This document shows positions 1-64,000 of a stretch of DNA of 64,000 nt, piece by piece. This stretch comes from Styela clava. Its lineage: Eukaryota. The first letter of the stretch is position 1. Each line of letters starts with the position of its first letter. Location of the stretch: the NCBI RefSeq assembly GCF_964204865.1, contig NC_135251.1, positions 9,858,001 through 9,922,000 of the forward strand, in the 5' to 3' direction. The translations under genes and the position numbers were made by a program. The notes under the pieces were generated by a model. It was not told where the DNA came from. It searched no databases and saw only the letters and a program-made list of their open reading frames with translations.

Positions 1-582
1 TTATTGAAAGTTTTTATATTTCTATAAGTCAGCGCAGCTAGGTAACTTAAGTTAAGTAGGTCATAAACTTAACATTTAACAACACTTAAGTTGACCATTT
101 TGATGACGTCACACCTTGAATATTACTGGGTAAAAGCTTCATAATGCAACGAAAGTAATTATGACAAGTCGAAAACAAGTCGGCAGTATGAGTCGTTACA
201 ATGAAATTACCTATTAATTTTACGTTCTAGTCTGGTTTACAATTAACCATACCCAACCGTGCATGGTTGATTAAATGTCCAATTTTTCAAAACATAACAG
301 TATCTAGGATGGTATGGATCATTAAAAAATATACAATACATATTCAGTATCAGACATTGGCACTGTAGGTACTGATATATTCAAACGACTTAAAATTGCC
401 CTTTTAAAATTGTATGACCTATCAAAGACTCTTTTTAACACTCACCAAGTTTAGTTGAGTTAATTTAAAGGTCATGACTAATAAAACGCCACTGTGTATA
501 TCGAAGTTTTGATCGGCAATCTTTAATAGTTATGACTGCTTTAAACAGACAAGATAAGTGTCATGTCACATAATATTTTCAG

Positions 583-3474
583 AATACTGTCCCAACAATG
601 ACAATCCGTGTCAAAATGATGGAAGCTGTGAGAATACTCCAGGGACCGATCCTTACTTTCAATGTAATTGCAAGCCTGGATATTTTAACGTCACCTGTTC
701 TAGCGATGGTGAGTAACACAACTTGTAGTTTTAAAATTATTTTTGTATTTGATTGAATATTACTTTACACACTAAAGTACGACTTACAGAAAACTAAATT
801 CGCATTTTCGCAACTCTTGGCGTTCATACATTTTCTGTTTGTTTGAATATATACGTAAATTTTTGTGAAAACTGAGTTGAAGTTGACAATTTAATTTTGT
901 ATTTCAGAATACTGTTCAAACAATCCAAATCCTTGTCAAAACAGTGGGAGCTGTGAAAATACACCAAAACATGATCCATATTTTAGATGCAACTGCGAGT
1001 CGGGATTTTACGACAATATATGTTCTAGCGATCGTAAGTATTGTAAAACGGAAGTGAATAAAATAAATATAACCTATAATTAATAATCATTATAGATATG
1101 ATTGCATGCCGGCCTTTCATGACAATAACGGGTTATAGCAATCGTTAGTGACAAACTGCATTTTGAAATCAAATAAAATTATATTCTTTTATAACATACA
1201 GTAAGTACATAATAGACAATTTGTTACACGCAATGATTTTAGATGTAATTCTCTGTGCCTACATTCGATTCCCTTCTTATCATATGCCGTGTTTGCCTTA
1301 ATCGGTATAGTAATTAAATACTACAAAAATATAACAGAGGGTATACTCTACATGCCACCATAATTATGTATTATACATTTTAAGAGACATTGAATGCAAC
1401 CCAAGTCAAAGGAACGTATAATATTGTATAATGAAATATTTTTCCTATTCCCGTGGAAAGCGTCACATGCAAAATATTGTCCAAACTGCACATATTATAG
1501 AAAAACACAAGCAAGTGTCTTTCTGTTGCATTATTAATATTTAGAATAATACAGTGATTTTGAACCTGAGCACGATCAAAACGTTTTTGGAGGTTTGGGG
1601 GTGTTCAAGGGTGTCGACGAAGATCCACATTATCAAGTCTTTCAGTTACCCAGCATATTGTTTTTTGCTATGAAAACTTTGATTCGATTTTGATCACATT
1701 TTATTGAAACATGACAACCAGGAATAGCCCTGATCGGATGACTATGTGCAGTCAATATTTCTCTCGTCCTAATTCATTTTGTTGTAACCAGTTGATCACT
1801 AAGGGGTTTGGCGGTTAATATAATTTGGGAACTCTTAAGATATAACTCCAAAAACTCACCACCGTTTTTTAATTATAATGAGTAAAGACGCATTTGCATT
1901 GTTAATAAGTTCTAGTTGCGCCACTAGTTTTTTGTAATCAAAACGTTGGGGTTAGAAGGAAGCCTGCAGAATAACTTAGGGGTTCGGCAGGTTCGTAAAG
2001 ATTAAAACCACTGGACTAATTTTCTGCTTGTTTTTTTTTAAATTCATCATTTAGTTTATAAGATTTATATTCTGATTCTACAATTCTCTATAGTGCTTCC
2101 GCGATAGGTGGGTAAGGTGAACTGAAGTATAAATTATTTATTTTATTACCAAATGTGATTGGATGTCGGTCTGCTACGGCAATACCGATTTCTGTCAAAC
2201 GTTGGTAACAGACTACATTTTGAATTGAAATTGATACACCCGAATAACTCAGAATACAAACATAACTGCAATGCATAAAAATGAATCTTAGTGAAACTAT
2301 GTTGTTATGCCTATTTTTTTTATTATTAAAATCTACTCAAAGTGGATATTTTCGTTAGCCTACCTCATAAAATTCCTTCACTGCAAAAAGTTATTATTTA
2401 CAAATTTACATCTTGTTAGTTATATGAGATGAATATCTTAGCGGTTGAGAATGTGTGAAGTTATAAAATCGGAATGATTGCACGAATAAGGTTAATGTTA
2501 TGTCGCATAACAATTTCAGAATATTGCCCCAATAATGGGAATCCGTGTCAAAATGGAGGAAGCTGTGTAAATATGCCAGAAAAAGATCCATATTATAAAT
2601 GTACTTGCATACCTGGATATTTCAACTATACCTGTTCTAGCGATGGTGAGCAACAAAATGCGTTTATATGAATTAATTTTAGTTTAATAAAGATTGCTTT
2701 GAAAACTGAGACAAAGGTATTAGCATTTAAACTCCTAGCGTTAATTATTTCCAGTCTGTCTGGATGATATATCGTTAAACTCATTTACACTCAATGTAGG
2801 ACCACAACATATTGTTCTGCTATAAATAGTGACAGGTCTTTCTTATCCATTATTATATAAATTAAAAGAATATTTCTTCATCTACAGCCAACAATTCCAA
2901 AATTAAAACTTTATTTTTATCTATATTACAATTTGCCAACGTCGAGAATATTTAATCTATATCTTTCACGATGAGAGAATACAAATCATTCCGGTTTGTT
3001 CCTTTCGATTGATATTACCTGAATATCGATTGATGACAGCTAAATAATATAACTTTTCGAGCCTTTTAATAACATTAAAATTGTCTGTTGTCAAGGTTAT
3101 TGATTCTAAGAAAAAGTTTCAAACCTCTTGCCCATCACATCCTTCTAATATGTAACTTTGTTCGATTTAAAAGTTGAAAACAACCCCAAATCGATTTTAC
3201 TTGAATGGTGGTATAATTGGTGGGTTTAGATTTGTTTAGAGGTTTATTGTGTGTCAATTCATACCCTGATCTACATAAATTACTTATTTCGCTTATAATC
3301 GCACAAATTGAATAGGTAATGCACCCACAAAGAGATCTTACTTTTTAGACTATTGCGAGCACAATGCTAATCCGTGTCTAAATGGAGGAAGGTGTATATC
3401 TACTCATGGTGTTCATCCTTATTTTGAATGCGACTGTGCGGAAGGATATTTTGGTGATTTTTGCTCCGACGACC
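583..3474 (+). repeat. EGF exon array of gene 1 (four symmetric phase-1 exons)
   Basis: YCPNNDNPCQNDGSC..., YCSNNPNPCQNSGSC..., YCPNNGNPCQNGGSC..., YCEHNANPCLNGGRC...; each exon bounded by ag/gt with EGF Cys spacing. Confidence 0.9.
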
Positions 3475-6400
3475 GTAAGTATTGTTCTAGTAATCTAGTT
3501 CAGTGTGTTAAGGAACTTGATTCTCATACGAATACTTGCAATAAATGTTACTGTTTTCATAAATAGAACCAATTAATAAGTGAAGAAAATTTTAGGGCAT
3601 TCACTGTTTTAAAAAAAGACATCGCCTTTATACCATGTGACAAACAAGGGCAAACAAAATACTCCTACATATCTTGCTAAATAAGTATTTCACATCAAAT
3701 TTCGGTATAAATATTTCAGAATTTGAAACACCAAAAATTATCAGTGCCTGTGGAGAGCCTTGCACAGACGATGGGAAAATTAATGTCACTTGGAAGCCGC
3801 ATACTGCAATTAAACACTTGTAAGTCGCACGAACTTGTATTTGGTTGAAACTGTCGTTGATGTCTAAAATAAACAAAACATTATATTTCTTATTCAATCC
3901 TCATACATTATATATTCAATTTTACAAAGTGGTACTGGTAAGTTTCATTCATCCAAATTCCAGAATACAACACAATTTTGTTTATACTTTCGAAACTTTA
4001 TCTTCGTTTCAACATATACAAAACCAACTGAGTTTGTATCCTTACATATTTAACTACTGCAGGATGTCTCAAAAATGAGTAAACACTTTTAATTTTGATT
4101 TGCTTTTCAGCTACTCATCATCATAGACCGTTCATTTTTTCAGAAAACATAGTATGGATAAGTAGTAAAATTTAGGTATTGTTTGCATTTTCCATGACAA
4201 AGAGGTAAACCCAAAAAATGAGGTGCAATATTGCTGTTTGGCACGAAGCATATATCCAGTAAGGCAAACTCAGCGCCTATTTGGAATTAATTCGGCTCAA
4301 AATGTTTTTCCTCAGAGCATCCGCACCTTGGTCTTCCTGATCTTTATGCATCAACTACATATCCAGTTTTCATAAATTTACGATGAATTGCATAAAATGT
4401 TCCTCGCGTAGAAGCCGAATTAATTCCAAAATCCCGTTAAAGAGGCGCTGAGTTTACCTTACTGATTTATATGCTCCTTGCCAAACAGCAAATTTTCACC
4501 GCATTTCTTGGTTAATCTTTTTCTCATTCTGGGGGTTGAGTAAAATTCCATAAATACTTAAATTTTACTACTTATCCATACTTTGTTGTCTGAAGAAATG
4601 AACCTTCTATGATGAGTACCTGAAAAGCAAATCCAAATTAAAATTGTATACTTACTTTTGAGACACCCTGTAAGTTGGACTAGTCATACAAAGATGCTTA
4701 ATTTATTACAGATATCAAATAACACTCTTGAATTCATTCGAAGAATGGCATAATTCTGGTGAAATTGCTCCAAGTGATATTCATGTGCAAAATTTGATCA
4801 TCGAAAATTTGTATCCAGATTCACAATACGATATTAAGGTATGAAATACAGTAGAATGCTAACAAAGTTCCATTGCTGATTACTTTGAATATATATCTTT
4901 TTAACTGACATAAAAAACATATACAGAAGAACAAGTATTTATTTGTTTTTTCAGATAACTGCTTGCCCGACAAACTGTATCGCAGAACTAAGCGATAACG
5001 CAACCGCCACCACAGGAATTGGTTTACCTGGAAAGATACTCACAGCAACAGTTTCACAAAATTACGAAACTAATTATTGTGAAGTTACTTGGACTTGGCC
5101 TGAAACCATATCAGAGGAAGATGTTGAAATGTTCCAGGTTAGCATTAGTTATTATTGATTTATGTTAAAGATAATTATGAATAGGATTTTACATTTTGAC
5201 GTCACTTTATCGAAAAAATGAGAAATAAATTACATACAAGAAATTTTTGTGCAAAATGTTTAAAATTTCTTATATATCAATCATATTTACATTCTATTTA
5301 TATAATTCCATATTACGTCCGATACTTGATGAAATATAAATTTTATATTTTTTTTGGTAAAGGTGTAAGGCGAACAGATATTTTCATTTATAATAGATGA
5401 ATTATCAGGCAACATTTGTACGAAAACCGCCCAGTTCTGACATCACAACAATACATGGGGAAGTTTCAGTTAATCCGCCCAAATTAACATATAATCTGAA
5501 GACGGAGCCAAACCGCATTTACAACTTTGATGTCTCAGCTGTTTCATGTGCTGGATCTGGTCCTAAAACAATCGCAACAGGCGAATGCATTACTGATAGT
5601 GAAGGTACGAATGAAGAATTTTAATTCCCGTAATAATAAGTTTTACTATCGATTATATATTTTTAAATTAGTACTCATAATTTGAACTAAATACTTGTTT
5701 CAACTAATTTCAAGTATATACTCCCTTATCGGTGAAATTGGTATTTGTCTCAGCTCCCGATTATATTGAAGAGCCAAATATAATTGATGAATCGCCAGGT
5801 TCAACTAGGGATCTGGAAATAATTTTACCAAATGAAGATAACGGGCCTATAAGGTAGGTGAATTTCAATCTGCTAGATCTTCAAAAATATATATTGGTCT
5901 ACTTTGTTTCATTAGTTATATATTAATAACAGTAAAACAGCAACAGGTAAAATTGGTATAGTGAAGACATATAAACACACGATAAAAACGATTCACAGAA
6001 GGGAAAAAATAGAAGTTACATAATTTATTTATTCTACGGTTATGGTAATGAAATATTTAAAAAAAAATTCAGTTGCGTATTCGTCGTTGTCAAAAATGGG
6101 CCCATTGATAACAATGATTTATTCGATATTGTTAAACTACGAAAAGTGTCATCGGAAGCATTGACAGATGAAACTCCCAATGGGAAAGAATATTTGGCTG
6201 TCGCTATGAAACGGTTTGTCTTAGAATGTGGTAGAATTACAATACATATGCTTCTACATATTTTAAATTATGATTTCCATAATGTCATGATTTAGTCCTA
6301 ATATAATTCCTTTTTAAATTTAATTCTAGAATCAATGATCAATCATGCATGTGTCTAAATCCTTAACCATCATTTGGACACAAAGTGGACCTATGAGTAG

Positions 6401-7932
6401 TTTTGATATTATATTGTTGTTGTTGTTTCTCTTGTTGTTAGCATGTTTATTTTTCGTCTGGATGGAATAATCGCTTTTCCCTTTAGCTACTGGTTTAATC
6501 AACTTTAAAATTTTCCGGGGTTAAAAATTGTTTTTGTCTCAAAGGTTATTACTTGTAATTTTCCTAAATGTTTCTGTGAGATCTGATATTTCATCCAAAA
6601 TCTACTGTTTCATTTTTAACCATGGGAACACGTTTATGTGACATTCTCACGGCTGGTACTGGTAGTCTACTGTGTTCGATTGCATACTCGCATTACAGCG
6701 TTTTGTACCTCAGGTCCATGTATTATAGCACAGCTCTCTTGTTGTTATCCAGATCTGAATTTTCTGAAACATCCATAACTGTGAAACTTGGCGATGAAAT
6801 TACCAGTGGCTGTGATGTCACAGACAAGAGCGCAAAAAATAGCATTAATCATTACGACGCAAAGAACTGGCAGCTTGTAATTGGGAATAGCTACAGGTAA
6901 TGCTATATATCTCAATGAGCATTCTGATGGCCCATAGCCCTATCAAATAACAAATGCAGATGAAGCGTACTAAAGAATAACGACATGATTCTGCATAGAG
7001 AGATAAAAATAGTTCATTCAATTTCTATTTCAGTACTTACGTTGTAACAACAAGTCCAAATGAAGAAGAAACGGTATTGTTTCAACAAAGCTCTATAGAA
7101 GAATTTGAGAATGGAAGTTCCGATTCGGGAACCGGTATCATTGACTGAACCATCACAATAAAATTTTTATAAAACCCTCTTTTATTTAGTTATTTAATCA
7201 ACTAGTTGCTTTCATGCTAAATATAAAGAAATGTAACATCTATTTTATTTTTAACAGATATGGCATGGATAGCTGGTGTTGTGGTGGGTATAGTTGCTCT
7301 AGCTACTCTAGTGGTTGGTGCAATTTTTTACACGAAACGTCGCCAACAACCTGAAAATAGAGAATCGTCGCTGACAAGTTCAAAGAGTACCTCAAAGGAT
7401 CATACCGACCTTTACGAAACTACGGGGTATCAAACAGCTGGAAATCCTGATATATCATTAGTAAAAGATACTGATATAAGTATGATAAAAATAAGTTTTG
7501 TATATATTTGTATTAACTTTGTTAAAGCAGTATGAATAAAACAACATCCCGTTTTTATGTACTTTGTGGATTTGACTATGTGGAGTTCCAAGTGTCGAAC
7601 ATTTTAGTATTTAAGCAAAGCACTATTCCACTGTATTTGTGAAAATGAATAGAAAATATTTGTCACAGATCTTAGAAATTAATTCATCACTGAACTAAAA
7701 ATAATAACCAAAAACATTTTTTCCAACTATTGCGATAGTGTAAAAGCAAACATACCCACAAAAATTTGATTTATATTTATACGCAGTTTTATGAATTCAA
7801 AATTATATTAGTTTATATATAACACATGAAAATTCATATAATTTCACAATACTTTTAAGGTAAACGCTAACAACTAAATTCATATTCATAGATCAGCAAC
7901 ATATATATTCTACAATACCTGGAGTTGGATAG
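583..7932 (+). CDS. Gene 1 (5'-partial): EGF x4 - FN3 x2 - RPTP-type juxtamembrane domain - TM - short tyrosine-motif tail; phosphatase-less paralog of gene 3
   Basis: Phase-consistent GT-AG exons: 583-708, 908-1033, 2520-2645, 3349-3474 (EGF, each 126 nt, 6 Cys); 3720-3819, 4712-4838, 4955-5137, 5397-5604 (FN3, e.g. NLYPDSQYDIK, EPNRIYNFDVSA); 5754-5853, 6073-6213, 6753-6896, 7034-7134 (NEDNGPISCVFVVV); 7258-7479 (TM WIAGVVVGIVALATLVVGAIFY then KRR); 7892-7932 (QQHIYSTIPGVG, TAG). Exon sizes match gene 2 exactly from FN3 through the TM exon. Confidence 0.88.
4060..4670. mobile_element. Palindromic MITE, Tc1/mariner-like ends
   Basis: Left end caggatgtctcaaaa, right end ttttgagacaccctg followed by ta. 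Long imperfect inverted arms (gtatggataagtagtaaaatttag vs taaattttactacttatccatac; actcagcgcct vs aggcgctgagt). Absent from the paralogous gene 2 intron 25679-25940. Confidence 0.8.
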
Positions 7933-10900
7933 GAAAGAGTTGTTTTGCAGAATCAGGATTTGGAGAATGCTTGAAGTTCTTCTGATATTTTTAATTTAGG
8001 GCCAAAACTCATATCAAACTATTACATATTTTTCGAAGTTCATTTAAACAATCTTGGTGTTAACATAAATTTGTTTGAGCAGCCAATTTTAAAATTTAGG
8101 GAAATTTTAGAAAATTAAGCAACAAAAATATTGTTAAAATGGGATTCAATTTCGAATTATAAATTCATAAAACATATTTTGGCTAAAGAACGTTGAATTT
8201 TGTTTCTTGGTTGGCATTGATTTGTGCAATGATATTTTTTCTAGTTCTTCTCATTCGCCTTATAAATTATGCACAATTACAACAAAATTCGTGGTTTTTA
8301 AAGAAGATGGTATGATTAATAAATACAATAGCCTTTGATAATTGGATATATTTTTTTGTTCAATATAGAAAAAAAGATTTTATTAACGCCCACTGATTCA
8401 AATCAATTTATGTTTTTATGTTTTTTCAATATTATAATTTCCATCCAAGTTTCTATTTTTCTAGTGAACAAAATAAAGTAACTATGCAACGGATACTTTA
8501 TTATACACTGTTTTTAAACGAAAACAGTCCAGCAATTTAAATTTCAAACATTTCTGGTTTTGCCATTCTGTTCTATAGTTGAGTTTGACGAATTGTTACA
8601 AAAAATGCCTAGAATATGCAATAAACGCCTTAATGTTATGTTGTGTTAAAAATTCGATATCGTGGTGATGCACATTCGTTAGGCTAAAGTCAAGTTCAAA
8701 AAGTATTATTTGAAATCCTATGAGAACTCTATAGAAGTGAATGAAATTCATTACAAAGTTATAATAAAAGACCCTCGTTATAGAAAGTCCAACTGCGCGA
8801 CTGTAGGCGCCGGTATGTATCGAATATTTAATATAGTGGATTACAAGTGGAATAAGTTGTGATTAATTGTAGTCTTCGTTATATAGCATTTCATTACATA
8901 AACAGGTAATTCAAACGCTGAAAGGATTTTATAAAGTCCTAATGTGAAACAATATGACAAGCAGTCAATTGATAGACTGCTAATTTCATTTTAGGATCTC
9001 CAGATTGTGCATAGGTAAACGGTAGGTTAATCGGTCATCGCGATCGTAGTTCTGCAATCTCTCGTGACACATCCTTACATTTTAATATATATTCATTTTC
9101 CATTAGGTTTTAGTAGGTTGTCATTCATGGAGATCAGTAACATCCATAATTAAAGAACTAAATACGTCCAGAAATAGCATCAGCGCTCATACTAACATTT
9201 TAAAGTGACTCGAAGCATCAAAAAGCTCATTTAAACTTGTAAAACATAGACTTCTACCAAGACAAAAGAATATTCATAGTAAGCCGGAAATACGAAACAA
9301 TTTGTTGACCAACTAAAGAGTTCACTCCGGCTATCATTTGGAAATCCCAACAAGATGTTAAACGCAATTAGGAGATTCCAATATACATATCGTATTTGTT
9401 GAAAAATTGGTACGGTATATTATTGTACAGCGCAGTACCAAGAAGGATCTTTAATCCAATAGTGGGCTCCCTTCATTTTTGCAAAAAACTGACTGCATAA
9501 TAATTGAAACGAACCAAATAATATCTTTTTATATATCCCAAACTCACTTCAACGACTCTAAGATAGTCCCAATTGAGCAAATCCTAATTTACCAAAAAAT
9601 GCGTTGTAATAAAAATATTATTGAGTTGCCAAATTTTTTTGTCCTTGCAAATATAATATAAACGCTTTAATCGGTCAGTGAAATAATGAAGCTCTTTAAA
9701 ACTGAAACTTTCATGCAATATGATTTTTATTATTACTATAATATTTATACTTTAATTTTTTGTTAAAAGGTTTGCAAACCATTTTTATAATTTATAAAAT
9801 TTTCAAATAGTATTTTGAATAACAGTACAAATTCATTTTTAGTATTATAGGCAGAATTTTCTATTTTATGGTCATTTTGAGTTCACATGCATAACAATAT
9901 CACGTTAAAACTAATTTTTCGAAGTAAAAAAATTTTTTTTTCTTAGTGGCCTACTTCTTTCCTATTACTGTAAGAGTGATGATAACACTTTCTATTTTTA
10001 TTTGGGAATGATTTCGCATTTTTGGGAATTACAAATACATTGAACTCTGTCATATTTACATTTATACCTACAACACAGACTGGTGCATAAATCAACTTAT
10101 GTATTCATTCTCAACATATTGTTCCAAAATACCTTGTACTTAACTGTGTAATTTTTCATTCTCTGATGTACCTGATGGTATACAACTGAAAGTCAAAAGT
10201 TAAATATATACTAGAGTAACTAGATCGTATTATTGTGGTGGACATTTATGCTATGATCAACATGAGATAATAATAAGGCCTCTCTTATGATTGTATTTAA
10301 ACAATTGTCAGTCATCTAAATACATACATGCGCACGATGGTGAAGAAGGACTTGAGGATTATTCATAAATATCCTATAATACTATAATTCATCGACAAAA
10401 AAGAGAATTTTAGTAGCATTTAGTAGGGTTTCGTAGAAATTTACTAAAATCTTATTGGGAGTTTTAGCACGATTTAGGTATTTTATTCATTCAAGGTTTT
10501 TATATTTTTTCATACTTTAGATATGATATTGTTTTGCATTTCTAAAGTAAGTAGGTATATATATATATATTGATCGAATGAGTTAATTTGGTATTACTAT
10601 AACAAACAAAAAATTTCAATTTATAAAATGTCACGAACAACAAATTGCGATTTAGTGTTCACCAATGAGTTTTGTATTGCTAACGATAGAGATATACACG
10701 CCATGAATTTACACAGAAAACCTTGAGCAAATAAATATTATTTACCGATCGAAGTGTTTCACTTAGCAATAAAATCGCGGAACCTTTCATTCGCTATTGT
10801 ATCAGACAGTATGAGTCCAGTATAAACGTTGAACATCGCCAGTAACGTTAGACTGTTGTATATTGAAAGATCAGTATTTCAAATTTCTGGAGATTTAAGG

Positions 10901-11519
10901 AATTGGATTTTAACTTATATTGTTATCTTCGTCTGCGTTAAATCAGCTGAAAGTTTCACAACAAACATGATTAGAGATGCAATAAATTCCACGACGCTCT
11001 GTTAACCAAACCTAATGTTAATACATGGAGGTATTTGTACTTTTTTGAAACAATGCATCACGAGGTATTTGAAAGCATCTATGTAAAGTGAATCGCTTGG
11101 TAATAATATGGATGTAATTTTGCGAGTGAAAGTTAGTTTAATATTACCAATATAGATAATATTATTTAATAGAAAATAAAATTTTGAGAAGCTAATTAAT
11201 CTATTCATACAAAGCATAGTATGGATTTAGTGGTATATTCATTCTAGCATATGGTAGAAAATATCTATTTTCAATTGCCATGGTATCTCGCTGCTTAATT
11301 TCTAGCATAATATCTGGCTCACAGGATTCTTCAACAATCAGTAAACGTTTAAAATATGCATTTTTATGCTTAAAATATACAAATGAATAGTCAGATATGA
11401 AAGAAATAATGACATCATAAAAGATTAAGGAAATGCCATAGAAAGTATTGATTCAATCGAAAATGTAAAAGAGTATTTACAATTCTTCTAGTATATATCT
11501 GACTAAAGTTTATGATTAT

Positions 11520-14500
11520 ATGCACATTGGTGTAAATTTGAACATGAGAAAGATAGCTTGGACAATTATCGTTGTATTTGTGTCAATATTGAAAACTGTG
11601 AGGCCTCAAGGTTTGTATCGTAGTATATTTTTACCTTAACCTCATGAAAGCCTGGTATCAGATTCGTCTAGTCTATGGAATTAAGAATTTTTACTACATT
11701 GCTAGAAAAAACATTCGAGCTTGTTTCAGTTAGAGTTGACAACAATTGTAACAACTAAAAAGGGGGGGGGGGGGGGGTCCAAGTAATGTAATAAACTATT
11801 TCAATTAGAATGTATGCAATCAACTAAAAATTCTTCCTTCTTCCTTATATTGACGTTTGACAATGAGACAGATTTAAAGATAGGTGTTATGCCAGAGAGT
11901 TTAGCGTGCCCAGATCATCGATAATTGGAAAAATTATAAATTTAATTTTGAGATTTGAATACTGTTTAGTTAGAGAATGTTGTGAATGTAGAGCACGAAA
12001 GTGAGGAGAAAAATAAAAAAAACTTTAGAATATTTTCATTGAAATATGTTAAATGATTTTGCTTAATATGAATAAATACCAACATTAGTAGAAAATACAA
12101 ATAATTCTGCAGTTGAACAAAAGCAAAAGGTCGTTTCACTTAGAAATATCATTTGATAACAAACAATTCTTTGGAGCTGGTGGCTGAGAAAGAAACTTTT
12201 CAAATCAGAGTTTTCAGAACTGATATTTCTGTATTTAATTCATGTATATATATACGACAATCATTTGCTAATGATGAATTCATTACAAATTTTAAGATAA
12301 ATATCCGTACATTACCGACATAAATTTTATAAATTCAATTCAATTAATTATTGTTGGGACCAATCACTCGCGATAATATAGATATGTGTACAACACGATA
12401 ACGATTGTTTGGACATTTTATGCACGTTTCAAATTTCATATATTGATAAAGTCTCTCCCATATTACTTTTATTTATTTTCAGATGAAACCACACTTTATG
12501 ATGGATATCTGTTCGAAAGATTCGACACACAAATGTTATCAAGTGACGCAGAAAAGCAATGCACGGTCAGAGGAGCGTGGCTGTTTGAACCCAAAACCGA
12601 TGAAATGTTCAACGAATTAACAAATAGTTTCATGTGAGCAATAAATCATTGTTATTGATAATGGGCTTATTTGTTTTTGCAACTGATTTAGGAAAGAAAA
12701 TCACAATAAATGCACCATTACACAGTTGATCTTTTTTCTAACACGTAGCAGTCTTCAATATATCATTCCCAAATGAGATGTCTCATTTTATAGTTTGATT
12801 TATTTATGACTGCTATTGTGATTGGAATGTAATGAACTAAAAGCTTGGTACGATGGAATGACAAATGAAACTATTCACCAACCATTATTTGAGCTACTAT
12901 ATGAACTCCGGTAATTTCAATAGAGCGAAATAAGAATTAATGTTATTCTGAATCGATAAATCAATATTCGGAACAATAAAATATCAGAGAATTATTCCAG
13001 AATTAATATTATGACTTTCACTATTTATATTTAGAGTTTTATCGTGTTTATGAGACAGATAATCGTTATATATAATAGTAAACTATGTGTAAAAGTAAAC
13101 GTTGTTCAAGAAATTCACAACCACATTGAAATGCTTATGGAAAAATATTTTAAATATTTTAATCAGACCGGCCGCAAATGATAAGTATTACTTCATGGGT
13201 CTCAGGAAGCTTGGCGGTGATTGGAGATGGAGCGATTACAGTGAGCCGACAACTACTCATTGGTGAGCTCGTTTAAATTAGTGCGAAGTATATTTTAATA
13301 TAAACACTTGATTTGAACGATTCATTGTTAAAATATCGGTAAATTTGTTGTTAATGAAATATTTGCTGGGTTGATTAACTCTTCAAGCCCCAAGGTCAAA
13401 TTCGAAAAAACCCACCTATACCTGCAATAATCCCCTAAATATGCTATGTTTTCAATTCGAACTCAAACGTCAACTACTGACCCTATAAACACGCATTCGG
13501 TAGCGTCTGAAAGAGGTAAACGAGTCCTATATTGCACTCCCTTTCATTTTTACCACATTCCAACCGACTCGCCGAATATGTAGGTCAAACTAATCGATGT
13601 TTTCACTCTTAGTAAATATTGGCGAAAATTGATCAAAATCGAGTGACCTTGAAAACGAAATACTCACAAAAAAACTATAAACGCCACGACCACCAAAGTT
13701 GGAGGCCAGAAACTACAAGCTATTGCGAATCTAGGAAAATTATCCCTTCCTGTCTAACCCATAAATTACTATTCATAAAGAGCATATGAAAATACACAAA
13801 AAATGAATTTTTTTTGTGGTCTCGGATGAAAAACAACAACTCAAACGAAAGAAAAGAACCAAACAGTGATAACAAATGATGAAAGAAATGAATTAAACTG
13901 TGATGATATATATATACAATGCATAAAATATAACAAGGATGATTTTAGAAAAAAGTGATATCCATCAAAACAGTGTATACAAAAAGACTAAAAAAAACAG
14001 TGTGGGAATAATCGCATCGAAAAATGTTTATATACAATGAGTGAAGAATAAATGAAAAAGAATGAATAAAAACACTGATACCCTGGCAATATAACATAAA
14101 AATCATTCCTCCCAATAATTTTGCTGAGTGTGATATTTTCTGAAACATGGCGTGACGCATAGTGGCACTTCGCACAAGAAGGTGGGGGCTCCAAGTGTAC
14201 TGGCTGAGTGTGTCTCGGGGTCACAACAGGCTCCGGTTGTGGGGGAGAGGGTAGTACGTATTCTTCTCGACTGCTGCGACGTCCTCGTGACCATCTTCTT
14301 TTTACTGGTCTGCCTCTCCTTGAACGAGTCGTGCTTGTGGACGCAGACGAGGTACTTGGCATATCTGAACTGCCAGAACTGGAGAATTGCCTTATAAATA
14401 TTGGAGTTGTTGATTCATCGGAAGAGGACGAAATGTCTTCCAACTCCCACTCATCTCCAGAGCTGTAAAGGAACAATTCTAATCAATCATACTGCACATC

Positions 14501-17500
14501 TGCTGACTTATATTTGAATATAGATATCAAGAACAGATTTATATGATATATAGGGCCAATATCTTCATTATAAGTGACTGCTTGCAATTTTAATCAGTCG
14601 ACTTTCCTCTCCCCCCAGGATAAAAAAGTAAATCCTATTCTTATTCTAATATTGTAATTTACAGTGTCAACAGCAGAATGAATATAAACTAAGCCTTCTG
14701 TCAAGGCTGTTGAAAAAAAAATAACAGGAAGTATATCAAAGTCACTTACCTCTCACCAAAATCACTTTCCACTTCGATTCCAGTAGATAATTCCATATTA
14801 AATTTCAAAAGACAATGCCGCTACGCTAACAGTTATCAAGCCAACATTCATAAAAGAGGTCGTCTTTGTTTACAAGCAGTATTTACAAGCAAAACGGCGT
14901 GTTCCCAGCGCCTAAATCGACTATATCACAAACAAATCACCATAGAAAATCGTCATTTTTCAAAAACATTGGGAGCACTAACATATCACGTGATGGCTTG
15001 ATGCCTTTTTCTCGTTATCATAGCGTTGTAGACGAGACGGTCTTTGTTTACAAGCTGTATTTACAAGCAAAACGGCGTGTTCCCAGCGCCTAAATCGACT
15101 ATATCACGAACAAATCACCATAGAAAATCGTCATTTTTCAAAAACTTTGGGAGCACTAAACAATCGCATGATGGCCTGATGCCTTTTTCTCGTTATCATG
15201 CGTTGTAGAGACGTAACGTCAGAATCGATTGATACCAAAACCAGGTCACACAGAAGCGTTGAACCGAAACAGTGAACCCGGAAAGCGGAAGGGATATATC
15301 GCCGGCTGGTTCGTTACCACGGCCACTAGGAGGCGATAATCCGCTGGCCGGGGCTTGAAGAGTTAAAAAAACGACTATACCCCATTAAAACAAAACATTG
15401 TTAAATAAAATAAAAAAACAAAAAGCAACATCACAAAAATCTCCTTGAATTTTAAATACACGTGTACAATATTCGGGATTTTAGAATGCGTGAGGATATT
15501 GAAAGTATACAAACGCATAGAATATATTTGTCCAGTTTAATAGTTGTATTTAACATTAGTGTAAGGCTTTATAAGTAATTTATACTCAAATATAATTAAA
15601 CAGGTCAAAACCTGGAGAATCAAATTTAACATTATAGTATCAGGCTTTATAAGTATAAATTTAAACTCAATTATTATTATACAGGTTAAATTCAAAAGAA
15701 CCAAACGAGTATGGTCAAGAATGTGCATGTGTTCTGAACAATAAATGGGTTAGCGTGGTCTGTTCCACGACTCCAAGAAGATACGTTTGTCAATCTCGTG
15801 AGATTATAATTTGTACATTCTGTTACTTACTCGACTCTGGAGTAGGGAATGCATTGCCTTGCAATCAAATGAATCAATGATAGTTAGTGCACGCAATGTT
15901 TTCTATGTGTTTCATAAATTTACAGCAAGATAGTAGGAGTATTCCAGAAAATGTAAAAACATAACGAGACCGTATAACTTCTCTGTATAGAGGAAGTGTG
16001 TGGAAACATTTCAAAATTGTAAACACAAAAGAACTGCTGAACAACTGATAGACACTTGGGTACTAGCCAGCATTTTGCAATGCATGGTAGCACAATGTTT
16101 AAACGTGATTATTTAACACTAACGGCAATTGAACCGATTTATATGTTCAAACAGTCGTAATTTCTCCACTTATCAAATTATTTTTTACATTTTATATTTT
16201 CTTGTGTATATTTAGTTCAACCTCCATCCTCAACAATAATACTTTACGGAAATCTTCTGGAAAGATTCGCCGAAGAGGTTCAAAATTATGCAACTGCTAA
16301 TGATAGATGCGCAATGAGAGGTGCTCAGTTGGTTGAGATAAAGGATAAAACTATGGACGATAAAATAATTGAATGGATTGAGTGAGTTATTAGTATAAAA
16401 TCTAATTTCTGTCATGAATGATATGTCAGATATCATTGCGAGTCGTAACAAATCATACCCATTACTGCAGGTCTGATGCAAGATCTTACCTGATGGGAAT
16501 ACAATATTCGACATCAAATGATGTGTGGGAATACAACAGCGACAACACAGCAATCACCTATGATAATTGGTATGTACTCGAAGCTTGGTTTATACATTCA
16601 TATATCGAAATAAGGTATGATTTTCATAAACAATTCGTATTTGCGCTGCAAATAGGCAATATCTTGACAATCTAAACAAAATGTTAAGAATACTTTTTTG
16701 CGTCAATATAGTGTTGATCATTTGTACAAGACCATTTTATTTATGAGCTTATCGACCTTCCATGATAATAAAATCTATTTAAATGGTAGGTCGTACTTCA
16801 TTTGTAAATTAGGTTTTACGTTTGAAAATGGCTCATTGCCTGTTTTGGTGTGAATTTGAATATGCCGAAAAATAATACCATTTCAAACTTTGATAACGGG
16901 CATATTGTATTTCATTGTACGTCGCGAAGTTACTGTGAAATTGATATCAAATTTGTTGTCTGTAGAGCAAGTATCAAGAGTGCAGCAACAAAATTGAAAA
17001 CATATGAACAATATAATCCGTGGAATGCGACTAAGATTTACAGTCATGATTTTTTAAAAACTTCATGACATATGAAAATCTGATACATACTTCAGAATGG
17101 TGAACTCTGATAAGGAAATATGGTTTAATTATAACCGGGGCATTTATATATGTTTATTTCATGTAAGGCGCTGATAACAGTCTCGAGATATTATTATTAA
17201 ATAAATAAAAATTCATTGACAAATATTATTTTAAACAATACCGATAACACGCATAAAATATAAAATTGTATGATCCAACGGAAAATACATTATTCAGTCA
17301 CATTTCCAATTAAATATACCTGGGACATTTCTCAGGTTTATCTTCTAGTCTGTAACACAATATGAATATTAGCTCTAAGTAATATATAATGAGAAAACAT
17401 CTGGCATTTTCGCTTGTCGGAAAGATTCGGGGTGCTAAGTGGGCTTCAGCCAAGATAATGTTTCCTTATTTTAAAATAAATATTCTACGTTTGTTATTAA

Positions 17501-20500
17501 TTTAAAGATGAGAGAATATTATTGATTCGGACATAAATTTTGACTTAAAATCATATTATTTCTTTTTTGTACGACGCCTATTCATACTTTCACTTAAATC
17601 CTTATGACTATTAACTAAACTATAAAACTTAATCTTCATTCAATGACTCGTATGTATTTGTTTACATTGAAGGAAAACAGGTGAAGGTCATGATACCAAC
17701 GAAGACTGTGCTTGTATACTAAGTGACGGATGGATCGATGATGTTTGTAGTAGTGGTACATTCAAATATATCTGTCAGTCATGTAAGTGAGTGATATAGA
17801 AATAAGACAAAAGTTCCTGTCAACACATTTTGAACTGGGTAAAACACAAAATATTTCAACGATTTGTGATATTGTAAAAACAATTCAACTGCAGGAATTC
17901 AAGTTTTTTGTTGTACGTTGCGCATGCGTCATATTACTTGCAGTTGCCACTGGATTTGATTTGCTACCACTTAAAAATAAAATATATAAATTCGTTATTT
18001 AGTTTCGTATATCAAAATGTGGACGTTATACATCTAAACTAATAAGTATTAACCAAACTTGTACTTGAATTAAAAAAGTATACTGACAAATCTTAACCTA
18101 TGTTCGAAGATAGGAAGCCGTTCTCGAAAATCGGCATTTGGTAAATTGTATAAACATTTCATTCAAAAATATCTTGTGTGAGATATAAAGAGTTTATCAT
18201 CAGTTTATTTTTTGATATAATTATAAAATCGTATCCTGATTCAAATGCTGCTGTTTCCATCATTATCGATACCGATCTAATCTATTATATTCTTACATCA
18301 AAGATCCGAGTGAAGCAACTACTCACAATGGAGATCTTCTTGAAAAATATAACAATAAAATAGGAAATGCAGCAGCAAGGAGTAGATGCTCATTGTGGAA
18401 CGGGACTCTTGTTGATGCAGATGATGCGACGTATAACAGTGCTGTACAGAATTTGATCGGGTATATTTGTTTTACTCAGTGTGGTTCTCAGTATTATGAC
18501 ATTGGTTGTGCATGTATTACTATAAGTTTTAAAGACGAAATACGACTAATCAGGCCAATCATTAATCTATCGTAACGTTACAATCTGCTATTGGGTTTAT
18601 GACATTGCAAATAGGCATCTGTATATTAGTACTATTTGTAATAAGTTGCGAATTTCAAACTGATTCAGACTTCATGCATGCATTTGTAAATCATTCTCAA
18701 TATTGTTATCACAGAAATGGAGTCTTTTATCATATCGGTTTGAAATATTCTAATGGGGCATATCGATGGACAGATGGATCAGCAACAACTTACTTTGATT
18801 GGTAAGATTTTATTCAGCCGTTTTGGCATTTGACATCAGTAGTCGATGTTTAACATTTACGTTCAGAACTCATTATCATCCTCGGTTCAAATACCTATGT
18901 TGTGTAATCATTACATAAATCGCAATACCATAGAATAAGTACTCAAAAAAATTATACTGAACTCTGAAACTTGTAGACTTTGAATAAAATTTCACGGAAT
19001 GTTCGTTTAATCGCCTTTCAATTACCACTCGTTTTTGATTGAATGTAAATGATATTTATGCGGAATTTAATTTTGAAAGTAATTACGACGTCCGAACAAT
19101 ACTTATTTATTGTTATGATTAAAAGCAAACTAAGTATTCTGGGCTTTTTTAATCTAACACAAATTATATTTCATTTTATATAAAGTAAAAATTTAACTAA
19201 AAAGGAGTTTAGGCAACTATTTAAAAAATTTATGAACTATAATAAGATCAAATTTATAGGGGCACTGGCGAAGGATCAGATGATGGCAAAGATTGTGTTA
19301 GGACCAATCAAAACGAATGGCGTGACACATCGTGTGGGGGTCCAATAGGATATATATGTCAATCTACAGGTAATATAATTTTAGTAAGAAGCGGTATTTT
19401 ATTTCTTTTATCATAACTAAAAAAATGTTTTTTAAACTTAAACGGCCTGCAATAGTATCCGAATTTTAACTTACATATACTTCATATGACAATTTAAAAA
19501 TTTCAAATCAGTATTTTTTTTATTTCAAATACCTGAGTTAAAACGACACTGAATTAAAATTCAACCACGGTTAACAAGATAATAAGAATCACAAAGCCGA
19601 AACTATTAGCCTTAGCGGTAAAATATAATAATATCAGTTTTTTGTTGGCATCTGCCGATAAGTAATAAAATGTTATCGCCTCATTCCGTATTTTTGGAAT
19701 TAAAAGACCCATAAAAAGTGGGAAATGAGTTTTCAAATTTTCTTTGATCTGTTTAGCTTATTGCACGCTCAACTCTGGCACTTGTCAAAATGAAGGAAGC
19801 TGTGTGTCTTATAGATGGTGTGAATGCGCCGATGGATTCTACGGCGATACCTGCTTAAGCAATGGTGAGTCCATACTCTATAGCGATTTATTGAATTGTC
19901 TACATCTTTCCAACATGATACAAGATACCAGTGTGAAAATATCTAAGGTCGACACTGGTATTGTTATGAAACTTCATTATTAAGCACTTAAAATGAAAAA
20001 TCTGTTTGCAACTAAGAGACTTATTATGACATCATAATAATATTTTAATCAATGACAATAACATCATGGCGACAGTTCCAGTCCTACAAACCTATTAAAT
20101 ACATTCATTAAATTATGAATAATCCTAATTTTGATTAGAATAATTATCTCGCCGTTAAGTTTAACAAATATTATTTATAATTCTTTTAGTTCAAAAGCAA
20201 TATTTTAAAGTATATAATTAAAATTCTTTGTAGGATTCTTTGCAATTAAAGTCGCTTGGCGCCTAGGGTAAACCTCCGCCGGTAGTTGAGGTTCGCGTCG
20301 GTTCTGGGTCGTTATTTAACAGGTATTAGAGTAACAAGAAAATGCGCAATCCAATCGTGCGACTTTTTTTCTTTTTGAGATAGCTAGTTTTCACTCCACA
20401 TTAATACGTTCAATATTATACAATATTGTAGATCTGTAACGGTAGCAAACTGCAAAGGTTGTCTTCGGTATTATTGCGTGAATGGTAATATTCTGCTGAT

Positions 20501-23500
20501 GATTGAAACAAGTTCAAATATAATCCCAAGTGTAATCTTTTCCAGTTTATATAATATCCAGATGGAAGATGGCTTGATCAGATAGGTGTTTCTCGCCACG
20601 AAATGTATAGCAATCTCGAAATTTTGATTCTCAATTTGGTTGACGCGATAATCGCAACAAGTGGTTAGAAATTTTCCAACGTGAGACGATTTTTTCGCTG
20701 CTGCTATGGAGACGAAACACAAATCCGGTCTTTGAGTAAAACGCATATATCAAGGTGACATGATAACTCATGGGAAAAGTTCAAGCAGATCGGTCCATCC
20801 GTTGGACTCTGCAGTTGGACACGCATACAGAAAGGTGTACATGACGATAAGTGCATGGCTAAGACAATACTACTAAACGCCTCACCAATCCCTTAGGCAG
20901 TGCAGTTTGATACCTTATCAAACACATTATAGCCAACCATTTCAAATTGGTGTGAACAGTTCAGGTTATTATTATATCACATTATTATTTTAGAATATTG
21001 TCCGAACAATGTGAATCCGTGTCAAAATAGAGGAAGCTGTGAGAATTCACCAGAAATATTTCCATACTATGAATGTGCTTGTACGCCGGGATATTTCAAC
21101 GACATCTGTTCTAGTGATGGTGAGTAACAAAATACGTAGTTTTGTTTTGTCTTTGGTTAAATATTAGGCCTACTTTATACACCCAAATACGATTAAAAAA
21201 AAACTGAATTGTCTTTTCGAGAACTCCTAACCATTAATACTTGTTATTGTTTGAATAGATATATAGACTTAGGTATGAATATTTCAAGGGTTCGTTGCTT
21301 TTTGTATACGATTTAGTAACAGACATCTGTAAACAGATGATGATAGATGTTGTTGAAAATTCTCTTTTGACAACTAATGGTGTGTTGAACACCTCGATGC
21401 ATTTATAATTTGACTCCAAAGTAGCTTTCAAAATATTTGTAACTGAAACTAATCGTGAATGACAAATTACACAATAACCTTAAGAACATTGATTTTATGT
21501 AGTAAATCTTTGAATAATGAAAAAGCAGAAACGTTTTCGAAACGTATTTTTCTTATATCTATTGAAATTCTGTAAAACAGAGCTATCCGTGTTATTAGTA
21601 TTGTTTAATCTTAATTCACCCTTAATCCCAACTAACATGATATGCAAATAATATGACTATCAAATCAGGTCCGATAAAATTTGTTTCGAATAATATAATC
21701 TCTCTGCATCAGCAATAAGTGTGCTTATTATGCTTATCTATTTTACTCATTTAAAATAATTCTACAGATATTATTCTAATTTAGCGAGAAATACGTGTTG
21801 TTCATTCATCTGCAAATAATGAAGAGTGAAAAAAGTTTACTCAAGTTCTATTCTCAATGGGAGAAATATATATTCACAAATTTTAATTTATTCTCTGATT
21901 GATGTAAACCTCACTTGGTCATACATTTTTGCAACTATATGTCACTTAGCAAAGTTAGATTTTTTGTAGAAATCCCCCACTACTGAGGCAAAAATGGGAG
22001 ATTTGAGAAAAACTCCCTCACCATGTTTTTACGTACTGCAGATTGCAATCGCCACGTTTCAAGTATTTGAGCCTTTGAGTTAAGAAAAGCCGCCGCCATT
22101 AATGCAAATTGTGAGAGAAAAATACCTCAGCCACGTTTTAGGTAATTCCACGTTCGCAACCTTTAGCACGACCCAAACCAAGACAGTGAGTTATGATGTT
22201 AAAGTATCTTACAAGATAATTTTACTTAGAATCGTGCGCTAAAAAACATATCGTCACTTTAATAACCGCCGAATTGCGTGAGTCATTTTTGGCGATTTTG
22301 AGTTTTTTATAAAATAGGTATTTATGTAATGCTGCGCACCTGTCTGTTAACAAAGTTTTTATTTTAAGAATTCCAAAACCCATATGGAGATTTGGTATGA
22401 CAGGCACATTTGTGCAATTGTTTCGTCATAATCAATTATCATTGATACCGCTGTACTATTGTGACGTCACAAAGGCAAAATTACATCGGCGAAGTATTTT
22501 CGAGTTTTTGCATCTCGGATTCTAGCTTAGCGCGTATTACTTTAAATTTATACTACAGTATAGGAAGACGTGCACTTGTAATATTCACTGTCCGAGTCCA
22601 ATCCACCTTGGTTGGCTTTTATATTGGGTGCATTGCTGTTTTATTCTTTATATTTAATATTAGTCCTATTTCGGTGGATGTGCAGAACGTGTTATATTGA
22701 TGAAATATATATTTTTAAACATAAAAAATAATGTAATTGGAACTGATTAGCTATTTTGGGGATTAGACTCTGTAGACACTGAGAATTACATTTGTTTTTG
22801 GAATGTTTAGTTTTCAGGACTGGTGCATATAGTAAAGTTGCAAAATTGCGTATGTCCCCAAGCCATAGACACATTTCTGCCTAAGTCACAGTGCGCCATT
22901 ATGACGCCACTTAACTGCGTTATACAAATTAACTTAAATCCGGCTACGATCAAAAAATGGAACCATGGCAAATTATTGACTCTCAATGGCTTAACAATAT
23001 CATTAGGAAGTTTTTTATACGTTTTTCTCAAAGCTGCTAAAAATGACTTACGCAATTCGGTTATTAGCGCGACGATATACTATTCGAATCTAAATCTGAT
23101 AAAATCGAAAAATCTCTACAAATGCTTGTCATGATATTCAGAAATATTGTCAAATTTATTGGGACTGCAACAATGTTCTTGACATATGAACAAAAGAGCT
23201 TTTATTTGAACGAGTCTATTGATTTTCATTATTTACAGCATTTTATGTAGAGACCAGTGTAAAGGTGACAATTTCATTTTGGTATTTCAGAATACTGTCC
23301 TAACAATCCAAACCCTTGTCAAAACGGAATCTGTGAGAATACACCAAAACAGCCTCCGTATTATGAATGTGACTGCATGCCGGGTTTCTTCGGATATAAC
23401 TGCTTTAGCGATCGTGAGTATCGTTAACTTGATTCGAGATGATTTCGCAATTCTTTTATGTTATGTTACTTAAGGTGGGGCACGCCAATATAGTGAATAC

Positions 23501-26500
23501 AATAATATGATTTACATCAAAGATGTCATGTCGGCTACTACGACAATACCGGATTCTGGCAATCAACGGTTACAAACTATACATTTTGAATAGAAATTAA
23601 TTTACTGTAAAAACTTACAATACGAACAGGAATACAATTTATAACGTTTAATATTATTTAAACTATGTTGGTATGTTTTTTCAATTCAAATCAATGCAGA
23701 AAAGGTATTTTCGTTTCTTCATAAAATTCTTTCACAAAACAAAGGTATTTTAATGCCATAAATTGACATTTTGTAAATTCACTAAATCAGTCATTTAGTC
23801 AAATGAGATATTAAGGCAATACCCTATTGTTACTAAATCATACATTCGGCGTGAACAAGGCGTGAAGTAATCATTACCAATGAGTTACGATCAGGCATGC
23901 CCAACCAAAACAATTTTTGTCATTTTTAGCGATGACGCATTTTTAGCGATGACGCGTCAAGCTTCGAGACGGATCATTTGGGCTTTGGGTATTAGGAAGG
24001 CGAATTAGGTTTTCGTCAATCTCATTTCAGTGTTTAAAGTAATACTTATGTTTCAACAGAATAAAATTTTATTTGATTTAAATATGCAGTCACTAACGAT
24101 TTCTTTAACCTCGAAATATTCATACCTAAGCGTGGAAGCACATTTATAGTAGGGAAATGTCCCTGGTGAATTCTCACAGCTTCCTCCATGTTGACACGGA
24201 TTCACATTGTTCGGACAGTATTCTGAAATTCAAAGGTGACATATCATTAACCATGTCCATGCAATCATGCCGATTTTATAACTCTACATATTCTCAACCG
24301 CTAAGATTAATTAAATAATGTTCTTTTGTCCACATAAAATTATAATTGGTATTATTAAATCTTATATTTCCACAACTAATGATATTTTTGAACACACCTG
24401 AGTCGATTATTCATTTGACTCAATAGTGGCAGGAACTGCAATTAAAATAAACAATACCTGAAGAGAATTGATTTTATGTAGTAAACCTCGAATAGAAGGA
24501 AACAGTAGAAACGATATTAAACCTGTTATATTTCTTGAAATTATGCAATTTAAATTATTCGTGTTATTAGTATTGTCGAATTACAATTAAAACTTAATCC
24601 CAACTAACGGAAGAAGCAAATAATAAGACTATCACATCAGGTCCGATTTAATTTATTTCTGGAAATGTATTTTTATCGTATGGGCAATAAACATGTTTTT
24701 TTTTTATAATTAAGTATTTCATTAATGTCAAAGCTTGTTAAAAATGATATTCTAATTTATTAAAAAATATGTGTTGCGCTTTTTCTCCACTTTCCCTGCA
24801 GTTTAGCATTCATCCTCAAAATGAATACATATTATAACCGTTGATGCTCATCGGCAAAATGGCGATACCACGAATTCGTACTTACAAATAGTTACAGATC
24901 TTTCTGAGCCCTCAAAATTCAAAATTAGGAAATATTTTTTCATATATAGTGAACAATGTAGAATGACAAATTCACTTTCATTTATATAATTTGCTAATAT
25001 CGAGAATTTCAATCTAAATTTTCACTTTATGGAAAGTTTTGTTTTGCTTCAATGCTGGGCCATACATGATTGAATGGTTGTCTAAATTCATGTTTACGAT
25101 TTAGTTATTGTTCTTATTGTCGACGTGCAAACCTAATTCTCATAATAAACGTTCCTTTGTCGCACACATGAAGTCAAGTTATGAGAAAAGAATATTTGAG
25201 ACATTGAATTGTGTTTTCAATAAGACATATATATCTTCTATATCATGTGAAAACAAGAGAAGAAAAAAAATACTTTTAAAATTATTAACGGTTTCATCTG
25301 CCATCATGAAATATATGACATCCTATTGAATAACTAGAATTAAATATAAGTAAGGTATTTATGTATGTTTAAATTATTGTTTAGAATATTGCGATTACTC
25401 ACAAAATCCGTGTTTAAATGGTGGAACTTGTCAATCGATTCCTTTGGTCGATCCATATTATGAATGTATTTGTGTTCAAGGATACAGCGGAAATATATGT
25501 GAAACAGGTATGGCAAATATTCTTAACGTATACTGATCAATGACTATTTTACATAAGGTGATATTTTGAATATTTTAGAATATGGAACACCAGAAATCAT
25601 CAGTGCCTGGGGAGAGCCATGTACAGACAATGGAAAAATTAATGTTACCTGGAAGCCGCATACTGCAATTAGACACAAGTAAGTTGAAAACGATTTTATT
25701 TGATTTTAATGGAGCCTAAACAACCACATTTTTGAAAGCGTGGAGTATCTTGCATCATATTGAAAATACTGTCCAATAATGCCCAGAATAAACCGAAAAG
25801 TTACACGCATGCATTTAGTTTATGGTTTATTTTGCAGCAATATATATATATATATATTTATATATTAGAAAATTATTGCTTTTTTATTCATCACTTATAT
25901 TTCTATAGACTAACTATTGAAATATTTCATTTACTTACAGTTATCAAATCACTCTCTTGAATTCATCAGAAGCATATAATGATTATGGTGAAACTTTTCC
26001 AACTGATAATCATGTGCAAACGTTAATCATCGAAGATTTGTATCCCGATTCGCAATACGATATTATGGTACGTAATACAGTAATATGTTGAGAAAGTTTT
26101 ATTATTGCTTACGTCCTTTTATACGAAATAGATATAGAAATATGAAGATATAGAAAAACTGGTTCCAGCAGAATGAAATTTGATTCATTTGTTTTTTTGA
26201 GATAACTGCTTGCCCGACTGACTGTATCGCAGAACTGAGCGATAACGCAAACGCCACGACAGGAATTGGTTTACCTGGGAAAATAGTCACAGCAACAGTT
26301 TCACAAAATTACGAAACTAATTATTGTGAAGTTTCTTGGACTTGGCCTGAATCCATATCACAGAAAGATGTTGAATTGTTTCAGGTTATCATTAGTTATT
26401 ATTGGTTGATATTAAAGATACTTATGAACGGTATTTTACATTTTTACGTTTCTTATTCGAAAAAATGAGCAATAAATTACATACAATGAATTATTGTCCA

Positions 26501-28921
26501 AAATCTTTACAATTTATTATATATCAGTCATATTTACATTCCTATTTTACAAAATTTCATAACACGTACGGTACTTGAATTTACTGTAATATAATATTTT
26601 GGTAAAGGTGTGAAGCAAACAAATATTTTCATTTATAATAGGTGAATTATCAGGCAACATTTGTACATAAACCGCCCAGTTCTGATATCACAACAATAAA
26701 TGTTGACGTTTCAGTTGATCCGCCTAAATTAACATATAATCTGAAGACGGAGCCGAACCGCATTTACAGCTTTGATGTCTTAGCTGTTTCATGTGCTGGA
26801 TCTGGACCCGAAACATCTGCGACAGGAAAATGCATTACTGATAGTGATGGTAAGATTGGAGCATTTTATTTGCCGTAGTAAATATTAATGTTTTATTTTG
26901 TAATCATATTTTCTTTATATTGTTACTCATAATTGAAACTATTCAATAAGAAAAAATTCTTGTTTTATCATTTCTACCAATCATATAAAATTGAATTTCG
27001 TTTCAGCTCCCGATTATGTTGAAGAGCCCAAATTACTTGATGAAACTCCAGGTTCAACTAGTGATATGAAAATAATTTTACCAAATGAAATTAACGGACC
27101 TATAAGGTAAGTGAAGCTCAATTCGTTGAAACTTTTAAATATTATAGCAGTCTTTCCAATGAAGTCGTAATATTTATTGAGGCTCAATCAGACAATATAA
27201 AAATAAACCGTTTATTTGATTATATTTACCTGTCGTTAAACTTGGCATTGTAAGCAAACACCAACAATGAATAAAAGCGTCATATGGCGGAAGCATTGAT
27301 AAGATTCATAATTTTGTGTTTGATTAAATGAAGTGTCGAAATTATGTTCTTTTTTCAGTTGCGTATTCGTCGTTGTCAAAAATGGACCCATTGATACCCA
27401 TGATATATTTGATATTGTTAAACTTCGACATGTATCCTCGGAAGCATTAAAAGATGAGATTCCAAACGGAGAAGAATATTTAGCTGTGGCAATAAGGAGG
27501 TTTGTCTGAGAATGTTGAAATAGAACCAAACAAATTTTGAAAGTTTTTCGAATTCAGATTTCCAAAATATTATTATTGTCCTAACATAACATTATTATCC
27601 TAATTTACTTTAATTAAAATTGTAATTCTAAGAACAATGATCAATAATGCATTCATTTAATCCTTAACCGTCCGGTGATTAATATTCTATTCAGATATGA
27701 ATTCTCTGAATCATCGATGACTGTTAAACTAGGTAACGAAATTACTAGTGGCTGTGATGTCACAGACAACAGTGCAAACAATAGCATTAACTATTATGAC
27801 GCAAAGAACTGGCAGCTTCAAATTGGAAATACCTACAGGTAATGGTATATATCTGAATAAGCATTCCGATGACTCAGACATCAACTAATGCTGATTAGGC
27901 GTACTACTAAATAATTAAAACTGAAAGTTATTTTAACTCGCAGAAAAGATAAAACTTGAATTTCTATTTCAGTACTTACGTTGTAACAACAAGTCCAAAT
28001 GAAGAAGAAACGGTATTGTTTCAACAGAGCTTTGTAGAAGCATTTGAAAATGGAAGTTCTAATCCAGGAACAGGTACCATTGATTGAACTCTCACAATAA
28101 AAATTTGGAGAAACCCTTCAATCGTTTCATTTACTTAGTTAATCAAATACTTGCTTTTATAGTGAATATAATAAAATATATTTTATTTATTACAGATAAG
28201 GCATGGATAGCTGGTGTTGTCGTTGGTATAATTGCTCTAGCTACTCTTGTGGTTGGCGCAATTTTTTACACGAAGCGTCGACATCAATCGGAAAATAGAG
28301 AATCGTCCCTGACAGGTTCAAAGAGTACCCCAAGGGATAATACCGACCTTTATGAAACTACGGGTTATCAAACAGCTGGAAATCCCAATATATCACCAGT
28401 AAATGATAAGGATGTAGGTATGATATAAACATGTTTTGTATATATTTGGATTAATCTAGTTAAGGAATATGAAAAAAACGACATCTCGTTTCTATGAACT
28501 TTGTGGATTTGACAATGTGGGTGGGATTCCAAATCGATCATTTTGGTATTCAGACAAAGCATTATGTACGATTCCACTATTTATGTGTAAATGAGGGGAA
28601 ATATTTGTCTTAGATTTTTGAAATTAAATTCATTACTTAAATAAAAATATTAAATAAAAACCATTTTTATTCAACGATGCCATAGTGTAAGAGCCAATAA
28701 ATCCAAAAAATTTTTAATTATATTTATACACAATTATAAACATTCCAAATCATATTTGTTCATATTTAAAGCCTAGAAAATCATATGAATTTACAAAACT
28801 GTTGCGGTAAACACTAACAACAAAATTTATCTTTATAGATCAGCAACATATATATTCTACAATACCTGGAGTTGGATATGAAAATGTTGTTTTGCCAAAT
28901 AAGGATTCAGATGATGCTTGA
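11520..28921 (+). CDS. Gene 2: type I receptor, SP - C-type lectin x3 - EGF x4 - FN3 x2 - juxtamembrane domain - TM - ITIM-bearing tail (~1022 aa)
   Basis: Exons 11520-11610 (signal peptide [22 protein letters not shown]); CTLD1 12483-12633, 13167-13262, 15685-15797; CTLD2 16216-16381, 16471-16569, 17673-17782; CTLD3 18304-18460, 18715-18801, 19260-19369; EGF 19757-19864, 20994-21119, 23291-23413, 25385-25507; FN3 25579-25678, 25941-26067, 26202-26384, 26642-26849; 27007-27106, 27359-27499, 27695-27838, 27973-28073; TM 28196-28417; last exon 28839-28921. Sum 3069 nt with an open frame throughout. Alternative ATG at 11544. Confidence 0.88.
14103..14796 (-). pseudogene. Truncated piggyBac transposase: spliced N-terminus joined to the C-terminal Cys-rich tip, DDD core missing
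   Basis: Exon 14796-14750 (MELSTGIEVESDFGES, donor gtaagt) splices in frame to 14462 (SGDEWELEDISSSSDE..., acidic then basic). The VPLCVTPCFRKYH tail is in another frame ending at 14103. Confidence 0.75.
14862..15213 (+). repeat. Tandem direct repeat, 2 x ~178 bp, subterminal in the piggyBac
   Basis: gtctttgtttacaagc...aaacggcgtgttcccagcgcctaaatcgactatatcac...gttgtaga occurs at ~14862 and ~15040. Confidence 0.9.
22247..23080. mobile_element. Degenerate inverted-repeat element (DNA transposon/MITE remnant) in a gene 2 EGF intron
   Basis: atatcgtcactttaataaccgccgaattgcgtgagtcatttttggcgattttgag (~22248-22302) is the approximate reverse complement of ctcaaagctgctaaaaatgacttacgcaattcggttattagcgcgacgatat (~23028-23078). 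Confidence 0.55.
24126..24222 (-). pseudogene. Inverted, 3'-truncated EGF pseudo-exon inside gene 2
   Basis: Minus strand reads ttcag|aa [30 protein letters not shown]. Its upstream intron (24225-24310, reverse complement) matches the + strand acceptor introns at 2436-2519 and 42222-42306. Confidence 0.85.
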
Positions 28922-29787
28922 AGTTTTTCGGATAATTATAACTAAAACTTATATCAAACTATTACATATTTTATGAATTGCATTTAAACAATCTTTGTGT
29001 TGACATAAATTTGCTTGAGCAGACAATTTTGAATCCAGGGAAATCTCAGACAATGAAGCAACAAAATTATTCAATTTTGAATCATAAATTCAAATAATAT
29101 ATTTTGGCTAAAGAACGTTGGATTTTGTTTCTTGGTTGGCTTTAATTTGTTCAATGATGTTTGTTCTAGTTTTTCTCATTTGCTTCATAAATAATGCACA
29201 GTTACAACAAAGTTTGTGGTTTTTGAAGAAGATGGTATGAATAATAAATACAATATCCTCGAATATTTGAATATATATTTTTTTTTCACTATTGGATTTA
29301 TTCAAATAAATTGATTTTATGTTTTTTAAATGTTATATTGTTCTTCCGAGTTTCTCACTTTATAGTGAACGAAATATAGCAACTATGCAACAGATAATTT
29401 ACTATACACTGATTGTAAACAAGACAGTTCTACAATTTAAATTTTGAATATTCTCGGTTTGACATTATTTTCTATGGCTAAGTTAACGAATCGTAACAAA
29501 AATGTCTGGAATATGCAATAAACGCTTTAAAACAATGTTTTGTTAAATATTCAACATCGTGGTGGTACATATTGGTTAAGGTAATGTATAATTTAATCAA
29601 ATCATTTACCAAGGAAGGTTATACGAACTGCACAGAAGTGAATGAAATTCAATATAAAGTGATAACAAGAGATCCTTGTCATTAAAGACCATGCTTTGAA
29701 ACTGAAGTGGCCAGTATATACCGAATATTTAGTATGGTGGAGTACAAGTGGGGTAGGTTGTAAAAAATTGTAGGCTTCGTTATAGAG

Positions 29788-30602
29788 CAGTGCTATTCAA
29801 CCTTTTCGTTATTGTGGAACCCCTGATATAACTTTTCGTTTTTTATGGAACCCCAATTAACAAAATTGAAAAAAACACAAAATACTCGTAACACGAAATA
29901 TTTGTAATTCAAATTTTTGTATATCAACAACGAAACAGGAAGAAGGTAACAAGCGTGAAATTCAATGACTAGGTTGTTCTTGCATTTCCTTTGCAATCTT
30001 CTTGAATCGTGGCTACATGGTGCTCAATGCAATTCTCATACTCATGTCTACACTCTTTAAACAACTTCTTTTTTGTTTTAAATAGTTGTTAAAGCTGAAA
30101 ATGCCTCTTTCAACATTTGAACTATTTTGCTCATTGCCGTCCTGACCTTCATCGTTGGGTTTTACACTATTTTTACTATATTCCAACAAAGGCTGAACAA
30201 CAACTCTCGTTTGTAGTACATACTCTCTCAAGTCTAGAGCAATATCTACATACTTGGTACATCATGTAACTATGGTGCAACAATAGCGTTCTTGTTAGTA
30301 GCTAACATTTAGTTGCATAACAATGACTAAAGTGACGCAACAACCGAAAATATTTCTGTTTGTTTATTAACTGCAGTGTGATTGAACCTCCTGTTTAACA
30401 AACTAGCCTACTTGAAGTTTGAATAAGACACGATGGTCTAAGAATATTTATATTGAAGCATCAACATGCTGAAGCAAGAAATGATTTACGTTGAAGAAAA
30501 AAAAAACGTGGAATCCCTAAAGAAACCCTATGAACTCACGGCACCCCACTGCATGTTTTGCGGAACCCTAGGGTTCCGTGCAACCCCTGTTGAAGAGCAC
30601 TG
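29788..30602 (-). mobile_element. Non-autonomous hAT (Charlie-like) element, 815 bp
   Basis: TIR cagtgctattcaac / gttgaagagcactg; degenerate 8-bp TSD ttatagag / ttaaaggg. Minus strand carries a hAT-transposase-like C-terminus (ERGIFS...MRIALSTM, stop, PRFKKIAKEMQEQPSH). Empty site at about 8871-8900. Confidence 0.8.
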
Positions 30603-31338
30603 TTAAAGGGTTTTTCGTTACATGAACTGATAATTCGAAGGTTGAAAAGTATTTAATCTTGAACACTGTGACAAGCAGTCAATTGATAGCCTTCTAATTT
30701 TACTTTAATAACTTCAGATTGTGTATAGGTAAACGATATAGGTAATAAATCGATCATTACGAACCTCTATTTCTACGATCTTCCTTGATGCATACACTCT
30801 TGCACTTTAATGTAGATATACATTGCATTAGATTTTATTAGATTGTTATGCATAGAGATCATTAACACACATAATTAAAGAATAAAATACGTCCAGAAAT
30901 AGCAGTAGCGCGTTCAAACTAAAATTTTAAAGTCACTTGAAGCATCAAGAATCTCATTGAAGCTTGTAAAATATAGACCTCCACAAAGACAAAAGAATAA
31001 TCATAAATCATAATAGGCCGGAAATAAGAAACAATTTGTTGACCAATTATAAGTATCAAGCCGGCTATGATTTAGAAATCCCAACAAGATGTTAAACGCG
31101 TCGTAGGTGAACGAAAATATATGTGAAATTAAAGAATCTCATTTACAACGTTATATCAGATTTCGTCAAAAGTGAAACGATCTTCTTCGCATTTAACAGC
31201 TGAAAATATTGGTACAATTCGTAAGTCGGAAGGAGATTCCAATATACATACAGACATAATTTATTTATTGAAAAATTGGTACGGTATACTATTCATTGTA
31301 CAGACGCAGTAACAAGACGTATCTTCAATCCAATAGGG

Positions 31339-31709
31339 CAGTGGTCGGCAACCTACTGCCCGCGGGCCAGATCGGATGGGCGAGGTATTATAATCCGGGA
31401 CGCGACGCTTCACTGAATTATAGTAACAAAACAGCTGTTTTGACGAAGATATTCTTTACTTAACAAAATTTATTGTATCAGTATAAACTTCACAATTACT
31501 CGTTTTATAATTTAATAATAATCAGTCCAATGTCTACAAAACGCAGAAAAGGAGATCCTAAGTGCAAATGGTTCAATGTCGCCGAAACTATTCGAATGGA
31601 AATTTTCGAGAGGCAATGCGATGAAGAAAGAAATTTATATTCTATTCGAGAGATGTATTACTGCCTAATTTGCGCCCGCCAATGACTTGCAACCCTTACT
31701 TTTTCAAAA
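31339..31709. mobile_element. Truncated hAT-like insertion
   Basis: Starts cagtggtcggcaacc...gcccgcgggcc (hAT-type end). Absent from the paralogous site at ~9451-9470 (aatccaatag|tgggctcc). No clear right TIR. Confidence 0.6.
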
Positions 31710-33652
31710 GAGGGCTCCTTCATTCCTGCAAAAACTGAAAGCAGAATTATTGAAACGAACCAATTAATACTTTTTTCTATATCTCAAACTCAGTTCAACG
31801 ACTCTAAGAGAGACCCAATTGAGCAAATACTAATTTGCCTAAAACGCGTTATAACAAAATTATTATTAGGTTGCCAGATTTGTTCCTAGTAAATATAATA
31901 TAAACGCTTTAATCGGTCAGTGGAATAATGAATCTCTTTAAAATTGAAACTTTCGTGACACTTAATTTTTATTAATACCACAATATTTGTACTTAAATTT
32001 CTTAAGAGGTTTGTGAACCATTTTTTTATAATTTAAAAAATTGTGAATAGTATTTTAAATCACATTGTTCATAAGAACTTTCATTTATTGTGTCATTTTT
32101 GAATTTATATCCATAAAAACATCACATTAAACTATTTTTCCTATGTACGAACAGTATTTTATTAGTTGCTTACTACTTTCATAAACTGTAAGCGTGATAA
32201 TAATTCTCTTAATTTTATTTGGAATGATTCCGCATATTTGGACTTTGCAATACCTTGCACTCTGGCACATTTACATTCATAATTTCAACACAAATGATTA
32301 TAATTTTGTCCTATGAAATTTGAAAACAATGTCAATTGTACAATTTATCATTCTCTGATGCACCTAATGATATGCAATTGAAAGCCAAAAAAGTAAAATG
32401 TATACTAGACCGTATTATTATAGAAGTAATTTCAGCTAGTATCAACAGGTTAGATATTAAGGCTTCTCTTCTGATTGCCAGCCATCTAAAAACATACATG
32501 CGTACGGTGGCGACAGAGGGCTTAAAAATAATATATATTTATTCTTTAATTAAATTGACGAATGGGCGCATTTGTATCAATAGCCTTGAGTAGCTAGAGT
32601 GGGAATGTAGAGAAAACTCATTTGAAGAATAAGGACAATTGATTTATTATAGTTTTTTAAGGTTATCAAATATTGTCATTCTCTATATTGCTTTGTATTT
32701 ACCAAGTTAAAATAAATATATATATTGATTGAGTTATTTGGTATTACTATAACAAAACAAAAAAAATTCAAATTATAAAATGTTACGAACAATGAATTGC
32801 GATTTAGTGTTCACCAATGAGTTTTGTATCGTTAAAACGATAGAGATATACACACCACGAATTTACACAGAAAACCTTGAGCAAATATTTATCATTTACC
32901 GATCGAAGTGTTTCACTTAGCAATAAAATCGCGGAACCTTTCATTCGCTATTGTATCAGACAGAATGAGTCCAGTATAAACGTTGAACATCGCCAGTAAC
33001 GTTAGACTGTTATATAATGACAGATCAGTATTTCAAAGTTCTGGAGATTTCAGGAATTGGATTTTAACTTATATTGTTATCTTCGTCTGCGTTAAATCAG
33101 CTGAAAGTTTCACAACAAACATGATTAGAGATGCAATAAATTCCACGACGCTCCGTTAACCAAACCTAATGTTAATACGTGGAGCTATTTGAACTTTTTT
33201 GAAACAATGCATCGCGAGGTATTTGAAAGCATCTATGTAAAATGAATCGCTTGGTAATGATATGGATGTAATTTTGCGAGTGAAAGTTAGTTTAATATTA
33301 CCAATATAGATAATATTATTTACTAGAAAATAAAATTTTGAGAAGCTAATTAATCTATTCATACTAAGCATAGTATGGATTTAGTGGTATATTCATTCTA
33401 GCATATGGTAGAAAATATCTATCTTCAATTGCTGCTTAATTTCTAGCATAATATCTGGCTCACAGGATACTTCAACAATCAGTAAACCTTTAAAATATGC
33501 ATTTTTATGCTTAAAATATACAAATGAATAGTCAGATATGACAGAAATAATGACATCATAAAAGACTTAAGATATAGAAAGTATTTATTCAATCGAAAAT
33601 GTAAAGATTATTTATAATTCTTCTATTATATCTGACTAAAGATTATGATTAT

Positions 33653-36600
33653 ATGCACATTGGTGTAAATTTGAACATGAGAAAGATAACTTGGACAAGT
33701 ATCATTGTATTTGTGTCAATATTGAAAACTGTGAGGCCTCAAGGTATGTATCGGAGTTTATTTTTACATGACCTCATACACGCCCAGTTGTATCAGATTG
33801 AGCTGGTTTTAGTTAACAACAATTGGGAAACTAGTACTTTATGAGAGTAATTTGAACGAATAGACTCGTACTCGACCGTCAACCGTCAAAACCGTCAAAA
33901 CAAATAACAAAAAAGCCTTGATGAATTACGATTGGGCACGTATGTAACTGTTGCATGACAAAAGTTTGCATAATTGTTAGTGTTATAACTTTGTAAGGGT
34001 CGTGTTTATGAAAAGAGTTAATATTTTACTGTTGTTTATAACGCTAAATTTGGTAGAACACATCCGGATTGACTTGTGACTTGATTGTACAGTGACAAGA
34101 CTAGAGTTAAAATCCTCAAAAATTTTCCGAAGTTGAACTTGACTCAATACTCGATTTAATTCAGGATTTGGAGATTTGTAACGAAAACTGAGGTAAAAAG
34201 GGTTTTTGGGTATTAAAGTTGAACTATTGTAAACATAAGTTGTGCGTTTATCTGCTACAAGTGATGACGTTTGACAATAAAACAGAGTTATGATTCGACA
34301 TTAAGTCTTCTGTTACATTTCAACAACAATAGTACACACGTGCATTATCTTCATAGCTACTATGAATTGAAATCAATTAAAATAATTGTTTAGACTCGCT
34401 ATAATATTCGCATCATTTTTTGTATATTAATACAACATTTATGCACGTTTAAGATTTCTTATATTAATACATCTCCCATATTACTGTTACGTACGTATTT
34501 TTAGATGCAACAAAATTTTATGATGGATATCTGTTCGAAAGATTCGACACAGAAAAGTTATCAAGTGACGCGGAAAAGCAATGCACGGTCCGAGGAGCGT
34601 GGCTGTTTGAACCAAAACCCGATGATCTATTCAACGAATTAACAGATAACTTTTTGTGAGCCAAAATTCATTGAACTTGATAATATTTGGTTCTGAACAT
34701 TTTTTTGGTGTAAAACCACAATAAATGCACCATTACACAGGCGACCTTTTTTCAAATACTTTGTTAATATCATATAACAATCTTTAAACGTTATTCGTTT
34801 ATTTTTCAATATGTATTTGTTTGTAGTGGTGACTATTATGAGTCGTTGGGACATGTAGTGCAATGAGTTTCCACTCTTTATTACCTTATTTATATATCAC
34901 TATTGTTATGTATATCGGTATATCGGTATAGTTCGGTTTCATCAAATTTTATGATAAGTATTAGTTGAATGTCGCAATCAATCAAACGCTATTGCCAAAC
35001 AAGTGGTTTCGCCTGTGTTAATTAAACAGTTACATCCAATTGATGACTTGGTTTGCATATAGTTAATTCACCCACGCTCGGTGTATCCGAATGACCGAAA
35101 ACTGGTGACATCACTAGGTTCACACTATCTCTGATCAAATAAAAAAAGGAAATACGAGAGAGAATGAATAGGCGAGAAGCTCTGTCGTTTTCACCGTGGC
35201 ACTCAATGGTAAAACGTAAAAACTTGAGCATGGAACGGATAGCTTTTATCATTAATATATAATACTCAACGATGACTCATTTTATAGTTTGATATATTTA
35301 TGACTTATATTGTGCTTTAAATGTAATAACTCGAAAGATTGGTACAATAGAATAACATTAAAAACTCACTAACTATGTTAACTCAAGTGATTTCAACAAC
35401 ACAATATGAGAGATAAAATTATTTTCAATCGGTAAAATACTAATCGGAACAATGGAATACCAGAGAACTATTCCACGGTTTCAAATGTTTTAAATAAGCT
35501 TGTATAGTGTTTATGAGACAGATATTTGTTAAATAGTAGAGTAAACTCCTTGTAAAAGTTGAAACATTGAATTGTTCATGAAAGAATATTTATATATTTC
35601 AATCAGACCGGCAAATGGTGGATATTATCTTATGGGTCTCAGGAAGCTTGACGGTTATTGGAAATGGAGCGATTACAGTGATCCGACAACTACTCATTGG
35701 TGAGCTCGTTTAAATTAGTGCAAAGTATATTTTAATATTAATATAAAATCAATTTGAACGATCCATTTTTGAAATATCGGTAAATTTGTTGTTAATGAAA
35801 TATTTGCTGGGTTGATTGAAAAAACGGCTATACCCCACTAAAACAAAACATTGTTAAATAAAACAAGAGAGCTATGACCAAATATATGGACACGTCTGTT
35901 CGCAGTACAGTACGGTTTACCGTACCGTCAGATCACAGTCTACAAATATATTCACACCAAGCGAAGCAGTACAGTAGGACACAAAATGGCGTCCGATGTC
36001 CGCAGAACGTTTTATGACTTCATAGCAAACAAAAACAAATCTCACAGTGCTAACAGGAATATTTAAAATGAATAAAAGTAATAGCCTTCTGGGAAAAAAT
36101 TTTATCTTCAACCACTGAAAATTTTAAAGCAATTGGTCCAGTATTCGAAGAAAAAAGCGATTTTTTCAAAAATGATGGAGACAAATAACAATAATACAAA
36201 ATTTTGAAACGATCGTTATGTCCACTACGTGTCCAATAAAAAACAAAAAGCAACATCACAAAGGTTTCATTGATTTTTAAATACACGTGTACAATATTCG
36301 GGATTTTAGTATGCGTGAGGATTTTGAAAGTATACAAACGCATAGATCATATTTGTCCAATTTAACAGTTGTATTTAACATTAGTATAAGGCTTTACAAA
36401 TAATTTATACTCAAGTATGATTAAACAGGTTAACTACCGAAGAACCAGGCGAGAGTGGTCAAGCTTGTGCATGTGTTCGGAACAAAAAATGGGTTAGCGT
36501 GATCTGTTCTACAACTCCAAGAAGATACGTTTGTCAATCCCGTGAGATTATAATTTGTACATACTGTTACTTGCTCGACTCTGGAGTAGGGAATGCATTG

Positions 36601-39600
36601 CCTTGCAATCAAATGAATCAAATGATCAAATGATAGTTAGTGCACGCAATGTTTTCTATGTGTTTTATAAATTTACAGCAAGATAGTAGAAGCATTCCAG
36701 AAAATGTAAAAACATAACGAGACCGTATAACTTCTCTGTGTAGAGGAAGTGTGTGGAAACATTTCAAAAATGTAACCACAAAATCACTGCTGAACAACTG
36801 ATAGATACTTGGGTAATAGCCAGAATTTTGCAATGCATGGTAGCACAATTGAACCGATTTATACGTTCAAACAGTCGTAATTTCTCCACTTATCAAATTA
36901 TGTTTATATTTTATATTTATTTGTGTATATTTAGTTCAACCTCCATCCTCAACAATAATACTTTATGGAAATCTTCTGGAAAGATTCGCCGAAGAGGTTC
37001 AGAATTATGCAACTGCTAATGATAGATGTGCAATGAGAGGTGCTCAGTTGGTTGAGATAAAGGATAAAACTATGGACGATAAAGTAATTGAATGGATTGG
37101 GTGAGTGATAAGTAAAGTACAAAATCTAATTTCAGTCATGAATGATATGTCAGATGTTATTGCGAGTCTTAACAAATCATACCCATTACTGCAGGTCTGA
37201 TACAAGATCTTACCTGATGGGAATACAATATTCGACATCAAATGATGTGTGGGAATACAACAGCGACAACACAGCAATCACCTATGATAATTGGTATGTA
37301 CTCGAAGCTTGGTTCATACATTCATATATCGAAATAAAGTATGATTTTAATAAACAATTCGTATTTGCGCTGCAAATGGGCAATATCTTGACAATCTAAA
37401 CACACTATTAAGAATACTTTTTTGCGTCAATATAGTGTTGATCATTTGTACAATACCATTTTATTTATGAGCTTATCGACCTTCCATAGTAATAAAATCT
37501 GTTTAAATGGCAGGTCGTACTTCATTTGTAAATTAGGTTTTACGTTTGAAAAGGGCTCATTGCCTTTTTTGGTTTGAATTTGAATATGCCGAAAAATAAT
37601 ACCATTTCACTTTGATAACGGGCATATTGTATTTCATTGTACGTCGCGAAGTTACTGTGAAAATGATATCAAATTTGTAAATTTGTTGTCTGTAGAGCAA
37701 GTATCAAAAATGCAGCAACAAAACTGAAAACATATGAACAATATAATCCGTGGTATGCGACTAGGATTTACAGTCATGATTTTTTAAAAACTTCATGACA
37801 TATGAAAATCTGATACATACTTCAGAATGGTGAACTCTGATAAGAAAAAGTGGTTTAATTATAACCGGGGCATTTATATATGTTTATTTCATGTAGGGCG
37901 CTGATAACAGTCTCGAGATATTATTATTAAATAAATAAAAATTCATTGACAAATATTATTTTAAACAATACCGATAACACGCATAAAATATAAGATTGTA
38001 TGTTTCAACGGAAAATACATTATTCAGTCACATTTCCAATTAAATATACCTGGTACATTTCCCAGGTTTATCTGCTAGTCTGTAACACAATATGAATATT
38101 AGCTCTAAGTAATATATAATAAGAAACGTCGACATCTGGTGTTTTCGCTTGTCGGAAAGAATCGGGGTGCTAAGTGGGCTTCAGCCAAGATAATGTTTCC
38201 TTATTTTAAAATAAATATTCTACGTCTGTTATTAATTTAAAGATGAGAGAATATTATTGATTCGAACATAAATTTTAACTTAAAGTCATATTATTTATTT
38301 TTTGTACGACGCCTATTCATACTTCCACTTAAATCCATATGACTATCAACGAAACTATAAAACTTAATCTTCATTCAATGACTCGTATGTATTTGTTTAC
38401 ATTGTAGGAAAACAGGTGAAGGTCATGATTCCAACGAAGACTGTGCTTGTATACTAAGTGACGGATGGATCGATGATGTTTGTAGTGGTGGTACATTCAA
38501 ATATATCTGTCAGTCGTGTAAGTGAGTGATATAGAAATGATACAAAAGTTCCTGTCAACACATTTTGAACTGGGTAAAACACAAAATAATTGAACGATTT
38601 GTGATATTGTAAAAACAATTCAACTGCAGGAATTCAAGGTTCTTTTTTGTTGTACATTGCGCATGCGTCATATTATTTGCAGTTGCCACTGGATTTAATT
38701 TGCTGCCACTTACAAATAAAATATATATTCGGTATTTAATTTCGTATATCAAAATGTGGTCGTTATAACTCTAAACTAATAAGTATTAACCAAACCTGTA
38801 CTTGAATTAAAAAAGACTACTGACAGATCCTAACCTATGTTCGAAGAAAATGAGCCGTTCTCAAAAATCGGCATCTAAAGCTTAACATTCATGCGGTAAA
38901 TTTGATAAACATTTCATTCAAAAATATCTTGCGTGAGATATAAAGAGTTTATTATCAGTTTATTAATTGATATAATTATAAAATCGTATCCCGATTCATA
39001 TGCTGCTGTTTTCATCATTATCGATACCGATCTAATCTATTATGTTCTTACATCAAAGATCCGAGTGAGGCAACTACTTACAATGGAGATCTTCTTGAAA
39101 AATATAACAATAAAATAGGAAATGCAGCAGCAAGGAGTAGATGCTCATTGTGGAACGGCAATCTTGCTGATGCAGAATATGCGGCATATAACAAGGCTGT
39201 GCAGAATTTGATCGGGTATCTTTGTTTTATTCAGTGTGGTTCTCGGTATTATGACATTGGTTTTGCATGCTTTACTATGAGTTTTAAAGATGAATTACGA
39301 CTAATCAGGCCAATCATTAATCTATCGTAACGTTACAATCTACTATTAGGTTTATGACATGTCAAATAGGCATCTGTAGATTAGTACTATTTGTAATATT
39401 TTGCGAATTGCAAACAGATACAGACTTCATGCATGCATTTGTAAATCATTTCTCAATATTGTTATCACAGAAATGGAGACTTTTATCATATCGGATTGAA
39501 ATATTTTGATGGGGCATATCGATGGACAGATGGATCAGCAGCAACTTACTTTGATTGGTAAGATATTATTCAGCCGTTTTGGCATTTGACATCAGTAGTC

Positions 39601-42600
39601 GATGTTTAAAATTTACGTTCAGAACTCATTATCATACTCGGTTCAATAATCTATATTGTGTAATCCTGACATAAATCGCAATACCATAGAATAAGGACTC
39701 AAAAATATTATACTGAAGTCTAAAACTTGTAGACTTTGAATAAAATTGCACAAAATGTTCGTTTAATCGCCCTCCAATTACCACTCGTATTTGATTGAAT
39801 GTAAATGATATTTATGTGGAATTTCATTTTGAAAGTAATTACGACGTCAAAACAATACTTACATATTTTTATGATAAAAAGCAAACTAAGTATTCTGAGC
39901 TTTTTCAATCTGACAAAAATTATATTTCTTTCTAAATGACGTAAGAATTTAACTAAAAAAGAGTTGTCTGTATGAATACATAATATATATACGAAGATAA
40001 TCAAATCAATTGACGTAGTGAATATAAATAAACATGTTGAATATTAATGACAGCAATTTAAAAAATTTATGAACTATAATGAAATCAAATTTATAGGGAA
40101 ACTGGCGAAGGATCCGATATTGGCAAAGATTGTGTTAGGACCAATCAAAAATCTTGGCGTGACACAGTGTGTGGGGGCCCAATAGGATATATATGTCAAT
40201 CTACAGGTAATATGTAACAAACGGTATTTCATTTCTTTTATCATAAGTAAAAAACTGAGGTTTTTGACAAACCTAAACGGCCTGCAATAGTATCCGAATT
40301 TATATCCTTCATATGACAATTTAAAAATTTAAATCAGTATTTTTTTTCACTGTAAATATCTGATCTAAAACGACACTGAATTAAAATTCCACCATGCTTA
40401 ACAGGACAATAATAATCACGAAGCCGAAACTATTAGCCTTAGCGAGAAAATATATTTTTACTGTATCAGTTTTTTTTATCGGCATCTGCCAATAAGTAAT
40501 AAAATGTTATCGCCTCATTCTGTATTTTTGAAATTAAAAGACCCATGAAAAGTGTAAAACTTTCAAATTTTCTTTGATCGATCTGTTTAGCTTATTGCAC
40601 GGGCAAATCTGGCACTTGTCAAAATGGAGGAAGTTGTGTGTCTTTTAGATGGTGTGAATGCGCAGATGGATTCTACGGCGATACCTGCTCAAGCAATGGT
40701 GAGTTTATAGTGATGTATTGAATTGTCTACATCTTTCCAACATGGAGCAAGATACGAGCGTAAAAAATCTAAGATCGACATTGGTATTGTTATGAAACTG
40801 AAATAATAAGCACTCAAAATGAAAAATCTGTTTGCAACTAAGAGACTCAATATGACATCATAATATCATTTAAATAGTGCACGAAACATTCAATATTTCT
40901 TACATCCGAAAAATGTGTGCATGGCTAAGACGATACTACTAAACGCCTCGCCAATCCTATAGGCAGTGCAGTTAGATAACTTATCAAACACATTATAGCC
41001 AATCATTTTCTAATTGATGTTAACAGTTCAGGTTAATATTATATCACATTATTATTTTTAGAATACTGTCCGAATAATGTAAATCCGTGTCAAAATAGAG
41101 GAAGCTGCGAGAATATGCCAGGAACCGATCCATACTATAAATGTAATTGCAAGCCAGGATATTTCAACGTCACCTGTTCTAGTGATGGTGAGTAACAATT
41201 TTAAATCTATTTAAAGTTCACTTCAGATTTGGAAATTCGAAATGGGTGGACCTTCACTAAAGCATTGCATTATTGTGCTTAAGTTTTAAACTCGAGCAAT
41301 TAACATATATTAGATTCATTCGCTTGGTCTAATTTATTTTAAATTTTATTTACTTTTATGCTTTATCATCAATAATAAGTCTACGTATTTTATTGTTCGT
41401 TTGAAACTATAGTGTTGAAATCTGCATAATTGATGTCAATGACCAAGGTGACTATAACAGACTCATTTTGATGCCTTTCATTAATTTTTGCGCTAACTGT
41501 TAATCTATCGCAATGTAGGAATCTTACTATAATTCAATTAAATTTTGTACGCGATTATTACGTCATAGTATTTAGTAATAGTCAAATTAATATACGTTTC
41601 GAGTATTTATCTCCCTCCTGCATCGTATTTGGAAATGGCAAGAATGGAACTAATAAAAATTTACCTTCATATTTTAGAATACTGTCCAAACAATCCAGAC
41701 ACTTGTCAAAACGGGAGCTGTAAGAATACACAAGGGGAGGATCCGTATTATGAATGTGACTGCATGCCGGGTTTCTTCGGATATAACTGCTCTAGCGATC
41801 GTGAGTATCGTTAACTTGATTCGAGACGATTTCGCAATTCTTTTACGTTATTTTACTTAAAGTGGGGTACGCCATCATAGTGAATACAATAATCTGAAGT
41901 ATAAATTAATTGATTTACATCAGAGGTGTCATGTCGGCTACTACGACAATACATGATTTCTGCAGTCGACGGTGACAAACTATACTTTTTGAATATAAAT
42001 TGATATACCGTAAAAACTTACAATACGAACAGAAATACAATTTATAACGTTTAATTTTACTGAAACTAAGTTATTATGATTCTTTTATTGATTCAAATCA
42101 AAGCAAAATAGGTATTTTTGTTTCCTCGTAAAATTCCTTCACAAAATAAAGGTATTTTTTAAGCCATAAATTCACATTTTGTGAATTTAGTAATTCAGTC
42201 ATTTAGTACAATGATATATTAATCTTAGCGGTTGAGAATATGTAAAGTTATAAAATAGGCATGACTACACGAACAAGGTTAATGATATGCCACGTATAAA
42301 TTTCAGAATACTGTCCCAACAATGAAAATCCGTGTCAAAATGAAGGACGCTGCGAGAATTCACCAGAGATATTTCCATACTATGAATGTGCTTGCAAGCC
42401 TGGGTATTTCAACGACACCTGTTCTAGCGATGGTGAGTAACAATTTCGTAGTTTGTTACTTATCGATCTTAAGATCGGTAAGTATGTTGATAGGTATTTG
42501 TCTGTTTGTCTGTCTGTCTGTTTGTATGTTTGTCTGTTTGTCTGTTAGATAAACGCGATATCTCACGCGTGGTTGAATCTGCTCCAAATTTTGCATGTGC

Positions 42601-45600
42601 ATGCATCTTACCTCGGACCAGAAGCCTATAGATTTTGGGTTAATTATGTCATATAATTAGCGAGTTATTAACTAATTACCGATCTAAGATCGATAAGTCT
42701 TCGGTCTCCGACCGATATTCTCGTTTCTATATTTGTATTCGATTAAAGTTACACAATAAAATACGATTAAACGAAAAATAGAATTGTCTTTCCGGAACCT
42801 CCAAACCGTTAAAATTTTTCATTGTTACTTATCGATTTTAATCGGTAAGTATGTTGATAGGTATTTGTCTGTTTGTCTGTATGTTTGTCTGTTAGATGCA
42901 CGCGATATCTCACGAAAGCGAGATTGAATCTGCTCCAGATTTTGTATGTGCATTCATCTTATTTCGGACCAGAAGCCTATTGATTTTGGGCGAATTATGT
43001 CGTATAATTAGCGAGTTATCAATCAATTATTGATATAGTGATCTAGATTCTAGATTTTTGTAAAGCGAGAGAATTTCGAGACTCGCCGAGTGTGTGTGTG
43101 TGCGATGCGCAGTGCGCAAGTTACAAGAGCGGATGAATCGAAACTGCAGTTTCTGTTTTGGGGGATCCCCTAACTATCGATCGATAAGTCTTCGGTTTCC
43201 AACCGATATTCTCGTTTAATATATTTAACCTTCACGCTGCGCAAACCCCATTTTGCATGTTGTTGTTTTTTTGTCAACCATTAAGCCCTAAAGCTTTACT
43301 CATGAATTTTTAAAAGCGTGTACTAGAGTTATATTCAGCAATATATCTTTAAAACACACTCCTCCAAAAAACAATTTTCATGCGAAAAATTTTCAAAAAT
43401 CTCTAAAAAAAATTTGACCTCAAGATATTCTGTGTAAAGTAGAGGGTTAAAGACTTATATATGAATATTACGAGGGTTCGGTACTTTGCTCATATGATTA
43501 AACATAATAAACATCTGTATACATATGAGGATAGTTTTCATTAAAAATTTTCATTTTGACAACTAATGGTGTTTTGAAACCTCGATGAATCCGATACAAA
43601 AAGACACGCGCAATGTAAACACCCGTGACGCGCGAACAGGTGATCTGCCGTGGCGCGTCGCATTCAGGGTCTACAAATGCCTGTTATGATATTTGGAAGT
43701 ATGGTAAAATTTATTTGAACAGCTGCAATGCTCTTGACATATATGGACTAATTAACTTATATTTAACGCCTTGATTGATTTGTATTATTTACATCATTTT
43801 TTGTGGAGACCGGTGTAAAGGATAATTTGATTTTGTATTTCAGAATACTGTCCAAACAATCCTAATCCTTGTAAAAACAACGGAAGCTGTGAGAATACAC
43901 CAGGAGAGGATCCGTATTATGAATGTGACTGCTTGCCGGGTTTCTTCGGATATAACTGCTCCAGCGATGGTGAGTATTGTTAAACTGAAGTATATATTAT
44001 TTATTAAATTTCCATTAAAGATGTGATGTTGGGCTACTAAGACAATACCGGATTCTGGCAATCGACTAACTGACTACTTTTTGAATTGGAATTAATAATT
44101 AATTAATTAGGTTATTATATCAAAACAGGAATTTTAATTTTGAAGGTTTCATATTCCCGTCAATAAGTTAAACGAGAATATCGGTCGGAGACCGAAGACT
44201 CATCAATTGAAATTTAAGGGGTTCCCCCAATACAAGTCAAGTATACAATATCAAGTCTTCCTATTCATTACTCAGACCCTTAATTTTTGCTTTGAAAAAC
44301 TTTGTTTCAATTTTGATCATATTTTGTGAAACCTGACAACCAAGAATAGGCCTTCATCGTATGTCTATGTTCAGTTAATATGTATTTGTTTTTACCAGTG
44401 GTTCACCAAGGGGGATGATATTGTTTGATAATTGTTGATTTGTTATTTTTAAAATTTAACTTCAAAAACTCAGCAATGATTTAGAAATATATTGATTGCA
44501 GACGGTTGCATTTCCTATAACGCTGCAGAAAATTAGCTGTATTGTTGAAAAGTTCCAGTTGCGCCTCTAGTTTAAGGTAATCAAAACGTTGCGGTTCGAC
44601 GGAAGCTTGCATAATAACGTAGGGGTTCGGCAGGTTGGCAAAGATAAAAACAAAAACAAAAAAAGACTATTATGTTGCTTGTTCTTCAAATATATTATTT
44701 AGTTAATCGCATTTATTTTCTGAATCTACAATTCTTTATAGTTTTTATTTTCGATATTTCATAGTAGTGTCCTAAATATACCAAAACAATATTACCATAA
44801 AACGCTGAGTAATTATTTACAGAATTAAAGAAAATACCCATTCTAACCAGTATTCTCCTATGTTTTCTCTGATTTTTGTTTTAGGTATTGATAGATCGGG
44901 GAATAAAATATACATGTAATAATTGTAATACAATTACATGTAATATTTAACTTAACAAACATTATTTCTCGTTAGAATATTGCGATCACAACGATAACCC
45001 ATGTTTGAACGGAGGAAGCTGTGTATCAGTGAATAGTGATCCTTACTATAAATGTGATTGTTCAGCTGGATACTTCAGTGACATTTGTTCAAAAGGTATG
45101 AGGAATAAGATAATTAAAATAAGAAATATGCCTTAACGAAAATGTGCCTTGTATAGTATGTTTAAATTAAGTAGACACCGTGAAGGTGATTACAAAAATT
45201 CTATTGTCAAACATTTCTCAAAACATAACCATGTTGGGTAACATATTCTTTTACAATACAAATTGGTCCATTTCAATATTCGACGAAAGATATTTTTGTA
45301 ATCACCGAAACTATTGCGCGTCTCACATTTCTATCATAGCAAATAAGAAAGGTGTGGAATCAATGTAAATTAGCTAATTATGCTACATAACTGATGTTCA
45401 AAACATTTTATTTTCAGATTTAATAAAGATTCAAGCAATTGAATCACTTATTGCCATTGCTGAAGGAAACGCCATTTTGCTGTTAAATGTTACAACATAT
45501 GACGGTCTTTTGACGGTTGAGCTACATAGAAATATTAGTTCTGAAACCCCCATAGATATACAGAATAATGTTACCAATGGAACCTCGCAGTTCATACTCC

Positions 45601-48600
45601 AAAACATAAACAAATCAAGCGAAGGAAACTATATGTTCATTGCCTATTCTGCATCGAATGACTATCAAAGAAATGACACAACGGAATTGATAATTCACGG
45701 TATAAAAGTGGTAATTCTATGGAAAAGTGAAACGCTAAGCAATTACATACTTTCAATATTTCATTGATAGAGTCATAATATTTATGCGCTGTAATATACG
45801 ATAAAATGCAAATAAAACATGCGAGGAAATCTGGTAAAACTAACAAAGATAGGTTTGTATGTACATAATGACGTATAAATTATATGCAAAGTAATAACAT
45901 GAGGTTTTGTTAACCATAATCAATGAAATCCAATACACATATATTTTTAAACGACATATCATTGAGAACCCTAACAAAATTTTACCATGTGAAATTCAAT
46001 TTAAAAATATTATGTCAGCGTCAAAAGATTTATATTCAACTTTATTGACATGCTTATTATTCCACTATCAAATGGAACCCTATTTCATTTTATTTATGGT
46101 AAACTTCAATATTTTTATTATTCGGTGATACTAACAATCTAATTTCATTTCAGTCAATGTCAGCATCACAACCATAAATCCATACACGATATTCTCTCCG
46201 GTTACAACTGGTCCAAGACAGGTTGTATGCAATGCCTCTGGTTACCCATCTCCAACAAAAACAACATGGCTGATAAATGGCGTGAACGTTTCTCTGCAGG
46301 AAGGTTCGGGAGTCTACCAATATCACGAAGAAACTCACGCAATTTTGTATATCGCCAAAGCACAATCATCTGACGATGGAAACTATACTTGTCGAGCCAC
46401 AAATTATGTAGGCGAAGACTCACTAGAAGTATTTGCAGAAGATTATACCGAACTCTCAGGTTTATTTTTGTTTGTAAATGTTCAGTTTCCAAAAGCGATG
46501 ATCATTTCGTCAATTCACATCAAACATTTCGCCCAGTCTTGTATTTAGTATCAACAAATTTGAAATAGTTTCCATGCAACATTCTTTATTATAATTTTTG
46601 TTTACCAGTTTACGGGTCTCCACATATTATTGAAGTGAATGAGAAGCCATGCAGCAGTGACGGAATACTCACCATAAGATGGACGCCTAACAATCAAACT
46701 ATAGGGATATCTCACATGTTTGTATTTTTTCTTTCCTATTCTTCAACTTCAACTGTTCCGCATTATTCGTTTGTTAATTATACCCTTTTTTAGTTTTACA
46801 GTGACAAGTCAAAACTCCACGACATCTGACAAAAAAAATGAAACTGCAGTAGATGGTAAAGACGTGGAATTCAATAATTTACATCCCTTCACGGAATACT
46901 CAATAACGGTAAGGGTGGAAAAAATGATTTCAAATTTATTGATTAAATTTTTATAAACGGAAAATATTTATATTGGCTTTCTTAGGCTGAGGTTTGTCCA
47001 GATGAATGCATAACAAAATTAAATGCCACGTCAAAAGCGACGACGGGGCATGGCCTTCCTGGATTAGTAAACAATCCGAGAATGCAAATGAACCCGACAG
47101 ATATCTGCCATGTATCGTGGGAAAATCCAAACACACCGGACGATCAGATCTTACAATACGAGGTAAATATATGATAAACAAGAAATTTCATAAATTAATG
47201 TATATTAGGATTGCATTAACTTAATAAAGCTTAATTTGAACTTTCCTAATACTTAATTCTCTTTGTTGATTAGGCTGATAAGTATTATCGAATATAGAAA
47301 TTTTAAAAATGAACAACAAACACACGATATTGTTCACTTACGTCACGCAACCTTAAATTAATTTAGATTTGTTTAATTAGATTCATATATATATCACGGA
47401 TTACGTGGATTTAACATTCAAATAGTTCAGAGAAATAATGAAACTAATGTCTTCTTTGTAATCTAAAAAATGTACAATTATAATTTCTTACATATGCCAA
47501 CATCTTTCAGATTACGTGGAGTTCAGAATATGTGTATAAACCACCAAACACTGAGACATTATCTTCGCCAGTAGCTGACAAAGTACCTGCATTGAATCTT
47601 ACATATGATATTGAAACAGAATCAAATCGACAATATTCAGTAAACATAACGGCATATACTTGTGCTGGTGCAGGTCTACCAGTAGCCGCAGAATGGGAAT
47701 GCATAACAGAAAACGAAGGTGAGCGAAGGAAAAATTCAGAATTCTGGATAAATAAAATGAATGAAATATATCCTCATACAATCTAATATTTCTGAGTTTA
47801 GAATACGCGTTTAAATAATTCTGCATATATTTGTTTCAGACTTAAAAATTGTCGTCTAACATTGGTGTATATTTTTGAATGTCTGTAAATTACAAAAACA
47901 GAAAAATTTGGTTAGTCGTTTTTAATTCTTATAATTCAACAAAATATTATGAGGAATATTTTGCAATGTTCAGAGTTGCAATCATATTTACTCAATCAAA
48001 ATTGTCTGACACATAGAATCGTATCACAATTTAACAGGTCCTAATGAGGTTGTTGAACCAATAATAAGAGAGAGTAACGGCGATTTATCAACAAGAGATA
48101 TCGATATTACCATACCAAACGAGGAAAACGGACCAATAAGGTGACTAGAAGTGGTTGAAAATTAGAGATGCGTTGCGTGTTTGCGTGCCAAGTGACAATC
48201 ACTCTCTCATTACTTTAGAATGTAAACGTTACATGTATGGGCCATTATTGCAAATTCTGCACATAATAGTTATATTATTCAATAAAATTTACATTACTTG
48301 CAATATATCAGTACCATGTGCCATAGAGAACTGAAAAACGTTATCAATACTGAATTTAATTCTTAATGTCCATAGAAATTAAAAATTAAGAATACGATTC
48401 TATATTTCTCAAGTATTCTGTGACAGTTTGACGATAACATAAAATCGTCGTATTACTTAAAAGCATACCTTTTTCCAGTTGCGTATTCGTAATCGTGAAC
48501 CAAGGGAATTTAGCAAACAGCAGCAAACCGTTTGAAATAGAAGATCTGGAGAAGGCAGCAAGTCAAGAAAGTGTATCACAAGGAGTTGAATACCTTGCCA

Positions 48601-51600
48601 TTGCTATTCCCAGGTAAACGAGGCAATACAATGCTAGATAGGAATGAAATTATTTGGTGATGAACCCGCTTTATTTTATTTAGAGCTACGATAGGAAACG
48701 ATAAAATTTATACGACGACGCTTGGTGATGATGAAATAAATTTAGAATGCGATCTTATAACAATATGGTCAAGCAAAAATATAAAGAAACGCAGTGCACG
48801 AGCTACTTCACAATATTCAGGGAATAATTGGCCATTGAAAGCCGATGGGGCGTCCTATAGGTAGGTTGTGTTTTTTCCTGTAAGACCTTTTAGTTTGTAA
48901 AAATAGATCATAGAAGAAAATTTGAAATTGTAATGAACAAAATTATAGTTTTCAAAATAAGTTGTACCAGGTATAGATAGACACATATCTATGTAAGCCA
49001 TATATTACATTCTGTTAAAGCTTCTACACGGTGACCTCAACTCCAACAAGCAAAGACGTAATATTTGGCAAAAGTGAAATTACCTCATTTGTCAATGGGT
49101 CTGTGCGTGAGTAGTTTAATACTGCAATACAAATTTTGAAATCGGTAGTTCAATTATTAAAAAAAGGTTTACTTATTTGAAATAATTACAGCATTTTTCA
49201 GAATTAGGCCATAAAGCATGCATGACGAGTCTGTGACACCTGCTGACTACATCTACCTATTTATTTGCATACAAATAACAAAATTGTGTTATTAAGATCT
49301 AGCATTATAAATCAAGTATAAAATATCAATGTCATTATTTCAATTTTATTACAGCTATGGGATGGATTGCGGCCGTTGTTATATGCCCTATTCTTATTAT
49401 AGTGATTATGGGAGGAATGTATTATATGTGGAAAAAGTAAGTACATTATAACTAGGAGTGTTTCTCAATCAATTGGAATCTTGTAATTGGGAAAGCATCG
49501 TAAAGCATTGTGAAGTTTTTCATTCAGCCAACCTAACGGTGTATTTTTCTTAATGTGCCGTTTAATCAGATTTCTTTGTCCACCCCGAAAATCTACATCT
49601 AGCGTTACATCTCAAAGAAAAAATTCTCAGAATAACAAGAGACATTTATTTAACATAGCCCACAAATTAGAAATTAAAAATTTTGAGCTACTATAAATCA
49701 ATTATTTGACAGGCGTCAAGCAAAGAAGATTCCAGATGATTATGCAATGGGAAATCAGCCAGCTACTAATATACCAGGTAAGTTTAATACTGATACCCTG
49801 TAAATAAATTTGAAATTATCAAACCCGTGCTTGGGAAATAGACTTAGGATTATCACAGCAACAAAAATAAAGAAAATAAACAAACAATTGTTAAATAATA
49901 TTTTTTTAAAAATGTTTTTATTAGATGCGCCACTATACGAGAATGTAGAAAGTATTACAAGACCTGAAACGGATATTCCATTAGGAATGCTCCATAGTGT
50001 TTACAAGATGCTGAAAGCTGATGAGAACATGCAGTTTCGTGAGCAATACCAAGTAATATACTAAAGTTGTTCAAGCAATAAATATTTATTTTAGTTTTGA
50101 AACAACAATCGCATCTCTTTCTAATATCTATTTTTTCATGTATTACATGACAAAATCGAAATATTTTATAACGGTATTCAATTCAAGTACACAAAATTAC
50201 AATATAAAGATAATTTCTAGAATAATATTACACGCCTCATATATATGTAATTTTAGAGAGATTATCTATTTAACGTGGTAGATAATTGAAGATTTTAACA
50301 AAATGAGAATAAAAGGTTAATATTTGTTCGTTATAAAATATATACAATGTTATTCTTTTATTATTATGGTGTTAAATCGGTATTCATGAATCAATTATTT
50401 GTAGGAGATCAAAACAAAATCCAAAGCAAATGCTCCTCCGACAACGGTAGGGGGAAGTGAAGAAATGATGACGAAAAATAGATACAAAAACATATTGCCG
50501 TGTAAGTTATATTAAATCTTTAAAGAAATATCTGTTTTGTTTTTCCAAGCTTTGTAATTTGCTAATTGCAATTTAATATAAAATCTGGTATCTGGCGCAC
50601 CGGCTCAAATTTAACAAATTTACAAGCGCAATAACCCACTAATAAATCCAGACATATAATAGAACAATTTAAATTCCCAACATGGTACACGCGGATAAAT
50701 CAAAAAGCTCATGTTTAATTTTTATTTTAATCATTTTATACCGTCTTTCATAGACGATACCTCCAGAGTTTCACTGAAAGGACAAGGGGTTGATGGATAC
50801 ATAAATGCTTGCTACGTCAACGTGAGTACAAAACGTGATAACATGACAGCGGCTATATGCGATGTTATATATTTATGGGGAAAAAGGGAATTTTTCTAAC
50901 TAAAATAATTATGATTCGAATAAATTAACTTGGCCAACTACAGATTTTAAAAAGAGTATATGGTCGTCTGGAGAATTTTAGAGTTTCATAAATAAAATAT
51001 TATATACAAATTTAAACCAGGGCATTAAGAAGCAATTTATTGCGACACAAGGACCTCTACTAAACACGAAGGCGGATTTTTGGAGAATGGTAGTTGAACA
51101 AAATTGTACAATAATTGTGATGTTAACAAAATGCGTCGAGGCTGGAAAGGTATTTTAACTAAATAACTTTTTAAAAATATTGCGTTGAGATTTGCAAGCA
51201 CACCCTATACTAAACGTTGAGATATCGTAATTATTGCTATGTATAGCTAAACGTTATAAGTTGATTTTGCGTCACCAAAACAAACAGAGCAATTTAACGA
51301 TTATTTATCTTGGCTGTGGTATGTTGACTCATTATGTAACATATGATTTTTGCCTCTGTTCTTATTCAACTTCTATTTTAAGGACATTCGTTTTTTTCCT
51401 ACAAATAATTACAACTCTTGTTTTATTTTCTCGTGCAAACTCATGATGAAATTACCGATTACCATTTTATATTATATTTATACATAAACAGATAAAATGC
51501 GAGCAATACTGGCCAAACGTTAACGAATCAGTTCAACAAGGATCCTTCATTGTGAGAAATGAACAAGAAATATATTACGGTGGATTTGTACGAAGAATTC

Positions 51601-54600
51601 TTGTTATTCAAACACCGCATGATGTAAGCAGCAGTCAATTTATTTTATTTGAGTTCCAAGCGCAATCCCATACATGGATTAGCGTTTAATGGAAGGTACA
51701 ACCAGATGAAGAGCTAATAATTGTAAATAGGCCTAATATCTTTAGCCATGAGCTCTTAAACAATGTGACAATATCGTATTAATAACCTTAAGCTAAAGCA
51801 AAATATATCTAAAACAAAATAGATTGTTCATTATTTTCGAAATAGGCTACACACTTGCAATAAATAATTTGAGCATAGTTTGACTTTGTCAGCTAAATAT
51901 TGTAGGCCAGTCAGTCGTTTATTAGTATTTTGAATTCGACTTCAGCACTACTTTTGATTTTTTTATGTTATTGTATGTTGAGATTAAAAACAATAATCTA
52001 ACAAATGCATTGATCATGTACATATTCATTAATAAATAAATAAAATTATTTTATATTTTTCTTTAAACGTTGCTACAAAAAGTTTGATGAAGTGAGGTTT
52101 AAAGAGAAATATAAATTTTTTTTTTTTATTTATCAATGAATATGTGCATGATCAATGCATTTGAACAATAACATGAAAGTAAAATTTATCAAAAGTAGTT
52201 CTGAAGTAGAATTCAAAATACTAACAAACGACTGACTGTTTCGAAAGTTGAATAGACTTTGTTTTATTGGTATAACTAGGTTTCGGAAACTGTATACAAC
52301 TGGGAAATATAATATTTCGATAAATATCGCTGGGATGTTAAGCCTCATAATATTGTGCGTTGAATAGTTATTATTAGCAAACCTTCACTCACCGATGTTA
52401 TTTTTTCATTTAGAAACACATTACCGTTCAACAATATCAGTTTTTAAAATGGCCAGATCATGGAGTCCCTGTAACAACTTCAAGTTTCTTTCGTTTACAA
52501 GAAGCAGTCATGGAAACGTATGGAAAAACTCGATGCGATGCACCTATTCTAGTTCATTGCAGGTTTGTATAATATCCATAATAATTGACAATTTCATCTC
52601 AATCAAAATAGTTTCCCACAAACAAATTGTACATAGAAACTCATATTTATGATCAATCCTCATTTCCAATCCAAAATATTTTAATGTAATTTCGGTATTT
52701 GTGCAGGATCACTCCAATAACCTTATGAGATTTACTGACGAATTACCTCCGTTACTTCTCCAGTTTCAAAAATAAGCAGTAACAATTCAACATTTTGTTT
52801 AATAAAATTTTACAGTTGAAGTTCATGAAAGAAAGTCTGCAATAACAAAAAGGCTCATATTTCATAACTAAATAAAATTTAAAATTCGCAGTTAAGTTTT
52901 GTTACACAATCTTGCACACTCGTTTTAGCGCCGGAGTCGGACGAACGGGTACGTTTATTGGTTACGATATACTGCAAGATCAAGCCAAAGACAAAAGCAG
53001 CGTGGACGTATTTAATTGCGTAATGAAAATGAGATCACAGCGCGTGGATATGGTACAAACATGTGTAAGTATTTCAATTTTTATACTAAATATTTTACAG
53101 AGCTAACAAATGTAAGAAAGAAATAATTTACCAACTAATATGTCTTTTTTGGATTTTTTCTACACTTATACCAGCCGTTGCCATCATTTTCATTGCTATG
53201 AGCCCTTTTAATGACTTACCTGACAGATGAACATCCCTTTAAAAAGTCAATACTGTTTCACTGCTAGAAACAATACTTAACGTCAGAATTTCACAGAAAA
53301 ACCTTTGAATTATAGTATGATGAAAGATATGTTCTAACGGAAAATGTCTTTCGTATGAATGGGATATTTCACAACAAAGCACATCAAGCTTTTCATTGGA
53401 CTTGGTCTAATTTAAAGTAAATTTGATGAATATTTATGTATATGAACATGTACAGAACTCATATGAGCAACATCTTGTGATATCCCATAGCATAGCCTGG
53501 TACGCATTCGCCACGATTTTTCGTCCTCCAGGCACCATTTTAGGTACTTTTTTTTGCTATTATGTTTTCATCTACTGTAAGTATGGTATTATTTTAATCT
53601 TTCTGTTCGCCCACAGAGATCGTATTGTTTCCGGCTTTGAACTACGGGCTGATATGGGAAATATTTTGTAAATTACGAAATTACTGAGAATCGATCAATT
53701 CTCTTTCTGACCAACACTTTCACTTTGAATATTACTATATTATAAATCGTAATATAGAATCGATTGGAGGAGCATACAACTTTCATTTTATTGTTTGGTT
53801 TTGCATTTTGTGACGTTGCACATACAGGACCAATATGATATGCTTCATAAATTGATGTTGGAACGGTATATGTTTGGCGAAACTGACGTCACGCGAGAGC
53901 AATTTATCGTAAATCAACAGACAGGCAAAGGGTAAGAGAAAAATACAAATATTTAACTTCTAAATATGGCTTATGCACACTGCAAAGTGAAAGAAGTGAG
54001 CGACGAGACATCGATACTATGATGTTGCAATATGTACAATCCTGTGTTATTGAAACATCCATTTTGTAAAGAATAATTGACTTTATAAATCTATGATTTT
54101 ATTCCGAAGGGTCAATGACACATTGGGTAAAATATCACTGGTGTGATTAAAAGATGACACGAAATATAAGAAAAATTGACCTAAATATTAAGTTTGCGTC
54201 GCCGCGCAACAACTCAATAAGTGTTTTAAAATAGTGTGATCACCTAATAAAATTGTCATGGGTTACGATGAAGTTAAAAAGTATTTTTCAGATCTACTAG
54301 GAAACCAAATATTCAGAAGGAATTTGAAAATCTAGCTTCCGCAGAGTCCTTGAACCAAACGAAAAAGGAAGACGACCATGTTCCGAGTAAGTGAGGTGTA
54401 ACTATTAAAGTTATATTAGAGTCAAAGATAGTTTTCATAGATTTGTCAATAATAAGAAAATATCAGATCAGGTGATATACGCTGTTACACTCAGTGTTTC
54501 TATTACAACCAGAATAATCTATAATTGCATTTCCCTAAGAAATATTCGAATAGGTATACCATGATCAGAAAAAATCACAATTTTAACAATAGTGTATTGC

Positions 54601-57600
54601 ATTTAGGAATTAGAAACCGAGTGGTTATCGTCAGACAGCCAGAAGATACGGAATGGATATCGATTGACGCCAACTATATTGAGGTCAGCATAATCTAATT
54701 TTTATCACAAAAATGATTTTGTAACCATGTGTGGTGATATTTATTTTCTGGGCAACAAAGACGGTATAATTATATAGTCCATAAATATAATACTTTGTCA
54801 AACAGGACGCATTCCCCTGTATCGTGCGAGGTAAAGTAAATATGCAATGGTACTTATGCAAACGTCAGGACATTAGTCACATTACGGCACTGTTCAAACA
54901 AAATCACGAATTACCATTACATTCTCAATGCTGACACCTTGCGGCGTTCTATTATTTAGAATGCTTAAATAATAAGTCAAATGCCTATACTGCCTGTACA
55001 GAAAGCTTTGTGCCAAAATGGATATTTGTGCAAATTTGCAGTATATGCAAGAATATGATTATGAGAAGAAAAGTATCTTGAAAAAGTACAAATTCTAACT
55101 TAAGTGCTCTATTTCTGACTAAATTTATTCTCATTAAACCGCGAAATAGCTTGTTCTAAAAAATAGCATGTTCGCAAAGGTACGTTTAACAATTAAGATG
55201 GTTGCGAACATTTGTCTTTGTAAAACTACAATTTTACAAAACTCTGTTTTTGCAGAATTACAATTTCGCGCAAGAACCTTTTCATACAAATATATTCTTA
55301 CAAAAATCCTTTTGCGCAAAATTTGACCCACATAAGTCGACCGCTGCTAATGTATGTCTTGCAAGTTGGCTTCTCCGATACTGAGGGGAATTTTCAGACT
55401 AGAAATATCATTGTAAGAATAAAATTGATGCCTACAAATTGTTACAAATGTATAAATTGGATGATTCTACATTTACAATAAAATAACAACAACATATTTG
55501 CAGGCATACAACAAAAACGCTCAGATAATTGCGGCACAAGGGCCTTACAAATCGACAGTAGAATATTTTTGGCGGGCAGTCCTAGATAATAGCGTGAATA
55601 CAATAGTGATGGTTGACGCCCCTGGAAATGATGCCACTGTAAGTATAAAATTTATTTATTCCAATGTTGTCTTTAAAAGATTCACTCAAAGCAATTTTAG
55701 GAGTCAACAAAGTTATACGAGTCAAAAACATTTTAAGGTTGTGGATATCAAGGCTATAAAACGTTTAGTTGAAAATCATTGACAAAGGAATGAAAAGTAG
55801 CACAAAATAATTTTAATCAAAATATCAAACATAAACAATTTTAGATATACTCTATTAGGCGATATCCCTCTTGAAGAATGAAAAGCTATCAAATAAGATT
55901 ATATGCATATCAGGATGTACAAAATTAGGAAGTTTGAAAGAGATAACTAAATCTAAGTTGAAGTCTATGAAGACAAAAATCGAATATTCTTCTGTACTCA
56001 GTTACTATCAATTTTATTACTTGCAGAATCGAATAAAACAAACTCGCAACATTTGTATTCAGGAGAACCTGTATTTGAATTAATATTTATTTCCACAGTC
56101 ACAAGATGAATCAGTCTGCTACTGGCCAAAATCGACTAGTGAGACGCTCCAGCTAAACTTCATAAAAATTCAACTTGAAGCGGAAAGTCGACGAAGAGGA
56201 AACATTGAACGGAGATTCAAAATTTTAAGGACAAACCAACCACAAAGGGTGATGATTTGAAATAAATATCATGAACGGAATTATTAAACGATTGATATAA
56301 ACATAACTTTTCAATATGTTGCAGATTGTTACGCAGTATCAATATCCAGATTGGAGTTTAAAATCGGTACCAGAGGATGCTACAGGAATACTTGATCTTG
56401 TCTATATGTTACAATCAGACTCTACATGGGAGACAAACGGTGCAACCATGGTTCATTGCAGGTAAAGAATTATAACTCAGTAACAACGACTTCTCCACAA
56501 ATAATGCAGCAACCGAGCAAACAGCAATGAAATCATTCAATTCGCAAAATATGCCCTTGCTTCTGTGGCTATTGCGTATGGGAATTTTTATATAATGGTC
56601 AAAGTGAAGTTTGTGGTGAATTGAAATAACTTCTTTAAGTCACTTCCCCAAACTTTAAGTTTCTATTTTTTTTTTCACCAATGATGATTTATCATTGAAA
56701 AACGAAGATTATATAAGATTTGTAAATTTTAAAGTGATGAAACTTAACAATCATTCAGTAATCAGTGGTTTATTTTCTCATAATACTAAAAGCACACTTG
56801 ATGTACAAATTGCACTAAATAACTAAAAAGCATTTCAGGGTGAGGGGAGCCGCGGGAAACCAAATTTGGTTATCGAGCAGTGGCACCCATAAGCTAGTCT
56901 GAAAAGAAAATAATAACAAAAAGTCGAAATGTATATGTTGTTTTGAAAAAATCATCAATAATTGAGTTCAATTTGGCGAAGACCTATAGTGTCATCCATT
57001 GTCATTCTATGCGATTCTCCAATGAATTAGTGCGGTCATATCGTTGTGGAATTGTTGGGTTCTGAAATCTAAAGCATTTCAAGAAAATTCTGTTTGCGTG
57101 TTATACCCACGTACTCCACTCGTTTAATCAAGTTTAAGATTTGCTTATAATCCTTATCTCGACGTATGGCATTTCAAATTAGCCTATGTATCAGTATCTA
57201 CATAGGTCAATAGAAAATTTATTTTTGTTGTTGTTGTATAGATGGATGGAAGAATCGATACCCGTGCGATAAATGTAATTTGAAGTCGTGGAAGGCTTGT
57301 TTATTAATCTCATATTTATCATTTCAGTGACGGATTGGGGCGTACTGGTGTTTTCTGTACCATTTTGAATGTTATAGACAGATTGAAGTATGAAGGCCGT
57401 ATCGACATCTTCCGCACTGTTAAAGATTTGAGAGATAATCGGCCTGGGATGGTAAAAACACTGGTATGTCTTTATATAATATTGTACAAGTATGTTTGAT
57501 TATTACTTAGTTTTACGACAAAGTAAACAACAAGCTATGAACCATGAAAATAAATATTCTTTTGTCCTGATATGAAATTTATCAGCATGAAATAATCCGA

Positions 57601-58135
57601 ATTTAGTTCTTTTAAAAAAGACTCAGGAAAGAGTTGGACGAATTGTATTAGTCTAGTTCACGGGTGGGTAATGTTTTTGGAGCAGGGGCCAAAAATTTTG
57701 TCGACCTAAACTGGCGGGCCATGCAAGTGTGACGTAAATGATTTATTTTATATGTGCCACAAATATTGTATTATTTTAAAACAGCAACGCTTTTTTTTGC
57801 ATACAAGACACACTTCGGTTAATCCAACTAAGTTAGCTAGCGTTATGGGGGCGTTAACACAACTTTGTTGGCACTAAATTTAATCTTGAGGTTTGCGTGA
57901 CCACACAAGCGCACGAGCATCAGACTGCACCAATTGAATAACTCAGCGGACCGGATTTGCCCCGGTCGTTTAGCTGCTGTATATAATGATTGGAAATTTA
58001 TGTTAAACATTCCAGGAGCAATACAATTTCTGCTACAAAGCGGTTAAGACGTATTTGTCTTCAACTAACGTGTACTCCAATGATGCGCTCGAAGTGGAAG
58101 AAGAAGACCAAGATCCAATTTATGAAAACGTCTAA
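33653..58135 (+). CDS. Gene 3: receptor-type protein tyrosine phosphatase, SP - CTLD x3 - EGF x6 - Ig x2 - FN3 x2 - juxtamembrane domain - TM - PTP D1 - PTP D2 (~1847 aa)
   Basis: 43 phase-consistent exons, sum 5544 nt: 33653-33743; CTLD 34505-34655, 35607-35699, 36429-36541, 36935-37100, 37195-37293, 38408-38517, 39059-39215, 39471-39557, 40097-40206; EGF 40591-40698, 41062-41187, 41678-41800, 42307-42432, 43844-43969, 44976-45095; Ig 45418-45699, 46154-46459; FN3/juxtamembrane 46609-46717, 46794-46908, 46986-47162, 47511-47718, 48038-48140, 48479-48613, 48684-48860, 49021-49106; TM 49355-49436; 49713-49777, 49925-50052; D1 50405-50501, 50754-50821, 51021-51149, 51492-51623, 52414-52562, 52929-53064, 53828-53931; D2 54292-54386, 54607-54683, 55504-55638, 56099-56248, 56325-56461, 57328-57463, 58016-58135. 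Confidence 0.9.
35863..36237 (-). mobile_element. Helentron-associated (HINE/DINE-1-like) non-autonomous insertion
   Basis: Inserted in an A-run that is uninterrupted in gene 2 (~15402-15425). Subterminal inverted repeats tggacacgt / acgtgtcca; no TSD. Confidence 0.5.
42454..42726 (+). mobile_element. HINE/DINE-1-like element, copy 1
   Basis: 5' subTIR cttatcgatctta (42459-42471) with an adjacent palindrome, (GTCT/GTTT)n microsatellite, 3' subTIR taagatcgataag (42685-42697), terminal hairpin tcggtc-tcc-gaccga (42701-42715), inserted in a T-run. Confidence 0.78.
42824..43217 (+). mobile_element. HINE/DINE-1-like element, copy 2 (longer)
   Basis: Same 5' end, microsatellite and 3' hairpin (tcggtttccaaccga) as copy 1, with extra internal sequence. 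A reverse-oriented 3' end of the same family starts at ~44170. Confidence 0.78.
43229..43446. mobile_element. Short piggyBac-like MITE
   Basis: Flanked by TTAA (43225-43228, 43447-43450) with degenerate CC.../...GGG ends. Absent from the paralogous intron at ~21250-21290. Confidence 0.5.
45418..46459 (+). other. Two Ig-like domain exons found only in gene 3
   Basis: 46154-46459 is canonical I-set ([11 protein letters not shown]...TWLING...[12 protein letters not shown]). 45418-45699 is a Cys-less Ig-like exon ([17 protein letters not shown]). Both are phase 1-1. Confidence 0.8.
50405..53931 (+). other. PTP D1 domain with all catalytic motifs intact
   Basis: [66 protein letters not shown]. 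Confidence 0.95.
54292..58135 (+). other. PTP D2 domain, probable pseudophosphatase
   Basis: IAAQGP, YFWRAV, CYWP and [11 protein letters not shown] are retained. KNRY is absent, WPD is replaced by WSL, and the Q-loop MVQT is MVKT. Confidence 0.85.
57655..57978. mobile_element. Degenerate hAT-like remnant in the last intron of gene 3
   Basis: GC-richer island with ggggcc / gcgggcc / gcggaccggatttgcccgg motifs typical of non-autonomous hAT ends. TIRs not clean. Confidence 0.35.
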
Positions 58136-59364
58136 TGTACGATTCATAACTCACGCCGTACGTGAAGCTTTTCTAATAATTTTTCTTTACGTTATGCTTT
58201 AAGAAAGTACATTGTTATCCTCATCGATATATTTACAAGAATTATTATTAGATAGGAATTTGCCGGAAAAGATGGACGTGTGATAGGTAATTCACGAAGT
58301 TTTTCAAATATTTTTCTTTGTGTTATATGAGGTTTCATTTATGTAATTCTGTGAGAAAAGACAATATAAAGTTCATATTATGTGCAATTTATAATTCATG
58401 CCGTGTATGACATTTATCAAATATTTTTAGCCATATTATATGTTTAATTTTTGTAATTTTGCAAAAAAATGCAATATAATCTTTGTCAAAAAAATTTTGG
58501 CTGTGACTATATTTTTGTTAATCAAATAGTTATTCATGTATTCGTTTTTTATATATTAAAAGAAGTAATATATAATTGAATGGTATACCGTTGCTAAATT
58601 CACGCTATTTGTATCATTATATTTTTCATAATAGTGTTCAATTTACGATTTGCGGACTGAAAATATGTGCACTTATACAAAAGCAAAAAAGTATTGCAAG
58701 ATTAGCTTTAACAATTCCAAAAATTTATTTTCCCAGCCAATCGAACTAGTAAAAATATTAAATTCTATTAAATATTGTATTTGCCAAAAATCAATTCTTA
58801 TCTAGGAGAAAGTTTTGAAAACAAAACAACATGTTTCTCCTGGAAATAATTTAAAGATAAGATTTATTTTAAAATTTCCGTTTCAATTGATATTTATCTT
58901 AAGTTGTCTCGCAGAATTACCTCAAAAGTTGGTCTTGCATAAGTGTTATGTGTAATTGTGTATATTTTCATGTTTCCACGCATTTTATCGTATCTTGGTC
59001 TGCCTAATTTGATTGTATAACAGTTGATTAATTCATTTCTTGCAATAAATACTCACAATTATAGCCAAGTTTGTAATATATCTGCCTAGGGAAATTTAAA
59101 ATTGGTTTTATAAGAAATTATAAGGGCGTAAGACCATTTTTGTGACATAAGCCTTTGAAGTATAATGACCAATCTATAGTGCCCAACAGTCTATACTAGC
59201 ATTTAAGCTAACACTAACTCAATAATGTAATATGAAATGAAAAAATAACTCACCTTTCACACTCTGGTTCATCACCGATATTCGCTGAAAAGCCCCAAAC
59301 GTTTATCATGAGATTGCGACATATAGATTTAAAACTATTGTTTAACGCCGCGGTACCCGAAAAT

Positions 59365-59959
59365 CGGTACTCCCGTAGTGGGTGTACCAGGTTAGGGTTA
59401 GGCCATAATTTTATTCCGATTTTCCTTGTTTTAGTTCTATTATGAGTTTGGGGACTGCCTGTGTTGGCCAAGCGAATATACCCTCTGTCAATATGTTCAC
59501 ACGACCTGATGTAAAATAGGCGAACAAATTTTTTAGTTACCTTTACCTCCATACTGGTACACACACTTTTGCAGCCCCCGTAAATCTAATGTACACTTCA
59601 ATTTTATATTTCCTCTCGCTTAAGCCATGTTCAGCGATCGCTGTGTACAAAATAGTAGATCTTTATACGTGTGGTACTGCATTACAGCCATAGCATCACT
59701 ATATATATTTATATCAATAAGTCAGTTTTGTCTGGCTACGTTTTTTGTAGGGTACTCCCGTAATGTGTGTACCAGGTCAGCGTTAGGCCATAATTTTGTT
59801 CCGAATTTCTTTATTTTAGTTCTATTACGCGTTCGGGAACTTTTGTGTTAGCCAAGTAAATACCCCCCTATCCATATGTATCAGTTCCTTTACACAACTG
59901 TAAAGTAGTCAAACAAAATAACTTACCTCAATATTGGTACACACACTTCTGGAGCGCCC
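59365..59959. mobile_element. Two copies of a ~210-bp MITE (59365-59579, 59750-59959); further copies at ~63370-63549 and a fragment near 63806
   Basis: Shared body ggtactcccgta.tgtgtgtaccaggttagggttaggccataatttt... with imperfect TIRs (gggtactcccgtaatgtgtgtacca / tggtacacacacttctggagcgccc). Confidence 0.75.
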
Positions 59960-61624
59960 ATTTTAGGCGAAAGCGCAGAATACCAAGTGAAAAGTTGGCA
60001 CTATTCTTTAAAACAATCACGGGACATAGACTAATAATTCCCTATAATCATGCTATGTAATACAATCATTACTACATTTTAACAAATTAGGACTATTTCT
60101 GCTTGCTTAGGGCCTTGATATAAAAAGTTAAACAATTATTGAAAAACGTTCTGTACTATTCCTCGGCAGTTATACGTGTGCAACCAAAATACAGCCATCC
60201 CTGCATTGATATTAGTAGATGCGTTTATGGTCGTTCATGGCCTTTTTCTTGGCGAAAGCGTACAGTGTCATATAAACGAAAATTGTGACACTAAACTACA
60301 CTCATCAGTAAACACAGAATGATGAATGTTCATCAGTGTGGTGCTATACTACACCTATATAGCTACATCTTAATTTAGTCCATTTCGCCTCGCTTAGGAC
60401 GTTATTTTAAGAAAAAATTTGATCAATTATTTATGAATGTGTGGTACCTCAGTGATCTCTGGGCCCCAAAAACTAAGTCGTTATCGAAGTGGTACTATAT
60501 GACACATATCGCTATATATTTGAATTACTAATGATTTCTTTTATGATTGTCTATGGCTTTTTCCGAGCGAAAATTCTCTGACCGAAAATAAATAATATGA
60601 ATAAATAATATTTTATGAGGACAGTGTGGTTCTATGCTTTCCATATTGTTTGATGTCGATCAAATATTAATACATCGCAGAAGAAAAAAAGCAATAAGGA
60701 AATTATGAAATGTCTGTTTGAAACAGTTGTGACTCATCGGTGTGATACGGGTGCTATAATTACTATGAGCACAAACAGGGGAAACGTTAGTGAAAGATGA
60801 AGCATCATGCCTTCCATTTCTTGTCAGTTTACCCACGAAACAAAAAAATTCATGCCACACTTTTCCAAAGATTCAATTATGCGGAATATACTAACCTCAG
60901 ACTTGCTGATCGTTTGCCTGATATTGTCACGCCTGAACCAGCATTCAGTGTCTCGTGAGTCGTGACGCAGCACGTAAATTTCTAGAGTTTCAGTGACCAA
61001 CCGTAACTTTGCTTAGATATATGCACACAATGTATTCAAAACTTTTTATCCGTGAATTAATTAATTTAATTTTAAAATTGTGCGGCTCACAGCATACGCT
61101 GTGATTAACAGTTGCACTTAACCACTTGGTGCCTATCGTTGCAAAATGACATATATGACTTTTATGTGGCATATATGAGGCGAGAAGCCGTTGTACTTTT
61201 ATTAAGACTAACTGGGTATAGCATGCGATACTCGGTATCGGTTTCGGATATACAATTGGTGAAACACACAAAGCATTAATATAACATAACATTGGGCGAC
61301 CGTGAAAAAACTCAGACAAAATAGTATGACACGTTTGTACATTTGTGGAACTAGATAAGTTGTTTTGCCAGTGTTATTTTATCACAAGATATCTTATAAG
61401 TTATATTACCATTATTGCCACTTAAAACCTAGCTTTATCCAATGAGCATATATACAATGAGTGGAAACTTGCAAAGATTTGCTCATTTTGGTATTGTTCC
61501 CTGCATTTTTACGTCGTCCAGCTAAATGGTTCGTTGCATATTAAGAAAACGCATTCTTCAGCCGAGTCGGGTGCGAAATTGGCCGTATTGAGGTCTTTTT
61601 TTTTTTTTTCAACTAACCAAGTCC

Positions 61625-62107
61625 ATTAATTGGAACAAAATATGGAAAATTAACATAGGAAATAAGTATAAGGAGTTGTGTTGGAAGGTTATTCATAATG
61701 GACTGCCAACAGGGGATAAAATGAAACACTGGTTCATGAATGAACCAGGTATATGTGTTATGTGTGAATGTAATATTGAAGAGACTTTATGTCATTTATT
61801 TTTGGAATGTCAATGGGCTGTTGATTTCTGGCAATGGTGCTGCGTAGAAAATAATCGAATTACTATTTTAGCAAATGATTCGGGATGCAAATCTAAATTA
61901 ATTACAATAATATGCGGAAAATCAACAATTTGGGAATATAGAAATTCAGTAAAATATGATGAAATAGTTAAAAGTAAAAGTAGTATGCGCTCAATATTCA
62001 AATGTAAACTGATAGGAGTTTTAAATTTAATGAAAACAAGTGAAAAAAATGATTTACTATTGTATGAACATATGGATGATCTCATACATAGGTCAATCAT
62101 GATGTGA
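61625..62107 (+). mobile_element. 5'-truncated non-LTR retrotransposon remnant (L1/Tx1-type C-terminal zinc-binding region)
   Basis: WKVIHNGLPTGDKM...CVMCECNIEETLCHLFLECQWAVDFWQW matches the zf-RVT pattern (W...H..LPT, CxxC...ET..HLF..C...W). No RT core seen. Confidence 0.8.
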
Positions 62108-62923
62108 CATGACATTGACATTTTCTATGCAACACCAACTTAAATGGATAGTAAATGAAAAGATTCCAATGTCCAAATTTATGCATCATTTTGATTTAAT
62201 TCATACATAGATAGTGAATAGAGAAATGCCAAAAACCCACTTTGGCTGTTTTCTGATTTTCTGTCTAATTTTCTAATTTCCATGCAAAAACTAACTAAAT
62301 CGATTAATTATTGGTAACTATATATAAAATGTGTGCACGAATTGGATGACGACTGATAATATGGATTAACCTATATTCAATGGATATAAATTGGACTATA
62401 TATGATACAAAACTCCGGTAATGGTATGGTTTTATATTTTAATTGTTACATATATTATTGAACTTGTGGGCAATGTGTATGAAATTATGAAATTGTTATA
62501 ATTGGGTGCAAATTATACTAATTCGACAATAAAATTAATATACGAAAATTCCGTTTGGCATTGGAATTTATTTGGCAAAAAAAAAAAAAGTATTGAGGTC
62601 TGTAATTCTTCAATACATATTTGGTTTTGGGTTTCGAAGTATGGTACGCTGAAAGCATACAACTGTGAGCATATGCCTATTGGGAATGCATATCTATTAG
62701 GCAGAAAACGTCTACAGAACAGAATATGAACCAGTAGCCGAGAGGGGTGCGGTTATTTATGTATTTATTCATTGATATAACATGGGATTTACATATTTAT
62801 CCATGGGAGAGGAAAGCCGAGAAGACTGCCTAAATATACCACGGCCTCTCACAATCATAGCTCTGTCCTCCATATGAATCACATGGCTCTGCGAGCTATT
62901 CGTTTACTTATTAAAAATACTGA

Positions 62924-63060
62924 TTTTAACTATAAATTACTCTGGGATATCTTGCCTTTGAAAACAAAAGCCAGAAATTGGAAGAAAATCAGGGAATGAA
63001 ATGTGTGTATTATGTAATGAAGAACCTGAGTTTGTTTCACATATTTTCATGTATTGTAAA
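62924..63060 (+). mobile_element. Second, frameshifted zf-RVT LINE fragment
   Basis: FNYKLLWDILPLKTKARNWKKI, then in another frame CVLCNEEPEFVSHIFMYCK. Confidence 0.6.
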
Positions 63061-64000
63061 TTACAAAAAATATTTATGAAGAATTTGTTTTAGATATATT
63101 AAAATTGATTAGAATACATTTTGTTATCAATATGATTCTTGCATATCATTTTATTTTAACGATCCTTTATATAGTCTGATACTGTTGATTTGGATGCAAT
63201 TATACTTTTGTTATCAATAGTGAGAAATATTTCAGGACTGCTATTAACTATGTGAGCTATTTTTTCTGCAATGCAAAATACATTTTGCGTCTGCTATTTA
63301 CTATGTGAATTAATTTTTCTGTAATGTAAAGTATTTCCATAACTGCTTTTACTATGTGGGCTGTTTTTTCGGTACTCTTGTAGTATGTGTACCAGGTTAG
63401 GTTACGATTCTCCTTATTTTTGTTCTATTAAAAGTTCGGGAATTGTCTGTGTTACACAAGTGAATATCCCCTACCGATAGAATTTAGTCCATTTACACAA
63501 CTTGATATAAAATAGGCGAACAAAATTAGTTACCTTCTTCTGGAGCACCATTTTTTTTGTAATGTAAAATATTTAATATGTGAACTAATTTTTTTGGAAT
63601 GCAAAATATTTTCTACAGCTTCTGTATTTTTTATATGTCACTTTTCATTTCATCGATAATACACATGGTCTGGCACATTGTTCATTCTTTGTGGAGATTT
63701 TGGTAAATTTACAGATGGAATAAGACCGACATTCAGCTTTTTTCTGTTTTACCACTGTAATTCAAATTGAAGTATGTAAACCCAGTTGGTAGACACCGGA
63801 ACCATGTGTACCAGGTTAGGGTCTACTACATACAAACATTCCCAAACTTTTCAAGCCGCACCCCCTTTTTAGAATTTGTGAAGTCTTGCGCCCCACCTCA
63901 AAATAGTTAGCTAACAATAATAAGCTACAAATAACAGTAGTAACAGTAAGGCATAAGTACGTTTTATTGGAAAAACAGTTGAAAATACATGGATGGAACG

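Follow-up and report, generated by a model that had tools for sequence, protein, structure and literature searches.

A tail stop codon in a probably null gene of a Styela clava array of lectin-EGF-FN3 receptors

In a 64,000-nucleotide stretch of the Styela clava genome (hereafter the window), one of two neighbouring receptor genes ends at a stop codon that takes the place of a tyrosine in a putative signalling motif of its cytoplasmic tail. The question raised by this locus is whether the stop converted an inhibitory receptor into a non-inhibitory partner, as the sequence-only reading had proposed by analogy with paired-receptor families, or whether it belongs to the turnover of a duplicated gene.

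The tail stop and its genomic setting

The last exon of gene 1 (exon 32, 7892..7974, + strand) begins at 7892 directly after an AG and reads HIYSTIPGVG, TAG and then the old frame. The TAG (7930..7932, +) replaces the tyrosine codon of a YENV motif, which is TAT in paralogs B and C and in gene 2 (28877..28879, +) and AAT in copy A. It is followed in gene 1 by ERVVLQNQDLENA and a TGA at 7972-7974, and the TAT of gene 2 by ENVVLPNKDSDDA and a TGA at 28919-28921, with equal spacing in the two genes. This substitution, described previously against gene 2, is confirmed here both in the sequence and in a read-derived contig. It was also held that a single base removes the motif, but the Asn of YENV has been altered as well, AAT having become AGA (Arg at the +2 residue; 7936..7938, +) through two gene-1-private substitutions at 7937-7938; two further gene-1-private changes lie downstream of the TAG. 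That the stop falls exactly at the tyrosine codon is unremarkable: of the 12 one-step changes that would create a stop in exon 32, 2 fall in this codon and 8 would remove YENV. TAG followed by G is a poorly leaking stop context; read-through would restore YERV at best, and is moot given the frameshift described below.

Gene 1 belongs to a tandem array of lectin-EGF-FN3 receptors in Styela clava. It fills positions 1..7974 (+) as the end of a 32-exon model that starts 16 kb upstream of the window (G000:C2:9841980) and comprises a signal peptide, four C-type lectin modules, nine EGF modules (counts read from the exon pattern), an FN3 region, a transmembrane (TM) segment and a tail. Exons 19-30 (583..7134, +), covering the EGF and FN3 region, are mutually in frame and 95-100% identical to the exons of gene B; exon 31 (7258..7479, +), intact together with its splice sites, encodes the TM segment, which has no K, R, D or E, and the proximal tail with DLYET and GYQT. 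The gene 2 homolog P0001 matches Pfam TM_ErbB1. Gene 2 itself (11544..28921, +) has 24 exons, hand-fixed and checked for GT-AG and open frame, an open frame of 1,014 codons and a YENV tail; on P0004, Pfam finds only Lectin_C, EGF-type and fn3 families. Gene 3 (33641..58135, +, start approximate) is a receptor tyrosine phosphatase whose ectodomain combines a related lectin-EGF part with Ig and FN3; it has two PTP domains, and its modelled part (39122-58132) shows no stop and no frameshift. Seven TM-tail copies were found, five of them broken or partial, and only B and gene 2 are full-length and open when modelled (spurious aligner exons in gene 2, A and the distant copy were excluded from counts). 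Copies A, C, Z and the distant paralog are truncated or carry lesions: relic Z has a stop in the TM exon and a frameshift, and the distant paralog has a stop in G000 where P0025 has Gly. A homolog search beyond Styela returned 11 hits, two already known, six newly read (three of these fungal or unnamed and matching mainly around the TM segment) and three unread; the hits read yielded no identified tail homolog from species other than S. clava.

Gene 1 and B differ at 82 amino acids over about 1,320 residues. Their identity is 93-100% in exons 1-30 (about 94% over the ectodomain, and 313/313 in intron 7). Where exon 31 ends it drops from about 95% to about 80%, with about 20% divergence in intron 31 and the 3' flank. 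The two genes therefore combine similar ectodomains with different tails, and the profile points to a recombination junction at this boundary in one gene or the other. Because intron 31 is common to B, C and gene 2, with B and C only 2.6-7.5% apart from gene 2, the comparison suggests that B and C, rather than gene 1, acquired a foreign tail.

An upstream frameshift and the order of events

The rest of gene 1 had been taken to be intact, which does not hold. Exon 10 of 32 (C2:9848353-9848461), which lies 9.6 kb upstream of the window and 17.6 kb from exon 32, has 109 nt where B and gene 2 have 110; the extra base at its start is present in all four other copies, including the closest paralog. 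Under normal splicing the frame stops at codon 424 of about 1,343, in exon 11 (C2:9849099), upstream of the TM segment and with 20 further exon junctions downstream. Gene 1 thus carries a disabling lesion ahead of essential domains and, spliced normally, does not encode an intact surface protein; because the frame ends before the TM segment, this allele likely never produces the tail. Escape of the tail stop from nonsense-mediated decay (NMD), as had been argued from its position in the last exon, is expected of that stop alone, but the exon 10 frameshift lies upstream of it. The frameshifted transcript would instead be an NMD target, given the 20 junctions that follow its stop, or the source of a secreted lectin fragment. 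The sequence-only reading was to fall if gene 1 were an unexpressed pseudogene, and for this haplotype the frameshift goes most of the way towards that.

The death of gene 1 nevertheless looks recent. An old pseudogene should show many lesions and neutral evolution, and we find a single lesion in exons 1-30, where about 11 would be expected had gene 1 been dead since its split from B (P = 2e-4), together with a pN/pS of 0.52 vs B (p = 0.002; 12 N and 9 S changes on the gene 1 branch), so that this possibility was rejected. The dating rests on intron indel rates, gene conversion from B can erase older lesions, and 32 ectodomain codon differences are not polarisable. If the frameshift is recent, the tail stop is likely earlier than the death of the gene: three changes within the 42-nt segment in the short time since death would have a probability of about 0.0015, a value to be read with the caution that three clustered changes could be one mutational event.

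On balance, the best explanation is that gene 1 is, in this haplotype, a recently broken copy, probably a null allele, in which a real tail stop is likely without effect because the exon 10 deletion ends the frame at codon 424. The stop and the N>R change would have arisen earlier, while purifying selection still acted on the ectodomain of this copy, and would have removed a YENV phosphotyrosine site, probably a docking site for a Grb2-type SH2 domain. Loss of the site would likely be tolerated because the near-identical gene B retains it, and the whole process would amount to a tandem array of receptors turning over by birth and death. A working allele with a trimmed tail may have existed earlier, or may still segregate.

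The YENV motif and known receptor systems

The tyrosine had been assigned to an ITIM. VGYENV in gene 2 (P0001), B and C does fit the consensus I/L/V(/S)-x-Y-x-x-I/L/V given in the available text of PMC12582321, and the TAG deletes the only match to it in the gene 1 tail. The assignment is by consensus only, however, and a hydrophobic residue at -2 is not kept across the family together with the tyrosine: Pro occupies this position in P0016, P0025, P0007 and P0031, with PRYENV in the distant paralog (P0016, P0025) and Pro at -2 in both YENV sites of gene 3, the membrane-proximal PLYENV and the C-terminal PIYENV. The ITIM label therefore seems weak. (An Asp at -2 in relic Z was left out of the evidence, that copy being itself broken.) In contrast, Asn at +2 and Val at +3, which define a Grb2-type pYxNV site, occur in B, C, gene 2, the distant paralog and twice in gene 3, and gene 1 has lost the site twice over, through the stop and through N>R. 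The most likely partner of phosphorylated YENV would be a Grb2-type SH2 domain. The accessible part of one study describes Y4 of CD22, pYENV, as a non-ITIM Grb2 site (PMC5302901), and Grb2 SH2 binding is reported for other pYENV peptides in the portions available of PMC5302901 and PMC3694890; the Styela tails share the motif, and Grb2 binding there is a prediction. One tyrosine can serve both ITIM-type and Grb2-type SH2 partners. An ITAM or hemITAM was considered and rejected, since the gap between YSTI and YENV is four residues rather than 6-8 and no acidic triplet precedes YSTI; the TM segment and tail of gene 1, read for these features, contain neither a charged TM residue nor an ITAM or hemITAM of their own.

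The precedent invoked for loss of an inhibitory motif does exist. According to the available part of PMC2213150, short-tailed activating KIR (KIR2DS/3DS) derive from inhibitory KIR, and the likeness extends to a tandem family whose members share ectodomains while their tails have been exchanged or have diverged, and to a stop within a tail tyrosine motif. As described there, those KIR gained a TM lysine for DAP12, whereas the TM segment of gene 1 is uncharged; in addition, KIR consist of Ig domains and gene 1 of lectin, EGF and FN3 modules, gene 1 is frameshifted upstream, and the inhibitory function of its paralogs is predicted from a consensus. Nearer in phylogeny, the FF/FcoR genes of Botryllus schlosseri are, in the available text of PMC12582321, clustered tunicate type I receptors that carry tyrosine motifs and vary in copy number, their tails being altered by alleles and premature stops. 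FcoR are nonetheless of the Ig superfamily and paired with fester genes in that account, unlike the lectin-EGF-FN3 genes that stand here beside a receptor phosphatase: the domains of P0004 are not those of the FcoR family, the neighbours of gene 1 are paralogs and the receptor phosphatase, and searches with the TM-tail region returned no identified FcoR. A YxN pattern also marks the tails of R3 receptor phosphatases (PMC5336234, available part), as in gene 3, which ends in IYENV after its phosphatase domains; the R3 subtype has one PTP domain there and gene 3 two, and genes 1 and 2 differ from receptor phosphatases in having no phosphatase domain.

Clusters of immune receptors that evolve by birth and death contain null alleles and pseudogenes. 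The Styela array resembles them in its tandem copies, partial duplicates, conversion tracts and haplotype-differing lesions, and differs in that the immune role of its members is assumed from architecture.

Alternative accounts of the stop

The strongest competitor, which we consider unlikely, is that the stop was a selected switch making gene 1 a decoy or non-inhibitory partner of B, functional on other haplotypes, with the frameshift added later. The probable age of the stop and the paired-receptor pattern of exons 1-30 against intron 31 and the 3' flank fit this account, and in Botryllus tail motifs are exchanged among FcoR alleles and splice forms (PMC12582321, available text). Private changes number 0/38 before the stop vs 4/39 after it (one-sided Fisher p = 0.06), but gene 2 also has 3/39 in the same post-tyrosine segment. 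The same Tyr is gone from copy A through TAT>AAT, a change also found in P0002, from another annotation, but A is a 5'-truncated, decayed copy, and the chance under neutrality that both long branches hit the YENV Tyr codon, about 4%, was chosen post hoc among several tail tyrosines. The uncharged TM segment speaks against a switch, and a haplotype combining the stop with an intact exon 10 was not seen.

Somewhat less probable again is that gene 1 took its tail from a dead relic by recombination, the stop and N>R being decay, so that no working tail-trimmed receptor ever existed. The fall in identity to B at the end of exon 31 and the presence of the dead tail relics A and Z in the array agree with this, as do the private coding changes before the Tyr (6 N, 3 S), which are not clearly purifying. 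Against it stand the shared intron 31, which suggests that the foreign tail is in B and C, the intact exon 31 and splice sites of gene 1, and a private change before the stop (9/257 nt in exon 31 and the first 38 nt of exon 32) lower than that of the intron (34/396), although relic A shows the same deficit.

It is more doubtful still that the allele yields a tail-trimmed receptor by alternative splicing, with NMD clearing the out-of-frame form. Spliced alignment had kept the frame open to the tail stop through a +4 donor, and direct alignment exposed the deletion; exon phases would also permit in-frame skipping of exons 8-10, 10-11 or 10-12, and exons 1-30 carry no other lesion. That donor is nevertheless very weak (1.95 bits vs 8.93 for the normal one; of 50 real donors in the cluster, just one has a lower score), and since B has the same +4 GT after exon 9, the site did not arise in compensation. 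No RNA contig covers exon 10, X5 and X6 lacking coverage there. Six of 12 listed runs were examined (X1, X2, X5, X6, X7 and X8), none on record as RNA; X5, X6 and X8 are RNA-like and come from other samples, possibly without the haplotype. X5 and X8 contain GT-AG joints of family members, and wherever gene-1-private bases are covered (7350 in X5 and X8; 7396 and 7932 in X5) all counted depth carries the paralog letter, at 7932 from a single counted contig of the Tyr type in X5. The lack of a gene-1-type transcript in X5 and X8 is therefore uninformative, as these samples may lack the gene 1 haplotype. X6 gave one record and X7 (Hi-C) four reads, none at 7932.

An error of sequencing or assembly is very improbable at either site: the deletion lies within a short A run and no library type is recorded for X1 or X2, but exact-match contigs contain both changes, the stop sits amid other gene-1-private changes, and an error at base 7932, the other circumstance that would have undone the sequence-only reading, is largely excluded by X1. 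There, a 170-nt contig spans 7902-8071 with 0 differences, 0 gaps and a depth of 9.46, with only 30 letters left of 7932 where our bridging rule is 31. One 288-nt contig in each of X1 and X2 spans the exon 10 deletion, again with 0 differences and 0 gaps, and beside each stands a B-type contig with one gap; these two runs represent one sample, which may be the assembly's own source. The contig table leaves letters near ends uncounted and apparently does not list differences within about 30 letters of an end, and for this last reason an apparent sharing of the gene 1 bases 7961 and 7965 by a second X1 contig was discounted. That contig keeps the Tyr and has a TAG at 7954.

The tail stop of gene 1 is thus best seen as what turnover of duplicated receptor genes ordinarily produces, and it carries a caution, since the disabling lesion of the gene lay outside the window. 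A search of open-access text found no paper on this receptor cluster. A wider proposal, which we regard as speculative and improbable, is that the array is a paired system, a phosphatase-less offshoot of a lectin-EGF receptor phosphatase family in which B signals by YENV, gene 1 and A have lost the tyrosine independently and act as decoys for a shared ligand, and an allele with an intact exon 10 segregates in wild animals, the sequenced haplotype being a later knockout of it. Should the tail-trimmed allele be functional on other haplotypes, it would be a natural one-tyrosine knockout beside a near-identical partner, in a tunicate family whose receptors consist of lectin, EGF and FN3 domains rather than Ig, and one could then test directly which partners YENV recruits and whether the logic of paired receptors has arisen again.

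The stop in the tail of gene 1

The tail of gene 1, a member of a tandem array of lectin-EGF-FN3 receptors, carries TAG at 7930-7932 where gene 2 has TAT (28877-28879), and the ancestral TGA lies 42 nt further on in both genes, as the sequence-only reading had described (positions on contig G000:C2 equal 9858000 plus the window coordinate, negative values lying upstream of the window). Since a read-derived contig from sequencing run X1 (170 nt, 7902-8071, depth 9.46) matches the assembly with 0 differences and 0 gaps, an assembly base error at 7932 is excluded; the contig has 30 letters to the left of that base, one short of the bridging rule applied, as would be expected of a contig starting where the paralogs branch. 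X1 may be the source sample of the assembly, and its contig carries no information on the frequency of the stop. That one base removes the motif was correct for the tyrosine codon, but the asparagine codon of YENV is also altered (AAT to AGA), and two more private changes lie downstream of the stop. Private changes in gene 1 number 0/38 ahead of the stop and 4/39 after it (p = 0.06), and gene 2 has 3/39 in the same post-tyrosine segment. A stop at the tyrosine codon is unsurprising, because two of the 12 one-step nonsense routes in the last exon fall there and eight of the 12 would abolish YENV.

The exon 10 deletion and the order of events

The claim that the rest of gene 1 is intact does not survive. 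Exon 10 (-9647 to -9539) has 109 nt, against 110 nt in gene 2 and in B, the closest paralog of gene 1, and all four other copies have one extra base at the exon start. Contigs from X1 (depth 9.22) and X2 (23.6), two runs of one sample, extend 288 nt across the deletion without a difference or a gap; a B-type contig accompanies the gene 1-type at this site, with 11 differences and one gap. With the normal donor, the frame ends at codon 424 in exon 11, some 900 codons ahead of the tail stop, and 20 more junctions follow exon 11's own. Stops with downstream junctions are, by the usual rule, targets of nonsense-mediated decay, and the frameshifted transcript would be such a target. A potentially frame-restoring GT lies four bases into intron 9; at 1.95 bits, against 8.93 for the normal donor, it outscores only one of the cluster's 50 real donors. 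The exon phases would also allow in-frame skipping of exons 8-10, 10-11 or 10-12; exon 10 is covered by none of the RNA contigs.

The frameshift is likely recent, its age being at most ~27% of the branch. Between gene 1 and B, introns 1-29 show 715 differing sites among 18,360 and 69 frame-breaking indels, and exons 1-30 of gene 1 hold one lesion where ~11 would be expected had the gene been dead since the split from B (P = 2e-4). The pN/pS of gene 1 against B is 0.52 (p = 0.002), with 0.31 in exons 1-9 and 0.74 in exons 10-30. Polarised with gene 2, the changes are 12 N and 9 S in gene 1 and 21 N and 6 S in B, 32 codons being unpolarised. Within that interval the 42-nt segment would be expected to collect 0.22 substitutions (at least three, P about 0.0015) and the chance of a nonsense change in the last exon would be about 2%, so that the three segment changes and the stop are improbable since the frameshift, and the tail stop likely came first. 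This dating is to be read with conversion from B in mind, which may erase lesions (intron 7 is identical); intron indel rates may exceed coding rates, and the three clustered tail changes are possibly a single event. Intron 31 of gene 1 is ~20% apart from all other copies, identity to B falls at the end of exon 31, and the gene 1 tail is, on sequence comparison, an old lineage.

The tyrosine motif across the receptor array

The ITIM label stands in part: VGYENV fits the consensus and is the sole such match in the gene 2 tail, but the hydrophobic residue at -2 is not kept. The distant paralog retains DLYET, HIYxTIP and YENV, and both of its annotations read PRYENV; gene 3, the adjoining receptor phosphatase, has PLYENV and PIYENV. 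The conserved unit is YENV, and the -2 residue is not part of it. The Grb2 SH2 domain prefers pYXNV, and the pYENV of CD22 is classed as a non-ITIM docking site for Grb2 (PMC5302901); more YENV-Grb2 pairs are known (PMC3694890), and R3 phosphatases are also characterised by YxN tails (PMC5336234). The lost YENV was likely a Grb2-type docking site, as predicted from the motif, although a single tyrosine could bind partners of either type. In the KIR switch, as reported in PMC2213150, a stop in the ITIM is combined with a transmembrane lysine, whereas the transmembrane segment of gene 1 has no charged residue. Tail motifs of the tunicate Botryllus FcoR vary by allele and splicing, although these are described as Ig proteins, unlike the Styela receptors (PMC12582321).

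Matching proteins carry the name Styela clava (P0001 agrees with the gene 2 3' exons at 96-100%), and Pfam finds Lectin_C, EGF and fn3 in the gene 2 model P0004. A DNA search found six copies of the last exon and two protein searches seven of the transmembrane exons. In order, the seven are a distant copy (C2:9483000, minus strand); relic Z (-74900), with a stop in the transmembrane exon and a frameshift; the 5'-truncated, decayed copy A (ending at -61541); B (-56339 to -32695; 32 exons, 1,343 codons, open); C directly behind it (-31796 to -26150, G000:C2:9826204-9831850), an in-frame 5'-truncated duplicate of exons 21-32 to which B transcripts could be spliced as an alternative 3' module; gene 1 (-16020 to 7974); and gene 2 (11544-28921; 24 exons, 1,014 codons, open). 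Next comes gene 3 (33641-58135), a two-domain receptor tyrosine phosphatase with two YENV sites and a lectin-EGF-Ig-FN3 ectodomain related to the array's. The distant copy lacks the phosphatase and joins an Ig-FN3 ectodomain common with gene 3 to a tail of the gene 1/2 type. The YENV tyrosine codon survives in five of the seven copies; gene 1 has TAG in its place, and A has AAT.

In the last exon of A (L004; G000:C2:9796377-9796459) the TAT to AAT change is independent and recurs in P0002, from another annotation, which retains the first tail tyrosine lost in G000 (DLH). B is not pristine either, since at codon 260 (about G000:C2:9805440), where the second lectin module ends, it has Gly and gene 1 a cysteine. 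An intron of C (L006; G000:C2:9826738-9826822) holds an 85-nt last-exon piece, IYSTI through YENV to the stop, flanked by two ~64-nt direct repeats (by eye); it looks like a templated insertion, and the corresponding intron of gene 1 has a single ~64-nt repeat and no insert. Inverted lectin and EGF exons of the family lie upstream of relic Z (about G000:C2:9759100-9771100, minus strand). Intron 3 of gene 2 has a ~2-kb insertion (13377-15363), missing in gene 3, that contains a direct repeat of 172 nt (14862-15209) and minus-strand Cys-rich ORFs which may resemble a piggyBac C-terminus; an open frame of 171 codons at 61592-62104 (+) may resemble the zinc-binding region of a LINE reverse transcriptase.

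Haplotypes and the fate of gene 1

A second X1 contig (7895-8071, depth 10.6; rows joined by equal depth) keeps the tyrosine and asparagine codons. It reads C at 7945 and T at 7954, the latter creating TAG eight codons further along, and its end at 8071 coincides with that of the gene 1 contig. These two bases are absent from the four paralogs compared, and the contig matches no assembled copy; it may be the other haplotype's copy of the gene 1 tail, in which case the tyrosine stop would be heterozygous. P0006, from another annotation, joins a gene 1/B-type ectodomain to yet another tail, and the haplotypes of the array evidently differ. In G000 the second Ig exon of the distant copy contains a stop (G000:C2:9486116, minus strand, L021) where P0025 has Gly, possibly a second segregating null, as read from the assembly. 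In run X5 a GT-AG joint in a family transcript (6892-7254) omits the exon 30 equivalent, which would shift the frame before the transmembrane segment, 101 nt not being a multiple of three. The Hi-C run X7 gave four reads at 6700-8900 from 1,890 million letters (~5-fold genome coverage expected), a scarcity that may reflect filtering, library bias or absence of the haplotype.

With the exon 10 deletion and the stop at codon 424, gene 1 is likely a null allele in this haplotype, which comes close to the pseudogene outcome that the sequence-only reading had set against its own proposal. The upstream deletion disrupts the frame, and gene 1 is most likely not a working non-inhibitory paired receptor in this genome; such a role would hold only for the past or for other haplotypes, and is unlikely even there. 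Open-access literature searches listed no paper describing this cluster. We propose that the tail stop, probably the older lesion, deprived a gene redundant with B of a likely docking site of the Grb2 type, and that with the exon 10 deletion the allele would yield no receptor at the surface. What is observed is the array with its motif pattern and, in gene 1, the stop in the tail and the deletion upstream of it; an inhibitory or immune role for the family is putative.

What the first reader, a model, noticed from the sequence alone, without database searches (positions are those of the whole stretch)
33653..58135. C-type-lectin-headed receptor tyrosine phosphatase with an unusual domain architecture
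CTLD x3 - EGF x6 - Ig x2 - FN3 x2 - TM - D1 - D2 fits none of the vertebrate RPTP subtypes R1-R8, whose ectodomains use Ig, FN3, MAM, carbonic-anhydrase-like or short glycosylated regions. A lectin fused directly to a motif-intact PTP would be a self-contained glycan-sensing inhibitory receptor. Whether similar models are already annotated in invertebrates could not be checked here.
Basis: partly seen in the sequence, partly recalled or inferred. Interest (0 to 1): 0.85.

Follow-up and report, generated by a model that had tools for sequence, protein, structure and literature searches.

The report
Sea-squirt lectin-headed receptor tyrosine phosphatase
This is a real, intact receptor tyrosine phosphatase gene of the sea squirt Styela clava with a lectin-like and EGF head; sea squirts have many such genes, this one is already in RefSeq under a misleading name, and its lectin-like domains lack the usual sugar-binding residues.

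Summary
On the + strand, 33653-58135 carries 43 GT-AG exons with no internal stop (1844 codons). They encode a signal peptide, three C-type-lectin-like domains (CTLDs), six EGFs, one Cys-less Ig-like module, one clear Ig, three FN3-type domains (not two), a TM segment, a motif-complete D1 and a degenerate D2.

The window is Styela clava. The 36 exons from CTLD3 to the stop match RefSeq XP_077966390.1 ("RPTP T-like") exactly. That model begins at an intronic ATG, has no signal peptide and omits CTLD1-2.

The architecture is not unique. Models with Lectin_C plus tandem phosphatase domains exist in Styela (at least 12 loci), Ciona, Phallusia and Clavelina. In my limited tree they fall in a tunicate-only clade, apart from R4 and R2A. 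I found no paper describing them.

"Glycan-sensing" is not supported: all three CTLDs lack the EPN/QPD and WND calcium/sugar residues.

Two tandem neighbours carry the same head (76-98% identical per exon) on a different stalk, with a short tail and no phosphatase. The head therefore looks recently shared.

RNA evidence could not be obtained. This scan already met the same family elsewhere in this genome.

The parts
33653..33743 (+). First coding exon: start codon (ATG 33653, or 33677) and a signal-peptide-like hydrophobic stretch, phase-1 donor
   Evidence: Six-frame reading. Donor AAG|GTATGT. 86% aa identity to the first exon of the upstream paralogue. Not part of the RefSeq CDS.
34505..36541 (+). 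CTLD1 in three exons (34505-34655, 35607-35699, 36429-36541); sugar-site positions read EPG and WVS
   Evidence: Colinear tblastn to the Pfam-verified Lectin_C domain of P0013 (E 2e-7, 5e-3, 2e-3). dN/dS against gene 2 is 0.48.
36935..38517 (+). CTLD2 in three exons (36935-37100, 37195-37293, 38408-38517); positions read EGH and WID; consensus donor T|GTAAGT at 38517
   Evidence: tblastn to P0151 and P0013 Lectin_C (E 4e-6, 5e-6). dN/dS is 0.24. Donor sequence read.
39059..40206 (+). CTLD3 in three exons (39059-39215, 39471-39557, 40097-40206); positions read EGS and WRD
   Evidence: 100% identical to P0272 residues 14-130. ESM Atlas Lectin_C clusters at 0.93. Weak Pfam Lectin_C, E 0.088. PDB profile hits are CTLDs only.
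40591..45095 (+). Six single-exon EGF domains, all phase 1-1 (40591-40698, 41062-41187, 41678-41800, 42307-42432, 43844-43969, 44976-45095)
   Evidence: Pfam EGF/EGF_2, E 5e-7 to 5e-3; five of the six pass the cut-off. Exact match to P0272.
45418..45699 (+). 94-aa Cys-less module with an Ig-like motif pattern ('Ig1'); fold not verified
   Evidence: No Pfam hit. hhalign against Ig2 gives probability 0.2. AlphaFold pLDDT 45, all-beta. Exact match to P0272.
46154..46459 (+). Ig domain (I-set/Ig_3), single phase 1-1 exon
   Evidence: Pfam Ig_3 3e-12, I-set 6e-11.
46609..47718 (+). Two FN3 domains, two exons each (46609-46717 + 46794-46908; 46986-47162 + 47511-47718)
   Evidence: Pfam fn3: 4e-3 on a piece and 1.4e-8 in P0272 at 678-758.
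48038..49106 (+). Membrane-proximal FN3-type domain in four exons (48038-48140, 48479-48613, 48684-48860, 49021-49106); contains a dibasic KKR, a candidate convertase site
   Evidence: ESM Atlas Fn3_PTPRU clusters at 0.91 and 0.90. Protein-level homology to the same exons of genes 1 and 2. The convertase site is inference only.
49355..50052 (+). TM exon (49355-49436) and juxtamembrane exons (49713-49777, 49925-50052), with a YENV motif
   Evidence: 23 hydrophobic residues followed by KKR. Weak Pfam Insulin_TMD. Exact match to P0272.
50405..53931 (+). PTP domain D1 in seven exons, with [21 protein letters not shown] and QTxDQY all present
   Evidence: Pfam Y_phosphatase on exon pieces, four above the cut-off (1e-16 to 1e-9) and two below. 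Motifs read directly. P0272 Y_phosphatase 1.5e-129.
54301..58135 (+). PTP domain D2 in seven exons. [10 protein letters not shown] is kept; the KNRY Tyr is lost, WPD reads YPDW, and the first Q of the Q-loop is K. C-terminal ...PIYENV, stop 58133-58135
   Evidence: Pfam on pieces. Motifs read directly. Exact match to P0272.
38537..38573 (+). CDS start of the RefSeq model ([12 protein letters not shown]), 20 nt downstream of the CTLD2 donor, using an alternative donor at 38573; probably an annotation fallback
   Evidence: The ATG is absent at the homologous site in gene 2, and the peptide is not a signal peptide.

Best explanation
This is an intact type-I receptor protein tyrosine phosphatase gene of the ascidian Styela clava. 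It belongs to a tunicate-specific, strongly expanded clade of RPTPs whose ectodomains start with C-type-lectin-like domains.

The protein most likely reads: signal peptide, CTLD x3, EGF x6, Ig-like, Ig, FN3 x3, TM, D1, D2.

- D1 carries every catalytic motif and should dephosphorylate phosphotyrosine.
- D2 keeps the Cys and Arg but has lost the substrate-recognition Tyr and other motifs, so it is probably regulatory.
- The juxtamembrane and C-terminal YENV motifs fit the pYxN type, like the RPTPalpha C-terminal tyrosine. If phosphorylated they would recruit Grb2/Src-type SH2 domains (inferred).
- The head is lectin-like in fold only. None of the three CTLDs has the Ca2+/sugar ligands, so a protein ligand or a non-canonical ligand is more likely than classical glycan binding (inferred).

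The head (signal to EGF5) was recently duplicated or gene-converted between this gene and the phosphatase-less neighbour upstream. The stalk and the phosphatase part have a separate, older history. All the shuffled modules are phase 1-1 exon sets.
For: Gene integrity:
- 43 GT-AG exons with no internal stop.
- 36 of them match RefSeq XP_077966390.1 exactly.

Species and position:
- The window is G000:C2:9858001-9922000, on the 31.34-Mb contig that carries that RefSeq protein.

Domains:
- Pfam, PDB profile, paralogue tblastn, ESM Atlas.
- D1 and D2 motifs read from the sequence.

Family:
- Lectin_C plus two Y_phosphatase domains in P0031, P0013 and P0015.
- PF00059 with PF00102 in at least 12 S. 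clava loci and in Ciona, Phallusia and Clavelina.
- A tunicate-only clade with SH-aLRT 100 holds all of them, apart from the RPTPalpha and LAR clades.
- C-terminal YxN[FIV] is shared with RPTPalpha.

Head sharing:
- blastn shows 92% identity including introns over 36373-39965 against 15624-19209.
- Per-exon aa identity to gene 2 is 76-98% for signal, CTLDs and EGF1-5, but 33-50% (where alignable) for FN3 and TM.
- No phosphatase exons lie in genes 1 or 2.

Coding constraint on CTLD1-2:
- dN/dS 0.48 and 0.24; synonymous against non-synonymous, Fisher p 0.01.
Against:
- The only database model of the locus omits the signal exon and CTLD1-2. It uses a donor 56 nt downstream of the one my model needs.
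- The dN/dS constraint could come from gene 2 alone.
- 'Ig1' could not be verified.
- The tree is a quick LG+G4 tree without R1/R6, R2B, R3 or R5 sequences, and this gene sits on a long branch.
- Ligand, activity and expression are all untested.
Confidence: 0.75

Rival explanations
1. The RefSeq reading is right. The phosphatase mRNA starts in the intron after CTLD2 and encodes one CTLD, EGF x6, Ig and the rest, with no signal peptide. The signal exon plus CTLD1-2 then form a separate small secreted two-CTLD gene, or are untranslated leader exons.
For: - XP_077966390.1 starts at ATG 38537 and uses the donor at 38573.
- If the donor at 38517 is skipped, the CTLD2 frame stops at 38523.
- An AATAAA lies at 38715, inside that intron.
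Against: - A 940-residue ectodomain of EGF, Ig and FN3 modules without a signal peptide is not a workable membrane protein (established knowledge of type-I receptors).
- The ATG is not conserved in gene 2 (ATA AGA).
- The donor at 38517 is a perfect GTAAGT and is conserved in gene 2.
- All phases are compatible and open from 33653.
- The S. clava paralogues P0031, P0151 and P0161 carry a CTLD head on one phosphatase model; three Lectin_C domains were shown for P0031.
Confidence: 0.17
2. It is a classical Ca2+-dependent glycan sensor: the lectin head binds a sugar and switches the phosphatase.
For: - The CTLD fold hallmarks are present (four Cys, WIGL-like YLMGL/YHIGL, W-x-D-x-x-C).
- CTLD1 of neighbouring gene 2 still reads EPN.
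Against: - In gene 3 the EPN/QPD position reads EPG, EGH and EGS, and the WND position reads WVS, WID and WRD. In CTLD1 only one of the five Ca2+-site-2 ligands known from mannose-binding protein survives (residue roles from established CTLD structural work).
- Even gene 2 reads WVS instead of WND.
Confidence: 0.12
3. It is a decaying or non-functional duplicate in a fast-turnover gene cluster. It looks intact but is not expressed.
For: - The family has many decayed copies. The nearest stalk paralogue, at C2:9483205-9493691 (-), has a stop codon in its Ig2 exon and no phosphatase exons.
- Earlier scan notes describe decayed copies elsewhere in the genome.
Against: - 43 exons and 1844 codons have no stop or frameshift, and every intron is GT-AG.
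- The cytoplasmic part is 99.3% identical between two annotation releases, while the ectodomain differs by 2-21% per domain, so the phosphatase part is strongly constrained.
- dN/dS is below 1 in the head.
Confidence: 0.05

Closest known systems
Ascidian CTLD-headed RPTP gene models, e.g. S. clava LOC120336018 (XP_039259559.1), LOC120336894, LOC120335088; Ciona intestinalis LOC100183702; Phallusia mammillata A0A6F9DQN0; Clavelina lepadiformis 'Lar-like'
   Same: - Lectin_C head, Ig/FN3 stalk, TM and tandem D1-D2.
- The same tunicate-only PTP clade.
- D2 signature HCSDGxGRT in most Styela members, and a C-terminal YxN[FIV] in most members.
   Different: - This gene is the only model found with six EGF repeats between the lectin head and the Ig.
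- Its cytoplasmic part is only 45% identical to the nearest paralogues.
- None of these models has been studied experimentally, as far as the held literature shows.
Vertebrate type R2A RPTPs (LAR/PTPRF, PTPRS, PTPRD)
   Same: - Best sequence match of the cytoplasmic region among solved structures: PTPRS 406 bits, PTPRF 392.
- Ig plus FN3 stalk with a PTPRU/LAR-type membrane-proximal FN3.
- Tandem D1-D2.
   Different: - R2A proteins have no CTLD or EGF.
- They have three Ig and four to eight FN3 domains.
- The R2A C-terminus (SFDHYAT) is absent here.
- This gene lies outside the R2A clade in the tree.
Vertebrate type R4 RPTPs (RPTPalpha, RPTPepsilon)
   Same: - Tandem D1-D2.
- A C-terminal tyrosine in a YxN context: YANF in RPTPalpha, YENV here. 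In RPTPalpha this is the known Grb2/Src SH2 docking site (established knowledge).
   Different: - R4 ectodomains are short and glycosylated.
- The true S. clava and amphioxus PTPRA-type sequences group with vertebrate RPTPalpha, away from this gene.
Selectins and other CTLD-EGF cell-surface lectins
   Same: A CTLD directly followed by an EGF domain at the tip of a type-I membrane protein.
   Different: - Selectin CTLDs keep EPN and WND and bind sugars through Ca2+; these do not.
- Selectins have sushi repeats and no enzymatic tail.
Paired immune receptors of vertebrates (KIR, Ly49, SIRP, PILR type)
   Same: Near-identical ectodomain heads on neighbouring genes with different cytoplasmic signalling parts. 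The heads appear to be kept similar by duplication or gene conversion.
   Different: - Here one partner carries the phosphatase itself, rather than an ITIM that recruits one.
- The twins differ in their stalks.
- No immune expression or function is shown. This is an analogy only.

Membership tests
Classical receptor-type PTP (class I Cys-based, tandem D1-D2) | HCX5R(S/T) signature in D1 | tested here: met
   [11 protein letters not shown] spans the exon junction 52562/52929. Pfam Y_phosphatase 1e-9 and 1e-12 on the two exons; motif listed.
Classical receptor-type PTP (class I Cys-based, tandem D1-D2) | WPD general-acid loop, KNRY pTyr loop and Q-loop in D1 | tested here: met
   [19 protein letters not shown] and MVQTCDQY read in the exon translations.
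Classical receptor-type PTP (class I Cys-based, tandem D1-D2) | Single TM helix between the ectodomain and D1; N-terminal signal peptide | tested here: inconclusive
   The TM segment is clear ([21 protein letters not shown] followed by basic WKKR). A signal-peptide-like exon exists at 33653-33743, but its link to the mRNA is inferred and it is absent from the RefSeq CDS.
Classical receptor-type PTP (class I Cys-based, tandem D1-D2) | Phosphotyrosine phosphatase activity | not testable with these tools
   Needs an enzyme assay of recombinant D1.
Ascidian CTLD-headed RPTP clade | PTP domains group with the other tunicate Lectin_C-bearing RPTPs | tested here: met
   A 26-sequence tunicate-only clade with SH-aLRT 100. 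This gene sits inside a 17-sequence S. clava subclade (97), next to LOC120336894 (96). The tree is quick and this gene has a long branch.
Ascidian CTLD-headed RPTP clade | N-terminal C-type-lectin-like domain(s) on the same polypeptide as D1-D2 | tested here: met
   CTLD3 is part of RefSeq XP_077966390.1 together with D1-D2. Its CTLD identity is supported. CTLD1-2 are inferred.
Ca2+-dependent carbohydrate-binding C-type lectin | CTLD fold hallmarks (two conserved disulfides, WIGL-type motif) | tested here: met
   The alignments of the three units show the Cys pattern, YLMGL/YLMGI/YHIGL and W-x-[SD]-x-[IVT]-C...Y-[IV]-CQS. PDB hits are CTLDs only.
Ca2+-dependent carbohydrate-binding C-type lectin | EPN or QPD tripeptide plus WND (Ca2+ site 2 and sugar ligands) | tested here: not met
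   EPG/WVS, EGH/WID and EGS/WRD in CTLD1, 2 and 3. The alignment to ASGPR places its WND opposite these positions.
Vertebrate R2A (LAR type) | Three Ig plus four to eight FN3 and nothing else in the ectodomain; PTP domains in the LAR clade | tested here: not met
   CTLD and EGF modules are present. The gene lies outside the R2A clade (SH-aLRT 100 for R2A without it).
Vertebrate R2B (mu/kappa/T/U; the name NCBI gave) | N-terminal MAM domain | tested here: not met
   No MAM hit in Pfam scans of P0272 or of the exon pieces. R2B D1 structures score lower (about 180 bits) than R2A D1 (236).
Vertebrate R4 (alpha/epsilon) | Short glycosylated ectodomain; PTP domains in the alpha/epsilon clade | tested here: not met
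   The ectodomain has about 1200 residues in the full model, or about 940 in the RefSeq model. The alpha clade (99) contains amphioxus PTPRA and S. clava LOC120339059, but not this gene.

The most novel reading that the evidence does not exclude
Sea squirts run a germline-encoded paired-receptor system in which the 'inhibitory' partner is a complete receptor tyrosine phosphatase, not an ITIM receptor that recruits one. The same fast-evolving, highly polymorphic lectin-like/EGF head is kept on a phosphatase gene and on phosphatase-less neighbours by gene conversion. One ligand (self, non-self or microbial) would then be read out with opposite signs.

The 10-20% ectodomain difference against 0.7% cytoplasmic difference between the two S. 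clava annotation releases would then reflect allelic diversification of a recognition surface.
Probability: 0.2. Interest if true: 0.8.

Novelty: new variant of a known kind. Interest (0 to 1): 0.5.

Why it matters
Receptor tyrosine phosphatases are mostly orphan receptors, and all eight vertebrate subtypes use a small set of ectodomain modules. Tunicates are the sister group of vertebrates. They have built a separate, expanded RPTP clade with lectin-like heads, and here an added EGF array.

In this window the phosphatase gene sits beside phosphatase-less genes that share its head at up to 98% identity. That gives a clean natural case of exon-set shuffling between signalling bodies. It also gives a testable lead for how invertebrate chordates might couple recognition directly to tyrosine dephosphorylation.

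Practical points:
- The RefSeq model of this locus is probably truncated at its 5' end, and 'T-like' is a misnomer.
- The head should not be assumed to bind sugars.

Tried and rejected
Steps that were blocked or left out:
- Joined model. Exons were searched singly by reference, and database proteins (P0272, P0172) served as full-length proxies. The only concatenation was an in-memory stop and length count.

Tests that gave nothing usable:
- Pfam on single CTLD exons: almost nothing, because the domains are split.
- The Ig1 exon: no Pfam hit; AlphaFold with a two-sequence alignment gave pLDDT 45, too poor for a fold search; hhalign against Ig2 was nil.
- The representative search with one D1 exon did not return the locus's own protein. 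That protein was found only through tblastn of the fetched relatives.
- The ectodomain search with P0272 residues 1-960 returned only its own cluster plus generic EGF proteins such as crumbs and Notch. No orthologue with the six-EGF layout was found, and the models of genes 1 and 2 were not retrieved.
- Eight literature searches and three papers read gave no description of a lectin plus PTP receptor.

Readings rejected:
- Membership of R2B (the NCBI name): there is no MAM domain.
- Classical sugar binding: the calcium/sugar residues are absent.


Full report
**What is in the sequence**

The window is AT-rich (about 32% GC) metazoan DNA without gaps. I read the + strand between 33.6 and 58.1 kb in three frames and found a colinear series of short open pieces.

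Pfam scans of single pieces, given by reference, found the following:
- EGF/EGF_2 on six pieces, E 5e-7 to 5e-3. Five pass Pfam's cut-off; the third piece gives 17.4 bits against 21.5.
- Ig_3 at 3e-12 on 46135-46545.
- Weak fn3 hits.
- Y_phosphatase on four D1 pieces above the cut-off (1e-16 to 1e-9), two D1 pieces below it, and two D2 pieces.

A donor/acceptor search that enforces reading-frame continuity between neighbouring pieces gives 43 exons. One exon was corrected. All introns are GT-AG, at 70-1411 nt. The CDS is 5535 nt (1844 codons) from ATG 33653 to TAA 58133-58135, with no internal stop.

The only concatenation was the in-memory count.

**Species and the existing annotation**

I searched one D1 exon against the 1.84-billion-protein representative library. 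The nearest relatives were all Styela clava RefSeq models. tblastn of the fetched relatives against the window singled out P0172 and its cluster mate P0272, which is XP_077966390.1, "receptor-type tyrosine-protein phosphatase T-like".

Every one of my 36 exons from 39059 to the stop occurs in P0272 at 100% identity and in order. The splice sites I derived independently are therefore the ones RefSeq uses. The window is G000:C2:9858001-9922000. C2 has the length of the contig that encodes P0272.

The RefSeq CDS starts at ATG 38537 ([12 protein letters not shown]). This lies 20 nt inside the intron that follows the last CTLD2 exon, and the model uses a donor at 38573. It therefore has no signal peptide and only one CTLD.

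I think this start is an annotation fallback, for four reasons:
- The ATG is not conserved at the homologous site in the upstream paralogue.
- The donor my model needs (T|GTAAGT at 38517) is a perfect consensus and is conserved there.
- A roughly 940-residue EGF/Ig/FN3 ectodomain needs a signal peptide.
- The frame is open and phase-compatible back to a signal-peptide-like exon at 33653-33743.

**Are the three heads C-type-lectin-like domains?**

Each is split into three exons, so Pfam sees almost nothing on the pieces. Only the last exon of CTLD3 gives a hit, at E 0.088. Pfam also misses the complete CTLD3 in P0272 at E 0.01.

Independent support:
- The three units align to one another with the CTLD cysteine pattern, a WIGL-like motif and W-x-[SD]-x-[IVT]-C...Y-[IV]-CQS.
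- A profile of the three C-terminal exons hits only CTLD structures in the PDB, at the right position: ASGPR 0.018, then CLEC4A, CLEC10A and MBP.
- The CTLD1 and CTLD2 exons align colinearly to Pfam-verified Lectin_C domains of the S. clava paralogues. The matches to P0013 have E 2e-7, 5e-3 and 2e-3, and the match to P0151 has E 4e-6.
- P0272 residues 12-131 match Lectin_C clusters in the ESM Atlas, at 0.93 for 28 of 30 hits.

The sugar-binding residues are another matter. The EPN/QPD position reads EPG, EGH and EGS. The WND position reads WVS, WID and WRD. Measured against the five Ca2+-site-2 ligands of mannose-binding protein (established structural knowledge), CTLD1 keeps one. The "lectin" is therefore a fold, not a demonstrated sugar binder.

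**The rest of the ectodomain**

- Six EGFs, each a single phase 1-1 exon.
It has an Ig-like motif pattern ([12 protein letters not shown] ... [11 protein letters not shown]) but could not be verified.
- Ig2 is solid.
- Two FN3 domains follow (fn3 at 1.4e-8 in P0272).
- The four exons at 48038-49106 resemble the membrane-proximal Fn3 of R2-type RPTPs (Fn3_PTPRU clusters at 0.91 and 0.90). There are therefore three FN3-type domains, not two.
- That last domain carries a dibasic KKR that genes 1 and 2 lack. This is a candidate convertase site, by analogy with LAR and RPTPmu processing; it is inference only.

**The cytoplasmic part**

D1 has [21 protein letters not shown] and QTxDQY.

D2 keeps [10 protein letters not shown]. 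It has lost the KNRY tyrosine (IRNRV), reads YPDW where D1 has WPD, and has K for the first Q-loop glutamine. This is the usual picture of a regulatory D2.

Among solved structures the tandem region scores as follows:
- PTPRS 406 bits
- PTPRF 392
- RPTPalpha 349
- RPTPepsilon 333
- CD45 288
- PTPRG and PTPRZ about 258

R2B D1 domains score only about 180 bits, so NCBI's "T-like" and "mu-like" labels are not backed by the catalytic domains.

The protein ends in ...PIYENV and has a second YENV in the juxtamembrane region. A C-terminal YxN[FIV] is shared by most members of the tunicate family and by RPTPalpha (YANF). LAR-type proteins end in SFDHYAT.

**How common is the architecture?**

A search with the cytoplasmic region of a paralogue lists proteins with both PF00059 and PF00102:
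- at least 12 S. clava loci;
- Ciona intestinalis LOC100183702;
- Phallusia mammillata A0A6F9DQN0;
- a Clavelina lepadiformis "Lar-like" model.

All are named "uncharacterized" or "RPTP x-like".

In a maximum-likelihood tree of 41 D1-D2 regions (quick search, LG+G4, SH-aLRT), all 17 CTLD-bearing sequences fall in one tunicate-only clade of 26 (support 100). This gene lies inside an S. clava-only subclade. The clade is separate from two others:
- the RPTPalpha clade, which contains amphioxus PTPRA and the S. clava alpha-type gene;
- the LAR clade.

Caveats: R1/R6, R2B, R3 and R5 sequences were not in the tree, and this gene has a long branch (45% identity to its nearest paralogues).

The six-EGF insertion was found in no other model. 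The genome has many clusters of PTP exons (a lower bound).

Eight literature searches and three papers read turned up no description of a lectin-plus-PTP receptor. The held library is not exhaustive.

**Neighbours**

The window holds two more genes of the same orientation upstream:
- gene 1, partial, from the window's start (first EGF exon near 558) to 7532;
- gene 2, about 11544-28425.

They read: signal, CTLD x3, four or five EGFs, FN3 x3, TM, and a short tail (…DLYETTGYQTAG…). They have no Ig and no phosphatase exons.

Gene 2 and gene 3 share 92% DNA identity, introns included, across CTLD2-3.

Per-exon aa identity between gene 2 and gene 3:
- signal: 86%
- CTLD1: 76-81%
- CTLD2: 94-98%
- CTLD3: 86-89%
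- EGF1-5: 78-88%
- EGF6: 58%
- FN3 and TM exons: 33-50%; one FN3 exon (46794-46908) found no real counterpart in gene 2

The head was therefore recently duplicated or converted between a phosphatase-less gene and the phosphatase gene, while the stalks are old paralogues.

dN/dS between the two heads is 0.48 for CTLD1, 0.24 for CTLD2 and 0.70 for CTLD3. Synonymous changes exceed non-synonymous ones in CTLD1-2 (Fisher p 0.01). This argues that these exons are coding in at least one of the two genes.

The stalk has its own relative 416 kb away on the other strand, at C2:9483205-9493691. It reads EGF, Ig-like, Ig, FN3 x3 and TM at 60-89% identity. It has a stop codon in Ig2 and no phosphatase exons within 21 kb, so it is a pseudogene.

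The older RefSeq model of this gene (P0172, from an earlier annotation release) compares with P0272 as follows:
- D1 and D2: 99.3% identical
- Ig and the first two FN3 domains: 84-89%
- EGFs: 79-98%

This is either strong ectodomain polymorphism or paralogue and conversion differences between individuals.

**Earlier notes of this scan**

One search shows that other windows of this genome were already read as [quoted passage not shown] and as a possible paired-receptor system. The family has therefore been met before in this scan, on other DNA.

I reached the species, the twins and the head sharing independently. The notes add the estimate of about fifty phosphatase-less copies, which I did not test.

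**Verdict**

- A real and intact RPTP gene from CTLD3 onward: about 0.97.
- The three-CTLD, signal-bearing form as the main product: about 0.8.
- Classical glycan sensing: about 0.12.
- A paired-receptor system: about 0.2.

It is a new variant of a known kind. It is a genuine RPTP with an ectodomain type that exists only as unstudied tunicate gene models. It is interesting mainly for domain shuffling and as a lead into tunicate recognition signalling.

Noticed in passing
window 1-7532 and 11544-28425 (+): Two tandem paralogues. Gene 1 is cut by the window start; gene 2 is complete. Both read: signal, CTLD x3, four or five EGFs, FN3 x3, TM, then a short Tyr-containing tail (DLYETTGYQTAG). Neither has Ig or phosphatase exons. 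The head of gene 2 is 76-98% identical per exon to that of gene 3.
   Followed up: partly
window 24122-24311 (-): An inverted copy of an EGF exon, with some flank, lies inside an intron of gene 2. It is 82-86% identical to the EGF2 and EGF4 regions of gene 3. This looks like a relic of exon-level rearrangement.
   Followed up: no
window 40591-43969 against 558-3563 and 19729-25533: EGF exons 2-5 of gene 3 are close copies of one another. Their best matches switch between genes 1 and 2 from exon to exon.
   Followed up: partly
window 42440-43030 (+), intron between EGF4 and EGF5: Two copies of a GTCT/GTTT-rich simple repeat that translates as VCLSVCLSV..., with flanking similarity to 21262-21402 in gene 2. 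Probably a repeat or transposon remnant.
   Followed up: no
G000:C2:9483205-9493691 (-) (loci L002, L006, L009): The nearest relative of gene 3's stalk: EGF x3 or more, Ig-like, Ig, FN3 x3 and TM at 60-89% identity. It has an in-frame stop in the Ig2 exon and no phosphatase exons within 21 kb downstream, so it is a pseudogene. A more decayed Ig1/Ig2 copy lies at 9499957-9501050.
   Followed up: partly
P0172 (XP_039259572.1) against P0272 (XP_077966390.1): Two RefSeq releases of what appears to be this gene are 99.3% identical in D1 and D2, but only 79-98% in the EGFs and 84-89% in Ig/FN3. In places the EGF and CTLD3 exons of P0172 match gene 2 better than gene 3. This could be ectodomain hyper-polymorphism, gene conversion, or a chimeric older model.
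   Followed up: partly
window 48684-48860 (+): The membrane-proximal FN3-type domain of gene 3 has a 7-residue insertion, relative to genes 1 and 2, that creates a dibasic KKR. This is a candidate proprotein-convertase site, like those that split LAR and RPTPmu into two subunits.
   Followed up: no
G000 contigs C1, C2, C3, C6, C10, C13, C14, C17: Exon-level Y_phosphatase hits form many clusters. Examples are C2:10.87-11.45 Mb, C1:24.8-26.4 Mb and C3:17.95-18.24 Mb. This indicates a large expansion of RPTP genes in this genome (counts are lower bounds).
   Followed up: no
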